Positions 1 through 64,000 of a DNA stretch of 64,000 nucleotides are shown here, in pieces. Where the stretch lies: positions 1,504,001-1,568,000 of the forward strand of contig CP182352.1 in the NCBI GenBank assembly GCA_048571215.1, in the 5' to 3' direction. Within the stretch, counting starts at the first letter, position 1. Each line of letters starts with the position of its first letter. Source of the stretch: Halarcobacter sp. (GTDB taxonomy: Bacteria > Campylobacterota > Campylobacteria > Campylobacterales > Arcobacteraceae). The notes beneath the pieces were generated by a model. The model made no database searches. It had not been told where the DNA came from and was given only the letters and a program-made list of their open reading frames with translations. The position numbers and the translations under genes are program-made.

Positions 1-219
1 TTAATCAAAGAGTATAAATCAATGTACCTAATTGCAACTGGTGGTGCTGCTTATTTAATTTCACAATCTATTAAAGATGCAAAAGTATTGGCATTTGAAG
101 AGATGGGGATGGAAGCTATTTATGAGTTTGAAGTGAAAGATATGCCTGTAACTGTTGCAGTTGATACAGAAGGTACTTCTATTCATACAACAGGTCCTGC
201 AAAATGGAGAACTATCTAA
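1..219 (+). CDS. Class I (Fe-S) fumarate hydratase, C-terminal fragment (5' end outside window)
   Basis: Frame open from base 1 (LIKEYKSMYLIATGGAAYL...MGMEAIYEFEVKDMPVTVAVD), matching the class I fumarase C-terminal domain. Confidence 0.9.
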   Translation, partial: LIKEYKSMYLIATGGAAYLISQSIKDAKVLAFEEMGMEAIYEFEVKDMPVTVAVDTEGTSIHTTGPAKWRTI

Positions 220-226
220 TTTAAAT

Positions 227-255
227 AAAACAAAGGAGTAAATCCTTTGTTTTTT
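227..255 (+). terminator. Rho-independent terminator
   Basis: AAAACAAAGGA-gtaaa-TCCTTTGTTTT stem ending in a T-tract, 7 nt after the stop. Confidence 0.8.
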
Positions 256-373
256 ATAAACTTTTCCCCTTAACTTTAAATCTATCCTATTTTTAAAATT
301 TTTTGATGTATGTTATACTTATTAGATAATAAGCTTCCTTTTTAAATAGGAATCACTTTAAAGGATAACTCTC

Positions 374-1768
374 ATGGATACAAGAATTGAAAAAGATACT
401 ATGGGTGAAGTTGAAGTTGCAAATGACAAATACTGGGGTGCCCAAACCCAAAGAAGTTTACAAAACTTCCCTATTGGGGAAGAGAAAATGCCAAAAGAGA
501 TAATTGAAGCCTTTGCATATTTAAAAAAGGCTTGTGCACTTGCAAACAATCAGCTTGGATACTTAGATGATATAAAAACAAAAGCTATATCACAAGCTTG
601 TGATGAGATTGTATTAAAAAAACTTGATGATAATTTTCCTTTAGTTGTTTGGCAAACAGGTTCTGGAACCCAATCAAATATGAATCTAAATGAAGTTATT
701 GCAAATAAAGCTACTGAAATTTTAGGGAAAGATTTTAGACTTGAAAAACTAATCCATCCAAATGATGATGTAAACAAATCCCAAAGTTCCAATGACACCT
801 ACCCTACTGCCATGAAAATCGCCTTTGTACTTACAATACAAAAAAACCTAATCCCTTCAATAACTAAATTAAAATATACCCTTGAAGAAAAAAGTGTAAA
901 GTTTAGTGAAATAGTAAAAATTGGAAGAACTCACCTGCAAGATGCAACTCCCTTAACACTTGGTCAAGAGATATCAGGATATGTTGAGATGTTAAATAAG
1001 GCTTTGATGCAAATAGAAGATTGTATGAAATACTTATGTGAACTAGCTATTGGGGGAACTGCTGTTGGTACAGGAATCAACTGCCATAAAGATTTTTCAA
1101 ATCTTGTGTGTGATACTTTAAATAATCTAACAAATACAAAATATAGTTTTATCTCCCATCCAAATAAATTTCATGCACTAACATCACATGATGCAGAAGT
1201 TATGTTAAGTGGTGTTTTAAACGCCCTAGCCTCAAATCTAATGAAGATAGCAAACGATATTAGATGGCTCGCATCAGGTCCAAGATGTGGCATAGGTGAA
1301 CTAAATATTCCTGAAAATGAACCTGGAAGTTCTATAATGCCAGGAAAAGTAAATCCAACACAAAGTGAAGCTATGACAATGGTTGCCGTACAAGTTATGG
1401 GAAACCACACAACAATTTCAGTTGCTGCTAGTCAAGGAAATTTTGAACTAAATGTATTTAAACCTGTGATTGCTTACAATATCTTACAATCTATTAAACT
1501 GCTAAGTGATACTATGCTTGCATTTAATGACAACTGTGCTGTTGGTATTGAGCCAAATATGAAAAATATAGAAAAATATCTTAATGATTCTTTGATGTTA
1601 GTAACTGCTCTAAACCCATATATAGGTTATGAAAAAGCTGCACTTATAGCAAAAACAGCCCACAAAAATGGAACTAGCTTAAAACAAGAAGCTATAAACT
1701 TAGGATTCTTAACTAAAGAGGAGTTTGAAAGATATATAAATCCCAAAGATATGACATATCCTAAATAA
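374..1768 (+). CDS. fumC: Class II fumarate hydratase
   Basis: Signature [47 protein letters not shown]. Confidence 0.97.
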
Positions 1769-1782
1769 CATAAACTTAATAT

Positions 1783-1815
1783 TTGACAAAGTTTGACAAT
1801 ATGTTTTGATATATT
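1783..1815 (+). promoter_or_regulatory. Direct-repeat box TTGACAA-agt-TTGACAA plus extended -10 (TGaTATATT)
   Basis: 17-mer at 1783-1799, 10 nt spacer, TATATT at 1810-1815; identical 17-mer with identical spacing on the minus strand at 19971-19987. Confidence 0.7.
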
Positions 1816-1849
1816 ACAACCTAAATATATAATATAGGAGTAATATATT

Positions 1850-2461
1850 ATGCAAAACTTATCAATTTTGATAATTGACTTAGAAAATAACCTAAATAAA
1901 AGAGTTGAAAATATACTTAAAACAAATTTTAATAATATATTTTTTGTGAATAATGAAGATAATGTATTAAAAACATATAATCTTCATTATCCAGATATTA
2001 TATTTACAGATTTAAATCCTAATAATTATTTCAATTCTAATTTAATTACAAAAATAAAAGAAAACTGTAGTACTATAGTTATACTACCTGAATTTAAAAC
2101 CTTAGAGCATCTTTTAGAAACAATAAAAAATCATTTACTTAATTACACAATAAACAGATCTCAGATACAAAATAATACTATAATTCAATTGACTAGTGAA
2201 TATAAATGGAACAAACAAGAGAAAATTCTATTTTATTATAATAAAATTGTAAACTTAACATACTATGAAACACTTTTATTAGATAAACTAATTTCGACAC
2301 CTAACTACTGTGTTTCATATGAAGATATAGATTATCATGTATATTCAAATAATGAATTTAGTAAAAATTCATTAAGCTCATTGATTAAAAGATTAAGAAA
2401 AAAAATACCAAGCATATTGATTAAATCGTGTTATAGACAAGGATATAAGATAGTTATATAA
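1850..2461 (+). CDS. OmpR-type winged-helix regulator with degenerate, shortened receiver domain
   Basis: C-terminal wHTH (LTYYETLLL...SLIKRLRKKIP...GYKI); receiver keeps IIFTD but lacks the acidic pair and the conserved KP; RBS AGGAG. Confidence 0.8.
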   Translation: MQNLSILIIDLENNLNKRVENILKTNFNNIFFVNNEDNVLKTYNLHYPDIIFTDLNPNNYFNSNLITKIKENCSTIVILPEFKTLEHLLETIKNHLLNYTINRSQIQNNTIIQLTSEYKWNKQEKILFYYNKIVNLTYYETLLLDKLISTPNYCVSYEDIDYHVYSNNEFSKNSLSSLIKRLRKKIPSILIKSCYRQGYKIVI

Positions 2462-2493
2462 AATCTAGTATTATTTTATACTAGATTTTATAT
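2456..2493. terminator. Probable bidirectional terminator between convergent genes
   Basis: ATATAAAATCTAGTAT / ATACTAGATTTTATAT inverted repeat with a 6-nt loop, overlapping both stop codons. Confidence 0.65.
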
Positions 2494-5400
2494 GCTAATT
2501 TTTTTCTTCTTTTTATCTTCCTGCTTTTTAATTTCTTGATTAACTCCTGAATCTGTATTTTTTCTTGGAGTGTTGTTGCTTGTACCTGAAGGAGTTACAA
2601 ACAATACTGGTTGTTGAGTAGGAGTTGTTAAAGGCAATGTTTGAGGTGAAGTTGCAATTGGATTATTTATAGTAGTAGTTGTTGTCCCTATAACTGATTT
2701 GATATTTGTTGAAGTATCTTTTTTCAAGTTATTTATATTTATCCCTGTGATATAGATTCCATTTGAAGCTTTTGTTGTTAGGAAACCTTCCTTTAAAGAT
2801 ACATCTATTTGTTGAGATGAACTACCAATTGAACCAGTCAATGCCACTAAAGAGATATCCCCTGTGCTTGAAGATAAATTAGCTCCTGAATAATCTTCAA
2901 CTTTTAAAATATTTCCATTTAATGATTCTAAATCAATATTATTAACTGCATTGATAGAATTAATTACTAAATCATCACTAGCAACTATCTTTACATTGTC
3001 AGCTGACATTTTACTTTCTTGGGTTAATTTTCCTAAAGAATTTATTGTAATATTTTTTTGTGCATCGATATTAAAATTACTTATAGAAGCTAAATTTGTT
3101 ATATTTACTGAATCTTTTGTTTTTGCAATTAGCTTAAAACTATTAACAATTGCATTAATATCTCCACTTAAAGTTGATAAACTTACTGTATCACCAGCTT
3201 TTAATACCCCACTATTTTGAACAATTCCATAATATGACTCAAAATCTATATTCCTAGCACTTATATCTCCATTTTGTTCTATATCTGAAGATGCCCTAAC
3301 AACAAAATCCCCTAATAAACTATTACTGTTCAATACTGCTCTATCTGTTGTTAAGTAAATTGAACCATTAGTAGATGAGATAGAATCCTCATTTTGATTA
3401 AAATCTTTTACTTTTAAATTTATATTATTTTCTGCTTGTAGGTTATTTGTACTAGAAGCTTGGTTATTTGTAATATCAATTGAGCCTTGAGATGTAGCAA
3501 CTACATTTGAAGCATTTACATTTGCAACTATATCTAATCCTGCTTCCATATTTAAGTTTGTTGAGTTAACTTCTTTTGCATCTATTGTTAAAGCTTTTAA
3601 GTTTACATCTTGTGCTTTTACACCATTTAGGTTTAATCCCAAATCTGATTCTAAATAAGCCCTATTTTTTGCTTGTGCTTTTATTCTTGCACTATTAGCT
3701 TTAAAGTAATTTGATGATGTTCCTATATCTGCATTTGACGAAACCAATTCTAAAGAGTTTGATCCATTTGTTACAGAGTTTATTTGTGTTATATCATTTA
3801 CTGCTTTTAACACTACATCTTTTGCAATTATATCTCCTGTTTGTAATATTGTTCCATTTGATTGTATTACTAATCTATCTTTTGCTTTCATTGATTTTAT
3901 TGATGCATTATCTACATTTATATCTATTGAACCATTTGTTGCTTCCATAGTTGCATTTACTAATTCTTTTCCTACATACTTAATATCATTTACTGCTTGT
4001 AGGTTATTTGTACTAGAAGCTTGGTTATTTGTAATATCAATTGAGCCTTGAGATGTAGCAACTACATTTGAAGCATTTACATTTGCAACTATATCTAATC
4101 CTGCTTCCATATTTAAGTTTGTTGAGTTAACTTCTTTTGCATCTATTGTTAAAGCTTTTAAGTTTACATCTTGTGCTTTTACACCATTTAGGTTTAATCC
4201 CAAATCTGATTCTAAATAAGCCCTATTTTTTGCTTGTGCTTTTATTCTTGCACTATTAGCTTTAAAGTAATTTGATGATGTTCCTATATCTGCATTTGAC
4301 GAAACCAATTCTAAAGAGTTTGATCCATTTGTTACAGAGTTTATTTGTGTTATATCATTTACTGCTTTTAACACTACATCTTTTGCAATTATATCTCCTG
4401 TTTGTAATATTGTTCCATTTGATTGTATTACTAATCTATCTTTTGCTTTCATTGATTTTATTGATGCATTATCTACATTTATATCTATTGAACCATTTGT
4501 TGCTTCCATAGTTGCATTTACTAATTCTTTTCCTACATACTTAATATCATTTACTGCTGTTAAATCAACTTGACTTGATAGGGCATTATTATTTATATCT
4601 AAATTTATTTTTGAATTTGCAATAAGCTTTGGAGTATCTACCCTTGCAATAATATCTCCATTAACTGCATATAAACTTACTGTATCACCAGCTTTTAATA
4701 CCCCACTATTTTGAACAATTCCATAATATGACTCAAAATCTATATTCCTAGCACTTATATCTCCATTTTGTTCTATATCTGAAGATGCCCTAACAACAAA
4801 ATCCCCTAATAAACTATTACTGTTCAATACTGCTCTATCTGTTGTTAAGTAAATTGAACCATTAGTAGATGAGATAGAATCCTCATTTTGATTAAAATCT
4901 TTTACTTTTAAATTTATATTATTTTCTGCTTGTAGGTTATTTGTACTAGAAGCTTGGTTATTTGTAATATCAATTGAGCCTTGAGATGTAGCAACTACAT
5001 TTGAAGCATTTACATTTGCAACTATATCTAATCCTGCTTCCATATTTAAGTTTGTTGAGTTAACTTCTTTTGCATCTATTGTTAAAGCTTTTAAGTTTAC
5101 ATCTTGTGCTTTTACACCATTTAGGTTTAATCCCAAATCTGATTCTAAATAAGCCCTATTTTTTGCTTGTGCTTTTATTCTTGCACTATTAGCTTTAAAG
5201 TAATTTGATGATGTTCCTATATCTGCATTTGACGAAACCAATTCTAAAGAGTTTGATCCATTTGTTACAGAGTTTATTTGTGTTATATCATTTACTGCTT
5301 TTAACACTACATCTTTTGCAATTATATCTCCTGTTTGTAATATTGTTCCATTTGATTGTATTACTAATCTATCTTTTGCTTTCATTGATTTTATTGATGC

Positions 5401-8400
5401 ATTATCTACATTTATATCTATTGAACCATTTGTTGCTTCCATAGTTGCATTTACTAATTCTTTTCCTACATACTTAATATCATTTACTGCTTGTAGGTTA
5501 TTTGTACTAGAAGCTTGGTTATTTGTAATATCAATTGAGCCTTGAGATGTAGCAACTACATTTGAAGCATTTACATTTGCAACTATATCTAATCCTGCTT
5601 CCATATTTAAGTTTGTTGAGTTAACTTCTTTTGCATCTATTGTTAAAGCTTTTAAGTTTACATCTTGTGCTTTTACACCATTTAGGTTTAATCCCAAATC
5701 TGATTCTAAATAAGCCCTATTTTTTGCTTGTGCTTTTATTCTTGCACTATTAGCTTTAAAGTAATTTGATGATGTTCCTATATCTGCATTTGACGAAACC
5801 AATTCTAAAGAGTTTGATCCATTTGTTACAGAGTTTATTTGTGTTATATCATTTACTGCTTTTAACACTACATCTTTTGCAATTATATCTCCTGTTTGTA
5901 ATATTGTTCCATTTGATTGTATTACTAATCTATCTTTTGCTTTCATTGATTTTATTGATGCATTATCTACATTTATATCTATTGAACCATTTGTTGCTTC
6001 CATAGTTGCATTTACTAATTCTTTTCCTACATACTTAATATCATTTACTGCTGTTAAATCAACTTGACTTGATAGGGCATTATTATTTATATCTAAATTT
6101 ATTTTTGAATTTGCAATAAGCTTTGGAGTATCTACCCTTGCAATAATATCTCCATTAACTGCATATAAACTTACTGTATCACCAGCTTTTAATACCCCAC
6201 TATTTTGAACAATTCCATAATATGACTCAAAATCTATATTCCTAGCACTTATATCTCCATTTTGTTCTATATCTGAAGATGCCCTAACAACAAAATCCCC
6301 TAATAAACTATTACTGTTCAATACTGCTCTATCTGTTGTTAAGTAAATTGAACCATTAGTAGATGAGATAGAATCCTCATTTTGATTAAAATCTTTTACT
6401 TTTAAATTTATATTATTTTCTGCTTGTAGGTTATTTGTACTAGAAGCTTGGTTATTTGTAATATCAATTGAGCCTTGAGATGTAGCAACTACATTTGAAG
6501 CATTTACATTTGCAACTATATCTAATCCTGCTTCCATATTTAAGTTTGTTGAGTTAACTTCTTTTGCATCTATTGTTAAAGCTTTTAAGTTTACATCTTG
6601 TGCTTTTACACCATTTAGGTTTAATCCCAAATCTGATTCTAAATAAGCCCTATTTTTTGCTTGTGCTTTTATTCTTGCACTATTAGCTTTAAAGTAATTT
6701 GATGATGTTCCTATATCTGCATTTGACGAAACCAATTCTAAAGAGTTTGATCCATTTGTTACAGAGTTTATTTGTGTTATATCATTTACTGCTTTTAACA
6801 CTACATCTTTTGCAATTATATCTCCTGTTTGTAATATTGTTCCATTTGATTGTATTACTAATCTATCTTTTGCTTTCATTGATTTTATTGATGCATTATC
6901 TACATTTATATCTATTGAACCATTTGTTGCTTCCATAGTTGCATTTACTAATTCTTTTCCTACATACTTAATATCATTTACTGCTGTTAAATCAACTTGA
7001 CTTGATAGGGCATTATTATCTAAATATGATGAACCATTTGTTGCTTTTGCACTAAAAATATTTGCATTTACTTTAAAATAGTTAGATGAAGAACCAATAT
7101 TTCCATTTGTAGAAACTAATTCAGTAGAATTTGAAGCATCAATTATTGAATTTGTTTGTATCATTTCATTAGCTTTTAACACTACATCTTTTGCAGTTAT
7201 ATCTCCTGTTTGAGATATTGTTCCATTTGCTTGTATATATAATTTCTCTTTTGCATCTACTGTTTTTAATACTGCGTTATCTACTGTTAAACTTATTGAG
7301 CCACTACCTGATTTTATATTATTACTTTGCACAAAATCTTTACCTATATATGTCATATCATTTTTAGAATATAAGGTATTCTGACTTGATTTAGCACTAT
7401 TATTTAAACTTATTGAACCAAGACTAGAACTAGCATCTACATTTTTACTATTTATATTAGCAGTAAAGTCATTTGTTGAACGTACTAAAAGATTCTGAGC
7501 ACTTAGGTTAGTTGCATCAATAGATGATGCTTGTAAACTTACATTGTCACCAATAATACTAGATATTGAAAAACCAACTGGATTAGAAAAAGAATATTCA
7601 GATAGATAGATATCTTTACCAATTGCTGAAATATCTTTTGTAGCATCAATAACTATTGAACCCCCACTATTTGATCCTATATTACCATTTGATGCAATTA
7701 AATTAATATTACCACTTTTAATCATTGAACCATTTGATTCAATACCAGCTGTACTTAAAATATTTAAGGTACCATTTCCATTATCAATATTTTTTGTTAA
7801 ATTAGTTTTTACATTTTGAGTATTTGTAATATTAATAATTCCATTGTTTTGACCAAGTTTATTAAATTCAATATTTTGATTTCCTGTTAAATAACCATTT
7901 AATAAATCAATATCTTGTCCATCTAAGGTAAAACTAGCATTATTTTTACTATTTGTTATAGAACCTAAAGATAAATCTCTTAGAGTATTATTTTGTATAT
8001 CTATAGTTGGTGTTCCATCAAATAAAGAGATAGTTCCACTTCCTAGTAAACTACCATCATCAAAACTAATAGAAAAGTGCCCACCTGAAGTAGAAATATC
8101 TTTTAATTGTATCTTATCTGCTGTAGCACTTTCAACATATGAATTACCAGCTAAAGTATTTTCAGATAATTGTATATATTTTGCTTGAGCTCCACTTGTA
8201 ATTGTTGCATTGTCAAAATAAACATCAATCTTATTATCTACACTTATATCAATATCTCCAAAAGCACTTAAATTCTTTATACTATTTCTTGTAGGTATAT
8301 TCCCCACTCCTATATAATTTCCTTGTGCATCAAACACTGTATACTTTCTTGTGTCATACATATCAAGAAATAAATCTTCTTTTGATTCCATACTCAATAT

Positions 8401-11400
8401 ATTTATATTTGCAGTTGTATTCGCATCATAATTGTCAGTTGTAATCCCTTTAATACCAATTATTGATTTACCTCCACTATATGTTCTTACAGTTGGTGTA
8501 ATAATTCCATCAATATACATATTTAAATACCATACATCAATATCACCATTATATGCATCTAATTCATAATTAGTTGCTAAAGGTACACCAAAAGTATTGT
8601 GTTGATAAATACTTCCATAATCATTTGTCACTTTAAGCAATCCACCAGCGACTGAAATATCACCAAAGTGTACATCAGAATATCCATGATTTTCTACGAT
8701 AAAAGATGGTTTTATATTATCTACTATTGAATTATTAATAGTATAACTTGGCTGACTATTATCAATTGTTGTTATATCTACAGTAGGTTGGTTTGTACTT
8801 ACATCTAAATTAAAATTATCAATAGCTAAATTATAATCAGAATTATTAACAATCTTAACCTCTGGATATAAATTTCCCATAAAATTAACTGGCGAACCAA
8901 TTGTTATATTTTGAGCTTTTAAAATTGGAGCATTAATTGTAAATATATTACTACCCTCATAATTTAAACCTGATAATCTAATATATCCACTACTATCAGG
9001 TATATATGAGGCTTGAGTAGATTGACCATTTGTATCAAATATGATTGTTTTTGGAGTTGTTAGTAGATTTATTGCACCATTTAAACTAATAAATTCATTA
9101 TCGGTATATGGATTATAATCACCATTATAATACCCTATACATACACCATTTAAACAATTTTTTTCATTTTCATTACTTTGTAGAGTTGAAGATACATTAG
9201 TTTTATCATTATTAACATTAATACTTCTTCCAGAAATAGTTGAAGAATTACTCGTCATAATATACTGGGTATCTTTTACATGATTTACACCAAAACTCCA
9301 GCTACCATCAACTACTACCATAGTTCCTCCAACATTTGCTTTACTAACTGCTCTTTCAGAATTGATTAGTGTAGTCATGTTAAGATTGTTTTCAGCTGTT
9401 AATTCAGTATTATCAGCATATACAGTATTATAAATTTTAGATATTAAATATGATTCAGCAGTTCGTGGTCCCCCTGCACTGTTCATATAGCTATAATTAT
9501 TAGAATATAAATCAATATAATTAATAAGTGACTTTGTATTAATGTTTAATGCATCTATTTTTGCACCGTAAAGATAAATATTATTATCCATATTCGCAGA
9601 AAGCTCAGTTTTTACTTTATTACTTCCCACTACTGATAAATCTACATTTGAACTATTGTCTGCATTTACTTTAAACTGACCTGATATTGATAATATATTT
9701 ACATCTCCATTTAATGCTTTTAATTCAAGTGTAGGTGTAGTTGAATCGTCAGTTAGGATAATATTTGAAAGATCTGTTACATCAATATTTGTAGTATATG
9801 TTGGAAATGCAGCTAGTGCTATAGTAACGTCACCATCCTCTACAGTATTAATTGAAAGAACTCTATTTGTTCTTATATCAATGTTACCACTATTTGAAGT
9901 TAATTTTGAACCATTACCAATCCTATTTACTAAAGTTCCATTAACCACTTCATTAATATTAACTATTCCTCCTGCAGCAACTCCTATTAGTGCCCCATTT
10001 GCAGTTAGTGCATGTGCAATATCATTTTCTGATTTTATATTTAAATCTTTTTCAGTAGTTATTATTGAATTTTTACCTACTTTTGTATTATTGTCATAAT
10101 TTAAATTATTATCAATATATGAACCTCCTAATCCTATAGCACCACCAGCTGCTACTTGTGTATCAACGACAGAATAAGATCTAAAAAAAGAATTTAAATC
10201 TAACTTATTAGCTTGAATAATTGTATCATCATCAATAGATGCAGTTGTAGTAAAGTTTAAATTAGAAACAGATACACTTCCACCTGCACCAATTAAAGCA
10301 CCACCTGCCGTTCCACCAACTTTTGTATAATTTCTTGCTATATTATTAGCTAACACTTTTACATTACCATTGTTTGCATAAACGTTTGCATTTTTTTCAA
10401 TTGTTGCTGAAACTTTTTGAGTAGGTGTAGTTGTACTAAAAGCATCATCTACTGATAAACTGTTAGTTTTATTATCAAGAGCAGTTTGAGTAATAGTTGA
10501 ATGACCATGAGAACCTAGATTATTCCCAACAGATGAAGAAGTAAGATTATTATTAGCCTGTGATAATACAGTTTCTCCACTATTTGAAGGACTCATTGCA
10601 CTTTGTGCATTTGAAGATAATGCAGAATTAATATTTAGTATAGATACAGCACCTGCAACTCCACCTATAAAACCTCCCGAATAAGCACTAATTTGATTAC
10701 TAATAAACTTATCAGAATCAGCTGATACAGTTACACCTTTTTTAGCATAAACTTCACTATTTTCTCCAAGTGTTGCTTCAACATTATTTTTAATTGTATT
10801 TAGCTCTATTGATGCACCTACACCTGCACCAGCACCAAAAGCTGCTGTACCTATATTATCAGTAATAGAAATAGCACTTTTACTATCAATCAAAAATGTA
10901 GAATTGTCACTGTTACTAGATTTATTTACAGTCATTGTTTCAGTGCTATCATTTGTAGTATCTAACAAAGTATATGCTTTTGAATCTATATCTAAATAGT
11001 TTACTACTACAGTTCCTGCAAGACCTGCATATAAACCTAATGCACCTGTCATTCCTGTTTGGTCTAAAGTTGTATTAGTATTAGATTTGATTGACATATC
11101 TCTTTTTGCTTTCAAATCACTATTTTTTACATATGCACTATTTTTATTTGTAATTGTGTTTACTAAAACTGTACCCCCTGCTCCAACAGAACCAGCAGCA
11201 GCGGTACCTAACCATTGTACAATATTTGCAGTTTCATTTGCATCTACTATCAAATCTTTATCACTAACTACATTAGAGTTATCTATATATGCTTTATTTT
11301 TATTATTTATATATGTAACTTGTACATTACCAGCTACACCTGCAGTAAGACCCGCTGCACCTGCTACAATATTATTTTCAATATTTTCATTAGCTATACT

Positions 11401-14400
11401 TTTAACAGAAGTTGAACCATTTTGAGAGGCTAAACTACTATCTTTTATGTATGCTTCTTTTGTATTTTCTATTAATGTTCTATTTGCTGATGCACCCGCA
11501 GCACCACCAAGACTTAAACCAACTGCTCCTGCATTTGTAGTAAGAGTATCTGTATTTACTGTTTTTACATTTACATTACTTGTATCTGATGAAGATAAAC
11601 CTTGATTGATAGAACTTGAATCAATATAACTTTTTAAGCTATTATCTAAATTATTTACTGCTATACTTGCAGCAATAGCACCTGTACCTGCAGCTGCTAA
11701 ATTTAAAGAACCTATATCAATATCATTTGTATTTGTCGCACTAACATCAATGCCACCATTTCCTATATATGCTTTTGCATCTACATCACTACCTTTTATG
11801 TAAGATTCTATTATTTCATCGATAGTATTAACTGCAACTGTACCACTAGCTGCAGCAGTCCCTGCAATAGTTAAGGTTATTGATAATGAACTTAAAGTAT
11901 TGTCACTATTTGCACTAATAGATAATGGGGAATTTGATATAAAGCTAGCACTATTATTAATATAAGATTTTGTTTCATCAACAAGCCTATTAATTAAAAC
12001 TGCTCCTGAAACAGCAACAGTTCCTGCACCTGCACCACTAACTGATAAAGATGTAAATCTTTTTGTATTTTGTGCATCTATTATTGATGTACCAGATGCA
12101 TTTACATCTATATTTTTTACTATTGCTAATACTTTAGTATCTGAATCATTTTCTAAATAAGCACCACCAATTGCTCCTGTTCCAGATGCAGCTAAGCTAC
12201 CAGACTTTGTATCTATAGTATTTTCTTGATTAGTTTTAACTTCAAGGTTATTTGTATTTATTTTAAGATTACTATTACCATTTTGGATAAAAGCTTGTGT
12301 TGTTCCTTGAAAATAGTTTTTATTTATATTCACAGCAGCTGAAACTTTTCCAGAAAATCCTGCTCCTATGGCAAAACTTTCTAAATTATTTTTATTAGTT
12401 GCATTTACTTTTAAATTGCCATTACCATTTAAATACTTGGTATTAATATCACTCCCTGAAATATAAGCTTCTACAAAAGCATAATCTGATGATGTATCAT
12501 TTGTACCAATATTATTTTGTAAGTAAGATAATCCTACTCCAGCTGTTTTACTTGCAGATATAGCACCAGCATATGTTTTTATAGTATTATCACTAGTAGC
12601 AGTAACCTCCATATTTCCAAATGTATTAATATCACTATTTACAACATATGATTTTGCAGTTCCTTGAATATTATTTATTCCTAGATTTCCAGATATTGCC
12701 ACTTCACCACCAACTGCCCCTGCTGTGATAACTTCAAAAATATCTCTTTTATTTAATGAGTCAATTATTAATAAATCTGCAATATCTAAATTTGTATTAT
12801 CAACATATGATTTAACATTGTTTTTTAGATAGTTTGATACAACAGAAGCACCAACACCTGCTCCACCAGAACCTAAAGTTATCCCTCCACTACCAACAAT
12901 AACATCTATATCTGATGCTTCATTAGATTTTATTCTTACACTTCCAGCACTTAACCTTGAATTATTTGAATCTGTTCCAGATATATATGATTTAACATCA
13001 CTTTCAATACTGTTCAATACTATTGTAATAGCAGCAGACATACCACCTTTTGCAGCAGATACTGCAGCAGCTATTGTTTGAATTGTTGGATTTGAATTTG
13101 CAATAATTCTAGCAGCAGAACTAATATTAATTTTAGAATCCTTTACACTACTTTCAATAGTATTAACTATATGGTTCTTTACAAAAGATGCACCTATCCC
13201 TGAACCTTTAGTTGCAGAAAGTGCCCCAGCAATTATTCCTATATATGAAGTATCATCACTCTTTATATCTAAAGTATAAGATGTAATATCAGAATTTGAA
13301 TCAATTGAAGAAATCACACTACTATCAATATCACTCCATGCTACTGAACCTGCAATACTTAGTCCAGAGCTTCTCGATGCACTACCACTTGCAGCTATTG
13401 CTTTTATTGTGTTTGTATTAGTACTTGATAAAGATGTCATATTTACTTTAACTGTAGAATTACTTATCTTAGATGAAGTTGTACTATCAATGAGATTTTT
13501 ACTAAATGCTCCAGCAAAACCTAAAGATGACTTATTTGAGAGATTCAATGCAGCTGAACCTGAAAGAGCAGATATAGTTGTATTATTCTTCGACAACATA
13601 CTTAATTCTGTATTTAAATTTGTAAAATTACTATTACTAATTTCAGTTTTTGCACTATCTGTTATTGTATTTAAAGCAGCATCACCTGAAACACCAATAC
13701 CAAAACTTCCTGCACTTTTTGATGAGGCTACATCTTCTGGTTTACTTGTAGTAGTTGAAGCAGTTTCTACAGCATTAGATGCTGGACTATCTGTACCACT
13801 TACAGTTCCAGCAACAGATATATCTAATATCTCTCCAATATTAGAAGCAAATATATCACTTTTTGCACCATGTAAAATTATATTACTTCTTTTATTTACA
13901 ATATTATTTGTATTTACATCAGCTACTATACCAGCAAAAGTATCTCTTGAAATATTATTTATTGAAGCTGAAAGACCTATACCAGATCCACCTGATAATA
14001 CAGCTGAGCCTGTTACATTATAAGTTTTTGTATCATCTATTGCATTTATTAGTAAGTTTCTTTCTGTAGTATCAATTATATCCTTATTAGTTCCACTAAA
14101 AACTTCTACATCACTTCCAATAATTTTAGCTTGTGTAGTATTATTGTTTGTCAAAAATGAAAAACTTCCTGATATTCCTAACTCTTTAGTATTTGCACCA
14201 GATGCTGCTATAGATATATTTCTTTGAATATTTTTTGCTACTACAGATAAAGCATCAGCATTTAAAGTTGTATTCTTTTCAATAATAGCTTCAACATCAT
14301 TTGTATAATTAACTGCTAATAAAGCTCCACCAAAACCTTTATCTGCACTCGCTCCTAATAATTTCAATCCAACTATTCCTGATGTATTTAACATCTGTTG

Positions 14401-17400
14401 AATATTGTTTTCAGCTTTTATATTAACATTTTGAACCCCAGTTGTTGAAGCACTTAAATTTTCATTTACTTTTGCACCCTCTTCTATTCTTGCCTTTACA
14501 ATATTTCCCATAGTAAAAAAGTTTACTGAACCAGAGATAGATACTTCTTGAGCTCCACCATTTGATTGAGCCCAAGTTGTTGCAAGTTTTTTTTGTACAC
14601 CAAAATTAGTATTTATACTTTTATTAAATGAACTTAAAAACTCAGCTAAAGAATTAAAATTTAAATATGCAGAATCATATTTCATCTCATTTAAAGCAGT
14701 AATATCAATATTTCCATTACTATTAACAATACTATTTTTTCCAATTGATGCATCTACAATATTATCAATTTCAGTTATCATAACTGCACCACCAATTGAA
14801 TAATCATATGATACTGGTTTTCCATCTTTGCCAACACCATTATCTATTGTTGAGATAGCTGAACTTTTTATTCCCTTTTTCCCAGTCGTATTATTTGCAA
14901 AAAAATTATTCTGAGCATTTATAGTTATATCACTAGCTATATCAACTTTATTATTATCAGATTCCAAAGTTGTTGATTTATCAGATATTTTTGCAGTTAC
15001 AGTTGATTTATGTCTTGAATAACCAACAGCTGCACTTGCTCCCAAATTTGTACTAGAGCCCACATCAATGCTATTTTGTTTCGTATCCAAATAATTTGTT
15101 GCAACTGCTTTTATCGCAAAATCAATTTGCCCTTTACCACTTGTATCAAATTGTTTCATTAAATCTTTTACTCTTGACACTTGTTCTGCTGAAACAAAAT
15201 CAGGTAAAGAAGTAGAACCTACTCCAGATTTTGCAATTGTTTCAAGAAGTTCATTATTTGCTTGTGCATTTACTGAGAGATTATTTGATTTAAGTTTTCC
15301 ACCTGCAATAGCTTGAGTTTCTAAATTTGACTGATTTAATGCCAAGGCTGCACTTAATTGACCATTTTTATCAGCAGTTCCAGTTGCTGATGATTTTATA
15401 TTTCTTGTACTTTTTGCATCAATATTTATTGCTTGATTACTTTTTAATTCAGCACCATTATTTACTATTGCATTTGATTTAATATCACTTGTAATATAAG
15501 AGATAACCATATTTGGTGTACTAAGTCCTACAGTTTGGCCCGTTTTAGAGCTTACATCTGATAAATTTTTCAAATATGCATCACTTGTAATTGTCATATC
15601 TTGATTACTGTTAATTGTAACTCCATCATTTATTGTTGTTTCGGCATGACTTATACCATCACTAGCTCCAATAGCAAAACCAAAAAATATCTTAGAAAAA
15701 TCAATACTAGTTGAAGAAATACTCTCTAAAGTAATATTATTACCTTCAAGAATTGAACCATTATTTATTTCTATAGAAGCATCATTATTTGCATATGCAT
15801 AAGTAACAGGTGTTAATGAGTTAAGTATGGTATCTCCAATATTTAAAGCTGTATTCGTAAATTTATTTTCTGTATCTATATCAAACACTCCTGAAGATGT
15901 AGCAGAAGATGTGATTGTAATATTTCCTGTCGTATTATCTTTTTGGGCTTGATTATAACTTTTTATTGTTGCATTATTTATTGTGATATTTGCTATGTTT
16001 GTAATAGGTAAAACACTACTATTATTAATTATTGCTTCAAGTAAAATATCCCCTGAAGCATATCCATTATCAGCATAACTTAAAATTTTTGCGTTTGTTC
16101 CTATACTGATTTTTGGTGCACGCAATATAATATTCCCAGAATCTCCTATTGAACTTGCAGTTTCAGCGGTAGTTGGATCTGAACTACCTGTATTTCTTGA
16201 TGAGATAATTACTCCATCACCGACAGTTAAAGTTTCTGTAGCTTCTTGTAATATTTGTGTTCCATTTGAAAAAACATTTGCCAATAGTGAGATATTTTTG
16301 GGATCAATATAAAAAAGTCCATTTTCTCCGTTATAAGCATTTAGAGTAATATTACCACCGTTTAATATAACATCATTTTTAGCACTAAGTTCAGCAAATC
16401 CACCATTACCCTTTAAAAGTCCACCTGTTGCCATAAAAATTACATTTTTATCAGAGTATGCCAGATTTTCTGCAAAAATGTCTATATTTCCACCATCTCC
16501 GATATTGGCTGCATTTGTTTGAAGTTTAGAGTTACCTAGTAAAAATATATTATTTGCTGCTTTTATCTCAATATCACCTGCATTTTGACTTAATGTAGCG
16601 TTTGTATTTATCTCTCCCGTATTAAGTACTGTTCCATTTAATCCAGTAATTTTAACACTATCACCTTCATCTTTCACTGTTACTAGTTCATCTATTTTAT
16701 CTGTATTTATAATATTATCAATAACATTATTAGCTTGTTGTTTTGACATTATTATTGGTTCATCACTATTTGAAACCTCTTTATACTCATATTGTATTAA
16801 ACCTTGTGGATCAAATTGTATAGTAAACTTTTCTGTTGCACCCAATGATACTTTCCCAGCTTTTGCAATAATCTTTCCTTCATTGCTTACCATTGGCGAA
16901 CTTAATACAACAAAGCCTTGAGGAGAAACTTCAATAGTACCTTTATTTACTATTGTTCCTAAATTTACATCAGTTTGATCAAAAATATAATTTTCATTTA
17001 AAAAATCTTCATTTGAGATATCTAAAGTTGTAGCTAAAAAGCTATTTGCATTAATAGATGAGTTTTCTCCAAAAAATATACCTGCAGGATTTACTAAAAA
17101 AACCCTACCATTTGCTTGCAGTTTACCCAAAATTGAAGATGGATTATTTTGTATAACCCTATTTAATACTACCGAATTTGAGTTTGGTTGTATAAACTTA
17201 ACTAACTCATTTACTCCAATATTAAAGGTGTTATAATTAATAATAGCATTATTTGAAGCAGCTATATTCATATTATTTTGTGTTTGTGAAATAGATACAT
17301 TACCAGCAACAGTATTTGCTCCTGTTGGTAATGCACTTAAATTAACTGGTAACAATATCAACTGAACAGATACTGCACTTACTGAAATCTTTTGAAGAAA

Positions 17401-17418
17401 ATTATTTTTTATAAACAT
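2488..17418 (-). CDS. Giant TpsA filamentous haemagglutinin-family exoprotein (adhesin-like, ~4,976 aa)
   Basis: Signal peptide then TPS domain (VLNRV, ANGRVFLVNPAGI); long G/S/N/T-rich beta-helix-like repeats. Start placed at ATG 17418, overlapping the tpsB stop (TAATG); the ORF track uses TTG 17424. Confidence 0.92.
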   Translation of the reverse strand: MFIKNNFLQKISVSAVSVQLILLPVNLSALPTGANTVAGNVSISQTQNNMNIAASNNAIINYNTFNIGVNELVKFIQPNSNSVVLNRVIQNNPSSILGKLQANGRVFLVNPAGIFFGENSSINANSFLATTLDISNEDFLNENYIFDQTDVNLGTIVNKGTIEVSPQGFVVLSSPMVSNEGKIIAKAGKVSLGATEKFTIQFDPQGLIQYEYKEVSNSDEPIIMSKQQANNVIDNIINTDKIDELVTVKDEGDSVKITGLNGTVLNTGEINTNATLSQNAGDIEIKAANNIFLLGNSKLQTNAANIGDGGNIDIFAENLAYSDKNVIFMATGGLLKGNGGFAELSAKNDVILNGGNITLNAYNGENGLFYIDPKNISLLANVFSNGTQILQEATETLTVGDGVIISSRNTGSSDPTTAETASSIGDSGNIILRAPKISIGTNAKILSYADNGYASGDILLEAIINNSSVLPITNIANITINNATIKSYNQAQKDNTTGNITITSSATSSGVFDIDTENKFTNTALNIGDTILNSLTPVTYAYANNDASIEINNGSILEGNNITLESISSTSIDFSKIFFGFAIGASDGISHAETTINDGVTINSNQDMTITSDAYLKNLSDVSSKTGQTVGLSTPNMVISYITSDIKSNAIVNNGAELKSNQAINIDAKSTRNIKSSATGTADKNGQLSAALALNQSNLETQAIAGGKLKSNNLSVNAQANNELLETIAKSGVGSTSLPDFVSAEQVSRVKDLMKQFDTSGKGQIDFAIKAVATNYLDTKQNSIDVGSSTNLGASAAVGYSRHKSTVTAKISDKSTTLESDNNKVDIASDITINAQNNFFANNTTGKKGIKSSAISTIDNGVGKDGKPVSYDYSIGGAVMITEIDNIVDASIGKNSIVNSNGNIDITALNEMKYDSAYLNFNSLAEFLSSFNKSINTNFGVQKKLATTWAQSNGGAQEVSISGSVNFFTMGNIVKARIEEGAKVNENLSASTTGVQNVNIKAENNIQQMLNTSGIVGLKLLGASADKGFGGALLAVNYTNDVEAIIEKNTTLNADALSVVAKNIQRNISIAASGANTKELGISGSFSFLTNNNTTQAKIIGSDVEVFSGTNKDIIDTTERNLLINAIDDTKTYNVTGSAVLSGGSGIGLSASINNISRDTFAGIVADVNTNNIVNKRSNIILHGAKSDIFASNIGEILDISVAGTVSGTDSPASNAVETASTTTSKPEDVASSKSAGSFGIGVSGDAALNTITDSAKTEISNSNFTNLNTELSMLSKNNTTISALSGSAALNLSNKSSLGFAGAFSKNLIDSTTSSKISNSTVKVNMTSLSSTNTNTIKAIAASGSASRSSGLSIAGSVAWSDIDSSVISSIDSNSDITSYTLDIKSDDTSYIGIIAGALSATKGSGIGASFVKNHIVNTIESSVKDSKINISSAARIIANSNPTIQTIAAAVSAAKGGMSAAITIVLNSIESDVKSYISGTDSNNSRLSAGSVRIKSNEASDIDVIVGSGGITLGSGGAGVGASVVSNYLKNNVKSYVDNTNLDIADLLIIDSLNKRDIFEVITAGAVGGEVAISGNLGINNIQGTAKSYVVNSDINTFGNMEVTATSDNTIKTYAGAISASKTAGVGLSYLQNNIGTNDTSSDYAFVEAYISGSDINTKYLNGNGNLKVNATNKNNLESFAIGAGFSGKVSAAVNINKNYFQGTTQAFIQNGNSNLKINTNNLEVKTNQENTIDTKSGSLAASGTGAIGGAYLENDSDTKVLAIVKNIDVNASGTSIIDAQNTKRFTSLSVSGAGAGTVAVSGAVLINRLVDETKSYINNSASFISNSPLSISANSDNTLSSLSITLTIAGTAAASGTVAVNTIDEIIESYIKGSDVDAKAYIGNGGIDVSATNTNDIDIGSLNLAAAGTGAIAASIAVNNLDNSLKSYIDSSSINQGLSSSDTSNVNVKTVNTDTLTTNAGAVGLSLGGAAGASANRTLIENTKEAYIKDSSLASQNGSTSVKSIANENIENNIVAGAAGLTAGVAGNVQVTYINNKNKAYIDNSNVVSDKDLIVDANETANIVQWLGTAAAGSVGAGGTVLVNTITNKNSAYVKNSDLKAKRDMSIKSNTNTTLDQTGMTGALGLYAGLAGTVVVNYLDIDSKAYTLLDTTNDSTETMTVNKSSNSDNSTFLIDSKSAISITDNIGTAAFGAGAGVGASIELNTIKNNVEATLGENSEVYAKKGVTVSADSDKFISNQISAYSGGFIGGVAGAVSILNINSALSSNAQSAMSPSNSGETVLSQANNNLTSSSVGNNLGSHGHSTITQTALDNKTNSLSVDDAFSTTTPTQKVSATIEKNANVYANNGNVKVLANNIARNYTKVGGTAGGALIGAGGSVSVSNLNFTTTASIDDDTIIQANKLDLNSFFRSYSVVDTQVAAGGAIGLGGSYIDNNLNYDNNTKVGKNSIITTEKDLNIKSENDIAHALTANGALIGVAAGGIVNINEVVNGTLVNRIGNGSKLTSNSGNIDIRTNRVLSINTVEDGDVTIALAAFPTYTTNIDVTDLSNIILTDDSTTPTLELKALNGDVNILSISGQFKVNADNSSNVDLSVVGSNKVKTELSANMDNNIYLYGAKIDALNINTKSLINYIDLYSNNYSYMNSAGGPRTAESYLISKIYNTVYADNTELTAENNLNMTTLINSERAVSKANVGGTMVVVDGSWSFGVNHVKDTQYIMTSNSSTISGRSINVNNDKTNVSSTLQSNENEKNCLNGVCIGYYNGDYNPYTDNEFISLNGAINLLTTPKTIIFDTNGQSTQASYIPDSSGYIRLSGLNYEGSNIFTINAPILKAQNITIGSPVNFMGNLYPEVKIVNNSDYNLAIDNFNLDVSTNQPTVDITTIDNSQPSYTINNSIVDNIKPSFIVENHGYSDVHFGDISVAGGLLKVTNDYGSIYQHNTFGVPLATNYELDAYNGDIDVWYLNMYIDGIITPTVRTYSGGKSIIGIKGITTDNYDANTTANINILSMESKEDLFLDMYDTRKYTVFDAQGNYIGVGNIPTRNSIKNLSAFGDIDISVDNKIDVYFDNATITSGAQAKYIQLSENTLAGNSYVESATADKIQLKDISTSGGHFSISFDDGSLLGSGTISLFDGTPTIDIQNNTLRDLSLGSITNSKNNASFTLDGQDIDLLNGYLTGNQNIEFNKLGQNNGIINITNTQNVKTNLTKNIDNGNGTLNILSTAGIESNGSMIKSGNINLIASNGNIGSNSGGSIVIDATKDISAIGKDIYLSEYSFSNPVGFSISSIIGDNVSLQASSIDATNLSAQNLLVRSTNDFTANINSKNVDASSSLGSISLNNSAKSSQNTLYSKNDMTYIGKDFVQSNNIKSGSGSISLTVDNAVLKTVDAKEKLYIQANGTISQTGDITAKDVVLKANEMIQTNSIIDASNSTELVSTNGNIGSSSNYFKVNANIFSAKATNGSSYLDNNALSSQVDLTAVNDIKYVGKELVNATMEATNGSIDINVDNASIKSMKAKDRLVIQSNGTILQTGDIIAKDVVLKAVNDITQINSVTNGSNSLELVSSNADIGTSSNYFKANSARIKAQAKNRAYLESDLGLNLNGVKAQDVNLKALTIDAKEVNSTNLNMEAGLDIVANVNASNVVATSQGSIDITNNQASSTNNLQAENNINLKVKDFNQNEDSISSTNGSIYLTTDRAVLNSNSLLGDFVVRASSDIEQNGDISARNIDFESYYGIVQNSGVLKAGDTVSLYAVNGDIIARVDTPKLIANSKINLDINNNALSSQVDLTAVNDIKYVGKELVNATMEATNGSIDINVDNASIKSMKAKDRLVIQSNGTILQTGDIIAKDVVLKAVNDITQINSVTNGSNSLELVSSNADIGTSSNYFKANSARIKAQAKNRAYLESDLGLNLNGVKAQDVNLKALTIDAKEVNSTNLNMEAGLDIVANVNASNVVATSQGSIDITNNQASSTNNLQAVNDIKYVGKELVNATMEATNGSIDINVDNASIKSMKAKDRLVIQSNGTILQTGDIIAKDVVLKAVNDITQINSVTNGSNSLELVSSNADIGTSSNYFKANSARIKAQAKNRAYLESDLGLNLNGVKAQDVNLKALTIDAKEVNSTNLNMEAGLDIVANVNASNVVATSQGSIDITNNQASSTNNLQAENNINLKVKDFNQNEDSISSTNGSIYLTTDRAVLNSNSLLGDFVVRASSDIEQNGDISARNIDFESYYGIVQNSGVLKAGDTVSLYAVNGDIIARVDTPKLIANSKINLDINNNALSSQVDLTAVNDIKYVGKELVNATMEATNGSIDINVDNASIKSMKAKDRLVIQSNGTILQTGDIIAKDVVLKAVNDITQINSVTNGSNSLELVSSNADIGTSSNYFKANSARIKAQAKNRAYLESDLGLNLNGVKAQDVNLKALTIDAKEVNSTNLNMEAGLDIVANVNASNVVATSQGSIDITNNQASSTNNLQAVNDIKYVGKELVNATMEATNGSIDINVDNASIKSMKAKDRLVIQSNGTILQTGDIIAKDVVLKAVNDITQINSVTNGSNSLELVSSNADIGTSSNYFKANSARIKAQAKNRAYLESDLGLNLNGVKAQDVNLKALTIDAKEVNSTNLNMEAGLDIVANVNASNVVATSQGSIDITNNQASSTNNLQAENNINLKVKDFNQNEDSISSTNGSIYLTTDRAVLNSNSLLGDFVVRASSDIEQNGDISARNIDFESYYGIVQNSGVLKAGDTVSLSTLSGDINAIVNSFKLIAKTKDSVNITNLASISNFNIDAQKNITINSLGKLTQESKMSADNVKIVASDDLVINSINAVNNIDLESLNGNILKVEDYSGANLSSSTGDISLVALTGSIGSSSQQIDVSLKEGFLTTKASNGIYITGININNLKKDTSTNIKSVIGTTTTTINNPIATSPQTLPLTTPTQQPVLFVTPSGTSNNTPRKNTDSGVNQEIKKQEDKKKKKISI
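3177..7019. repeat. Exact intragenic tandem array: five 561-bp A units and three 372-bp B units (last one partial)
   Basis: A units 6424-6984, 5491-6051, 4930-5490, 3997-4557, 3436-3996; B units 6052-6423, 4558-4929, partial 3177-3435. Identical shadow ORFs recur at spacings 561/933/561/933. Confidence 0.95.
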
Positions 17419-19298
17419 TACCAAACCTTAGAATTTAATACTACATAAAGATTAGTTTTATCTTTAGTTCCACTATCTGATGAATTTAAAGGAAAGCCAA
17501 TCGTTGTTTTAAGAAAAGTATCTTTAAAAACTTCTGCAATAACTTCAAAACCTGTTCCTAACAAATAAGAATATCTATCATCCCCAACAACTGGCTTATT
17601 TATATAAATTCTTCCATAATCTAAAAATAAACCAAGCTTTAAACGTTCATCAACATAATCTATATCTGTTTGAGGTAAAATAAAATACTCTAAAGAGGTA
17701 TCAAAACCTGTATCACCAACAAATTTTGAGGAAGCATAACCCCTAACACTATTTAAACCACCCAAAGAGTAAACTTCAGAAAGTGGCAATCTATCCTTTG
17801 AAAACTGAGTGTTAAGTCTAAATGATAATTCACCAAATAAATTTATCTTTTTTTGATACATAAGAGTTGAATTTAATTTAATATAACTACTAGCTTGGTT
17901 TGTTCTTGATTGTGTCGAAGTAGCCTCTGACAAACTTCCCTTTGATATATTAATATTAGTATATAAAGTACTAAATACACCATTTTCCTGTGTATTAAAA
18001 CCAGCACTAAAGACCTTTAATCTATCTAATGAAGAGAGTGCATTAAAAAGGTAACTTTTTGTTTTTTTGTATTGATAATCAAATCTTAAATTCATACTTT
18101 CAGATATGGTTCTTTTTAATGGATGAGAAAATCCAAGAGTATAGATTTTTGTTTCACCCTCTATACCTAAGTTTGCAAAATCAGAACCGCTTACTATATA
18201 GTTTGAAGATAAAGCAGTAAAATGTAATTTTGTATGTTTGTTATTTATAGGTAAAGAATAATCAAAATTTTCAAGTTCCATTCCTGAAGGATTTATACTT
18301 CTCATAATATTTAAACTTGATAAATCACCATCAATAATACTATTTCCATAAATCAAATCTGCACGAACTCTATTTCTTGAAATCGCCTTTGAACCTAAAT
18401 TATCATAGGAAAGATTTGCACTAAAAGGTAATTCATCTTTTACTTTTAAAACCACATCTGTAGAAGCAGGAGCTGAACCTTTTTTCATATATGATTTAAC
18501 TTCTAAATTTGAATATTCATTTAAAAGAAGTATTGATTCTACAAGCTTATTATAATTTAAATTATCTCCATTTTTTTTATCAAAAGATTTTTTAATAAAA
18601 TCGCTACTATAGTATTTATTCCCCTCAACTGTAATATTTCCATATTTACCTTGAACTAATAGAATCTTTAAAATCTCATTAGATAGATCTTGCTTAGGTA
18701 TTAATACCTTTATAAAAAGTCTATTTTTTTCTTTTAAATACTTTTCAATTACCTCTTTGATTTTATTTAACTCATTAATACTATAATATTTTTTAGTAAA
18801 TAGATTTACAATCCTTAATAATTCACCTCTTAAATCATTTGGTAAATTTATAATCTCTATATGTTTAATAAAATATTTACCTTTATTTGTCACTTTTCTT
18901 TTATTTGTTTTTTTAGATGATAAGCTCATCTTAGATGGTTTGTTTTTTAACTCTTTGAGTTTTTTCTTTGTTTCTAGACTATTATTTTTATGTTCCTTAT
19001 TAATTAAAGAGTTATATTTGTCTATATCATGAATCTTTACAAAGGGATAATTAACCCACCCTTCAATTGTTTTAAACCAAGGATAAGTACTAGATTTATT
19101 TAAATCAATATCTATAATATCTTTTTGTTTAACATATCTCTTTTTTTTAACTTTTATTACTTTACTATCTACACTCTTATCTTCATATATATTATTATTT
19201 AATTTAAATAGATTGATTCTATTTTCTTTTGCATACAAATTTAGTGCGAAAAATATTGTAAATAGTATTGACAGGTTTTTTTTATTTAAAAGTTTCAT
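17418..19298 (-). CDS. TpsB (ShlB/FhaC/HecB family) outer-membrane transporter
   Basis: Signal peptide, POTRA-like segments, YDNLG, loop-6 motif SLGGLNSVRGY, terminal W; directly upstream of TpsA. Confidence 0.92.
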   Translation of the reverse strand: MKLLNKKNLSILFTIFFALNLYAKENRINLFKLNNNIYEDKSVDSKVIKVKKKRYVKQKDIIDIDLNKSSTYPWFKTIEGWVNYPFVKIHDIDKYNSLINKEHKNNSLETKKKLKELKNKPSKMSLSSKKTNKRKVTNKGKYFIKHIEIINLPNDLRGELLRIVNLFTKKYYSINELNKIKEVIEKYLKEKNRLFIKVLIPKQDLSNEILKILLVQGKYGNITVEGNKYYSSDFIKKSFDKKNGDNLNYNKLVESILLLNEYSNLEVKSYMKKGSAPASTDVVLKVKDELPFSANLSYDNLGSKAISRNRVRADLIYGNSIIDGDLSSLNIMRSINPSGMELENFDYSLPINNKHTKLHFTALSSNYIVSGSDFANLGIEGETKIYTLGFSHPLKRTISESMNLRFDYQYKKTKSYLFNALSSLDRLKVFSAGFNTQENGVFSTLYTNINISKGSLSEATSTQSRTNQASSYIKLNSTLMYQKKINLFGELSFRLNTQFSKDRLPLSEVYSLGGLNSVRGYASSKFVGDTGFDTSLEYFILPQTDIDYVDERLKLGLFLDYGRIYINKPVVGDDRYSYLLGTGFEVIAEVFKDTFLKTTIGFPLNSSDSGTKDKTNLYVVLNSKVW

Positions 19299-19927
19299 TA
19301 TTTTCTAGTCAATACTGCTCTAATTGATTTTTTCTCATCTTTTTTTAACTTCACTGGTTTAAATTCATATGTATTGTAACCATCTTTTTCAACTCTAATA
19401 TTATGCATTACACTAGCAGTTATAGGTATATATTTATTTGAACTTTTTCCAATAAATTTTCCATCTACATATACTTTATCATTAGAAACATTACTTCTTA
19501 TTTGCAAATACCCTAAAGTTTTATTCTGATCAATCTTTTTTTGTATAAGTTTTAAAGTTTTTATTGCTTCTTTGTTTTTTTGTTTTGCAGCTAATTGATA
19601 ATAAAAAATTGCAAGTTTTAAATTCTTTTCAACTCCAACACCTTTTAAATAAGCATTTCCCATAGTATTTTGAGCTACATCATAACCATCATTAGCACTT
19701 AATGTATAAAAAGAGATTGCTTTTTTTACATCTTTTTTCACACCTAAACCTAACTCATACATATAACCTAGATTAAATTTTGCAACCATTCCCTCTTGAG
19801 CAATTTTCAAAAAAATCTCTTGAGCTTTTTTATAATCTTTTTTATCAAAAGCTTTTTTACCATCTTCTATATTTGCATTGGCTATTGATATAAATATAAC
19901 CATAAAAGCAAGTAGTAGTTTTTTCAT
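19298..19927 (-). CDS. Exported Sel1-repeat protein with C-terminal PEGA-like domain
   Basis: Signal peptide (ANA), AKFNLGYMYELGLGVKKD and AQNTMGNAYLKGVGVEKN repeats, GYLQIRSNVSNDKVYVDGKFIG...IRVEKDGY; TAATG-coupled to tpsB. Confidence 0.85.
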   Translation of the reverse strand: MKKLLLAFMVIFISIANANIEDGKKAFDKKDYKKAQEIFLKIAQEGMVAKFNLGYMYELGLGVKKDVKKAISFYTLSANDGYDVAQNTMGNAYLKGVGVEKNLKLAIFYYQLAAKQKNKEAIKTLKLIQKKIDQNKTLGYLQIRSNVSNDKVYVDGKFIGKSSNKYIPITASVMHNIRVEKDGYNTYEFKPVKLKKDEKKSIRAVLTRK

Positions 19928-19954
19928 ATGTTCTCTCCTAATTTCAACTTAACA

Positions 19955-19987
19955 ATTGTATAAAAAAAGTTTGTCAAACTTTGTCAA
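19955..19987 (-). promoter_or_regulatory. Direct-repeat box TTGACAA-agt-TTGACAA plus -10 (TACAAT) of the TPS operon
   Basis: Plus strand TTGTCAAACTTTGTCAA at 19971-19987; TACAAT on the minus strand at 19960-19955 after a 10 nt spacer. Confidence 0.7.
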
Positions 19988-20310
19988 TTTGAAAGTTTCA
20001 AATAAATTTAATATAAGGATAGAAAAATATTGATAAATTATTTGCTACTGTAATATATAATAAAAATATATATTTAAAAGCTAGCATTGAACTTTAATTC
20101 ATTGAATCAGTAAATAGATTATATATAATATATAAAAAATCTATTTTATCTTTTAACACAAATAAAGAATATTAAATATTAATATATGTGTAAAAATGCA
20201 ACAAACAATTCCTATTTTACAATTATAAATAAAATTGATAAAACTATAAGTTTAATATTTCTTTAATTGAGGTAAGTTTTTAATTAAAAAGTAAAAAAAT
20301 TAGGAAGAAT

Positions 20311-22092
20311 ATGCGATTTATTTTTTTAATACTCCTTTATATGATAAATTTATCTGCAAATAGTATTTCAATAATTGAATCAAAATATTTTTTAGATAAA
20401 CAACACTCTTATACAACTGAAAATATTTATAAAAATAAAAATAAATTTACCCCTTATAATTATGAAAATGCAACTTTTGGTTTTAAAAAAGACACCATAT
20501 GGTTGTATTTTAAAGTTAAAAATAATACAAATATAAAACAAGAAAATTTAATAGAATTTTTATATAGACTTCACGACTATATCTATATAATGGAGTATAA
20601 AGATGGTCAAGTTATTGACCAATATTTAACAGGAGACTTAACAAAACATAATACTAGAAAAATAGATTCTAATGACTTACTTATTCCATACACATTAGAT
20701 AAAAATGAAACAAAAGAGTTTATCTTTAAAATAAATTCTGACAGTAACTTAAGTATTGGTCTAAATTTTTTATCAAAAAAACAATACTATGAAAACTCAA
20801 AACAAAATAGCATAGCTCTTGCTCTTTATTATGGAGCAACCTTAATTATGCTGTTTTATAACCTGTTCCTTTTTATAATGATAAAAGAAAAAGTATATTT
20901 ATATTATGTTCTTTTTCACTTAACTTTTGCCCTTGCACTATTAACATCAAATGGTATATCATTTACTTTATTTTGGCCTAATTTCCCACAGATAAACTCT
21001 TTTTTTATGCCTTTAATTTTTTCTTTAACAAATATATTTTCTGTATTATTTGCTATAGATTTCTTAGAAATAAAAAAATATAGTAAAAAAATACTCTATT
21101 ATTTATACTTTATTTTACTTATCCATATTATACTTTTACTTAATATTTTTATTGAAGGCTATTCTATTCTTGAAACAATGCTTAGTTTTTCTTTAATATC
21201 GGTGTTTTCATTATTTTTTATTGCTATTTATACCCTTATTAAATACAAAACTATTTCATCAAAGTTTTTTGTTATAGCTTGGAGTTTTTTATTATTTGGT
21301 TCTATCATAGAAGAATTACAAGGTCTGGGTATTATAAAAATGGGACCAATTTTATCTTATTCATCTCAAATTGGTGCATTCTTTGAGCTAACTTTATTAT
21401 CTTTTGCATTAGCATACAAATATAATATTGTATTCAACAAACTTCAAAAAACAGAATCAAACCTAAGAGTTTTAAATGCAAATTTGCAAGAAAAAGTTGA
21501 TGAAAAAACTAAAGATTTAAAATTATTAATAAAAGAGATGCACCATAGAGTAAAGAACAATTTTCAATTTATTCTTACTTTCCTTTGGGCCCAAAAAAAC
21601 TCCACTAAAGATGAAAACTCTTTAAAGGCAATAAATCAAACTACACAAAGAATCTATGCTATTTCATCTTTACATGAATTACTTAACATATCTACTACCA
21701 TCTCAATAGATATTAAATCATATATTGAAAATATGCTAAATTCATTTGTAGAACAAGATAAAAATATCACTTACGAAAAAAATATTGACAATATTACTCT
21801 TGATTATGATAAAACAGTTTCAATTGGACTTATTTTAAATGAACTAATTACAAATAGTAATAAGTATGCTTTTAAAGATATTAGTAATCCAACAATTAAA
21901 ATATTATTTTATAAAAAAAATGATATTTATATATTAGATTATTGTGACAATGGAATAGGTTTTGATAAGAAAATATTAAATAATAGTTTAGGCTTGGGTT
22001 TTGAGCTAATCTATGGTTTAGCAAAGAAGATTCATGCTGAAGTAAATTTAGATACCAAAAAAGGTACAAGATTTGAAATAAAATTTAAGTAA
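20311..22092 (+). CDS. 7TM-DISM sensor histidine kinase (DISMED2-like periplasmic domain, 7 TM, HisKA_2, HATPase)
   Basis: FGFKKDTIWLYF periplasmic motif, YYGATLIMLFYNLFLF TM start, H-box EMHHRVKNNFQ, NELITNSNKYAF, DNGIGF, GLG. Confidence 0.9.
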   Translation: MRFIFLILLYMINLSANSISIIESKYFLDKQHSYTTENIYKNKNKFTPYNYENATFGFKKDTIWLYFKVKNNTNIKQENLIEFLYRLHDYIYIMEYKDGQVIDQYLTGDLTKHNTRKIDSNDLLIPYTLDKNETKEFIFKINSDSNLSIGLNFLSKKQYYENSKQNSIALALYYGATLIMLFYNLFLFIMIKEKVYLYYVLFHLTFALALLTSNGISFTLFWPNFPQINSFFMPLIFSLTNIFSVLFAIDFLEIKKYSKKILYYLYFILLIHIILLLNIFIEGYSILETMLSFSLISVFSLFFIAIYTLIKYKTISSKFFVIAWSFLLFGSIIEELQGLGIIKMGPILSYSSQIGAFFELTLLSFALAYKYNIVFNKLQKTESNLRVLNANLQEKVDEKTKDLKLLIKEMHHRVKNNFQFILTFLWAQKNSTKDENSLKAINQTTQRIYAISSLHELLNISTTISIDIKSYIENMLNSFVEQDKNITYEKNIDNITLDYDKTVSIGLILNELITNSNKYAFKDISNPTIKILFYKKNDIYILDYCDNGIGFDKKILNNSLGLGFELIYGLAKKIHAEVNLDTKKGTRFEIKFK

Positions 22093-22100
22093 GGTGAGTT

Positions 22101-22793
22101 ATGGATAAAAAACTAAATGTTTTGATAGTGGAAGATGAACCATTAATCTCTATTTTCATAAAAAAAATAGTGATAAACATGGGAGCAAATATTATAGATA
22201 TTTGTGATAATTGTGATGATGCAATACAAGTTCTTAAAAATGAAAAACCAGACCTAATATTTATGGATATAAATTTAAATGGTCCAATAGATGGAATAAA
22301 TATAATTAGAAGTATAAATTTTTCCTATTCACCAACTATATATTTTGTAAGTGCTTATGGAGATAAAGATACAATAGAAGATGCTCTTTCTACAAACCCA
22401 TATAACTATTTAATAAAACCTATAAAAGAAGAGGATATCGAAATAGCTGTTACTCTAGCAAAAAAGAGATTTCTATACTCTTCTAAAAGTAAGGCTCAAA
22501 GTAACAATCAGTTTTTCAAATTTGATAATGAATATAAATGGGATAAGATAAATAATACTTTATTATACAAAGATGAGAAAGTTGATTTAACTAACTATGA
22601 AACATTACTTCTAAAATTACTTATAAAAAATCCTAATAAAACAGTCACTTATGAGGAAATTCACTATTATGTGTATGAAGATTCTGAATATAGTTTAAAT
22701 GCAATCTTCTCATTAATAAAAAGAATAAGAAAAAAAATTCCAAAAGATTTTATAAAAGCATCATATAAAAAAGGCTACAAACTTGGAATTTAA
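22101..22793 (+). CDS. Response regulator (intact receiver plus OmpR-type wHTH), cognate of the upstream kinase
   Basis: IVEDE, FMDINL, SAY, IKP all present; C-terminal wHTH; 8 nt after the kinase stop. Confidence 0.9.
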   Translation: MDKKLNVLIVEDEPLISIFIKKIVINMGANIIDICDNCDDAIQVLKNEKPDLIFMDINLNGPIDGINIIRSINFSYSPTIYFVSAYGDKDTIEDALSTNPYNYLIKPIKEEDIEIAVTLAKKRFLYSSKSKAQSNNQFFKFDNEYKWDKINNTLLYKDEKVDLTNYETLLLKLLIKNPNKTVTYEEIHYYVYEDSEYSLNAIFSLIKRIRKKIPKDFIKASYKKGYKLGI

Positions 22794-24141
22794 TAAATAT
22801 TTAAACAAAAATAAACTTAACTTGAAAATAACCACAACAAAAAAGTATTTGTCTACTATATTATATATAGGGTTTTTATTTAATCTAAATGCTGATGATA
22901 AATTTTCTATTTATCCAAAAATTGATTTATTTATTAATTACGAATCACAAAACCTTGACTATAGTCCATTAGGACAGGTGGTAAATGGCATTCAAAAAAA
23001 CAATTTTTCAAACTCAATTATTGGCGCTGAGATTGGATTTGATATCAATTATAATAATTTTGATCTAGTTATTCAAGGAAGCGGTATCTCAAGTTTGAAT
23101 AATCTGTCAAACAATAATCTAAAAATAGACTCTACTTATTTTGACAATAACAACAAAGATTTTTTTTATCTTTCAAACTTATATCTACAAAAAAATATAG
23201 ACAATTTTAACTTTAAACTTGGAAGACAAGAATATAATAATCAATTAGTAAATAGAAATAAAAAAATTATATCAAATCAATATGAAGGTATCTATTTTGA
23301 TTATGAAAAAGATAATTTTAAAATTGATTCAATGTATTTTAAAAAAGTTGCAGCATCAAGCATATCAAATGTAGTTCCATTTAATCATGATTATGGAGTA
23401 TTAGGATATGGAAAAGGTTATAATATTGGAAAATTTGTCTCTGTTTCAAAATATATTTCAAATAAAGAATACAATACTAATGGTGCACTTATCACTAATT
23501 TAACATATGGAAATGAACGCAATAATATAAATATACAAAACCTCTATGCAGATGATTTTTTCAATACTACAAATCTAAACCTAACACTTTCTAAAGAGTT
23601 TAATGATTTAGTTTTAAGTTCAAAACTTGGATTTATAAAACAAGTTGACGTAGGTGAAAACTATCTAGCAAAAGATTATGGCAATAAAAAGATTGATGGT
23701 AAAATGTATCAAGGTAGTTTAAATTTTGAATATAAAAATTTCTTTGGATCATATACTCATGTTAAAACACCTTATAATACAAATGCTGTATTAAATGGAA
23801 CTCTTATATCCCCTTTTTCTAACAAATTAAGTTGGATTTATGGTCCACAAACTTCACACTCATTTATCGCAGATACAGTTTCAAATCAATTTATACTTGG
23901 TACTGGATTAATGGTTTTTGATATACCATCTCTTCTAATGATTGCAAAAATAGATTATGAAATAGACAAAAATAATATTAATTCAGGACTTACTCTTCAT
24001 ACTAGAGAAAACTACTTATATTTTGAATCTTATATTTCAGATTCTTTAACCTATACAATTCAATATTCTGATGCTAAAAATATAGATTTATTAACAAAAA
24101 GAAATAAAAATTTAAGAACATTCATAAACTATAAATTTTGA
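22783..24141 (+). CDS. Outer-membrane beta-barrel protein, OprD/Opr-porin-like
   Basis: Signal-peptide-like segment ending LNA, FKLGRQ motif, terminal LRTFINYKF; start uncertain (TTG 22783 or 22822). Confidence 0.65.
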   Translation: MEFNKYLNKNKLNLKITTTKKYLSTILYIGFLFNLNADDKFSIYPKIDLFINYESQNLDYSPLGQVVNGIQKNNFSNSIIGAEIGFDINYNNFDLVIQGSGISSLNNLSNNNLKIDSTYFDNNNKDFFYLSNLYLQKNIDNFNFKLGRQEYNNQLVNRNKKIISNQYEGIYFDYEKDNFKIDSMYFKKVAASSISNVVPFNHDYGVLGYGKGYNIGKFVSVSKYISNKEYNTNGALITNLTYGNERNNINIQNLYADDFFNTTNLNLTLSKEFNDLVLSSKLGFIKQVDVGENYLAKDYGNKKIDGKMYQGSLNFEYKNFFGSYTHVKTPYNTNAVLNGTLISPFSNKLSWIYGPQTSHSFIADTVSNQFILGTGLMVFDIPSLLMIAKIDYEIDKNNINSGLTLHTRENYLYFESYISDSLTYTIQYSDAKNIDLLTKRNKNLRTFINYKF

Positions 24142-24178
24142 TAAGTCTAAGTTAATAATAAACTAACAGTTACAAAGA

Positions 24179-24219
24179 CTTAGTATATTTTCCATAATCA
24201 TATTAAAAAATATACTAAG
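24179..24219. terminator. Inverted repeat, possible bidirectional terminator
   Basis: CTTAGTATATTTT-15 nt-AAAATATACTAAG between convergent genes. Confidence 0.45.
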
Positions 24220-24266
24220 CTTAAGATAAATCTTATTCGATTTTTAGTTCTTGAATTTTCACACTA

Positions 24267-24737
24267 TTATAAAAACACATATTTATGTTTTGCTTTTACT
24301 TTTTTGTGACAAGCAGGTTTATCATTATTACAAGCTCCATGATCATGATTATGTTCATGACTTTTACAAGAAGAACTATCTTTTTTATCTTCATGCTCTT
24401 TAATTATGTTTAATAATTCTTCATTAGATAACTCTTTTAAACTATTATTATCAAAAGCTTCAATAAGTGCACTTGTAGTTATTCTACCCTCACCAGCATA
24501 TAAAACTTTCATATTAGTTTGGGTAACTTTATTAAAAGGTTTAGAACCCATCTCTTGTATAACAATTTTTTCTACACCCTTTTGTAAAAACCAACTAATT
24601 AGTTGAGAACCCTTTTCGTATGGATTTTTTTCAACCTTTAACTCTTTACCATCATAAAAAGCAAAATATTTTGCTTTTCCAAATAAAGGTGAAATTGCTG
24701 CATCCTCTTTATTTGTTTTTAGTGGAAATGTAATCAT
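24267..24737 (-). CDS. NifB/NifX-family Fe-Mo cofactor-binding-like protein with His/Cys-rich tail
   Basis: ISPLFGKAKYFAFYD, MGSKPF; tail CKSHEHNHDHGAC. Confidence 0.75.
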   Translation of the reverse strand: MITFPLKTNKEDAAISPLFGKAKYFAFYDGKELKVEKNPYEKGSQLISWFLQKGVEKIVIQEMGSKPFNKVTQTNMKVLYAGEGRITTSALIEAFDNNSLKELSNEELLNIIKEHEDKKDSSSCKSHEHNHDHGACNNDKPACHKKVKAKHKYVFL

Positions 24738-24886
24738 CTTTTTTCCTTATTTTTATTATTTAACTAATTTAGCATATCTTATTATTTGATTTAGTTATAA
24801 TAAATTCATAAGTATTTATTATTTTAGAATTATACATCTTTATTGTTAAGTAAATATTAATTTAAATATAAGTGTATCTTATATAA

Positions 24887-27847
24887 CTACATTTTTCTTG
24901 TTAATTTTGTATTTACAACAGCAATATCATTTAAAGAACTAAAGATTTTACCAGTAGCATATTCTATCTCTTGAGCTACATCTTTTAGCTTATTATTATC
25001 TACTTTTTTACTATTTAAATCCATATATTCTTGTATTTTGTTATGTACGTGTTCATGTCTTTCTTTAAGAAGTTTCCATTCTGGAAAACTAACAAACTCT
25101 CGCTTTTTATTTTCACATAACTCAATCCACTTGCCAAGATTACACAATTTATAATCAGTTACAGTACATTGTTCAAAACTTCCTAATTTACTAAAATGTT
25201 TTTTCTTGAAATTAATATGATCATTTTTATATTTAGATATCTCTTGAATCAAATCCACATCATCCACCATAAGATAATATTTTTCATTTATTTGTGCTTT
25301 TTGTGTAATTCCAATCAATCTAGTTGAGAGTTTAGCAACCTCTTTTGAAAGTGAATCTATATTTGAAGAGGTTTGTGCATTTTTTTGTGTCATTCTATCT
25401 AAAGAAACAATAGCTTCATTTATTTGTATCATTCCATGCTCTTGCTCTTTTATTGCAGTTGACACATTATCTATTATATTTTTTGTATCAATTATTTTTG
25501 AAGATAAATCCTCATAACCTTTTATCATATTTGTTGCAATCAACTTACCTTCATTTGATTTGGAAGTAGCATCTCCAACAAGTTTTTTTATACTATTTGC
25601 TGCATCAGCTGAACGATTTGCCAAGTTTCTAACCTCTTGAGCAACTACAGCAAAACCTTTCCCAGCCTCCCCTGCAGTTGCAGCCTCAACAGCTGCATTA
25701 AGTGATAATATATTTGTTTGAAAGGCAATTTGATCAATCACAGAAATAGCTTCACTAATTGCAGTGACCTTATCATTTATCTGCTCCATAGATTCCACTG
25801 TTTGTTGGGCTTCTTTATTTCCTGTTTTGGCACTAGCATTTAAGCCATCTGCGATATTTAACATCTTTGATACATCATCAGAACTTGATTTCATATTATT
25901 TGTTATTTGTTCTATAGAGGCTGCTGTTTCTTCTAAAGATGTAGCTTGTTCATTTGAACTATTTGATAAGGCTTGAGAAGATGTTGTTAAGATATCAGTA
26001 TTTGATTCTAACTCTTTTCCAGCATTCGTAATCATTGCAATTAGCTGAGAAATAGATTGTCCTAATAAAGTTGAGCCAGCAGACAAACTTCCAAAATCTC
26101 CATACAATCCAATTTTCTCCTCAGCAGTTAACCTAAAATTGTATTTACCTACAGCATAATTATCTAATACTTTATTTATATTATCAACTTTTTGTTTTGT
26201 CTGTATAATCATTTTATTTATAATCTCTCTTAATGACTCAACTTCATGTGTTGCTGCTTTTTGATTGATACTATATTCTAAAAATCCATTTGATACTTTT
26301 TCAACAACATCTGTAATCTCAGCAACAACTTTTTTATCTTGTTCAATAAAGCTTTTTACTTTTTTCATTTTTTGATTCATATGTTGATTCATTTGTGCAA
26401 ATTCATCACTTCCAATAACTTCTATCTCTTTGTAATCCTCTTTTTCCCTAATAACATATTCAAATGAATATTCTAGCCCCTCTTTAAATAAAGCCAATGA
26501 TGAAACTATTTTCTTAGTAATAATACTACTTACAATAAATAAAAGAGCTATAATTAACAATACAATTAAAGAAGTTATAATAAAACTACTATTTAAATCA
26601 TTAGTTTTATTGTTTATATATTGTTTTATCCCATTTGAAAATTTTTGTTCATAATCTTTAAAAAATACTATTCTATTAGTAGATACTTCAAACCATCTGT
26701 TATAATTAGCTCCGTAAATATTGTCGTTCAAATTTTTTATAGCTTTTATAGCTTCACTACTATCAACAGACGTAGCAAGTTCAATCTTTTCAATTGAATC
26801 TTTATTTGCTTTCATATCCATAATATCAACCGCATTTCCCATATACTCATCAAAAATATTTTTTATTTTTTTAACAAATTTTTTTTCCTCTTTTGTAATC
26901 CCTTTCATTCTTCTATATTTATTTAATTCTCTTGTAATACTTGAATGGTACCTTTGGATTTTATTTACCATTTTATCATCAGATTTTAAAATGTACTCAT
27001 TGTAACGATGTATTAAACCCCCAAATCCTGCTAGACTAATCACCTTTGATATAATCTCATTTTTTTTGGCTTTATCAATTAATATTTTACGAAATCTTTC
27101 TACTTCAAAACAATCTTGACAATTTTTTAATTGTTTTTCAAAACTTTTCAACTCATTTTCATCTAAAATTTTTTTAAATAGATTTAAGTGGGTTTCTTGT
27201 GTTGCAATACTAGCACCAAATTTTGAATAATCATCATATGATAAAATACCTTTTTCAAAAACACTTCTTAATAACCTTCTCTCTATTGAAGAAGCTTCCA
27301 CTACATCAACTATACTTTGATATGCTTGAATTTTTTTTGATAATACCCCATCATTACTATAAGTTAATAGATCATCTAAAAAAAATAGTAACTTATTATC
27401 TAATTGCAAATAAAAATCTAAAATTTCATTATCACTTAAAGAGATTTGGTCTATTTTTTCCCTTATATTTTTCAAGTTTTTAAAATCTTTTTTTATATTT
27501 TCAATTTTTTTTGTAACATCTTTTGAATATGAATTTGAATCAAACCCCAATAAAAACTTCTGTATTTTCTTTATATTTTCATTAGTTATATCTCTATTTT
27601 TTGTTAGTTCATTTGTATTTAATTTACCATAGCTATCAACAAAAAGTAAGCTATACTCCCTCTCATCTTGTAGTGAATTTAAAAGTTTTGTAGATAACAA
27701 TGAGAGTTCCAAATAGTTTTTTGTTATCTCTATAGATCTTTTCTCTTCTAGTTTTTTAATCAAGGTTTCCCCTGAAAAAAACAAAATTGCTAAAATTGGT
27801 AAAGCTAAAATAATAATAATTTTATTTTTTAGTGATAGCTTATGCAT
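24887..27847 (-). CDS. Methyl-accepting chemotaxis protein with NIT-like sensor and C-terminal CZB-like domain
   Basis: Two TM segments, LQDERExS and WFEVSTNRI (NIT-like), IAFQTNILSLNAAVEAATAGEAGKGFAVVAQEVRNLA, H...CNLGKW...HEHVH. Confidence 0.9.
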   Translation of the reverse strand: MHKLSLKNKIIIILALPILAILFFSGETLIKKLEEKRSIEITKNYLELSLLSTKLLNSLQDEREYSLLFVDSYGKLNTNELTKNRDITNENIKKIQKFLLGFDSNSYSKDVTKKIENIKKDFKNLKNIREKIDQISLSDNEILDFYLQLDNKLLFFLDDLLTYSNDGVLSKKIQAYQSIVDVVEASSIERRLLRSVFEKGILSYDDYSKFGASIATQETHLNLFKKILDENELKSFEKQLKNCQDCFEVERFRKILIDKAKKNEIISKVISLAGFGGLIHRYNEYILKSDDKMVNKIQRYHSSITRELNKYRRMKGITKEEKKFVKKIKNIFDEYMGNAVDIMDMKANKDSIEKIELATSVDSSEAIKAIKNLNDNIYGANYNRWFEVSTNRIVFFKDYEQKFSNGIKQYINNKTNDLNSSFIITSLIVLLIIALLFIVSSIITKKIVSSLALFKEGLEYSFEYVIREKEDYKEIEVIGSDEFAQMNQHMNQKMKKVKSFIEQDKKVVAEITDVVEKVSNGFLEYSINQKAATHEVESLREIINKMIIQTKQKVDNINKVLDNYAVGKYNFRLTAEEKIGLYGDFGSLSAGSTLLGQSISQLIAMITNAGKELESNTDILTTSSQALSNSSNEQATSLEETAASIEQITNNMKSSSDDVSKMLNIADGLNASAKTGNKEAQQTVESMEQINDKVTAISEAISVIDQIAFQTNILSLNAAVEAATAGEAGKGFAVVAQEVRNLANRSADAANSIKKLVGDATSKSNEGKLIATNMIKGYEDLSSKIIDTKNIIDNVSTAIKEQEHGMIQINEAIVSLDRMTQKNAQTSSNIDSLSKEVAKLSTRLIGITQKAQINEKYYLMVDDVDLIQEISKYKNDHINFKKKHFSKLGSFEQCTVTDYKLCNLGKWIELCENKKREFVSFPEWKLLKERHEHVHNKIQEYMDLNSKKVDNNKLKDVAQEIEYATGKIFSSLNDIAVVNTKLTRKM

Positions 27848-27939
27848 TTGTCCTCCAAATATATTATACTGGGAGAAACAGTAACATACTAATATTACAC
27901 AATGATTACAAGTTATATAAAATAATTATTACAAATAAG

Positions 27940-28695
27940 CTAAAATAGTGTTTTTATTGAATTTAAAAGAGATATACTGTTTGCTAAATAACTTTTTCCA
28001 AATAGATTATAGTGATTTAAAAAGTGGTAAAGATTATAAATATTTTTTTTCTTTTCATACTCATAACTCAAAGGATACTCTTGATTATAGGCAGAATAAA
28101 ACTCTTTATTAAAGCCACCAAACATCTCACTCATAGCAATATCAACTTCTCTATCACCATAATAAACAGCAGGGTCAATCAAAAATATCTCATCTTTACT
28201 AAAAAGTACATTTCCACTCCACAAATCTCCATGAACTAAAGATGGATGTTTTGTAGTGGCATTTAAAAACTTAATTAAATATGGTTTAATATTTATCAAA
28301 CTTTCTAGAAACTCTTCTTTTATAGGTTTCTCTTTTATAAGATTTATTTGAAAAAGTAGTCTATAGTTATAAAAAAACTCACCCCAGTTTTCACTTAATA
28401 TATTTTTTTGTTTTGATAAACCAATATAATTATCTTCATCAAAACCAAAACTATTTTGTTTTATTTTATGGAGTTTTGCTAAGATTATACCTAGCTGTTT
28501 TTGTTGATTATTTGAACTAAAACTTTGATTTACCTTTTCCATTTTTATGAAACTTTTATCATAAGTTATTATCTTTGGAGTTCTTATAATAGTGTTTTCA
28601 AGTTTATTTAGATTTTCTTGAATAAGTTTTAAACCCTTTATCTCTTTTAGTAAAGAATCATTATCTAGTGGATTTTCTTTTATAAAAATAGACAT
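27940..28695 (-). CDS. Fructosamine kinase family protein
   Basis: PSLVHGDLWSGN, IDPAVYYGDREVDIAM, LYHFLNHYNLFG. Confidence 0.9.
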   Translation of the reverse strand: MSIFIKENPLDNDSLLKEIKGLKLIQENLNKLENTIIRTPKIITYDKSFIKMEKVNQSFSSNNQQKQLGIILAKLHKIKQNSFGFDEDNYIGLSKQKNILSENWGEFFYNYRLLFQINLIKEKPIKEEFLESLINIKPYLIKFLNATTKHPSLVHGDLWSGNVLFSKDEIFLIDPAVYYGDREVDIAMSEMFGGFNKEFYSAYNQEYPLSYEYEKKKNIYNLYHFLNHYNLFGKSYLANSISLLNSIKTLF

Positions 28696-28697
28696 AG

Positions 28698-29045
28698 CTA
28701 TTTTAATCTATTTTTGGCAAGCTCTATATCACATTGATATTTATATATCATGTAATCAAACATAGAAGTACCTCTATTTTTATTAAAAAATGAGTACATT
28801 TCTAAAAGTCTATAAGACATTCTAAAAAAAGCAGTAAACGGGATAAAATATGTTGCAATTGTTTCATATTTTCTATAAGGATAATATTTGTCAAACTCAT
28901 TTTTTAAACTAGTAAGAACTCTATTTTCATCATGTAATTGCTCTTTTGTTTTTGTAGACATGGTCTTTAAAGCTAATAAAAAATTCAAAAAAAACATCAC
29001 TAAATTTAAATTCCAACCTATTATAAATATCTCTTCGTAACTCAT
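28698..29045 (-). CDS. Hypothetical membrane protein
   Basis: 115 aa ORF with RBS GGAGG and N-terminal hydrophobic helix. Confidence 0.7.
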   Translation of the reverse strand: MSYEEIFIIGWNLNLVMFFLNFLLALKTMSTKTKEQLHDENRVLTSLKNEFDKYYPYRKYETIATYFIPFTAFFRMSYRLLEMYSFFNKNRGTSMFDYMIYKYQCDIELAKNRLK

Positions 29046-29106
29046 ATACCCTCCAAATAAAATATTATAGCAAATTTAAGTATAATATTTTTTTTAAAGG
29101 ACAAAA

Positions 29107-29805
29107 ATGAAACTACTTGAAGAGAATATTACACAAACTATAGATGAAATTTATCTATTAGAAACTTTAAACTTAGACAATAAAACAATCTTAGAACTTG
29201 GCTGCGGTGGTGCAGCTATGACAAAAAAAATTGCAAACAACGGTCAAAATAGAAAAATAATAGCTTGTGAAGTTGATGAGATACAACATAAAAAAAACCT
29301 AAAACTAAATATAAAAAATATAAAATTTGAAGATTATCCAGCAGAAGATATAAAGCTTGAAGATAATTCAATCGATATGGTTTTAATGTTTAAATCTTTT
29401 CATCATATCCCTGAAGAAAATATGACAAAAGCCTTAGCTGAAATCAAAAGAGTTTTAAAACCAAATGGATTGGCATATATTAGTGAACCTCTTTATCAAG
29501 GGGAACAAAATGCTTTAATATCTATTTTTCATGAAGAAAAACATGAAAGAGAAGTAGCTTTTGAACATATTAAAAAAGCAGTAGATAATGAGATGTTTAA
29601 ACTCTTTAAAGAAGTTTTTTTTCAAACACCAATTACATATGAAAATTTTGATGATTTTAAAACTAAACAGATGGATGTAACACATCTTGATAATGTTTAT
29701 TCAAAACAATTAGTTCAAAAAGTAAAAGAGAAATATGAGAGTTACTCAAAGGGTAAACATACATTTTTAAAACCATTTAGAGTTGATATATTACAAAAGG
29801 TATAA
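29107..29805 (+). CDS. Class I SAM-dependent methyltransferase
   Basis: ILELGCGGA motif I, SFHHIP, RVLKPNG. Confidence 0.88.
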   Translation: MKLLEENITQTIDEIYLLETLNLDNKTILELGCGGAAMTKKIANNGQNRKIIACEVDEIQHKKNLKLNIKNIKFEDYPAEDIKLEDNSIDMVLMFKSFHHIPEENMTKALAEIKRVLKPNGLAYISEPLYQGEQNALISIFHEEKHEREVAFEHIKKAVDNEMFKLFKEVFFQTPITYENFDDFKTKQMDVTHLDNVYSKQLVQKVKEKYESYSKGKHTFLKPFRVDILQKV

Positions 29806-31758
<1,953 letters not shown>

Positions 31759-31950
31759 CCCAATTCATTTACAATTGAATAAAAAATATACTATTTGTTA
31801 TAAATATACTCATCTACAAATAGGCTCTTTTTTATAAAAATGTTACCATTTTATATACTTTTTATATATTATAAGCCAATTTAATAAATTAACTTAATTT
31901 TTTCTATTAATTATTTTATAATAAATCCTATAAATAAATAAAAGGGAAGA

Positions 31951-32430
31951 ATGACAATGAGTAATGAAATACAAAGGGAAAAGTCACTAACTATGACAAT
32001 GTTAATGACTCCTGATAAAGCAAACTTTTCAGGTAAAAATGTACATGGTGGGGAAATCTTAAAAATGTTAGACCATGTAGCTTACGCTTGTGCGGCAAGA
32101 TATACAGGCATGTATGCAGTTACTTTATCTGTTGATATGGTATTATTTAAAAATCCAATAAAAATTGGTTCACTAGTAACTTTTCATGCTTCAGTGAACT
32201 ATACGGGTAGAACTTCAATGGAGATAGGGATTAAAGTAATCTCAGAAGATATAAAAGACCATACATTAAAAAATACAAATGTATGTTACTTTACAATGAT
32301 TGCTATGGATGAAAATGGTAAAACAACTCCTGTTCCAAAACTAGAACCTAAAACTGAAGATGAGAAAAGAAGATATAATGATGCAATTTTAAGAAGAGAA
32401 TCTAGAATGGCATCAAGACACTCTAAATAA
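31951..32430 (+). CDS. Acyl-CoA thioesterase (HotDog fold)
   Basis: ANFSGKNVHGGEILKMLD, VNYTGRTSMEIG. Confidence 0.9.
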   Translation: MTMSNEIQREKSLTMTMLMTPDKANFSGKNVHGGEILKMLDHVAYACAARYTGMYAVTLSVDMVLFKNPIKIGSLVTFHASVNYTGRTSMEIGIKVISEDIKDHTLKNTNVCYFTMIAMDENGKTTPVPKLEPKTEDEKRRYNDAILRRESRMASRHSK

Positions 32431-32448
32431 TAAACCATTTTAATAATT

Positions 32449-32482
32449 AAAAAAGGTAGAAGTCTTTACTTCTACCTTTTTT
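32449..32482. terminator. Bidirectional Rho-independent terminator
   Basis: AAAAAAGGTAGAAGT-cttt-ACTTCTACCTTTTTT between convergent genes. Confidence 0.85.
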
Positions 32483-33861
32483 TATCTATATTGATGTGCT
32501 ATTCTATGTTTTTTCCATTTATCAAACATCATTTCATTTGAATTTTTTGTATTATCTTGACCAGCTAAATAGTTCATTAAAACAGCTTCAAGAAAAGTAC
32601 TATAATCTAAAGCAATAGCACCTTTTTCTTTACTTTGTGGAATATCTCCTTTTCTATTTTGAAACCAATCATTCCATTGTTTAGAACCTGGAGTATACAT
32701 CTGCCAAGGGGTTTTAGAAAAATCTTTCGCTGGATAAAAAAATGTTAAATCTCCAGGGAAGACTGAAGTACCATGACAACTCAAACATGAAGAACTTCTA
32801 AGAGCAGGAACTATTTTACCATCCACTTCAACATTATACTTAACAGCAATATCAAATGGACCAGATAATCTTTTCCCATATCCTAATGTGACTTTTGAAT
32901 ATGCAGGTGCAGAAGGATTGATATATGTTTCTTCAAGTGGCATTAGAGGATTTTTGGCTGAATTAACATCTGGATCATTCCCCCACATTGCACCTAAAGG
33001 AACCATTTTATCCCAAGCATTATCACCTTTTGCATCTTTATCATATACAAGTGTTGAAAATACCCAACCTGTTTGTGGAGAAGCAATACTATCTTTTACA
33101 ATAATATCAAAAATACCAACTCTTATATCTGTAACTTCTGGTTTTGCATCTTTTATAGTACCATTTAAATCAAATGGTTTTCTAAAGATTTTCCATTTTG
33201 CGGCACCTTCTAAAACAGGCCACTGTTCTGGGGTTGCAGTAACACCTGCTGATTTTATAATAATTGAACCCTCTTTAAATTGAGCTTCATTATTATCTAT
33301 ACTAGGGATACAAGAATTTGTTTTTTTATCACATTTACTCCATACTTTATGTAAAGTATAAGCTGCAGTCTCATTATAATAAATCGATGCATGATTACGA
33401 ATATTTACCTTTAAACCAGAATTGGCATAAATCTCTTTTTTCATAATCTGACCAGTATAAGTTCCATATATAGAATCACGACCTTCCCAACCAGTTTTTT
33501 CAACCTCTTCTCCAGCCCAAAGCATACTATACCAACCCTTTTGTGGACTTTTGTTCCATTTTTCAGGATTTAAGACAAAATCTTTAATTGAAGGTGTTAT
33601 ATATTTTTTAAGAATCATAATATAATCATACGCTCTATCTTTAGTTAAATAACCATCTTTTAATACACTTCTCCAAGGCATACTTGGTTGTTCATAACTA
33701 GTTGGATAATTATATTTAAATTTCCATAGAGGTCCATTATATTGGGACTTAGTTGGTATCTCACCATTATTTACAGCAAAGGGGTCAATGCTACTAGCAT
33801 TAAGAAAAGGGATTGTAGTAAACAAACATATTGCACTTAGTAGTTTTAATTTTTTATTCAT
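32482..33861 (-). CDS. Exported protein with a single CxxCH motif (putative c-type cytochrome)
   Basis: Signal peptide ending LNA; CLSCH at 32773-32787; RBS AAGGAG. Confidence 0.65.
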   Translation of the reverse strand: MNKKLKLLSAICLFTTIPFLNASSIDPFAVNNGEIPTKSQYNGPLWKFKYNYPTSYEQPSMPWRSVLKDGYLTKDRAYDYIMILKKYITPSIKDFVLNPEKWNKSPQKGWYSMLWAGEEVEKTGWEGRDSIYGTYTGQIMKKEIYANSGLKVNIRNHASIYYNETAAYTLHKVWSKCDKKTNSCIPSIDNNEAQFKEGSIIIKSAGVTATPEQWPVLEGAAKWKIFRKPFDLNGTIKDAKPEVTDIRVGIFDIIVKDSIASPQTGWVFSTLVYDKDAKGDNAWDKMVPLGAMWGNDPDVNSAKNPLMPLEETYINPSAPAYSKVTLGYGKRLSGPFDIAVKYNVEVDGKIVPALRSSSCLSCHGTSVFPGDLTFFYPAKDFSKTPWQMYTPGSKQWNDWFQNRKGDIPQSKEKGAIALDYSTFLEAVLMNYLAGQDNTKNSNEMMFDKWKKHRIAHQYR

Positions 33862-33938
33862 ATATACTCCTTTAAGTATTATAAACTTTAGCGCTATTTA
33901 TCTTAATATTTTATAATATTATTTATATTTTATATATT

Positions 33939-36900
33939 TTATATGGTTTGATTACGTCCTAATTCTTTAGCTTTATATAAAGCTTTATCAGCAGTATTTA
34001 TCAGTAGTTCAACATCACAATTATCAATTTGATTAGATACAGAAACTCCTATACTAATTGTAATATATTCAGATACACTTGATTTTTCATGTATTATTTT
34101 ACATTTACTTAAATTATAATGAATCTCATTTGCAACCTTTAATGCACCCATCTTATCTGTATCGGGCAAAATAATTGCAAACTCCTCTCCCCCATAACGC
34201 GCCACAAAGTCACTTGCCCTATTTATTGATTTCATTAAGATTTCTGCCACTTTCATCAAACAAGTATCACCTTTTTGATGTCCATAAAAATCATTATAAT
34301 TTTTAAAAAAATCAACATCACAAATCAGCAAACTTAAAGGTTTTTTATCCCTTTGTGCTTGGAAAAAAGCCCTTTGTAAATATTCATCAAAACTTCTTCT
34401 ATTTTTTAAAGATGTTAAAGAATCAGTTGTAGCAAGTAGATCAAGTTTTTCTATTGCTTTTTGTAATTTAAGTTCTACTTTTTTTCTCTCCTCATTCTCA
34501 TTTAATACCTCTTTATTTAATTGAGAAATCTTATTGTTTTGATCTAGTAAAATCTCATTTTGATCTGCAAGTTCTTCATTCTTGAAATCTAAATCACGGG
34601 TTCTCTCTTTTACTTTTTCTTCTAGTTTATAATATATTTGGGCATTTTCAATAGAGATTGCAATTTGTCCACTTAAATGTTTTAACAATTCTACTTTTTC
34701 ATATGTAAATACACTTGAAATCAAATTATTCTCTAAATATATAATTCCTTTTAATTCCCCTGATAGTTTAATAGGTGCACATAATACTGATTTTACACCT
34801 CTATTTAAAACATCATCATCTTCATTAAAAATTGTATTATCTTGAAGATTATCTAAAACTAAAGTCTCTCCTGAATTTATTACATAATTAATAACTGACT
34901 TTACTATAGATTTTGCATCATCAATTTTTTCTGCTTGAAGAACATATATCTCTTCTTTATCTACAAAAGATTGTGCTTGAATTAAAAATTCATTATCATT
35001 TTTCAATAAAAGAGCTCCACTTTGAGCACTTGCGTTTTCTATTATTAATTGAATAAGCTTTTTTAAAAGTTCAGATAAATGACGTTCTTGCACAATTATT
35101 TCTGCAGATTTTGTTAAAGTTTGAATATTAAAACTATCATTATTTTTCTTATCAAAACAATCGTTTATTTGGGCATTTTTATTATAAATCCACTTTTCTA
35201 AACTAATTTTTGCATCATTAGCATATAATATTGTAACTTTTCTCTGTAATTTATTTTTATACATCTCGCTAATTATATTATTAATAATTATTTCTAAGTT
35301 TTTTTGTCCATATATATTAACTATTTCTAAAGCATCTTCAAAAACCTTAATCGACAAATCAAATTTATTTTTGATTCTATATATCTCACCTAATAAGATT
35401 TTTTCTCTTGCTAAAAAATTTTCAGGAGAACTTTTTGCCCAAGCTTTAAACTTTTTTTGAATTGATTCTATTTTTTTTAGATTTATTATATTTGAAAAAG
35501 TCTTCTTATTATTAATCAACTTAGCGTAGATTAAAGCTTCATAAAATTTATATTCTGTATGATGTAACATCCCTTTTGCAGAAGAGATGAATCTTTCACC
35601 TTCTACTGAGATATCTAGTGCTTCCTTATACTTTTTATGAAAATAAAGAGTAATCATTTTATTAAGATAATAAAAAAGTGCAAAATGGGGAGACTTATAC
35701 TCTTTTAAATCGTTTACATAAAGTTCTTCATCAAAAAGCTTATCAGAAAAGGAATTTTCAGAATTAGTTTGATTTTTCAAATTTAAAATTGCTTGTTTAA
35801 CACTTAATATGGCACCTAATTGTTCAACTGTACCAAGACTTTTAAGCATCACTTCAAAATATTCAATCTTCTCTAAAATAAAATCTAAGTTTACACCTCG
35901 CATAAACATACTTTGTATAATACCTGCTGCTGCACACGCAGAATGAAACCAATCCCCTACTTCTATACCATTATTATATGCATCTTCCCAAAGCGATTCT
36001 GTATATGAAGAGGGGTGTTTCCATGATATTGCAAAATATCCACACACAAATTGTACTTCTGCATGTTGGGTAGTATTGTTAAATTTATCTACCATCTTAA
36101 AACATAATTGTGCATATTCATTTCCAATAGTATGATTTGATAATACAGCACCTTGAAAAATAACACCAAAAACCATAAAGCCAACTACAGATTCTGATGT
36201 AATCCCCTCTTTTAGACATAAATCAACTAATTTCATTGAGATTTCAACACTCAATTCAGGCTTTATTTGATAAGAAACTTTTAATAATGCAGATAATATA
36301 CGAATAAGAAGTTTTATCTTTTCATCACTTGCTTCTTTGATTTCTAAAAGTTGTTCAACTTTGTATGATTTTAGTTTATACTTTAATACAAGAAAATTTT
36401 TTATCAATGAAAACTTATTAAACTCTTTTGGCAACTCCATATCAAATAAAAGCACTGCTTTACGACCAATTTCATAAGCTTCTTTGAACTTTGTACAATC
36501 TGTATAAAAATTGATTATCAATTCATATATCAAGCCTTTTTCTTCGATTGTATTAGCTTTTTCTAATGCAAAATTATAATAATATAATGCCTCTTTATTA
36601 TTATGACATAGATGTTCACACTCTGCACGAAGTTTCAAAATATTGATATAATTACTAGGTTGTTCAATAATTTCCATTGCATTTTTAATATAATTTAGTG
36701 CATTTGCAAAATCTCCATTTCTTTTAGAATATAAACAAGCTTCAATATTTAAATCGAATACATCATTTTTTTGAATATCTGATAATTTTGATAATGCTAA
36801 ATTAAAATTATTTATACATAATATCAAATTGTCTTTATTTTCCATTAGATATAAGGTTTGTGCAATTTTTAAATGAATCTTCTGTTTTTCTTCATCTTCC

Positions 36901-38903
36901 ATTGATGTATAAACAACCTCTTTCATCCTATCATGAGAAAAACAACATAATGGGTCAATAGTATTCTTTAGCTGACTAAATACAAGCCACTCTTTTTCTA
37001 CTGCTTCATCTAAGAGAGTTTCAAAAATTACTTTATTATCATAAATTCTTTCTAATAAAATTTTTGAAAATTCATTACCTATACACGAAGCAATTTTCAA
37101 TAAATATTGAAGCTCATTAGAAAATAGTTTTATTTGCTTAAACAATATATCAAATACATTATCACTTATTTGCATATTTTCTATTCTTTCTAAATTACAA
37201 AACCATTTTAATCTATCAAAATCAAAGTAAACTGCATTTTCAACTTGTAATTCTTTTAGATATTGTTTTACAAAAAGAGCATTCCCTCGAGTTTTATTAA
37301 AAATAATTCTACTTACTTCATCAATCTCTTCTATTTCCATAGAGTTTGAAATAAACTTTTTAATAGAATCTTTAGTCATAGCCTCGATTTTTAAAAAATT
37401 AACATTTATATCAATTGAATTTAATTTCTTTAATAAAATATTAAAAGGATGGGTAAGTGTTACCTCATTTTCTCTATGTGTTGTAATTATCAATACATTT
37501 TTTAAATTTATTATTAATTTTTCTATTAATTTTAAAGTAACAAAATCTATCCATTGCACATCATCAAAATATATGCAAAGAGGTTTATCATCTTTGGAAA
37601 ATAGTTGTAAAAAACGGATTAATACAGAATCAAATTGGGCTTTATAGTCACTATCTAAACTAATATTATAACTATCTTTTGCTCCAACTATATACTCTAA
37701 TTCAGGAATAATTGAAAAAAGAAGAACAACTTTTTCTTTTAATTCATCTTCAATCTTTTTTTTCCAAAGTGTTATACTTGTTTTATCTTTAGTAATAATC
37801 TGTTTTGTTAAATTTCGTAATGCCAAATATAAAATCTCATAGGAACTATTTTGTTTAAACTCATCAAGTTTAACTTTAACTATATAACTAAAAGTGTTTT
37901 TATTTTTATCTAACATAAAATTAGTAAATGTGGATTTACCAATCCCTGAATCTCCATAAATAGAGATGAAAGATGATTTATTGTCTTTCAATTGCATCAA
38001 ATAATCATCAAATATCTTAAACTCTTCCTCTCTTCCAAAAAGTTCATTTAAATGATTTAATTCCAAAATATTACGCATACTATCTAATTCAAACTCATTC
38101 AAACAATTATTATCAAAAACTCTTATTAAATCCATAACAACTGATACTATGTTACTATAACGATTTTTTTGATCTTTTGCTATCATCTTATCAATAATAA
38201 AAGAGACACTCTTAGGGATATTTTTATTTATTAAACATACACTTGGCAACTCTTTTGTGACAACAGCATAAGGGATTGAAGATTCATTTATTATTTCATA
38301 TAAGGCTTTACCTGTCAATAGATAATAAAATACCATCCCCAAACTATATATATCACTAGTAAAATTTATACCATCACTAACACGCCCTGTCTGTTCTGGA
38401 GATTGATATATATTATGAACATCTAATTCATAAGAAAAATCACTATATTCTGATTTAAATGAAGCAGCTCCAAATCCTGCTAATTTGACATTGTAATTAT
38501 CGTTTATGAGGATTGTTTCTGGGCTAATAGTAGTATGTAAAATATTATTACTATGCAAAGTATATATTGCTTTAGATAAAGAGATTGCAAGGTGAAAAAA
38601 TCTTTCAAAAGGTAATAAATCATTTTTATTAACAAACTCTTCTAAAGTTGAACCTTCAAAATATTTTCTAATCAAATATATCTTATCATCAATTTTAGAT
38701 AATGATTCAACTTCAACTATATTTTCATGTTTGCATTGATTTAAGATAGAATATTCATTTTGAAGTTTTTTTTCACTTCTTAAAAGATTATTTTTTTCAC
38801 TTTTGAGAATTATCTTTTGATTATTTTTATCATATGCAATATATAAGTTAGAATTCGTTGTACTATTAAACTTTGGAAGTTTGTTAAATCTCTTTATTTG
38901 CAT
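33939..38903 (-). CDS. Multidomain diguanylate cyclase: kinase-like domain, P-loop (AAA/STAND-like) ATPase, TPR-like region, GAF, GGDEF
   Basis: SPEQTGR/SDIYSLG kinase fold; GDSGIGKS and IYFDDVQWID; SVLCAPI...GIIYLEN (GAF); DSLT, RASD I-site, RYGGEEF. Confidence 0.9.
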   Translation of the reverse strand: MQIKRFNKLPKFNSTTNSNLYIAYDKNNQKIILKSEKNNLLRSEKKLQNEYSILNQCKHENIVEVESLSKIDDKIYLIRKYFEGSTLEEFVNKNDLLPFERFFHLAISLSKAIYTLHSNNILHTTISPETILINDNYNVKLAGFGAASFKSEYSDFSYELDVHNIYQSPEQTGRVSDGINFTSDIYSLGMVFYYLLTGKALYEIINESSIPYAVVTKELPSVCLINKNIPKSVSFIIDKMIAKDQKNRYSNIVSVVMDLIRVFDNNCLNEFELDSMRNILELNHLNELFGREEEFKIFDDYLMQLKDNKSSFISIYGDSGIGKSTFTNFMLDKNKNTFSYIVKVKLDEFKQNSSYEILYLALRNLTKQIITKDKTSITLWKKKIEDELKEKVVLLFSIIPELEYIVGAKDSYNISLDSDYKAQFDSVLIRFLQLFSKDDKPLCIYFDDVQWIDFVTLKLIEKLIINLKNVLIITTHRENEVTLTHPFNILLKKLNSIDINVNFLKIEAMTKDSIKKFISNSMEIEEIDEVSRIIFNKTRGNALFVKQYLKELQVENAVYFDFDRLKWFCNLERIENMQISDNVFDILFKQIKLFSNELQYLLKIASCIGNEFSKILLERIYDNKVIFETLLDEAVEKEWLVFSQLKNTIDPLCCFSHDRMKEVVYTSMEDEEKQKIHLKIAQTLYLMENKDNLILCINNFNLALSKLSDIQKNDVFDLNIEACLYSKRNGDFANALNYIKNAMEIIEQPSNYINILKLRAECEHLCHNNKEALYYYNFALEKANTIEEKGLIYELIINFYTDCTKFKEAYEIGRKAVLLFDMELPKEFNKFSLIKNFLVLKYKLKSYKVEQLLEIKEASDEKIKLLIRILSALLKVSYQIKPELSVEISMKLVDLCLKEGITSESVVGFMVFGVIFQGAVLSNHTIGNEYAQLCFKMVDKFNNTTQHAEVQFVCGYFAISWKHPSSYTESLWEDAYNNGIEVGDWFHSACAAAGIIQSMFMRGVNLDFILEKIEYFEVMLKSLGTVEQLGAILSVKQAILNLKNQTNSENSFSDKLFDEELYVNDLKEYKSPHFALFYYLNKMITLYFHKKYKEALDISVEGERFISSAKGMLHHTEYKFYEALIYAKLINNKKTFSNIINLKKIESIQKKFKAWAKSSPENFLAREKILLGEIYRIKNKFDLSIKVFEDALEIVNIYGQKNLEIIINNIISEMYKNKLQRKVTILYANDAKISLEKWIYNKNAQINDCFDKKNNDSFNIQTLTKSAEIIVQERHLSELLKKLIQLIIENASAQSGALLLKNDNEFLIQAQSFVDKEEIYVLQAEKIDDAKSIVKSVINYVINSGETLVLDNLQDNTIFNEDDDVLNRGVKSVLCAPIKLSGELKGIIYLENNLISSVFTYEKVELLKHLSGQIAISIENAQIYYKLEEKVKERTRDLDFKNEELADQNEILLDQNNKISQLNKEVLNENEERKKVELKLQKAIEKLDLLATTDSLTSLKNRRSFDEYLQRAFFQAQRDKKPLSLLICDVDFFKNYNDFYGHQKGDTCLMKVAEILMKSINRASDFVARYGGEEFAIILPDTDKMGALKVANEIHYNLSKCKIIHEKSSVSEYITISIGVSVSNQIDNCDVELLINTADKALYKAKELGRNQTI

Positions 38904-39016
38904 AGATATCCCTGAATTATTAATAATTATATTGTTTTGTAATTTAAATTAACTTTAAGAAATAAATAGCATAAGATTAATTCATCATTTTTTTATAGTT
39001 GAAAGATACCTACATA

Positions 39017-39052
39017 ATAAGATATTTTATTTTTAAAAATAAAATATCTTAT
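39017..39052. terminator. Perfect 36-bp palindrome, probable terminator of the ABC-F gene
   Basis: ATAAGATATTTTATTTTT|AAAAATAAAATATCTTAT, 13 nt beyond the ABC-F stop. Confidence 0.55.
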
Positions 39053-39065
39053 AAATGAAAAATTA

Positions 39066-40658
39066 TTATTGTGCTTTTGATTCTAAAAACTCTTCGTAAG
39101 AACCTTTAAAATCTATGATTGTTCCATCACTTTGAATCTCAATAATTCTGTTTGCATAAGCGTCAAGTAGTTCCCTATCGTGTGATACACAAATAACAGA
39201 ACCTGGATATTCCAATAATCCCTCACCAAGTGCAATAATAGCTTCAAGATCTAGGTGATTTGTAGGTTCATCTAATATCATGAAGTTTGGTTGTTCAAGC
39301 ATGATTTTAGAAAGCATCATTCTATGCTTTTCTCCCCCACTACAAGATTTAACTTTTTTCTCTTGTTCTTGTCCGTTAAATAACATTCTTCCTAAACAGT
39401 TTCTAATCTCTGCAATATCAGCATCTCTATCAAAAGATCTTAACCAATCATATAAAGTCATATCCCCATCAATAATATCTGTAGCATTTTGTGGAAAATA
39501 ACCATTTTGAATAGTTGCACCCCAATGTATATCTCCTGAATCAGCTTCAACATTACCAACTAAAATTTCACATAAAGTTGTTTTACCAATACCATTTGGT
39601 CCAATAAGTGCTATTTTATCACCCTTTTCTAATGAAAATGAGATATCATTTAAAACCATCTCTCCATCATAAGATTTAGTGATATTGTTTACAAATAAAA
39701 TCTCTTTACCAACTTCTCTTTTTTGTCTAAAGATAATAGATGGATCTCTTCTACTAGAGATTTGAATACTACCAACATCAAGTTTATCAAGTTGTTTTTG
39801 TCTTGAAGTAGCTTGTTTTGCCTTAGATGCATTTGCACTAAATCTAGCGATAAATTTTTCTAATTCTTCTTTCTCTTTTTGTTTTTTATTCATATCAGCT
39901 TGTTGTTGTTTAGCCATAACTGTTGATGCAATATACCAATCATCATAGTTACCTGTAAACTCCCTAATTTGTTTATAATCAACATCTAAAATATGAGTAC
40001 ATACTGCATTTAAAAAGTGTCTATCGTGAGAGATAACAACCATAGTACCATCATGGTGTTGAAGTTGATTTTCTAACCAACCAATTGTTTCTATATCAAG
40101 GTTATTTGTAGGCTCATCTAGAAATAATACATCTGGTTTAGGATATAAAACCTGCGCCAATAAAACTTTGAATTTATCTCCACCTGTATAAGAGCTCATT
40201 AACTCTTGATGTTCACTTGCAGGGAAACCTAAATCCTCTAGTATTTTTGTAATCTTTACATCATATTCATAAGTTGGGTCTTCCTCAACACAAACAATCT
40301 CTAGCTCTGCTAATCTATTGTTTATCTCATCAGTAAACTCTTCACTCATGTAAAGTTTTTCTTTCTCTTTTATTGCATCGTATAATCTTTTATTTCCAAG
40401 TAATACTGTATCAAAAATTGTATGTTTTTCATAAGCAAATTGATTTTGACTTAAAGTTCCAACTTTTTTACCATTTTGAACTTGTACTTCACCCTCAGTA
40501 GCTTCCTCTTCACCGCTTAAGATTTTTAAGAAAGTTGACTTACCTGCACCATTGGCACCAATAAGACCATATCTTTTCCCTGTATCTAATTTTAAGTTTA
40601 TATCTTGGAATAAAACTCTAGGACCGTAAGCTTTTTTCAGTTTAATAGTTTGAACCAT
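39066..40658 (-). CDS. ABC-F family ATP-binding protein (YbiT-like)
   Basis: Two ABC domains (GANGAGKS, GPNGIGKT, LDEPTNNLD/LDEPTNHLD, SHDR), no TM segments. Confidence 0.93.
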   Translation of the reverse strand: MVQTIKLKKAYGPRVLFQDINLKLDTGKRYGLIGANGAGKSTFLKILSGEEEATEGEVQVQNGKKVGTLSQNQFAYEKHTIFDTVLLGNKRLYDAIKEKEKLYMSEEFTDEINNRLAELEIVCVEEDPTYEYDVKITKILEDLGFPASEHQELMSSYTGGDKFKVLLAQVLYPKPDVLFLDEPTNNLDIETIGWLENQLQHHDGTMVVISHDRHFLNAVCTHILDVDYKQIREFTGNYDDWYIASTVMAKQQQADMNKKQKEKEELEKFIARFSANASKAKQATSRQKQLDKLDVGSIQISSRRDPSIIFRQKREVGKEILFVNNITKSYDGEMVLNDISFSLEKGDKIALIGPNGIGKTTLCEILVGNVEADSGDIHWGATIQNGYFPQNATDIIDGDMTLYDWLRSFDRDADIAEIRNCLGRMLFNGQEQEKKVKSCSGGEKHRMMLSKIMLEQPNFMILDEPTNHLDLEAIIALGEGLLEYPGSVICVSHDRELLDAYANRIIEIQSDGTIIDFKGSYEEFLESKAQ

Positions 40659-40841
40659 AATATCTAATCTCCATAACTTATCTTGATTTTTGGGGATTAT
40701 ATCTAAATGTAACTATAATCTATGTTATATAAAAATAACTATTCTAAAAATTCTAATTTTTCTTTAATAAACTACCAACTAACAAATTTTTCATACAAAA
40801 AATACTCAAAACTATTACAATTAAATAAAAAAGGCTTTATC

Positions 40842-41606
40842 ATGGAAGCTAATAAAAAAATTTGGATAGTAGGTGGAAGTTCTGGTATTGGTTTAGAGCT
40901 TGTAAAACAATGTTTAGAAAAAGACTACTTAGTTATTGCAAGTTCTAGAAATGCAACAAAAACAAAAGAGCTTTTGGATTTAAAAAATGATTATCCCAAA
41001 ACCATCTCTTTTGTTGATATGGATGTAAATAATGAAAGTTCAATTTTAAATGGTATTTCTGATGCTTGGAATTGTTATGATGGGATTGATATCTGGTTTT
41101 ACAATGCGGGAGCTTATGAGATAATGTCCTTAGATGAATGGGATTATGATAAGTTTGAACAAATGAATAGCGTTAACTACTTGGGTGTTGTTAAGATTAT
41201 GACAAAACTCTTACCCCTTTATAAAAACAACAATATTCACACAAGATGGATTTGGAATTGTAGTATATCAAGCTATTTTGGACTACCGCAAGGTGGTGGT
41301 TATTCTGCTCCAAAAGCTGCCCTTGTAAATCTTGCTGAATCAATTCAGCCAGAACTTGATAAAAACAATATCAAACTTCAAATTATTAATCATGGCTTTG
41401 TGAAAACTAGATTAACTGAAAAAAATAAATTTGAGATGCCTCAAATTATGAGTCCAGAATTTACTGCAAAAAAGATTTTGGAAGGTATAGAAACCTCATC
41501 ATCTTTTGAGATACGATTTCCCTACAAATTATCTTTATTTCTTAGAATTTTAAAATTTTTACCATATAAGTTTTCATTAAAACTTACTAAAAAGTTAGTT
41601 CAATGA
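40842..41606 (+). CDS. Short-chain dehydrogenase/reductase
   Basis: GGSSGIG, YNAG, YSAPK; start moved to ATG 40842 behind AAAGG (ORF track starts at 40722). Confidence 0.88.
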   Translation: MEANKKIWIVGGSSGIGLELVKQCLEKDYLVIASSRNATKTKELLDLKNDYPKTISFVDMDVNNESSILNGISDAWNCYDGIDIWFYNAGAYEIMSLDEWDYDKFEQMNSVNYLGVVKIMTKLLPLYKNNNIHTRWIWNCSISSYFGLPQGGGYSAPKAALVNLAESIQPELDKNNIKLQIINHGFVKTRLTEKNKFEMPQIMSPEFTAKKILEGIETSSSFEIRFPYKLSLFLRILKFLPYKFSLKLTKKLVQ

Positions 41607-42021
41607 ATACACAAGAATATAAAGATTTTTTTGAAAACTTATCAAAAGATACTCCAATTGAAGAGTATGAAAATATTTTTTCAATAAAAGCAAAATTTGA
41701 AGACCCTTTTCACAAAGTAGAAGGGGTTCAAGAGATTTATAATGTATTTAAAATGATGTATAAGAAGTTGGATTCACCAATTTTTAAAGTTAAAGAGATA
41801 GTTGAAAATTCAAATATCGCATATTTTAAGTGGGATTTTTACTTTTACTTTAAAAACAAAACTAAAAAACAAAGTTTTGAAGGAGTTAGTAGAATAGAAT
41901 TTGATAAAGAGGGAAAAGTTGTTTCCCATGTGGACTATTGGGATAGCGCCAAAACCTATATGAGAAAATTCCATTTTTATCAACACTATTTAGTTTTTTG
42001 AAAAATAGAATTAAAGAGTAA
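41603..42021 (+). CDS. SnoaL/NTF2-like protein with apparent single-base deletion near the 3' end
   Basis: FEDPFHKVEG, GVSRIEF, HVDYWD; adding one A to the A4 run at 41951-41954 gives NLYEKIPFLSTLFSFLKNRIKE* ending at 42021 (as given, stops at 42001). Confidence 0.8.
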
Positions 42022-42023
42022 AT

Positions 42024-43295
42024 ATGAGAAGTGATATCTTAGATAAAAAACTTGTAGTTTACTACAGTTTATTAGCAGTCCCTTTAGCAATCATAGGATT
42101 ACCTTTATACATATATCTACCAACATTTTATACATCAACTGTGGGTATAGATATCACTACTGTAGGTATTTTAATTTTTATTGCAAGATTAACAGATGTT
42201 ATAAGTGATCCAATCTTTGGCTATTTAAGTGATGAAAGTGTTAGAAGATACAACTCTAGAAAACCTCTAATAATCTTAGGCTCATTTATTTTAGTATTTA
42301 GTTTTTATTTAATTATAAATCCAAATGAATCATTTTCAAAAAGTTGGCTTTTGGTATTTTCTATACTCATATATATGGCTTGGAGTATGATTAATATACC
42401 CTATCTAACTTGGAGTTCAGAGATAAGTAAAAACTACAATCATAAAACAGTATTAAATAGTTCTAGGGAACTTTTTACTATATTAGGTGTTATTATAGCT
42501 TTAATAGTTCCTACCCTTTTAGAAGTCTCTAATGAACCGCAAAATACACTAAATGTTTTATTTATCTTATTTTTACTTATCTTTGTACCCTCTGTTTTTA
42601 TAATACTAAAAAAAATAAAAATACAGAAACCAAAAATCAATCAAACTTTCAATATAGGTGGATTAAGGAAGATATATAAAAATATGCCTGATATAATATA
42701 TTTGGATTTATCCTATTTTATTAATAACTTAGCTAATGCTCTTCCTGCTACTTTATTTTTATTGTTTATTGAGCATGTAATTGAAAAAAAAGAATATAGT
42801 GGAGTTATTTTAATTATCTATTTTTTTTCAGGGCTTATAGCACTACCTTTTTGGAACTACCTTTCATCTAAAATAGGAAAAAAAACCACTTGGGTAATAT
42901 CTATATTATTAGCTTCAAGTGCTTTTATATTTGTTTTAATGCTAAAAGCTAATGATATAGAGCTATTTATTGTTATAAGTATAATCTCTGGCTTATCTTT
43001 GGGTGCGGATATGGCTTTACCAACTTCAATGAAAGCTGATTTAGTACAAAAAAGTGAAAAGATTCAAAATAATAGTTCTGGGCTTCTATTTGGTATTTGG
43101 ACAATGATAACAAAATTTTCTTTGGCATTTGCAATTGCCCTTGGTTTTATAATACTTGGTTTCTTTGATTTTGATTCTAATGAACCAAATACCCAATCAC
43201 TATTTGTACTAACACTACTTTATGGTTTAGCACCAGTTATTTTAAAATTTCTAAGTCTGTTGTTATTATATAGATACCAAGATCATAATAGATAA
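42024..43295 (+). CDS. MFS transporter (GPH/MFS_2-like)
   Basis: About 12 hydrophobic segments, ARLTDVISDPIFGYLSD, IPYLTWSSEI. Confidence 0.88.
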   Translation: MRSDILDKKLVVYYSLLAVPLAIIGLPLYIYLPTFYTSTVGIDITTVGILIFIARLTDVISDPIFGYLSDESVRRYNSRKPLIILGSFILVFSFYLIINPNESFSKSWLLVFSILIYMAWSMINIPYLTWSSEISKNYNHKTVLNSSRELFTILGVIIALIVPTLLEVSNEPQNTLNVLFILFLLIFVPSVFIILKKIKIQKPKINQTFNIGGLRKIYKNMPDIIYLDLSYFINNLANALPATLFLLFIEHVIEKKEYSGVILIIYFFSGLIALPFWNYLSSKIGKKTTWVISILLASSAFIFVLMLKANDIELFIVISIISGLSLGADMALPTSMKADLVQKSEKIQNNSSGLLFGIWTMITKFSLAFAIALGFIILGFFDFDSNEPNTQSLFVLTLLYGLAPVILKFLSLLLLYRYQDHNR

Positions 43296-43364
43296 TCTAT
43301 CAATTAACAAAATATAACTACAAGATTTCTTTATATACATATAAAATGTCATATAAAGGAGTCA

Positions 43365-43907
43365 ATGATGAAACACTATATTCAAACCATTTTATTTTTT
43401 GTTATTGTACAAACTTTTGCTTATGCAAATGCACCCAAACCAGTTGATTTCGTTGACCCAAAAAAATTTAGTGGTTTATGGTATGAACTTGCTAGAACCT
43501 ATAATAGCTTTGAAAAAGACTGTGTAGGTTCAACTGTTGAGTATACCCCAACTAGTAAATTAGTATATAGTGTAAAAAACAGATGTTTTGAAAAAGATTT
43601 TTCTTCAAAAACAATTGAATACAATGGTACTGCTGTTCCCCTAGATGGTAATAATTTTTCACAAATAAAAAAAACATATTTTTGGATTTTTTCTTCTACT
43701 TATAGACTTATCTATTTAAATGACAACTATACATTAGCAATTATGACAGATGAAGAGATGGAACATGTATGGATAATGAGTAGAAAAGCAATTATAAAAA
43801 AAGAAAAATTAGAAAAACTAACTATATGGTTATCAAATTATATGAATATAAATAGATTAATCTATACTCCCCAAAAACCACAAGGAGATACAAATGAATC
43901 AAGATAA
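43365..43907 (+). CDS. Lipocalin family protein (exported, no lipobox)
   Basis: FSGLWYELAR, two Cys, VWIMSR; signal peptide ending AYA. Confidence 0.88.
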   Translation: MMKHYIQTILFFVIVQTFAYANAPKPVDFVDPKKFSGLWYELARTYNSFEKDCVGSTVEYTPTSKLVYSVKNRCFEKDFSSKTIEYNGTAVPLDGNNFSQIKKTYFWIFSSTYRLIYLNDNYTLAIMTDEEMEHVWIMSRKAIIKKEKLEKLTIWLSNYMNINRLIYTPQKPQGDTNESR

Positions 43908-45147
43908 AAAATACAAAATAGCAGTTCTTGGAGCTGGAATTAGTGGTTTAGGAGCTGCATATTTATTGAGTAAAAGACATGAAGTGGATCTTTATGAAAA
44001 AGAGTCTAGATTAGGTGGACATGCTAGAACTACTATGGTAAAAGAAACCCATAAGAGTTTTGGAGTTGATACAGGGTTTTTAGTATTTAATCACGAAACA
44101 TATCCACTTTTAACAAAACTATTTGAACAATTAGATGTAAAAATAGAAAACTCTGATATGAGTTTTGCTTTTTGGGATCAAAAGACTAATATAGCTTACA
44201 ATGGAGAATCTTTAAAGGGAATGTATTTTCAAAAAAGAAATATATTTTCATACTCACACAATAAAATGATTTTTGACATTTTAAAATTCAATAAAAAAGC
44301 AAATAAAGACCTTGAAGAGAATAATACAAATTTGGATTTGAATTTAGGTGAATATTTAGAACCCTATTCCAAATACTTTAAAGATAGATATATAATCCCT
44401 ATGGGAGCATCTATTTGGTCAACACCAACGGATAAAATGAATGATTTTCCTGCAAGAACCTTTATAAATTTTTTTAAAAATCATGGTCTATTAGGAGTTG
44501 ATACCCATCATCAATGGCTAACAGTTAGTGGAGGATCAATAAACTATGTAAATAAAATATCCCAACACATCTCTGGAAAAATCATAAAAAATAGCGATGT
44601 AACATCAGTAATAAGAGAAGAAAAACAAGTTATTTTAGTCCATAAAGATGGCAAAAAATCTTTTTATGACAAAGTTGTTTTTGCAATGCATGCACCTGAA
44701 GTATTAAAACTTTTAAAAAATCCTAGTGAAGATGAATTAAAAATTCTATCTGCTTTTAAATTTAAACAAAATGATGCAGTATTACATAATGATAAAAAAG
44801 CACTTTATCCTGACAAAAATATATATGCTGCATGGAACTATAAAACAAATGGTGAAGAAAAAAGTGTAACCCTATCATATTGGATTAATAGGTTACAAAA
44901 TCTAAATTCAACTAAAGAGTATTTTGTTTCTCTAAATGAAACAGAACAATTAAATGAAGTTATTGAAAGAATAAGTTACGAACACCCACAGTTTGATAAA
45001 GAAGCTATCCAAGCCCAATCAAAAAAAGAGTTAATCAGTGGTAAAAACAACACCTATTATGCTGGGGCATATTGGCGTTATGGTTTTCACGAAGATGGTT
45101 TATATAGTGCAAACTGTATTGCAAAAGAGTTTGGATGTGAATTATGA
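43894..45147 (+). CDS. FAD-dependent oxidoreductase, UfaD (RSP1091)-like fatty acyl desaturase candidate
   Basis: GAGISG, RLGGHART, VDTGFLVFN...YP, AAWNY, YEHP, GAYWRYGFHEDG. Confidence 0.88.
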   Translation: MNQDKKYKIAVLGAGISGLGAAYLLSKRHEVDLYEKESRLGGHARTTMVKETHKSFGVDTGFLVFNHETYPLLTKLFEQLDVKIENSDMSFAFWDQKTNIAYNGESLKGMYFQKRNIFSYSHNKMIFDILKFNKKANKDLEENNTNLDLNLGEYLEPYSKYFKDRYIIPMGASIWSTPTDKMNDFPARTFINFFKNHGLLGVDTHHQWLTVSGGSINYVNKISQHISGKIIKNSDVTSVIREEKQVILVHKDGKKSFYDKVVFAMHAPEVLKLLKNPSEDELKILSAFKFKQNDAVLHNDKKALYPDKNIYAAWNYKTNGEEKSVTLSYWINRLQNLNSTKEYFVSLNETEQLNEVIERISYEHPQFDKEAIQAQSKKELISGKNNTYYAGAYWRYGFHEDGLYSANCIAKEFGCEL

Positions 45148-45884
45148 ATCATAAATTTATAGATGGGAAAATATATCATAAAAGATATCTACCTAAAAAA
45201 CACGATTTTGAATACAAGTTTTTTATGCTTGATATTGATATATCAAGTTTCCAAGAGTTAAAAAATAGATACTTTTCTATAAATAGTTTTAATCTTTTTT
45301 CATTTTATACAAAAGACCATTTTGGCAAAAAAAATGAGTTTAAACAAAATATAAAAGATCTACTAAATAAATATTCTATTAAAGAAACAAAAGAAATGAG
45401 ATTTATAACCTTACCTTCTATTTTAGGATATGTATTCAACCCAATAAGTGTTTTAATACTATTTGAAAATGACAAACCTAAAAGTATGATAGCAGAAGTT
45501 CATAATTACAACGGTGGTAGAGTTATTTATCCTGTAGATTTAATAAGTGAAGATGAAAGATTTTATAAAGGAAAAGTTAAAAAAGATATGTATGTCTCCC
45601 CATTTTTTGAACGAGATGGAAAATATGAGTTTGACTTAATATATACAAAAGAAGAGCTTGTTTTAACTGTTAAATTATTTGAAAAAGATAAAAAGATGTT
45701 GATATCAACCTTTACGGGTAAAAGTAAAGAGTTTAATGAGAAAAATATCATCTCATTGTTTTTTAAACATACACTTTTAACCGTATGGGTTGTGACTAGA
45801 ACTATATGGCAAAGTATAAAACTAAAACTAAAAGGTTTATCCTGGAATAAACCAACACCCCAAGATCAATTTAGGAGGTTCTGA
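45144..45884 (+). CDS. DUF1365 family protein, UfaO (RSP1090)-like
   Basis: HKRYLPKKHDFEY, LGYVFNPIS, AEVHN, KDMYVSPFF, IWQSIKLKLKG. Confidence 0.85.
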   Translation: MNHKFIDGKIYHKRYLPKKHDFEYKFFMLDIDISSFQELKNRYFSINSFNLFSFYTKDHFGKKNEFKQNIKDLLNKYSIKETKEMRFITLPSILGYVFNPISVLILFENDKPKSMIAEVHNYNGGRVIYPVDLISEDERFYKGKVKKDMYVSPFFERDGKYEFDLIYTKEELVLTVKLFEKDKKMLISTFTGKSKEFNEKNIISLFFKHTLLTVWVVTRTIWQSIKLKLKGLSWNKPTPQDQFRRF

Positions 45885-45886
45885 TT

Positions 45887-47113
45887 ATGGAAACTTTTTG
45901 GAATAAAGTAGGAGATAAATTTTTATCTAAAATAAAAGAGGGAACCTTAGAAGTTACCTTTTCAAATGGAAAAACTAGAATATATGGCAATAATAAAAAA
46001 CCAAAAGCTAAACTTTTATTAAACAATGCAAATATTTTTAAAAGACTAACTTTATATGGTGACATAGGCTTTGCAGAGAGTTATATGGACAAAGACTTTG
46101 AATGTGATAATTTAAGTTCTTTAATAGAGATTGCTTTAATAAATTCAGATTCTCTTGAAACAAAAAGTGAAGATGAAAAAAGATTGAGTTTTTATAATCT
46201 ATTTCCAGTATTAAATAAAATAAAACACTATATGAGAAGAAACTCAAAAACCAGATCTCAAAAAAACATATCACAACATTACGATTTATCAAATCAATTT
46301 TTTAAGCTTATGTTAGATGATACAATGATGTATTCATCAGCTGTTTTTGAAAACCCAAATGAATCTTTATATGAAGCTCAAAAAAGAAAAATCGACATTT
46401 TGGCAAAAAAACTAAATCTAAAAAAAGGCTCAAAAGTTTTAGAAATAGGCTCAGGATGGGGAGCAATGGCTATGCATTTGGTAAAAGAGTATGAGTGTGA
46501 AGTTACTACACTAACTCTATCAAAGGAGCAAAAAAAACTTTGTGAAGATAGGTTTAAAGAGCATAATATTGAAGAGTCAATTAATATCATGCTAAAAGAT
46601 TATAGGGATATGAAAGGTGAGTTTGATGCAATTATAGCAGTTGAGATGTTTGAGGCTGTAGGGCGCGAATATTTTGATGTGTTCTTTAAAAAATGTGAAT
46701 CTTTATTAAATCCTACTGGTATTTTAGTGATGCAGATTATTACAATGCCAGATCAAAGATATTCTTCATATTGCAATGGGACAGATTTTATTCAAAAATA
46801 TATTTTCCCTGGTGGTCATCTTCCAAGTGTAGGTAAGATATTAGATGTAACAACAAATCATACAAAACTAAACCTATTGCATATGGAAGAGTTTACAGAA
46901 CACTATGCAAAAACATTAAATATCTGGCATAAAAACTTTAATACAAAGATTGATGAAATAAAAGATTTAGGCTTTGATGAGTATTTCATAAGAATGTGGA
47001 GAATGTATCTATGTTATTGTGAAGCAGCTTTTTTAACTAGAAATATAAATTTAGTTCAAGTAGCTTTTACTAGATATCAAAATATTGCCTTAAACAAAGG
47101 ATTAGTAGCATGA
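45887..47113 (+). CDS. Cyclopropane-fatty-acyl-phospholipid synthase family methyltransferase (UfaM/Cfa-like)
   Basis: GFAESYM, NISQHYDLSN, MMYSSA, LEIGSGWG, EMFEAVG, FIQKYIFPGG, WRMYLCYCEAAF. Confidence 0.93.
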   Translation: METFWNKVGDKFLSKIKEGTLEVTFSNGKTRIYGNNKKPKAKLLLNNANIFKRLTLYGDIGFAESYMDKDFECDNLSSLIEIALINSDSLETKSEDEKRLSFYNLFPVLNKIKHYMRRNSKTRSQKNISQHYDLSNQFFKLMLDDTMMYSSAVFENPNESLYEAQKRKIDILAKKLNLKKGSKVLEIGSGWGAMAMHLVKEYECEVTTLTLSKEQKKLCEDRFKEHNIEESINIMLKDYRDMKGEFDAIIAVEMFEAVGREYFDVFFKKCESLLNPTGILVMQIITMPDQRYSSYCNGTDFIQKYIFPGGHLPSVGKILDVTTNHTKLNLLHMEEFTEHYAKTLNIWHKNFNTKIDEIKDLGFDEYFIRMWRMYLCYCEAAFLTRNINLVQVAFTRYQNIALNKGLVA

Positions 47114-47643
47114 GATTAAAATATATATTTTTTACTATGATTTTAGTAATTTTTACAGGATGTACAAGCATGAAAATAGAAGATTTTACAAACAAAAAAC
47201 CAGAGTTTATCCCACAAGAGTATTTCAATGGAAAACTAACAGCTTATGGGATGGTTAAAGATAGAGGTGGTAAGATAATTAAAACCTTTAAAGGGGACCT
47301 AATAGGAAGTTGGGATAAGGATGGTGTTGGAACATTAGATGAAAGTTTTGTATATGACAATGGCGAGGTACAAAAAAGAGTTTGGACTTTAAAGCCAACT
47401 GGAGAAAAAACTTTTATAGCAACAGCTGGTGATATAGTTGGTGATGCACATATGATAGCAAATGGAAATACAGTTATGATTGATTATACTATGAGAGTTC
47501 CTTATAATGATACAACTATTGATTTAAATGTAAAAGACTGGTTACATCTACAAAGTGACGGAGTGATATTAAACCACTCAAAAATGAAAAAATTTGGCTT
47601 TGTAGTTGGAGAACTTGTAATTACAATAATAAAAGAGAACTAA
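47110..47643 (+). CDS. DUF3833-like lipoprotein
   Basis: Lipobox FTGC, YFNGKLTAYG, LDESFVYDNGEVQKRVWTL, KFGFVVGEL. Confidence 0.8.
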   Translation: MRLKYIFFTMILVIFTGCTSMKIEDFTNKKPEFIPQEYFNGKLTAYGMVKDRGGKIIKTFKGDLIGSWDKDGVGTLDESFVYDNGEVQKRVWTLKPTGEKTFIATAGDIVGDAHMIANGNTVMIDYTMRVPYNDTTIDLNVKDWLHLQSDGVILNHSKMKKFGFVVGELVITIIKEN

Positions 47644-48005
47644 TGAAAAGTCTAATTATGATAGCCCATGGAAGCAAAAAAGAAAAATCTAACAATGAAT
47701 TTTCTTTTTTAGTTAAACAAATAAAAGAATCAAGTCAATCTTATATGAAAGTTGAAGAGGCTTTTTTGGAGTTTGCAACTCCAAGTTTAGAAGACTCAAT
47801 AAAAAAATGTTTACAAGATGATGTGCAAGAAATAGATATTTATCCATTTTTTCTAAATTCTGGTAAACATGTAACAATTGATATACCTAATATTATAAAA
47901 GATTTCCAAATTAAATATCCTTTAATTGATTTTGTTATTTTGAATCATTTTGGTAAATCAGATAAAATAAAGGATATAGTTTTATCAGATTTAGCTAAAA
48001 AGTAA
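47643..48005 (+). CDS. Small CbiX/SirB-family chelatase domain protein
   Basis: IAHGS, AFLEFATPSL, PFFLNSGKHVTIDIP. Confidence 0.85.
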   Translation: MKSLIMIAHGSKKEKSNNEFSFLVKQIKESSQSYMKVEEAFLEFATPSLEDSIKKCLQDDVQEIDIYPFFLNSGKHVTIDIPNIIKDFQIKYPLIDFVILNHFGKSDKIKDIVLSDLAKK

Positions 48006-48012
48006 GGTTTAT

Positions 48013-48792
48013 ATGAAAGTAGTATTAACAATAGCAGGAAGTGATAGTAGCGGTGGTGCAGGTATTCAAGCTGACTTGAAAACCTTTGAAGCTTTTGGGG
48101 TATTTGGATGTAGTGCACTTACAGTACTAACAGCACAAAATACAAAAGGTGTAACAGATATATATGAAATAAGTCCAGAGTTTGTTAAAAAACAAATAAA
48201 AGCAGTATTAGAAGATTTTGATGTAGCAGCAATAAAAATTGGAATGCTTTTCTCAAATGATATTATAAATACAGTAAGAGAAATGATTAAAGATTTAGAT
48301 ATACCAATCATTTTTGACCCTGTATTTATCTCAAAAGCTGGATCAAAACTTTTAAATGATGATGCAATAGAAAACCTAAAAACCCTATTTGAGTATTCAA
48401 GTTTAATTACCCCTAATCTATTTGAGGCTAAGGCTTTATTTGATTATGATATATTAAATGAAGAATCTATTAAAAAAATAGAAAAGTTACCCTGTAGAGT
48501 TGTTATAAAAAATGACAAAATCATAAAAGATGAAGACTCAATAAGTTTGGATACTCTTTTTGAGAATAAAGAAAAAAGAGTTTTTTATACAAAACTAATT
48601 GATACTACAAATACCCATGGAACTGGTTGTAGTTTCTCTAGTGCTATTGCTGCAAATATAGCCTTAGGTAAAAGTTTTGAAGATGCCATAAAAATATCAA
48701 AAGACTTTATCTACAATGCAGTAATAAATGCTCCAAACTTAGGAAATGGTATGGGACCAATAGCACATAAAAAAGGTTATGAAAGCTTATAA
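48013..48792 (+). CDS. thiD: Hydroxymethylpyrimidine/phosphomethylpyrimidine kinase
   Basis: LTIAGSDSSGGAGIQADLKTF, TAQNT, THGTGCSFSSAIAA. Confidence 0.93.
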   Translation: MKVVLTIAGSDSSGGAGIQADLKTFEAFGVFGCSALTVLTAQNTKGVTDIYEISPEFVKKQIKAVLEDFDVAAIKIGMLFSNDIINTVREMIKDLDIPIIFDPVFISKAGSKLLNDDAIENLKTLFEYSSLITPNLFEAKALFDYDILNEESIKKIEKLPCRVVIKNDKIIKDEDSISLDTLFENKEKRVFYTKLIDTTNTHGTGCSFSSAIAANIALGKSFEDAIKISKDFIYNAVINAPNLGNGMGPIAHKKGYESL

Positions 48793-48903
48793 ATAATAAA
48801 ATATTTTTAAAATATATCTATTAAATTATGAACTAACATTTTTTTAGTACTAAAAGTATATATTTAGATGTAAAATCATTAATATAATCAAAAAGGAGTA
48901 TAT

Positions 48904-49170
48904 ATGCTTAGAGAATTGATTTTTACAGGTCTTGGAGCAAGTTCTTTATTAAAAGATAAATTTGAAGAGGAACTAAAAGTTCTTGAAAAAAAAGGTAAAA
49001 TAAAAAAACAAGATGCCAAAGATCTTCTAAAAAGACTAGAAAAAAAAGGTAAAATAGAAGATAAAAAACTAAAAAAAGAGCTTAGAGCTCATCTAAAAGA
49101 GCTTATAAATGAGTTAGGTTTAGTTACAAAAAAAGATTTAAAAAAATTTAAAGATGAACTAAATAAATAG
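48904..49170 (+). CDS. Small phasin-like / granule-associated helical protein
   Basis: LIFTGLGA...LEKKGKI...LGLVTKKDL pattern; RBS AAGGAG. Confidence 0.6.
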   Translation: MLRELIFTGLGASSLLKDKFEEELKVLEKKGKIKKQDAKDLLKRLEKKGKIEDKKLKKELRAHLKELINELGLVTKKDLKKFKDELNK

Positions 49171-49182
49171 TTTGGAGAATAA

Positions 49183-49821
49183 ATGGCTGATTTGTCAAAA
49201 ATGAGACAAGAGTATGCTATAAAGGGTTTAGAAAAAGAGGATTTACTTCAAGACCCATTTGAACAGTTTGAAAAATGGTTTAATGAAGCCCTTGAAGCAA
49301 AACTACTTGAACCAAATGCTTTTACACTAAGTACAGTAGGAAAAGATTTAAAACCTACACAAAGAACTGTTTTACTTAAAATGTATGACAAAAAAGGTTT
49401 TACTTTTTTTTCAAATTATAATAGTAAAAAATCAAAACATATTGATGAAAATCCATATGTATCAGCTCATTTTGCTTGGTTGGGATTAGAAAGACAAGTA
49501 AGAATAGAAGGTATTGTAAAAAAGATTCCTAAAGGTGAGTCTTTAAAATATTTTCTTTCAAGACCTAAGGGTAGTCAAATTGGTGCTTGGGTATCTCACC
49601 AAAGCCAAATTATAAACTCTAGGTCTATTTTAGAAACAAAATTTGATGAGATGAGAAAAAAATTTGCAAAGGGAGAGATACCCTTTCCATCATTTTGGGG
49701 TGGATATCAAATTGTTCCAAACTATTTTGAGTTTTGGCAAGGTGGATTAAACAGATTACACGATAGATTTGTTTACCAATTAATAGATAAACAATGGGAG
49801 ATATATAGACTAGAACCCTAA
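49183..49821 (+). CDS. pdxH: Pyridoxine/pyridoxamine 5'-phosphate oxidase
   Basis: RTVLLK, RQVRIEG, YFLSRPKGSQIGAW, FEFWQGGLNRLHDR. Confidence 0.95.
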   Translation: MADLSKMRQEYAIKGLEKEDLLQDPFEQFEKWFNEALEAKLLEPNAFTLSTVGKDLKPTQRTVLLKMYDKKGFTFFSNYNSKKSKHIDENPYVSAHFAWLGLERQVRIEGIVKKIPKGESLKYFLSRPKGSQIGAWVSHQSQIINSRSILETKFDEMRKKFAKGEIPFPSFWGGYQIVPNYFEFWQGGLNRLHDRFVYQLIDKQWEIYRLEP

Positions 49822-49830
49822 GGAGATATT

Positions 49831-50898
49831 ATGGAATGTGATAAATGTAATGAAAACTTTAGTTTTCAAGAGTTAACATCGAAAATCTATTTTATAAGTG
49901 AATATGATAGTCTAATGGCAAAAAGTAGAATCTTTCTTATGAAGTTAGGATTTGATATACATAAAATTCATGACCTACACTATATAAAAGTTGAAAATAC
50001 GAAAATATTTTTTCATTCAAATATAGATGCCATCAAAACCTACTTCAATACCCTTGAAGCAGAAAAAATCCAACTTTATATAGAGTATGAAAACCTTGGT
50101 TTTTCATATAAAACTATTCTAAATGCAAAACCATTACAAAGGTATATAAACCTTATTGATGACAAAGATTTTTTTGATGTTATAAATAATCAATCTCTAA
50201 CTTCACATTTTCAACCAATCATTAAAGCAAAAGATACTTCAATATATGGATATGAGTGTTTAATTAGAGGAGTAAACCCTGATGGTTCTTTAATGTATCC
50301 AGATGTTCTTTTTAAAAAATCTTCTAGAAATGATATGAACTTCAATCTAGATAGACTTTGTAGAGAAAATGCTTTAAAAACAGCAGCCACAAAAAAGATA
50401 AATAAAAAAATCTTCGTTAACTTTATTCCAACAAGTATCTATGACCCTGAGTATTGTCTAAAATCAACAGTAAAATGGGCAAAACAATTAGAGTTTGATC
50501 TAAGTAATATTATATTTGAAGTTGTAGAAACAGAACAGGTACAAGATCAAAAACATCTAAAAAATATATTAGAGTTCTACAGAAATAAAGGGTTTAAAAT
50601 AGCCTTAGATGATGTGGGAGAGGGTTATTCTGGGTTAAATCGTATTATAAGCCTAAAACCAGATATTATAAAAGTAGATAGAAATATCATACAAGATATT
50701 GATACAAATGAGCTAAAACAATCTGTATATAAAGCTTTATACAATCTATCAAAAGAGAACAATATAGAAATATTAGCAGAAGGTGTTGAAACAGCTTATG
50801 AATTAGAGATTATAAAAAATATTGGTGTTGATTATATACAGGGATACTATTTCGCTAAACCAATAAGTGAACCAATAAGAAAAATCGCCAAAGGATAA
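49831..50898 (+). CDS. EAL-domain c-di-GMP phosphodiesterase
   Basis: FQPI, YECLIR (EAL variant), FEVVETE, ALDDVGEGYS, IKVDR, AEGVET, QGYYFAKP. Confidence 0.88.
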   Translation: MECDKCNENFSFQELTSKIYFISEYDSLMAKSRIFLMKLGFDIHKIHDLHYIKVENTKIFFHSNIDAIKTYFNTLEAEKIQLYIEYENLGFSYKTILNAKPLQRYINLIDDKDFFDVINNQSLTSHFQPIIKAKDTSIYGYECLIRGVNPDGSLMYPDVLFKKSSRNDMNFNLDRLCRENALKTAATKKINKKIFVNFIPTSIYDPEYCLKSTVKWAKQLEFDLSNIIFEVVETEQVQDQKHLKNILEFYRNKGFKIALDDVGEGYSGLNRIISLKPDIIKVDRNIIQDIDTNELKQSVYKALYNLSKENNIEILAEGVETAYELEIIKNIGVDYIQGYYFAKPISEPIRKIAKG

Positions 50899-50901
50899 AT
50901 T

Positions 50902-52440
50902 ATAAAAAATTATTCTCCACTTAGAATATATAAGGTATTTTTATTTTTATTAACAATATATTTAGTTATAAAGAAAAAAGATAGATTTCTTATTTTTAAA
51001 CCTTTATCTGCAAAAAAACTAAAAAAATATATTATTGATTTAGGAGCTAGTTTTATAAAATTAGCACAAGTATTAGCAACTAGAGCTGATTTTTTTACAT
51101 ATGAATATTTAGATGAATTAAAAACCTTACATGATCAAATTACACCAATGAAAGAAAAAGAGTTTCATGAAGTTTTTAATAAAGCTTTTAAGGATAAAAC
51201 TATCTTTAAAGAGTTTTCAGATACTCCCATAGCATCAGCTTCAATAGGTCAAGTCCATGTTGCATATTTACAAAATGATAAAAAAGTAGCAGTAAAACTA
51301 AGAAGAGCTGGGATAAAAAAACAAGTCTTGGCAGATATAAAAATAATTAACTTTTTTAATAATATCTTTAAACCCCTATTCTCCTCTTATACAAAAAACT
51401 CTATAGATGCTGTAATCTCTGAATTTTCTAAAATGATTGTTCAAGAGGTATCATTAAACCAAGAGTTACAAAATCTAAAAAACTTTAAAAAAGTATACAA
51501 ACAACAAAAAATAAGATTTCCAAAGGCTTATAGAAAATATTCAAGTGATGATGCACTTGTAATGAGTTTTGAAGAGGGTTTTAGATTTGATGATAAGGAA
51601 AATATATTAAAACACAATATTAATTTCAAAAAAATTATATCTAATCTTGTAAACTTCTATACAACTCAAATGTTAATAAATGGATATTTTCATGCTGATC
51701 CACATCCAGGGAATCTATTAGTTAATACAAAAGGTGAACTTATACTTCTTGATTTTGGGATGGTAAAAACAGTACCAAACGATAAAAGAGTTGCTATAAT
51801 CGAGTTAATAAAAGCAGCAAATGAGCAAGATTATGAAACTTATATTAGTGCAAGTAAAAGACTAGGAACAATCGCATATGAAGCTCCAAGTAATGAGTTA
51901 GCAGAATTTACCTCTAAAATGTTTGATATATTTTCAAATGATAATTTAGATAGCCAATCTATGCAAACCTTGGCTTTTGAGGTTTTAGAACAAACTAGAG
52001 ACTTACCTTTTAAACTCCCAAGTGATGCCATATATATACTAAGAGTAAGTGCAATAATAGAAGGTCTTGGAACAACTTACATTGAAAACTTCAATGGGGT
52101 AAAAGATATTTTGCCAATCTTAATTAAAAATATCCCAAAAGCGATTGGAGCAAAAGAGTCTATAACTGAAACCTTAATCCAAGAGATAAAAGAGCTACCT
52201 TTTATAACAAAAGATTTTAAAACAATGATAAGAAAGGCTAGTGAAGGTAGCCTAGAAGTTGAAGTATCAAAAGCACAATTAGAGTATTTAGGAAAAAGCT
52301 CAAAAGAGTATCTAAAAAGTTCATTTATCTCTTTTTCTATAATATTTGCTTCTATTTTTTATACTTTGTATGGCATTGAACCAAAAGAGTTATCGATAGT
52401 TTTATTTTTGATTGGCTTTTTAAGATTAATTTATAAATAA
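50902..52440 (+). CDS. ABC1/UbiB (AarF) family kinase, probable non-AUG start
   Basis: LGASFIKLAQVLATRAD lies in frame upstream of the first ATG (51148); IASASIGQVH, VAVK, FHADPHPGN, DFG. Confidence 0.85.
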   Translation: MKNYSPLRIYKVFLFLLTIYLVIKKKDRFLIFKPLSAKKLKKYIIDLGASFIKLAQVLATRADFFTYEYLDELKTLHDQITPMKEKEFHEVFNKAFKDKTIFKEFSDTPIASASIGQVHVAYLQNDKKVAVKLRRAGIKKQVLADIKIINFFNNIFKPLFSSYTKNSIDAVISEFSKMIVQEVSLNQELQNLKNFKKVYKQQKIRFPKAYRKYSSDDALVMSFEEGFRFDDKENILKHNINFKKIISNLVNFYTTQMLINGYFHADPHPGNLLVNTKGELILLDFGMVKTVPNDKRVAIIELIKAANEQDYETYISASKRLGTIAYEAPSNELAEFTSKMFDIFSNDNLDSQSMQTLAFEVLEQTRDLPFKLPSDAIYILRVSAIIEGLGTTYIENFNGVKDILPILIKNIPKAIGAKESITETLIQEIKELPFITKDFKTMIRKASEGSLEVEVSKAQLEYLGKSSKEYLKSSFISFSIIFASIFYTLYGIEPKELSIVLFLIGFLRLIYK

Positions 52441-52452
52441 AAAGGATGAAAA

Positions 52453-52965
52453 ATGAAAAATCTAATAATGATAGTATTGAGTATTTTATTCTTCGTAGGA
52501 TGTGCTCCAAAAGATCCAAATATAAAAAGCGTAACTTATGTAAACCTAGATAAATACCTTGGAACTTGGTATGAAATAGCAAGATATGAACACTTTTTTG
52601 AAAAAGATTGCAAAAATGTTACTGCCACATACGAAGTACTAAAAGATGACAAAATTAAAGTTATCAATAGATGTCAATTAATCACTACAAATGAGAAAAA
52701 AGAAGCAATTGGTAAAGCATATACAGTTGATGACACAAATTCAAAATTAAAAGTTAGTTTCTTTTGGCCTTTTTATGGTGACTATTGGGTTATTATGTTA
52801 GCAGATGATTACTCATATGCGGTTGTTAGTGAACCAACAAAAGAGTATTTATGGATTTTATCAAGGGAAAAAAATCTGCATAAAAATATAAAAAATAATA
52901 TTTTAAATAAATTAAAAGAATTAGACTATGATACTTCAAAACTTATCTGGACTATTCAAGAATAA
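52453..52965 (+). CDS. Outer-membrane lipoprotein lipocalin (Blc-like)
   Basis: Lipobox FVGC, YLGTWYEIAR, KLKVSFFWPFYGDYWV, YLWILSR. Confidence 0.92.
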   Translation: MKNLIMIVLSILFFVGCAPKDPNIKSVTYVNLDKYLGTWYEIARYEHFFEKDCKNVTATYEVLKDDKIKVINRCQLITTNEKKEAIGKAYTVDDTNSKLKVSFFWPFYGDYWVIMLADDYSYAVVSEPTKEYLWILSREKNLHKNIKNNILNKLKELDYDTSKLIWTIQE

Positions 52966-52972
52966 AAATATC

Positions 52973-53006
52973 CTGTAATCAAATTGTCATAATTCTTTTA
53001 TAAAAT
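52973..53006 (+). promoter_or_regulatory. Pho-box-like direct repeat plus -10
   Basis: CTGTAAT-caaa-TTGTCAT (52973-52990), 10 nt, TAAAAT (53001-53006). Confidence 0.5.
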
Positions 53007-53031
53007 AACTTCTTGCAACCAAGGAGTTATT

Positions 53032-54832
53032 TTGAGTAAAAATATCAATAATTATAAGAGTAGCACCTATAAACTCAGACTTCTATATATTGACAAAGAT
53101 AATATTACCACTTATCATTCTACAAAAAAATTAAGCAAATATTTCAAAAATGTATTTTTTATAAGTTGTGAAAATGAATTTATAGACAAAATAAAAAAAA
53201 TTGAATTTGATATAATCCTAGTAAATATTGACCTAGAAAATAAAAACATTTTTAAAAAATAAAAAAATAAAAAGTTTTTATCCTAAGGTTCCAATTATTG
53301 TATGTTCAGAAGAGGATGATTCCAAAACTTTAATAAAAGCTATTCAATTAGGTGTTTATGACTATATAAAAAAGCCTTTTAAAAATGATCAAATTAAACA
53401 ACTTACTACTAAACTTGAAAACGAATTTAAAAATTCACAAAAAGAAAATATTCTAAAAGAGTTTGAAAAATTAGTTTTAAAAAGTTCTATTGTTACAAAA
53501 GTAGATTTAAAAGGTGAAATTAAATATGTAAATGATAATTTTTGCCAACTATCTGGTTTCAAAAAAGATGAACTAATTGGCAAACCTTTTACCTCAATTG
53601 TAGATAAAAAAGAAAATATTAAATCTTTGAAATCTATAATAAAAAATCTAAACAACAATAAATTCACTTGGAAGGGTAAGGTAAAAAGTATAAATAAAGA
53701 TGGCAAAAAAGTCTCACTATTTACCACAATGAACCCATTATTTGATAGAAACAAAAATATAATTGGACTTCTTGCAGTTCATATTGATATAACCTTTGAA
53801 GAGAATTTAAAAGAGCATTTTAAAAATCAACTATGTCTTAAAACCTTTAATCTAAACGATGCACTAAAACTTAACAACCAATATGAAATGGCAATCAATA
53901 AAAGCAATATTTTATCAAAAGCAGATACAAATGGAAAAATCACCTATGTAAACGACAAGTTTTGTGAGATATCAGGATATAAAAGAAGTGAACTAATAGG
54001 TAAAGCACACAATATTATAAGACATAAAGATAATAGAAAAGAACTATTTACTGAACTTTGGGCAACTATAAAATCAGGAAAAACTTGGAAAGGTATTATA
54101 AAAAATAAAAAAAAAGATGGAACAGCATATTGGGTTTCAACAACAATCATACCCATAAAAGATAGAAATAACAATATAAAAGAGTTTATTGGTATAAAAC
54201 ATGATTTAACAGAGCTTTTCAGCCTACACAATGAGATAGAAGAGACCCAAAGAGAGATGTTATATAAGATGGGCGAAGTAGGTGAGAGAAGGAGTAAAGA
54301 AACAGGAAACCATGTAAAAAGAGTTGCCCAATACTCAAAAGACTTGGCTTTGCTTTATGGCTTGGATATAAAAGAGTCAAACCTTATATTTTCAGCTTCA
54401 CCCATGCATGATATTGGAAAAGTTGGTATCCCTGATGATATATTAAAAAAACCAGATAAACTCAGTAGTAAAGAGTTTGAAATCATGAAAACCCATGCAG
54501 ATATAGGTTATAAAATATTAAAAAACTCAAAACGTCCCATACTAAAAGTTGCTTCAATCATAGCAAGAGAGCACCATGAGAAATACAATGGTAAAGGTTA
54601 TCCTAGAGGCTTAAAAGGTGAGGATATACATATTTATGGTCGTATAACTGCTATAGCAGATGTGTTTGATGCCTTAGGTTCAAGAAGATATTATAAAGAA
54701 GCATGGCCAGATAAAAAAATATTTGACTTTTTTATCAAACAAAGAGGAGAACATTTTGATCCCCACTTAGTTGATATTTTTATGGATAATATTGAAATAT
54801 TTTTAAAAACTAGAGATAAATTTCAAGACTAA
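53032..54832 (+). pseudogene. REC-PAS-PAS-HD-GYP phosphodiesterase split by a frameshift in an A-tract (real or sequencing error)
   Basis: Receiver begins in 53032-53262 and continues in another frame open from 53237 (YPKVPIIVCS...GVYDYIKKPF), running unbroken into the 53627-54832 ORF with MHDIGK and HHEKYNGKGYP. Confidence 0.8.
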
Positions 54833-54857
54833 ATTAAAAGTCTTAAAATATAAATAG

Positions 54858-56054
54858 CTATTTTAAAATATTTGCAATCTCTTTTATGGCATCTTCATTT
54901 TTAATATTTAGTTTTATTTCAATTCTTCTTGATGCTTCTTTATCTTCATTTAATTTATCATCATAGATTGGGTCAAGATAAGACCTACCACTAGCAACAA
55001 CTAGTTTTCTTAATTTTTCTTTATTCTTAAAATCTAAAGATAATAAAAAATCCATTACCGAAAAAGCTCTTTTTTGAGATAATTCAAGATTATATAAAAA
55101 ACCTCCAACTGAGTTTGTATGACCTTCTATTACAATAGTATCTATATACTTATTTATCTCTTTATTTTCTAAAATTGTTTGAAAATAATCGTATACTGCA
55201 TTTTTTAGAAATATTTTAGAATTTGGTTTTAATTCCGACTTTCCTTCGTCAAATAAGATATTAGAAGATAAAGATAAATTTCCATTTTTAGGGTTTATTT
55301 TTATTTTGTTTCCAAGTTTTTCTTTTAAAAGTGTAATTACTTTTATTTTAATACCTGTTAAGTTTTTGATTTTTGATTTTGTTGATTCTAATTCTTCTAC
55401 TAAGGTATCATGATCTTTTTGAGTATTATTTAGTTTGACTTCAATCACTTTCATCTCATCTTCAAGCTCTTGATTTTTCTTTTTAAATAATTCAATCAAT
55501 TTCTCTTTTTCTAAGCTTTGTTCCACTAATAACTCTAACTCTTTTTTACTCTTAGATGATAGTTTATTGTACTCTTCATCTTTTTGTTTTACAAGCTGAT
55601 TTAAGGAACTAAGTTGTGAGAGTAGTTGTTTTTTTTCTTTGTCTAAATCTTTTAACTTCTCTTCCATTTGTTCTTTTGAAAGGATAAAAAGCTCTAGTTT
55701 ATTTTCTTTTTTCTCTAAAAGATTTTCTTTTTCATCAAGACTTAATTTTAATTGTTCATTTTCTATAATCCTATCTTGAAGCTTTTTTTTGATTTGATTC
55801 AAAGAGTTATTGCTATTATTAAGCTCTGAAATAATATTTTTAAGTTTTTCCTCTTTTTTAAGCAATTCACTTTTATTTTTTTCTAAAGCTAATTTTTCTT
55901 TTTGTAAGGATTTTTCTAATAAAGAACTCTCACTTTGAAGAAGTGAATATTTTACAATTATAGCTCCAATTAAGAGTATAAAAACAAAAAGCAAACCTGC
56001 CATCAAATCTGCATAAGATATCCAAAAATTGGTATTATTATCTCTATTTTCCAT
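54858..56054 (-). CDS. MotB/ZorB-like protein: TM helix, long coiled coil, OmpA-type peptidoglycan-binding domain
   Basis: FWISYADLMAGLL, ILFDEG, IEGHTN, NLELSQKRA, SRRIEI. Confidence 0.85.
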   Translation of the reverse strand: MENRDNNTNFWISYADLMAGLLFVFILLIGAIIVKYSLLQSESSLLEKSLQKEKLALEKNKSELLKKEEKLKNIISELNNSNNSLNQIKKKLQDRIIENEQLKLSLDEKENLLEKKENKLELFILSKEQMEEKLKDLDKEKKQLLSQLSSLNQLVKQKDEEYNKLSSKSKKELELLVEQSLEKEKLIELFKKKNQELEDEMKVIEVKLNNTQKDHDTLVEELESTKSKIKNLTGIKIKVITLLKEKLGNKIKINPKNGNLSLSSNILFDEGKSELKPNSKIFLKNAVYDYFQTILENKEINKYIDTIVIEGHTNSVGGFLYNLELSQKRAFSVMDFLLSLDFKNKEKLRKLVVASGRSYLDPIYDDKLNEDKEASRRIEIKLNIKNEDAIKEIANILK

Positions 56055-57096
56055 TTAATAATTCTTTTCCAAGCTCTTTTAAATCACTAGATACCAGTTC
56101 TAAAGATGATAAAACAGAATATGTTTCTGCTTTTATAGCCTTTTGATTATGATTTTGATTTTCTAAACTTTTCTCAAAACTATTATTTATTTCATCAATA
56201 TTTTTTTTGATTTTATCTAAACTATCTACTATTTTTTTATGTTTTTCTGCACTTTTTTCAAGTATATTATAATAATTTATATAACTATCAGAAATTTTAT
56301 TCTCAAAAGTACTAAAAGATTTATTTATATCTTCTAAATGTTCTAATTTATTTTTTACCAGATCATCCATTTTAAAAATAAAATCCGGTGTTAATAGTGA
56401 TTCTAATTTTTTTGAAAAACTTTCTTTTTGTGATTCTAAGATTTTTGCTATTTCTATCTCATCTTTGGTCCAAATAAACTCTTTATAAGAATCTTTTAAA
56501 AAATTTATTTCACTATCAACTTTGGTTAAACCCCTTTTTTCAAAAAATACCCACCAAATAGATAAAAATATCCCATAAATTGAAGCATAAAATGCTGTGC
56601 CAACTCCACTTAGTAAAAGAGTTATCTCATTTTCTAAAGCTTGTTTTGAATCAACAGTAAAATCAGGCATAGATATTGCAATAGCAGTAAAAGTACCTAA
56701 TATCCCTAAGGTTGGGAAGATAGATGAGGCTATATTTGCAAAATTATCATTTCTTAAATCCCTTAAAAAACTTTTAAAATACTCATCTAAAGAAGCGTAA
56801 GATTTTTTTGTATTATTTAAAGTAAGCTCTTTTGAGTTTAGATAAATATCAATATCGTCTTTTGACTCAAATATTTTATTTTTTAAAATAGAAAAAGTAT
56901 ACCAAGCATTATGTGGTATAAAAAAAAGAAAAATTATAAGAATTAAAAAGATAATTATAAGTGAATGTATCTCAACTTTTAGTGGTATATACTTTATATA
57001 TCCCAATAAAACAAAAATAAAAAGTATAATTGGAACCGAAGCTATAACTAAAAACCGGGGAAAGCTGTTAACTCTCCTACTATTAAATTCAGACAT
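56044..57096 (-). CDS. MotA/TolQ/ExbB (ZorA-like) membrane protein with helical cytoplasmic tail
   Basis: FPTLGILGTF, GVGTAFYASIYGIFLS; overlaps the downstream MotB-like gene. Confidence 0.82.
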   Translation of the reverse strand: MSEFNSRRVNSFPRFLVIASVPIILFIFVLLGYIKYIPLKVEIHSLIIIFLILIIFLFFIPHNAWYTFSILKNKIFESKDDIDIYLNSKELTLNNTKKSYASLDEYFKSFLRDLRNDNFANIASSIFPTLGILGTFTAIAISMPDFTVDSKQALENEITLLLSGVGTAFYASIYGIFLSIWWVFFEKRGLTKVDSEINFLKDSYKEFIWTKDEIEIAKILESQKESFSKKLESLLTPDFIFKMDDLVKNKLEHLEDINKSFSTFENKISDSYINYYNILEKSAEKHKKIVDSLDKIKKNIDEINNSFEKSLENQNHNQKAIKAETYSVLSSLELVSSDLKELGKELLNGK

Positions 57097-57168
57097 AATT
57101 TTCTCCTTAAGTGATTCTTTATTATATATAAATTTTTAACTAAAGAGTAATTATATTGAATAAAAAAT

Positions 57169-58629
57169 TTACGGTCTATAAACTTTTATATTTTTATACC
57201 CCTTAGAATCTATTAAATACTGAGCATGTAATTGACTTAGAATCCCTTTTTCACAATAAAAAAGATACTCTTTATCTTTAGGCAATTTATCAAACTCAGA
57301 TTTTAGTTTAAAAAATGGTATCTTAAGTGTTTCACAACAAGTTTCTATGCAATCATCATTTTGCCTAATATCTATTACAGTATAGTTTCCACTTGAAATA
57401 TCACTTACAACTTCAATTTCCCCTATTTCACTTACATTTGTATCAATCTCATCAACATTGATTGTAATTGCATTTTCAACTGCCTTGTCAAGAACACTAT
57501 AGTCAAACTTTACAGCCTCTTTTTCCATTCTTTCATATGAACCATGGGTTACTGGATTTTTTGAGATAACTCCACAATACTCAGGCATATTTTCAGCAAA
57601 TTTTCTTGTACCAATCTCATTTGCTATATCGATAATTTGAGGTTTATTAAATGTAGCTAGTGGTCTTATAACAAGTTTTCTAGTTACTTGGTCAATTAAT
57701 GCTAAGTTTCTTAAAGTTTGACTTGATACTTGGGCTACACTCTCTCCTGTTAGAAGGGCATCAATTCCCATACTATCAGCTACTTTTTCAGAAGCCATTA
57801 GCATAAGTCTTTTTAAAGTTACTCCCATATAGGATTCATGGGTTGATTTAAAAATCTCAGTTACAACATCATCAAAAGGAACAGAGGTAAAACTTACCCT
57901 ATGTGAAGAACCAAATTTATTCCATAGGTAATAAGCTACTTGTTTAACACCTATTTCGTGAGCTATTCCACCAAGGTTAAAAAATATAAAGTGAGTTTTT
58001 ATTCCCCTTTTCATAGTAAGATAACTTGCAACTGTCGAGTCAAAACCACCAGACATTAGTGATAAAATATCACCTTGAGTTCCCAAAGGAAAACCAGATA
58101 AGCCCCTGTATCTATCTGTAATAATATTTAATTGATTGTTAATTAGCTCAATATTTATAGTAACCTCAGGAGTCCTTAAATCTACCCCCTTAGATTCATT
58201 ATTTGCAAGCATATATCCACCAACAGTTTGCTCTATATTTGTAGATTTAAACTCATGGGTTCCTGTTCTTTTAGCCCTAACTACAAAAGTTTTATCTTTT
58301 ATAATTTTTCCCATATATTCATTTACTTTTACTTTTATTTCATCTAAAGTTTTCATATTATCTATTTGAATAGCTTCTAAAATAAGTTCAATCCCTGGAG
58401 TTTCAACAAGTTTTAGTCTAAGTTCAATCACAAACTCAATAGGAGTTACTATCTCTATCTTGTCAAAAAACTTTTTAAGCTTCATATCTGGTGAGATTTT
58501 TCTAGTAAGTTTCTGCAAATTTCCAAAAAGTTGGTCAACCATTTGTCTTTTTGCTTTTGAACCTTTTATCATTATCTCTGGGAAAAATTTAACTATAAAT
58601 TTTTGGGTTTTTACTTCTGTCATTTTCAT
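57169..58629 (-). CDS. thiI: tRNA 4-thiouridine synthase
   Basis: PEIMIKG, THUMP domain, SGGFDS PP-loop, TGESVAQVSSQTL, PEYCG, rhodanese-like tail (FYCEKG). Confidence 0.95.
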   Translation of the reverse strand: MKMTEVKTQKFIVKFFPEIMIKGSKAKRQMVDQLFGNLQKLTRKISPDMKLKKFFDKIEIVTPIEFVIELRLKLVETPGIELILEAIQIDNMKTLDEIKVKVNEYMGKIIKDKTFVVRAKRTGTHEFKSTNIEQTVGGYMLANNESKGVDLRTPEVTINIELINNQLNIITDRYRGLSGFPLGTQGDILSLMSGGFDSTVASYLTMKRGIKTHFIFFNLGGIAHEIGVKQVAYYLWNKFGSSHRVSFTSVPFDDVVTEIFKSTHESYMGVTLKRLMLMASEKVADSMGIDALLTGESVAQVSSQTLRNLALIDQVTRKLVIRPLATFNKPQIIDIANEIGTRKFAENMPEYCGVISKNPVTHGSYERMEKEAVKFDYSVLDKAVENAITINVDEIDTNVSEIGEIEVVSDISSGNYTVIDIRQNDDCIETCCETLKIPFFKLKSEFDKLPKDKEYLFYCEKGILSQLHAQYLIDSKGYKNIKVYRP

Positions 58630-58788
58630 TCTTTTTTTGTATCATTTTTTGTGGGCGCAATTATAGCATAAGTGGATTAAATGACAAAAAAATATTCAAA
58701 AAACTTCCAACTTCAATAAAATCAACATTAAAATACAATAACTTTAAAATATCATAAGATTGTTATACGAAAATGATAAAATAGAAAA

Positions 58789-59001
58789 ATGAATAATTTA
58801 GTTAAAATCAAAAACATCTTAAATCACCATAAATGTAAATGTTATGAAATAGATCAATTAAATAAAAAACTTATATACCTAAAAGACAACAACTGCTATA
58901 CTCTAAACCCAGTTATTGCTGAGATTACAGGCTATTTAGTTTGCAATAACATAGAATATACCATGACAAAAAAATTAGATATTATTTTAGAAGAATTATA
59001 A
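58789..59001 (+). CDS. Small hypothetical protein
   Basis: 70 aa ORF preceded by extended -10 TGATAAAAT; no recognised motif. Confidence 0.55.
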   Translation: MNNLVKIKNILNHHKCKCYEIDQLNKKLIYLKDNNCYTLNPVIAEITGYLVCNNIEYTMTKKLDIILEEL

Positions 59002-59011
59002 AGGTTTTATT

Positions 59012-60148
59012 ATTAAAAAGAGTGCTATTTTTACGCTTTTACTAATTTCAATGACAACAATGATGTCAAATGTTGCAATAGTTACAACCCTTCCTAGACT
59101 TAAAGAATACTTTTCAACAATAGAAAACATTGAATTTTATTCAAGACTTATGTTAACCCTACCCTCATTGGTTATTGCTTTATTATCTCCATTTATTGGT
59201 CATGCTGTTTATAGATTTGGTAAAAAAAATTCAGCAATATTAGCCTTATTTATTTTTTCATTGACAGGTAGTGCTGGTTTATATCTAGATAAGATAGAGT
59301 ATCTGCTAATTTCACGAGCTTTATTTGGTATCTCTGTTGCAACCCTAATGATAGTTGTGACTTCACTGGTTGGGGACTATTTCAAACAAGAAAAAAGACA
59401 TAAATTTATGGGCTATCAAAGTGCTTTTATGGCTATAGGTGGTGTTGGTTTTGTATTTGGAGGGGGATTTTTATCTGATATAAATTGGCGTTTACCTTTT
59501 GGTATCTATCTAGTTGGGATATTGCTTTTACCTATGGTAATATTTTTTTTAATAGAAAAAAGCAAAGATGATCCTAGTTTAATAGAAGAACAAACCATAC
59601 AAAAAAAGCTTATAGGTATATATGGTTTAGCATTTTTTTATATGCTTATATTTTTTATTTTACCAACACAAATACCATTTTTGATTATAGATACTTTTGG
59701 AGCAAGTGGTAAAATGGCTGGTTCTATTATAGCCCTAGCCTTTTTATCAAATGCCTTTGGAGCAATCACCTTTTCGAAGTTGAAACAAAAATATAGATTT
59801 TCAACCATATATATAATAGCATTAAGTATTATCTCTATGGGATTTATAGGTATTGGTAGTGTAAATAATGTACATCTATTTTACATTACAAGTCCTATTT
59901 TAGGCTTTGGTGGTGGAATTATGATGACAAATGTAACCGCTTGGATGTTAAGTAGAACAAGCTTTGAAAGAAGAGTTAAATCGTCTGGTTACCTAACAAG
60001 TTTCTTATTTATGGGACAGTTCTTTTCACCTATTGTTTTTCATCCTTTTGTTTCTTATCTTGGTGTTCAACACTTTTTTACCTTTATTGGGTGTTGTTTA
60101 GTTATAATTGTTTTACTAATTACCTGTTTTTTATATTTTAGAAAATAA
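59012..60148 (+). CDS. MFS transporter, probable ATT start
   Basis: Multiple TM segments, SLVGDYF...RHKFMGYQ, WRLPF; TM1 (SAIFTLLLISMTTMM) extends upstream of the first ATG at 59051. Confidence 0.85.
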   Translation: MKKSAIFTLLLISMTTMMSNVAIVTTLPRLKEYFSTIENIEFYSRLMLTLPSLVIALLSPFIGHAVYRFGKKNSAILALFIFSLTGSAGLYLDKIEYLLISRALFGISVATLMIVVTSLVGDYFKQEKRHKFMGYQSAFMAIGGVGFVFGGGFLSDINWRLPFGIYLVGILLLPMVIFFLIEKSKDDPSLIEEQTIQKKLIGIYGLAFFYMLIFFILPTQIPFLIIDTFGASGKMAGSIIALAFLSNAFGAITFSKLKQKYRFSTIYIIALSIISMGFIGIGSVNNVHLFYITSPILGFGGGIMMTNVTAWMLSRTSFERRVKSSGYLTSFLFMGQFFSPIVFHPFVSYLGVQHFFTFIGCCLVIIVLLITCFLYFRK

Positions 60149-60200
60149 TTTACATTAATTCTACATAATAGTTTTATATAATCCATAATAAGGATTTATT

Positions 60201-61121
60201 ATGACAGTTTTTTTAACTCTGCTTGGAAAAATCATCCCTTTATATTTTAGTATTATTTTAGGTGTATTTAGTACTGCTATACTTAAATGCGATAAAGAAA
60301 CTGTTGCAAAAATATTACTGTTTTTATTGGCACCTTTGATTATATTTAATGCTACAGTTAATGTAAAACTAAATTTATCTGTTATCTTTTTACCAACTTA
60401 TTTTTTTATTCTAAGCACAATCTTGGCCTTTGTAATTTTATTTTTTGCAAGAAAAATTTATAGTGATAACACTGCAAATCTATTGGCCTTTAGTACTGCA
60501 ACAGGGAACACTGGAAACCTTGGTATTCCTTTAGCTATTATCTTTTTAGAGCCCAAATTAGTAGATGTATTTATCTTCACTGTTTTAGCTTCAATGTTAT
60601 ATCAAAACTCTGTGGGATACTATATAACAGCTAAGGGAAATTTTTCAAGTTTAGAAAGTATAAAAAAAGTTCTAAAACTTCCTGTTATACATGCTTTTCT
60701 CTTAGGTTTAATAGTAAATCTAAATGGTATTGAAATACCTAGTATGTTTCATGATTATTCAGCTTACTTAAAAGGAGCCTACGCAATTTTGGGTATGATG
60801 CTTTTAGGTATGGGTTTAGAAAAAGTAAGAAGTGACAATAGTATAGATATAAAATTTATCTCACTTGCACTATTTATCAAGTTTATTATCTGGCCACTTA
60901 CTACAATAATTTTTATGATTTTAGATAAAAACTTTTTTCATCTTCTAAATGAAAATCTTTATTTAGTTATGTTTATCTTTTCAATTGTTCCACTAGCAGG
61001 AAACACAGTCACAGTTGCAACTATTTTAAATGTAAAACCTCAAAAGATGTCTATAACAGTATTTATCTCTACTGTGGTGTCTTTATTTTATATACCTTAT
61101 ATGTTGTATCTTTTTAACTAA
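60201..61121 (+). CDS. AEC (malate permease/auxin efflux carrier) family transporter
   Basis: GNTGNLGIPL, KLPVIHA, LGMMLLG, KFIIWP. Confidence 0.85.
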   Translation: MTVFLTLLGKIIPLYFSIILGVFSTAILKCDKETVAKILLFLLAPLIIFNATVNVKLNLSVIFLPTYFFILSTILAFVILFFARKIYSDNTANLLAFSTATGNTGNLGIPLAIIFLEPKLVDVFIFTVLASMLYQNSVGYYITAKGNFSSLESIKKVLKLPVIHAFLLGLIVNLNGIEIPSMFHDYSAYLKGAYAILGMMLLGMGLEKVRSDNSIDIKFISLALFIKFIIWPLTTIIFMILDKNFFHLLNENLYLVMFIFSIVPLAGNTVTVATILNVKPQKMSITVFISTVVSLFYIPYMLYLFN

Positions 61122-61174
61122 AATTTTTTATTTTATTTTAGAGACATAAAAAATAAGTATTTTATTATATTTAA

Positions 61175-62056
61175 TTAGACATATTTAACAGGAACATGAT
61201 AGATACCTTTTATTATATGGTTTTCATCCCAAGTATTATTATTTTTAAAAATTATATATGAAGGTATTGTAATTTTTTCATATCCACTACTAGGAAGCCA
61301 ATCATGATATACCCATTGTATAAGTTTTAATAACTCATTATGTGTAAGTTCAATTTCAAATGTGATACATAAACACTCTTGAATTTCCAACATTGGCAAA
61401 TTAGTATCAGCTAAATCTAATCTATTATCATGTGGGACAACACAGGCAACATAATCACAATCTTCCAATGGTGTTATTGTAGGATTGTCATGATAAATTG
61501 CAATTTGTTCATATTCTTCTATTTTATTAGTATAAATCCATGCAATCATTTTTTCCCAAATCTCTTTATATTCTCCTAAATAACCCTTTTGCCTAAGATA
61601 ATATGCCATTCTAGGTTTAACTTTTACTAAACCTCTTTTTAGAGTAAAAAAATCAATACTACAACTTTCAATAATATTTTTATTTAAAATTGCATCTGAA
61701 TATTCTTTATAGCCACCTCTTCTCCAATATTTTGGAGTTTGATTAAATCTTTGTTTAAAAGCTCTAATAAAAGAAGTTTGACAACTATATCCACACATAT
61801 TAGATATTTCTGTTATGGTTGATTGTTTATTTGTAATTAAAATATTAGCAGCTTTTTGTAAACGAACTGATTTTATAGTATTGTATATGGAATTACCCAT
61901 TTGTTCTTTAAATACCCTATGTAGATGAAATTTACTTACTTTTAATTCCTTAGATAAATGATCTAAATTAATATCTGTTTCAATATTATCAAAAATATAA
62001 CACATCAAGTCATTGGCTATTTTACTATGGATTAAATTTGTACTTTTCTTTATCAT
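61175..62056 (-). CDS. AraC-family regulator with GyrI-like effector domain
   Basis: SKFHLHRVFK, RLQKAA, CGYSCQTSFIRAFKQRFNQTP; YHDNPTITP...YVAC, WLPSSGY. Confidence 0.92.
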   Translation of the reverse strand: MIKKSTNLIHSKIANDLMCYIFDNIETDINLDHLSKELKVSKFHLHRVFKEQMGNSIYNTIKSVRLQKAANILITNKQSTITEISNMCGYSCQTSFIRAFKQRFNQTPKYWRRGGYKEYSDAILNKNIIESCSIDFFTLKRGLVKVKPRMAYYLRQKGYLGEYKEIWEKMIAWIYTNKIEEYEQIAIYHDNPTITPLEDCDYVACVVPHDNRLDLADTNLPMLEIQECLCITFEIELTHNELLKLIQWVYHDWLPSSGYEKITIPSYIIFKNNNTWDENHIIKGIYHVPVKYV

Positions 62057-62077
62057 AATAGTATTTTAACAGATAAA

Positions 62078-62114
62078 AGAATATTTTGAGCAAGAAAAGA
62101 GAATTTTTTAAGCA
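62078..62114. promoter_or_regulatory. 15-bp direct repeat with 22-bp period, candidate AraC operator
   Basis: AGAATATTTTGAGCA (62078-62092) and AGAATTTTTTAAGCA (62100-62114) in the divergent intergenic region. Confidence 0.5.
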
Positions 62115-62171
62115 GAATAAGTATAGAAATATTTATTTTTAACTGTTAAAATAAAATCAAAAAGAGAAAAT

Positions 62172-62555
62172 ATGAAAAAGCAAATTCAATACTATGAAGA
62201 TAAATTAAAATACGAAATAGATTCTTGGGATTTAAGTGAAGCATTAAAAAATAAAGAAAAAATAATAGTTATAGATACACGTTCAAATGAAGCATATAAG
62301 TATGAACATATTCCAAGTGCTATAAATATTCCCCATCGAACAATGAGTGAAGAAAGTACAATCTCACTTGATAAAGAATACTTGTATATATGTTATTGTG
62401 ATGGTATTGGATGCAATGCTTCAACTAAAGGTGCATTGAAAATGACAAAATTAGGCTTTAAAACAAAAGAACTATTAGGTGGTATTGATTGGTGGAAAAG
62501 AGATAAACATGAAACTTCAAAAACTGGAATAAAAAATACATCTTGTGGATGTTAA
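62172..62555 (+). CDS. Rhodanese-like domain protein
   Basis: IDTR, HIPSAINIP, YCDGIGCNAS, LLGGIDWW. Confidence 0.9.
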   Translation: MKKQIQYYEDKLKYEIDSWDLSEALKNKEKIIVIDTRSNEAYKYEHIPSAINIPHRTMSEESTISLDKEYLYICYCDGIGCNASTKGALKMTKLGFKTKELLGGIDWWKRDKHETSKTGIKNTSCGC

Positions 62556-62556
62556 A

Positions 62557-63012
62557 ATGAAAAATGAATATATTATTAGAAAAGCTAAAATAAATGATAT
62601 AGAAAGTTTATTGATTTTATTTCAAAAACATGCTGCATTTGAAAAAAGTGATTTTATTTTAGAAAATAAAAAAGAGAAATTAGAAAAATATCTATTTAAT
62701 ACTGATATTCTCAATTGCCTAGTAATTGAAATAAATAATACAATAATAGCTTATGCCACTTATTTTAAACAATTTTCAACCTGGGATGTGGATTTTTATT
62801 TATATTTAGACTGCCTTTTTATAGAGAAAGATTTTAGAAATCTAGGCTTGGGCAAAAAAATTATTGATGTATTAAAAGAAGTAGCAAAAAAACTAAACTG
62901 TAGTTTTATACAATGGCAAACACCTAGTTTTAATGAAAAAGCGATAAAATTTTATAATAAAGTAGGTGCAAAATCTAAAAATAAAGAGAGATTTTTCTTA
63001 GGAGTACTATAA
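62557..63012 (+). CDS. GNAT family N-acetyltransferase
   Basis: IRKA, FSTW, YLDCLFI...FRNLGLGK, NEKAIKFY; ATG 62557 preferred over 62545. Confidence 0.88.
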   Translation: MKNEYIIRKAKINDIESLLILFQKHAAFEKSDFILENKKEKLEKYLFNTDILNCLVIEINNTIIAYATYFKQFSTWDVDFYLYLDCLFIEKDFRNLGLGKKIIDVLKEVAKKLNCSFIQWQTPSFNEKAIKFYNKVGAKSKNKERFFLGVL

Positions 63013-63143
63013 ATTTCTCTTCTATAATTTAAATATTAATCTTACTAGAAAATGTAATTAAATCTATAAAAAGACATTATTTGTATACAAAAAAACCAAA
63101 ATCTAATATACACTGATAACAAGATAAAAAATAAAGAGTTAAA

Positions 63144-63593
63144 ATGAAAACTATAGAAAAAAGTACAATGATAAAATGTACCCAAGAAGAACTTTTTAAT
63201 TTTCACCTTGATTCAAACAATATTACAAAAATAACTCCACAAAATATAAAAGTAGAATTATTAAATAGTGATACTAAAACCTTTGAGGGTAAAATAGTAA
63301 GAATAAAAACTACAAAATTTTTTATTCCAACATATTGGGAAGTAAAAATCGAAAAACTAGTTATGCCAAATATTCTTGTAGATTTAGCTATTAAATCCCC
63401 GTTTAAATACTGGAAACATCATCATATATTTATAAAAAAAGGCAATATGTGTGAACTTATAGATAATATAGAGTATGAACTTCCTTTTGGTATATTTGGG
63501 AAGATTTTTCAACCATTTATTGAATACGATATAAAAAATATGTTTGAGTATAGACATAAAATAACTAAACAATTATTAGAAGATAAAACTTAA
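63144..63593 (+). CDS. SRPBCC/START-like lipid-binding domain protein
   Basis: LFNFH...NITKITP, SPFKYWKHHH, DNIEYELPFG, MFEYRH. Confidence 0.85.
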   Translation: MKTIEKSTMIKCTQEELFNFHLDSNNITKITPQNIKVELLNSDTKTFEGKIVRIKTTKFFIPTYWEVKIEKLVMPNILVDLAIKSPFKYWKHHHIFIKKGNMCELIDNIEYELPFGIFGKIFQPFIEYDIKNMFEYRHKITKQLLEDKT

Positions 63594-63601
63594 GACAAAT
63601 T

Positions 63602-63853
63602 ATGAAAACTATTTATGACATAAAAGAGGCAACAAAGGCTTGCGCAAAAGGAGAAGAGATAACTTTTGCAATAAACAAAGAGAATAAATACTCCTTGTTT
63701 TTATTTACCTATTATCAATATAAATACAAAACAAACAAAGAGTTTAAACACATCTCTTATGAAAAACCAAAAGATTTGCTTTACTACTTTTTGCTTTTTA
63801 TTTCAAAAATATCTTTTTCTTACTATAAACTAAGTTATAACTATAAAAAATGA
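63602..63853 (+). CDS. Hypothetical protein
   Basis: 83 aa ORF 8 nt after the SRPBCC gene; no recognised motif. Confidence 0.45.
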   Translation: MKTIYDIKEATKACAKGEEITFAINKENKYSLFLFTYYQYKYKTNKEFKHISYEKPKDLLYYFLLFISKISFSYYKLSYNYKK

Positions 63854-63858
63854 TACCT

Positions 63859-64000
63859 TTAATAAGCTCTTAAATACGACGGATTATCATATCCATTATA
63901 TTTAAACTGCTTTGCAGCTTTAAACATAAAGTTTGGTTCTCTTAAAAGCTCTCTTCCTAATGCCACAAAATCAGCTGTTTTATTGTTTAAAATCTCTTCA
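63859..64000 (-). CDS. NADH:flavin oxidoreductase (Old Yellow Enzyme, YqjM/NamA-like), C-terminal fragment
   Basis: Reverse strand reads EEILNNKTADFVALGRELLREPNF...SYLRAY*; not in the ORF track. Confidence 0.85.
   Translation of the reverse strand, partial: EEILNNKTADFVALGRELLREPNFMFKAAKQFKYNGYDNPSYLRAY

Follow-up and report, generated by a model that had tools for sequence, protein, structure and literature searches.

BvgAS, PhoBR, CpxRA and EsrAB are global regulators with large regulons. The closest described counterparts to the secretion genes studied here are under their control, namely the pairs BvgAS-fhaB/fhaC, PhoBR-pdtAB, CpxRA-lspB/lspA2 and EsrAB-ethBA, in each of which a TpsA/TpsB pair answers to a two-component system, as in our locus (PMC5422565). 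The closest counterpart to its regulators is CmrRST of Clostridioides difficile which, like our locus, has a single pseudo-receiver regulator in addition to a kinase and a typical regulator of the OmpR family (PMC12548384; PMC12632262). A 2025 review models CmrRST as acting through its kinase-regulator pair to raise the level of the constitutively active pseudo-receiver, and names the on/off switching of pseudo-receiver regulators as the main open question (PMC12632262).

The locus lies in a 64-kb stretch of DNA (the window) and occupies a 22.4-kb insert that is likely a self-regulating secretion cassette. ORF calls with domain matches across the window identified all seven genes that the original prediction had assigned to it (rr1, tpsA, tpsB, sel1/PEGA, the kinase, rr2 and the porin); these and the associated elements are as follows:

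1783..1799, forward strand: box 1, TTGACAAAGTTTGACAA, a period-10 direct repeat TTGACA-N4-TTGACA
1850..2461, forward strand: rr1, 203 aa, OmpR-type winged helix and truncated pseudo-receiver
2451..2497, no strand assigned: A/U-rich hairpin at the point where rr1 and tpsA converge, between their stops
2488..17418, reverse strand: tpsA, 4976 aa from ATG
17418..19298, reverse strand: tpsB, 626 aa, ShlB/FhaC/HecB barrel and POTRA
19298..19927, reverse strand: sel1/PEGA, 209 aa, Sel1 repeat and PEGA, first gene of the TPS operon
19971..19987, reverse strand: box 2, TTGACAAAGTTTGACAA, identical to box 1 (17/17)
20311..22092, forward strand: sensor kinase, 593 aa, 7TMR-DISMED2 (PF07696), 7TM (PF07695), HisKA_2 and HATPase
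22101..22793, forward strand: rr2, 230 aa, intact receiver and winged helix
22783..24141, forward strand: porin, OprD/Campylobacter MOMP type of outer-membrane barrel, 11-nt overlap with rr2

The insert and its two-partner secretion genes

The expected empty site was found, as in 6 of 14 relatives' loci fumC has the nifX-like gene as its immediate, convergent neighbour; another single gene lies between them in four, and in the remaining four the two are not adjacent. The insert ORFs included no integrase or transposase, and inspection of the junctions by eye showed no sign of a target duplication. The six-plus-one gene order is not supported as a conserved system, and this fixed architecture is not general: homologues occur in unrelated contexts, e.g., the three full-length Sel1/PEGA homologues are all in housekeeping regions, no two-component system adjoins the only tpsB/tpsA relative whose flanks are complete (G213), only one of six good porin homologues is beside a TPS locus, and homologues of the porin, of Sel1/PEGA and of TpsA/TpsB are distributed independently of one another. 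Most of the block is retained in only one soil relative, at ~91% identity (sel1, kinase, RR2 and porin, with tpsA at least in part), where one contig carries sel1 together with the kinase and a second carries kinase-RR2-porin; its alignment over the TPS promoter ends at 19978, the kept part seen comprising the -10 and the proximal half-site. The soil runs, searched at 80% likeness, left tpsB and much of tpsA uncovered, a gap that proves nothing.

The arrangement that does recur places a 7TM-DISM kinase gene a short way upstream of TPS-domain genes: such a gene lies within 5 kb upstream in 26 of 60 cases (1.06 expected), across nine genera. We prefer this count to one of tpsB-to-kinase links within 20 kb (19/43, 2.6 expected), as the latter took in links that span unrelated genes (the second locus of G135, and G147).

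The sel1-tpsB and tpsB-tpsA junctions are both TAATG stop/start overlaps, and the two larger genes have the attributes of a two-partner (type Vb) secretion system: TpsA carries an N-terminal TPS domain (aa 33-273; PF05860 at 110 bits vs a cut-off of 33.5, with a match to TIGR01901), and the adjacent gene encodes an Omp85-family transporter with POTRA (PF03865 at 105 bits, with POTRA matches). From what is known of these families, TpsB would export TpsA, which would form a beta-helical surface filament. LktA_tand_53 repeats cover ~aa 800-2400 of TpsA (214 bits vs a cut-off of 50, 17 stretches), repeats that are 98-99.5% identical with a period of 1494 bp cover ~aa 3470-4770, the only cysteines are the pair at 2757/2762, and the tail is Pro/Thr-rich and basic. 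The last 400 residues have no Pfam or NCBIfam match. We rejected a CDI or polymorphic toxin, there being no C-terminal toxin domain among these matches and the stop being followed by the hairpin and the converging rr1, not by an immunity gene.

The NF012204 adhes_FxxPxG N-terminal domain has no match in TpsA, and a sub-cut-off match was seen only in the G213 relative. Searches of aa 401-2000 against plasmids, and of tpsB against a genome-contig collection, gave no match; a search of 400 genomes of the phylum turned up a single TpsB relative at E<=1e-35. Residues 2401-3300 had no matches among 1.84 billion representatives, a blank that is uninformative as their own cluster was missed too, and in the Atlas they gave only unnamed clusters under 0.9. 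The hairpin beyond tpsA folds at -20.0 and -16.9 kcal/mol (z -7.0 and -8.4) and is likely a bidirectional terminator; a scan for terminators with G+C stems made no call there.

The direct-repeat box and its candidate reader

The box TTGACAAAGTTTGACAA has two exact copies and no one-mismatch copy in the 3,614,513-bp genome, against 0.002 exact copies expected by a Markov model, and the sole two sites are the promoters of rr1 and of the TPS operon; the shared promoter box that had been noted is confined to this locus. No box was found at the promoter of the kinase-rr2-porin operon. Each copy is positioned where a -35 element would sit, as is the PHO box for PhoB. Box 2 is followed 11 nt downstream by the -10 TACAAT (19960-19955), and box 1 at the same distance by a -10-like TATATT (1810-1815), weaker than the -10s at other loci; a second, separate consensus promoter, TTGATA-16-TATAAT (1806-1833), overlaps that of box 1. 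At the TPS promoter neither half-site yields consensus -35/-10 spacing. Each half-site is in itself the sigma-70 -35 consensus.

RR1 and RR2 carry winged helices of one type. Among the 48 Trans_reg_C matches of the genome the two are reciprocal best matches (51% identity vs 37-44% for the next) and their recognition helices match closely, which bears out the prediction of paralogous DNA-binding domains; the receivers belong to different clades in our trees, and this rules out the two genes being a local duplication. RR2 is a natural chimera, joining a receiver of the clade that partners HisKA_2 kinases to a winged helix of the RR1 lineage. A profile of this winged-helix type (3 rows) had matches in 7 of 183 other genomes of the family, and in five of these seven a neighbouring promoter has the same period-10 box, followed by a -10 some 11-12 nt downstream: G177, G109, G044 and G120 have the box with a -10 hexamer and G011 has a one-mismatch version, while the flanks fetched for G033 and G083 have no box. 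The sole exact TGACANNNNTTGACA in the G044 genome sits ~10 nt behind the regulator's stop. As background, TGACA-N5-TGACA had two matches in 1.80 Mb of other loci. A position-weight matrix ranked the two boxes of the window first (22.2 bits, the next at 17.9), a ranking that is partly circular, the training sites having been chosen by the window's GACA core. We found no further winged helix of the RR1/RR2 type at E<=1e-24 among the 400 phylum genomes. The recurrence of the box beside the same winged-helix type in five of seven genomes supports a regulatory link, and the comparison suggests that this type reads this box.

The sensor kinase had been likened to RetS and LadS, which are hybrid kinases with a fused receiver. 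The likeness holds for the sensor (PF07696 and PF07695), for which a profile (6 rows) matched the RetS periplasmic structure 2XBZ weakly (E 0.004), and fails for the catalytic part, which is of the HisKA_2 type with no receiver domain. RR2 has an intact receiver (E11/D12, D56, S84 and K106) that is 64% identical to the regulator adjoining the closest full-length homologue of the kinase, itself 54% identical to our kinase in the sensor and 59% in the catalytic part (locus L124). This match makes the kinase and the RR2 receiver partners, and phosphotransfer between them would be expected from the behavior of their families.

RR1 is of a different kind. Its receiver retains D10 and D54, but three of the five active-site residues are lost (L11 replaces the second acidic residue, P80 occupies the Thr/Ser site and N102 the Lys site) and helix alpha5 is deleted. 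A homodimer prediction for the receiver scored 0.08, too low to be informative. Intact regulators of this type have an acidic-aromatic loop ahead of the recognition helix, which presumably contacts sigma, and RR1 retains this loop. The single orthologue found (P0003) has the same length, the same deletion and 84% identity, the winged helix being better conserved (90%) than the receiver (79%). The receiver groups, on a long branch, with those of the canonical-kinase class, and intact regulators of the same winged-helix type adjoin canonical kinases in G177, G109 and G044. As it is without the second acidic residue, T and K, RR1 falls under the definition of an atypical response regulator, in which at least one of DD, D, T and K is missing (PMC12632262).

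Proposed control of the filament operon and possible roles of RR1

We propose that the 7TM-DISM kinase phosphorylates RR2, that RR2 would then bind both box copies and switch on the sel1-tpsB-tpsA operon and rr1, and that RR1, without the receiver alpha5, would then likely act as a phosphate-independent latch that keeps the two promoters switched on. We think it probable that the kinase and RR2 control the TPS operon through the box. The complete scheme, with RR1 as a positive feedback latch, has in our view about an even chance of being right, and the positive sign of the feedback is its least certain element; given that RR1 has a role at all, we would lay equal weight on its being an amplifier and on its not being one. 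Two observations from the OmpR/PhoB family favour the scheme: the alpha4-beta5-alpha5 region serves both for dimerisation and for contact with the DNA-binding domain (PMC11253607), and a PhoB that has lost its receiver is constitutive in DNA binding (PMC4415409). Telling against it are the boxless flanks of G033 and G083, the soil-relative alignment that shows no more than the -10 and proximal half-site of the TPS promoter, the weaker -10 behind box 1 and the identity of each half-site with the sigma-70 -35 consensus. The original prediction of a single signal-responsive module survives in its core, the local kinase-regulator pair most likely controlling both the TPS operon and rr1 by the shared box, while its suggestion that the porin admits the ligand is without support. 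The porin is not generally linked to TPS loci and its operon has no box, and we rejected it as a ligand gate; it is treated as a co-transcribed passenger. Its sequence has no match in Pfam (including PF03573), NCBIfam or the PDB, and an OprD-like fold is suggested by the comparison of its Atlas model with an OprD cluster (TM 0.82, both structures being predicted).

Feedback of the opposite sign is somewhat unlikely: RR1 might bind the box, dimerise or activate poorly, and compete with phosphorylated RR2, so setting a threshold or limiting a costly filament. With alpha5, part of the dimer face used in this family is gone, and the genome offers RR1 no target besides the two boxes. In addition, rr1 has its own promoter with an 11/12 consensus match and no terminator was found between fumC and rr1, so that rr1 may be made without RR2; such strong expression, with possible fumC read-through, would suit a standing competitor. 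It also tells against the latch scheme, since a permanently active RR1 made independently of RR2 would make the kinase redundant. Against feedback of the opposite sign, the free effector domain of PhoB binds DNA constitutively (PMC4415409), and the loop before the recognition helix is retained in RR1. It is improbable that RR1 is merely what remains of an older cognate regulator after the loss of its HisKA kinase, with little effect on a TPS operon controlled by RR2 alone; its long-branched receiver of the canonical-kinase class, the intact regulators of its type beside canonical kinases and the finding of a single orthologue would fit, but that orthologue shares the deletion and a 90% identical winged helix, and the box before rr1 is a perfect copy of that of the TPS operon. 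Least probable of all is a chance mosaic at an insertion hotspot, in which RR1 alone or plain sigma-70 on TTGACA drives the TPS operon and kinase-RR2-porin serves other targets: the other inserts at this site, the separate assortment of the homologues and the boxless kinase operon would agree with it, but RR2 has the box-associated winged helix with no other box in the genome, the half-site spacing of the TPS promoter is not consensus, and the kinase-beside-TPS arrangement recurs in nine genera.

Comparison with described systems

With two promoters and a predicted operator, the regulon of the proposed latch offers a close to minimal setting for studying the role of a pseudo-receiver regulator, and RR2 represents a natural, old swap of DNA-binding domains that rewires a sensor to a new output. 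Many 7TM-DISM kinases of the family adjoin secreted filaments with readable private boxes, so that each filament promoter is a ready reporter for DISMED2 ligands. We tentatively speculate that the Arcobacteraceae hold a plug-and-play filament library, in which a 7TM-DISM kinase, a regulator and a private direct-repeat box accompany each giant secreted protein, with sensors re-assigned by natural swaps at the receiver/winged-helix linker; here an alpha5-deleted regulator, whose regulon is itself and the TPS operon, might convert a transient signal into bistable expression of a 500-kDa filament, the on-state being heritable. In the literature searched, with subscription journals mostly outside its coverage, we found no description of a linkage between 7TM-DISM and two-partner secretion, and no co-mention of '7TMR-DISM' and 'two-partner secretion'. 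The co-mention of 'Arcobacter' and '7TMR-DISM' in that literature is a table entry.

TpsA shares LktA_tand_53 repeats above cut-off with the Fusobacterium leukotoxin LktA family (NF012206), and in both the transporter gene precedes that of the passenger (lktBAC, PMC6386562); TpsA differs from the family in its N-terminus, which is the FHA-type TIGR01901 domain and not the LktA-family NF012204 domain, and from LktA in a further C-terminal part of 2,500 aa without a family match. The box resembles the PHO box of E. coli PhoB in being two direct repeats for a winged-helix regulator, while the period is 10 nt vs 11 nt and the sequences are unrelated on the coding strand (PMC4415409). Pseudomonas RetS and LadS have the 7TMR-DISMED2 and 7TM sensor in common with our kinase (PMC7695008), which differs in having a HisKA_2 core and a co-encoded DNA-binding regulator in place of action through GacS; their calcium or glycan ligands are not transferable to it. 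CmrRST is one operon, whereas here the pseudo-receiver gene rr1 stands apart as a unit with its own copy of the box, at a distance of 18 kb from the kinase; RR1 also departs from CmrRST in being without alpha5 and in having as its only apparent targets itself and the TPS operon. Lastly, unlike BvgAS, PhoBR, CpxRA and EsrAB, the kinase pair described here has two box sites in the genome and travels with its TPS genes in the insert.

The inserted cassette and its relatives

The locus at 1783-24141 lies in a closed genome of 3.61 Mb with 28.5% G+C, and the seven genes originally noted there are real ORFs whose domains were borne out by domain scans. Its main features are as follows:

1783-1799 (+), box 1, a 17-bp direct repeat of period 10
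1850-2461 (+), rr1, winged-helix regulator RR1
17418 (-), start of tpsA (4976 aa), in the minus-strand operon with sel1 (Sel1/PEGA) and tpsB
19987-19971 (-), box 2
20311-22092 (+), 7TM-DISM kinase
22101-22793 (+), rr2, winged-helix regulator RR2
22783-24141 (+), porin

TAATG overlaps join sel1, tpsB and tpsA, and we placed the tpsA start at 17418 because of the overlap between the latter two; rr2 and the porin gene overlap by 11 nt, and rr1 and tpsA converge on a strong hairpin. The empty fumC/nifX-like site that had been proposed as a check does exist in relatives: in 14 of their loci around the nifX-like gene the two genes are directly adjacent at six, have one other gene between them in four and are not adjacent in four, and therefore the block is an insert at an insert-taking site. 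This gap (window 1768-1783 and 24141-24267; loci L036-L039) holds varied inserts across relatives, including one that resembles a 401-aa ORF of the window's genome (G000) in two and one that resembles a 187-aa ORF in two. Further along the window, a 1654-aa ORF (33939-38903, -) has a start that by eye resembles a protein kinase domain. We conclude that the locus is a real, inserted TPS cassette, and very probably a self-regulated one.

Conservation of the seven genes as one system proved narrow, with most of the block present in one soil relative and its parts assorting separately elsewhere. The soil contigs come from three runs (X5, X6 and X8) amounting to one independent study. In X5 a single 1001-nt contig, and in X8 a 765-nt contig, carries sel1 with the kinase start; kinase, RR2 and porin lie together on a single contig, with 309 differences over 3638 nt; an X6 contig of similar depth ends within tpsA; and the flank past the porin is unlike the window's. 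Proteins at 88% (TpsB), 84% (RR1) and 93% (RR2) identity also occur in the collection, with no link found to the soil organism, and one run, possibly the source of the window's genome, confirms the window's 12000-24400 in one piece. A good porin homologue occurs in 6 of 183 family genomes, in one of which (G072) its neighbour is a TPS locus that includes a 7TM-DISM pair, and the three full-length Sel1/PEGA homologues all lie among unrelated genes. The search for TpsB relatives above 35% identity gave one genome out of 150 in the family, G004, whose copy sits at a contig edge, and one out of 400 in the phylum, G213, whose TpsB locus has no two-component system next to it. Among TpsB/TpsA relatives whose flanks are complete, the closest (L090-L091, G213:C1:1533092-1552313) is followed by a 1946-aa autotransporter, with no regulator adjacent. 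At L124, the locus of the kinase's closest full-length homologue, the giant protein opposite is a different one and carries NHL and FG-GAP repeats.

Pairing of 7TM-DISM kinases with giant genes

Across the 36 genomes with kinase positions (150 of 166 kinase matches listed, one duplicate fragment dropped), a 7TM-DISM gene lies at most 5 kb from 26 of 60 TPS-domain genes, always upstream and in nine genera, against 1.06 expected; this count treats related genomes separately, and kin are not independent. HisKA_2 and canonical kinases both occur at the paired loci. The window's genome has two further 7TM-DISM/HisKA_2 pairs beside giant secreted genes, and in both cases the promoter carries a period-11 repeat of its own:

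G000:C1:3093216-3105892, second TPS pair
G000:C1:1761041-1772219, pair beside a 2899-aa lipoprotein-like gene

With two start sites shifted to downstream ATGs, 17 of 27 giant-gene promoters adjacent to a two-component system have a private direct repeat that scores no lower than the 90th percentile for 1435 promoters from the window's genome, as against none of the four without a known adjacent system. By eye, the boxes follow regulator clades (e.g., TTCTAAC-N4-TTCTAAT, common to one clade).

Two genomes, G017 and G082, each have five TPS-domain genes (one query) versus one TpsB match (another), and a 7TM-DISM pair lies upstream of several of their passengers; sharing of transporters in trans may explain this, as may TpsB genes missed by the search. 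Separately, one 7TM-DISM/HisKA_2 clade adjoins a FeeM-type N-acyl amino acid synthase gene at 12 of 49 listed loci (L105, L108-L111, L113, L116, L118, L119, L121, L122 and L130; Pfam confirmed for one). At the window genome's own such locus, outside the window (G000:C1:2585899-2589977), the box TGTGAC-N5-TGTGAC precedes the synthase-like gene and the second regulator; it occurs 13 times in the genome, in nine cases no more than 100 nt from a gene start. The arrangement is a candidate autoinducer circuit with an N-acyl amino acid signal.

A chimeric regulator and its probable box

RR2 shares 64% identity with the L124 regulator in the receiver and 23% in the winged helix, and 24% and 51%, respectively, with RR1. 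The receiver and winged-helix trees (28 rows) disagree: constraining the winged-helix data to the receiver clade gave p-AU 0.0025 and the reverse constraint 0.0001, for groups defined after the first trees had been inspected. Five of 41 RR2 homologues (RR2 itself and four at 61-93%) have the RR1-type winged helix, which argues that the domain swap is old and stable; the other 36 have similar receivers (45-70%) and winged helices at only 21-35%. Judging direction, in unrooted trees, from this 36-to-5 split, we consider it likely from sequence comparison that a single linker crossover put a HisKA_2 kinase and receiver onto a pre-existing box.

That box, TTGACAAAGTTTGACAA, has two copies genome-wide and no one-mismatch copies, and the looser TTGACA-N4-TTGACA occurs in the same two places only. 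At both, a -10-like hexamer follows 11 nt past the second half-site; no such repeat was found at the kinase promoter. Among 48 winged-helix matches in the genome RR1 and RR2 are reciprocal best (51%; next 37-44%), and the box-type winged helix is confined to them. A profile built from RR1, RR2 and a winged helix of G177, searched at E<=1e-24, matched in 7 of 183 other family genomes. In G177, G109, G044 and G120 a neighbouring promoter has the period-10 box, followed 11-12 nt on by a -10 element, and in G011 it has the box with a single mismatch; no box was found in G033 or in G083, whose regulator appears to belong to another clade. The association was discovered in G177, which also contributed to the profile, leaving the other six genomes as the test; four of them have the box. 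One G177 box precedes a FadL gene and a second lies upstream of the kinase, and G044 has two boxes, its sole exact genome-wide match lying ~10 nt behind the regulator. A reversed control pattern gave 0-3 matches per genome, so box position, not mere occurrence, is what counts; the background is two box-pattern matches in 1.80 Mb of other loci. In G177 (L228, C168:4678-8780) a fragmented kinase gene, with a sensor like the window's and a canonical HisKA core, adjoins an intact RR1/RR2-type regulator and two boxes, one before the FadL gene.

RR1 and the predicted outputs

RR1 retains D10 and D54, but its second acidic residue, Thr/Ser and Lys are missing, and it has lost 22-25 residues spanning alpha5; a modest model (pLDDT 73, pTM 0.49, 6 sequences) has four strands and four helices with no beta5 strand or separate alpha5. 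It fits the definition of an atypical response regulator given in PMC12632262 and is a conserved pseudo-receiver. Its orthologue has the same deletion (winged helix 90%, receiver 79% identity). PhoB genetics reportedly attributes inhibition of the DNA-binding domain to alpha5. The alpha4-beta5-alpha5 region restrains the DNA-binding domain and dimerises in the OmpR/PhoB family (PMC11253607), and PhoB without its receiver binds DNA constitutively (PMC4415409). On these grounds we favour RR1 as a putative phosphate-independent amplifier or latch. Counting against this are the near-consensus promoter that rr1 has of its own (such matches being no commoner here than in shuffles) and the read-through that it may receive from fumC, which would suit a brake. 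In the soil relative the alignment took in box 2 no further than its proximal half.

In TpsA the TPS domain is accompanied by LktA-type repeats, a single cysteine pair and a 1,300-residue repeat block (~3115-7019; aa 3470-4770) of 1494-bp period and 98-99.5% identity, suggesting recent length change. Repeat number, given here as assembled, may vary among cells or strains. By analogy with FHA/HecA, as described in PMC5422565 and PMC2147049, the likeliest role is that of a surface filament for attachment, ahead of an LktA-like cytotoxic one; TpsA has no recognisable toxin tip, and no immunity gene was found. In its predicted structure the porin resembles OprD/MOMP, and nothing linked it to signalling, leaving its proposed part in ligand entry unsupported.

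Our literature searches found no description of a family-wide 7TM-DISM/TPS gene pairing, of a natural output-domain swap such as RR2's, or of a regulator without alpha5 whose regulon comprises two promoters. The window's sensor weakly resembles that of RetS; however, the calcium bound by LadS and the mucin glycans to which RetS responds (PMC7695008) are not transferable to it. The cassette's parts all belong to known kinds, and the nearest three-protein circuit is CmrRST of C. difficile.
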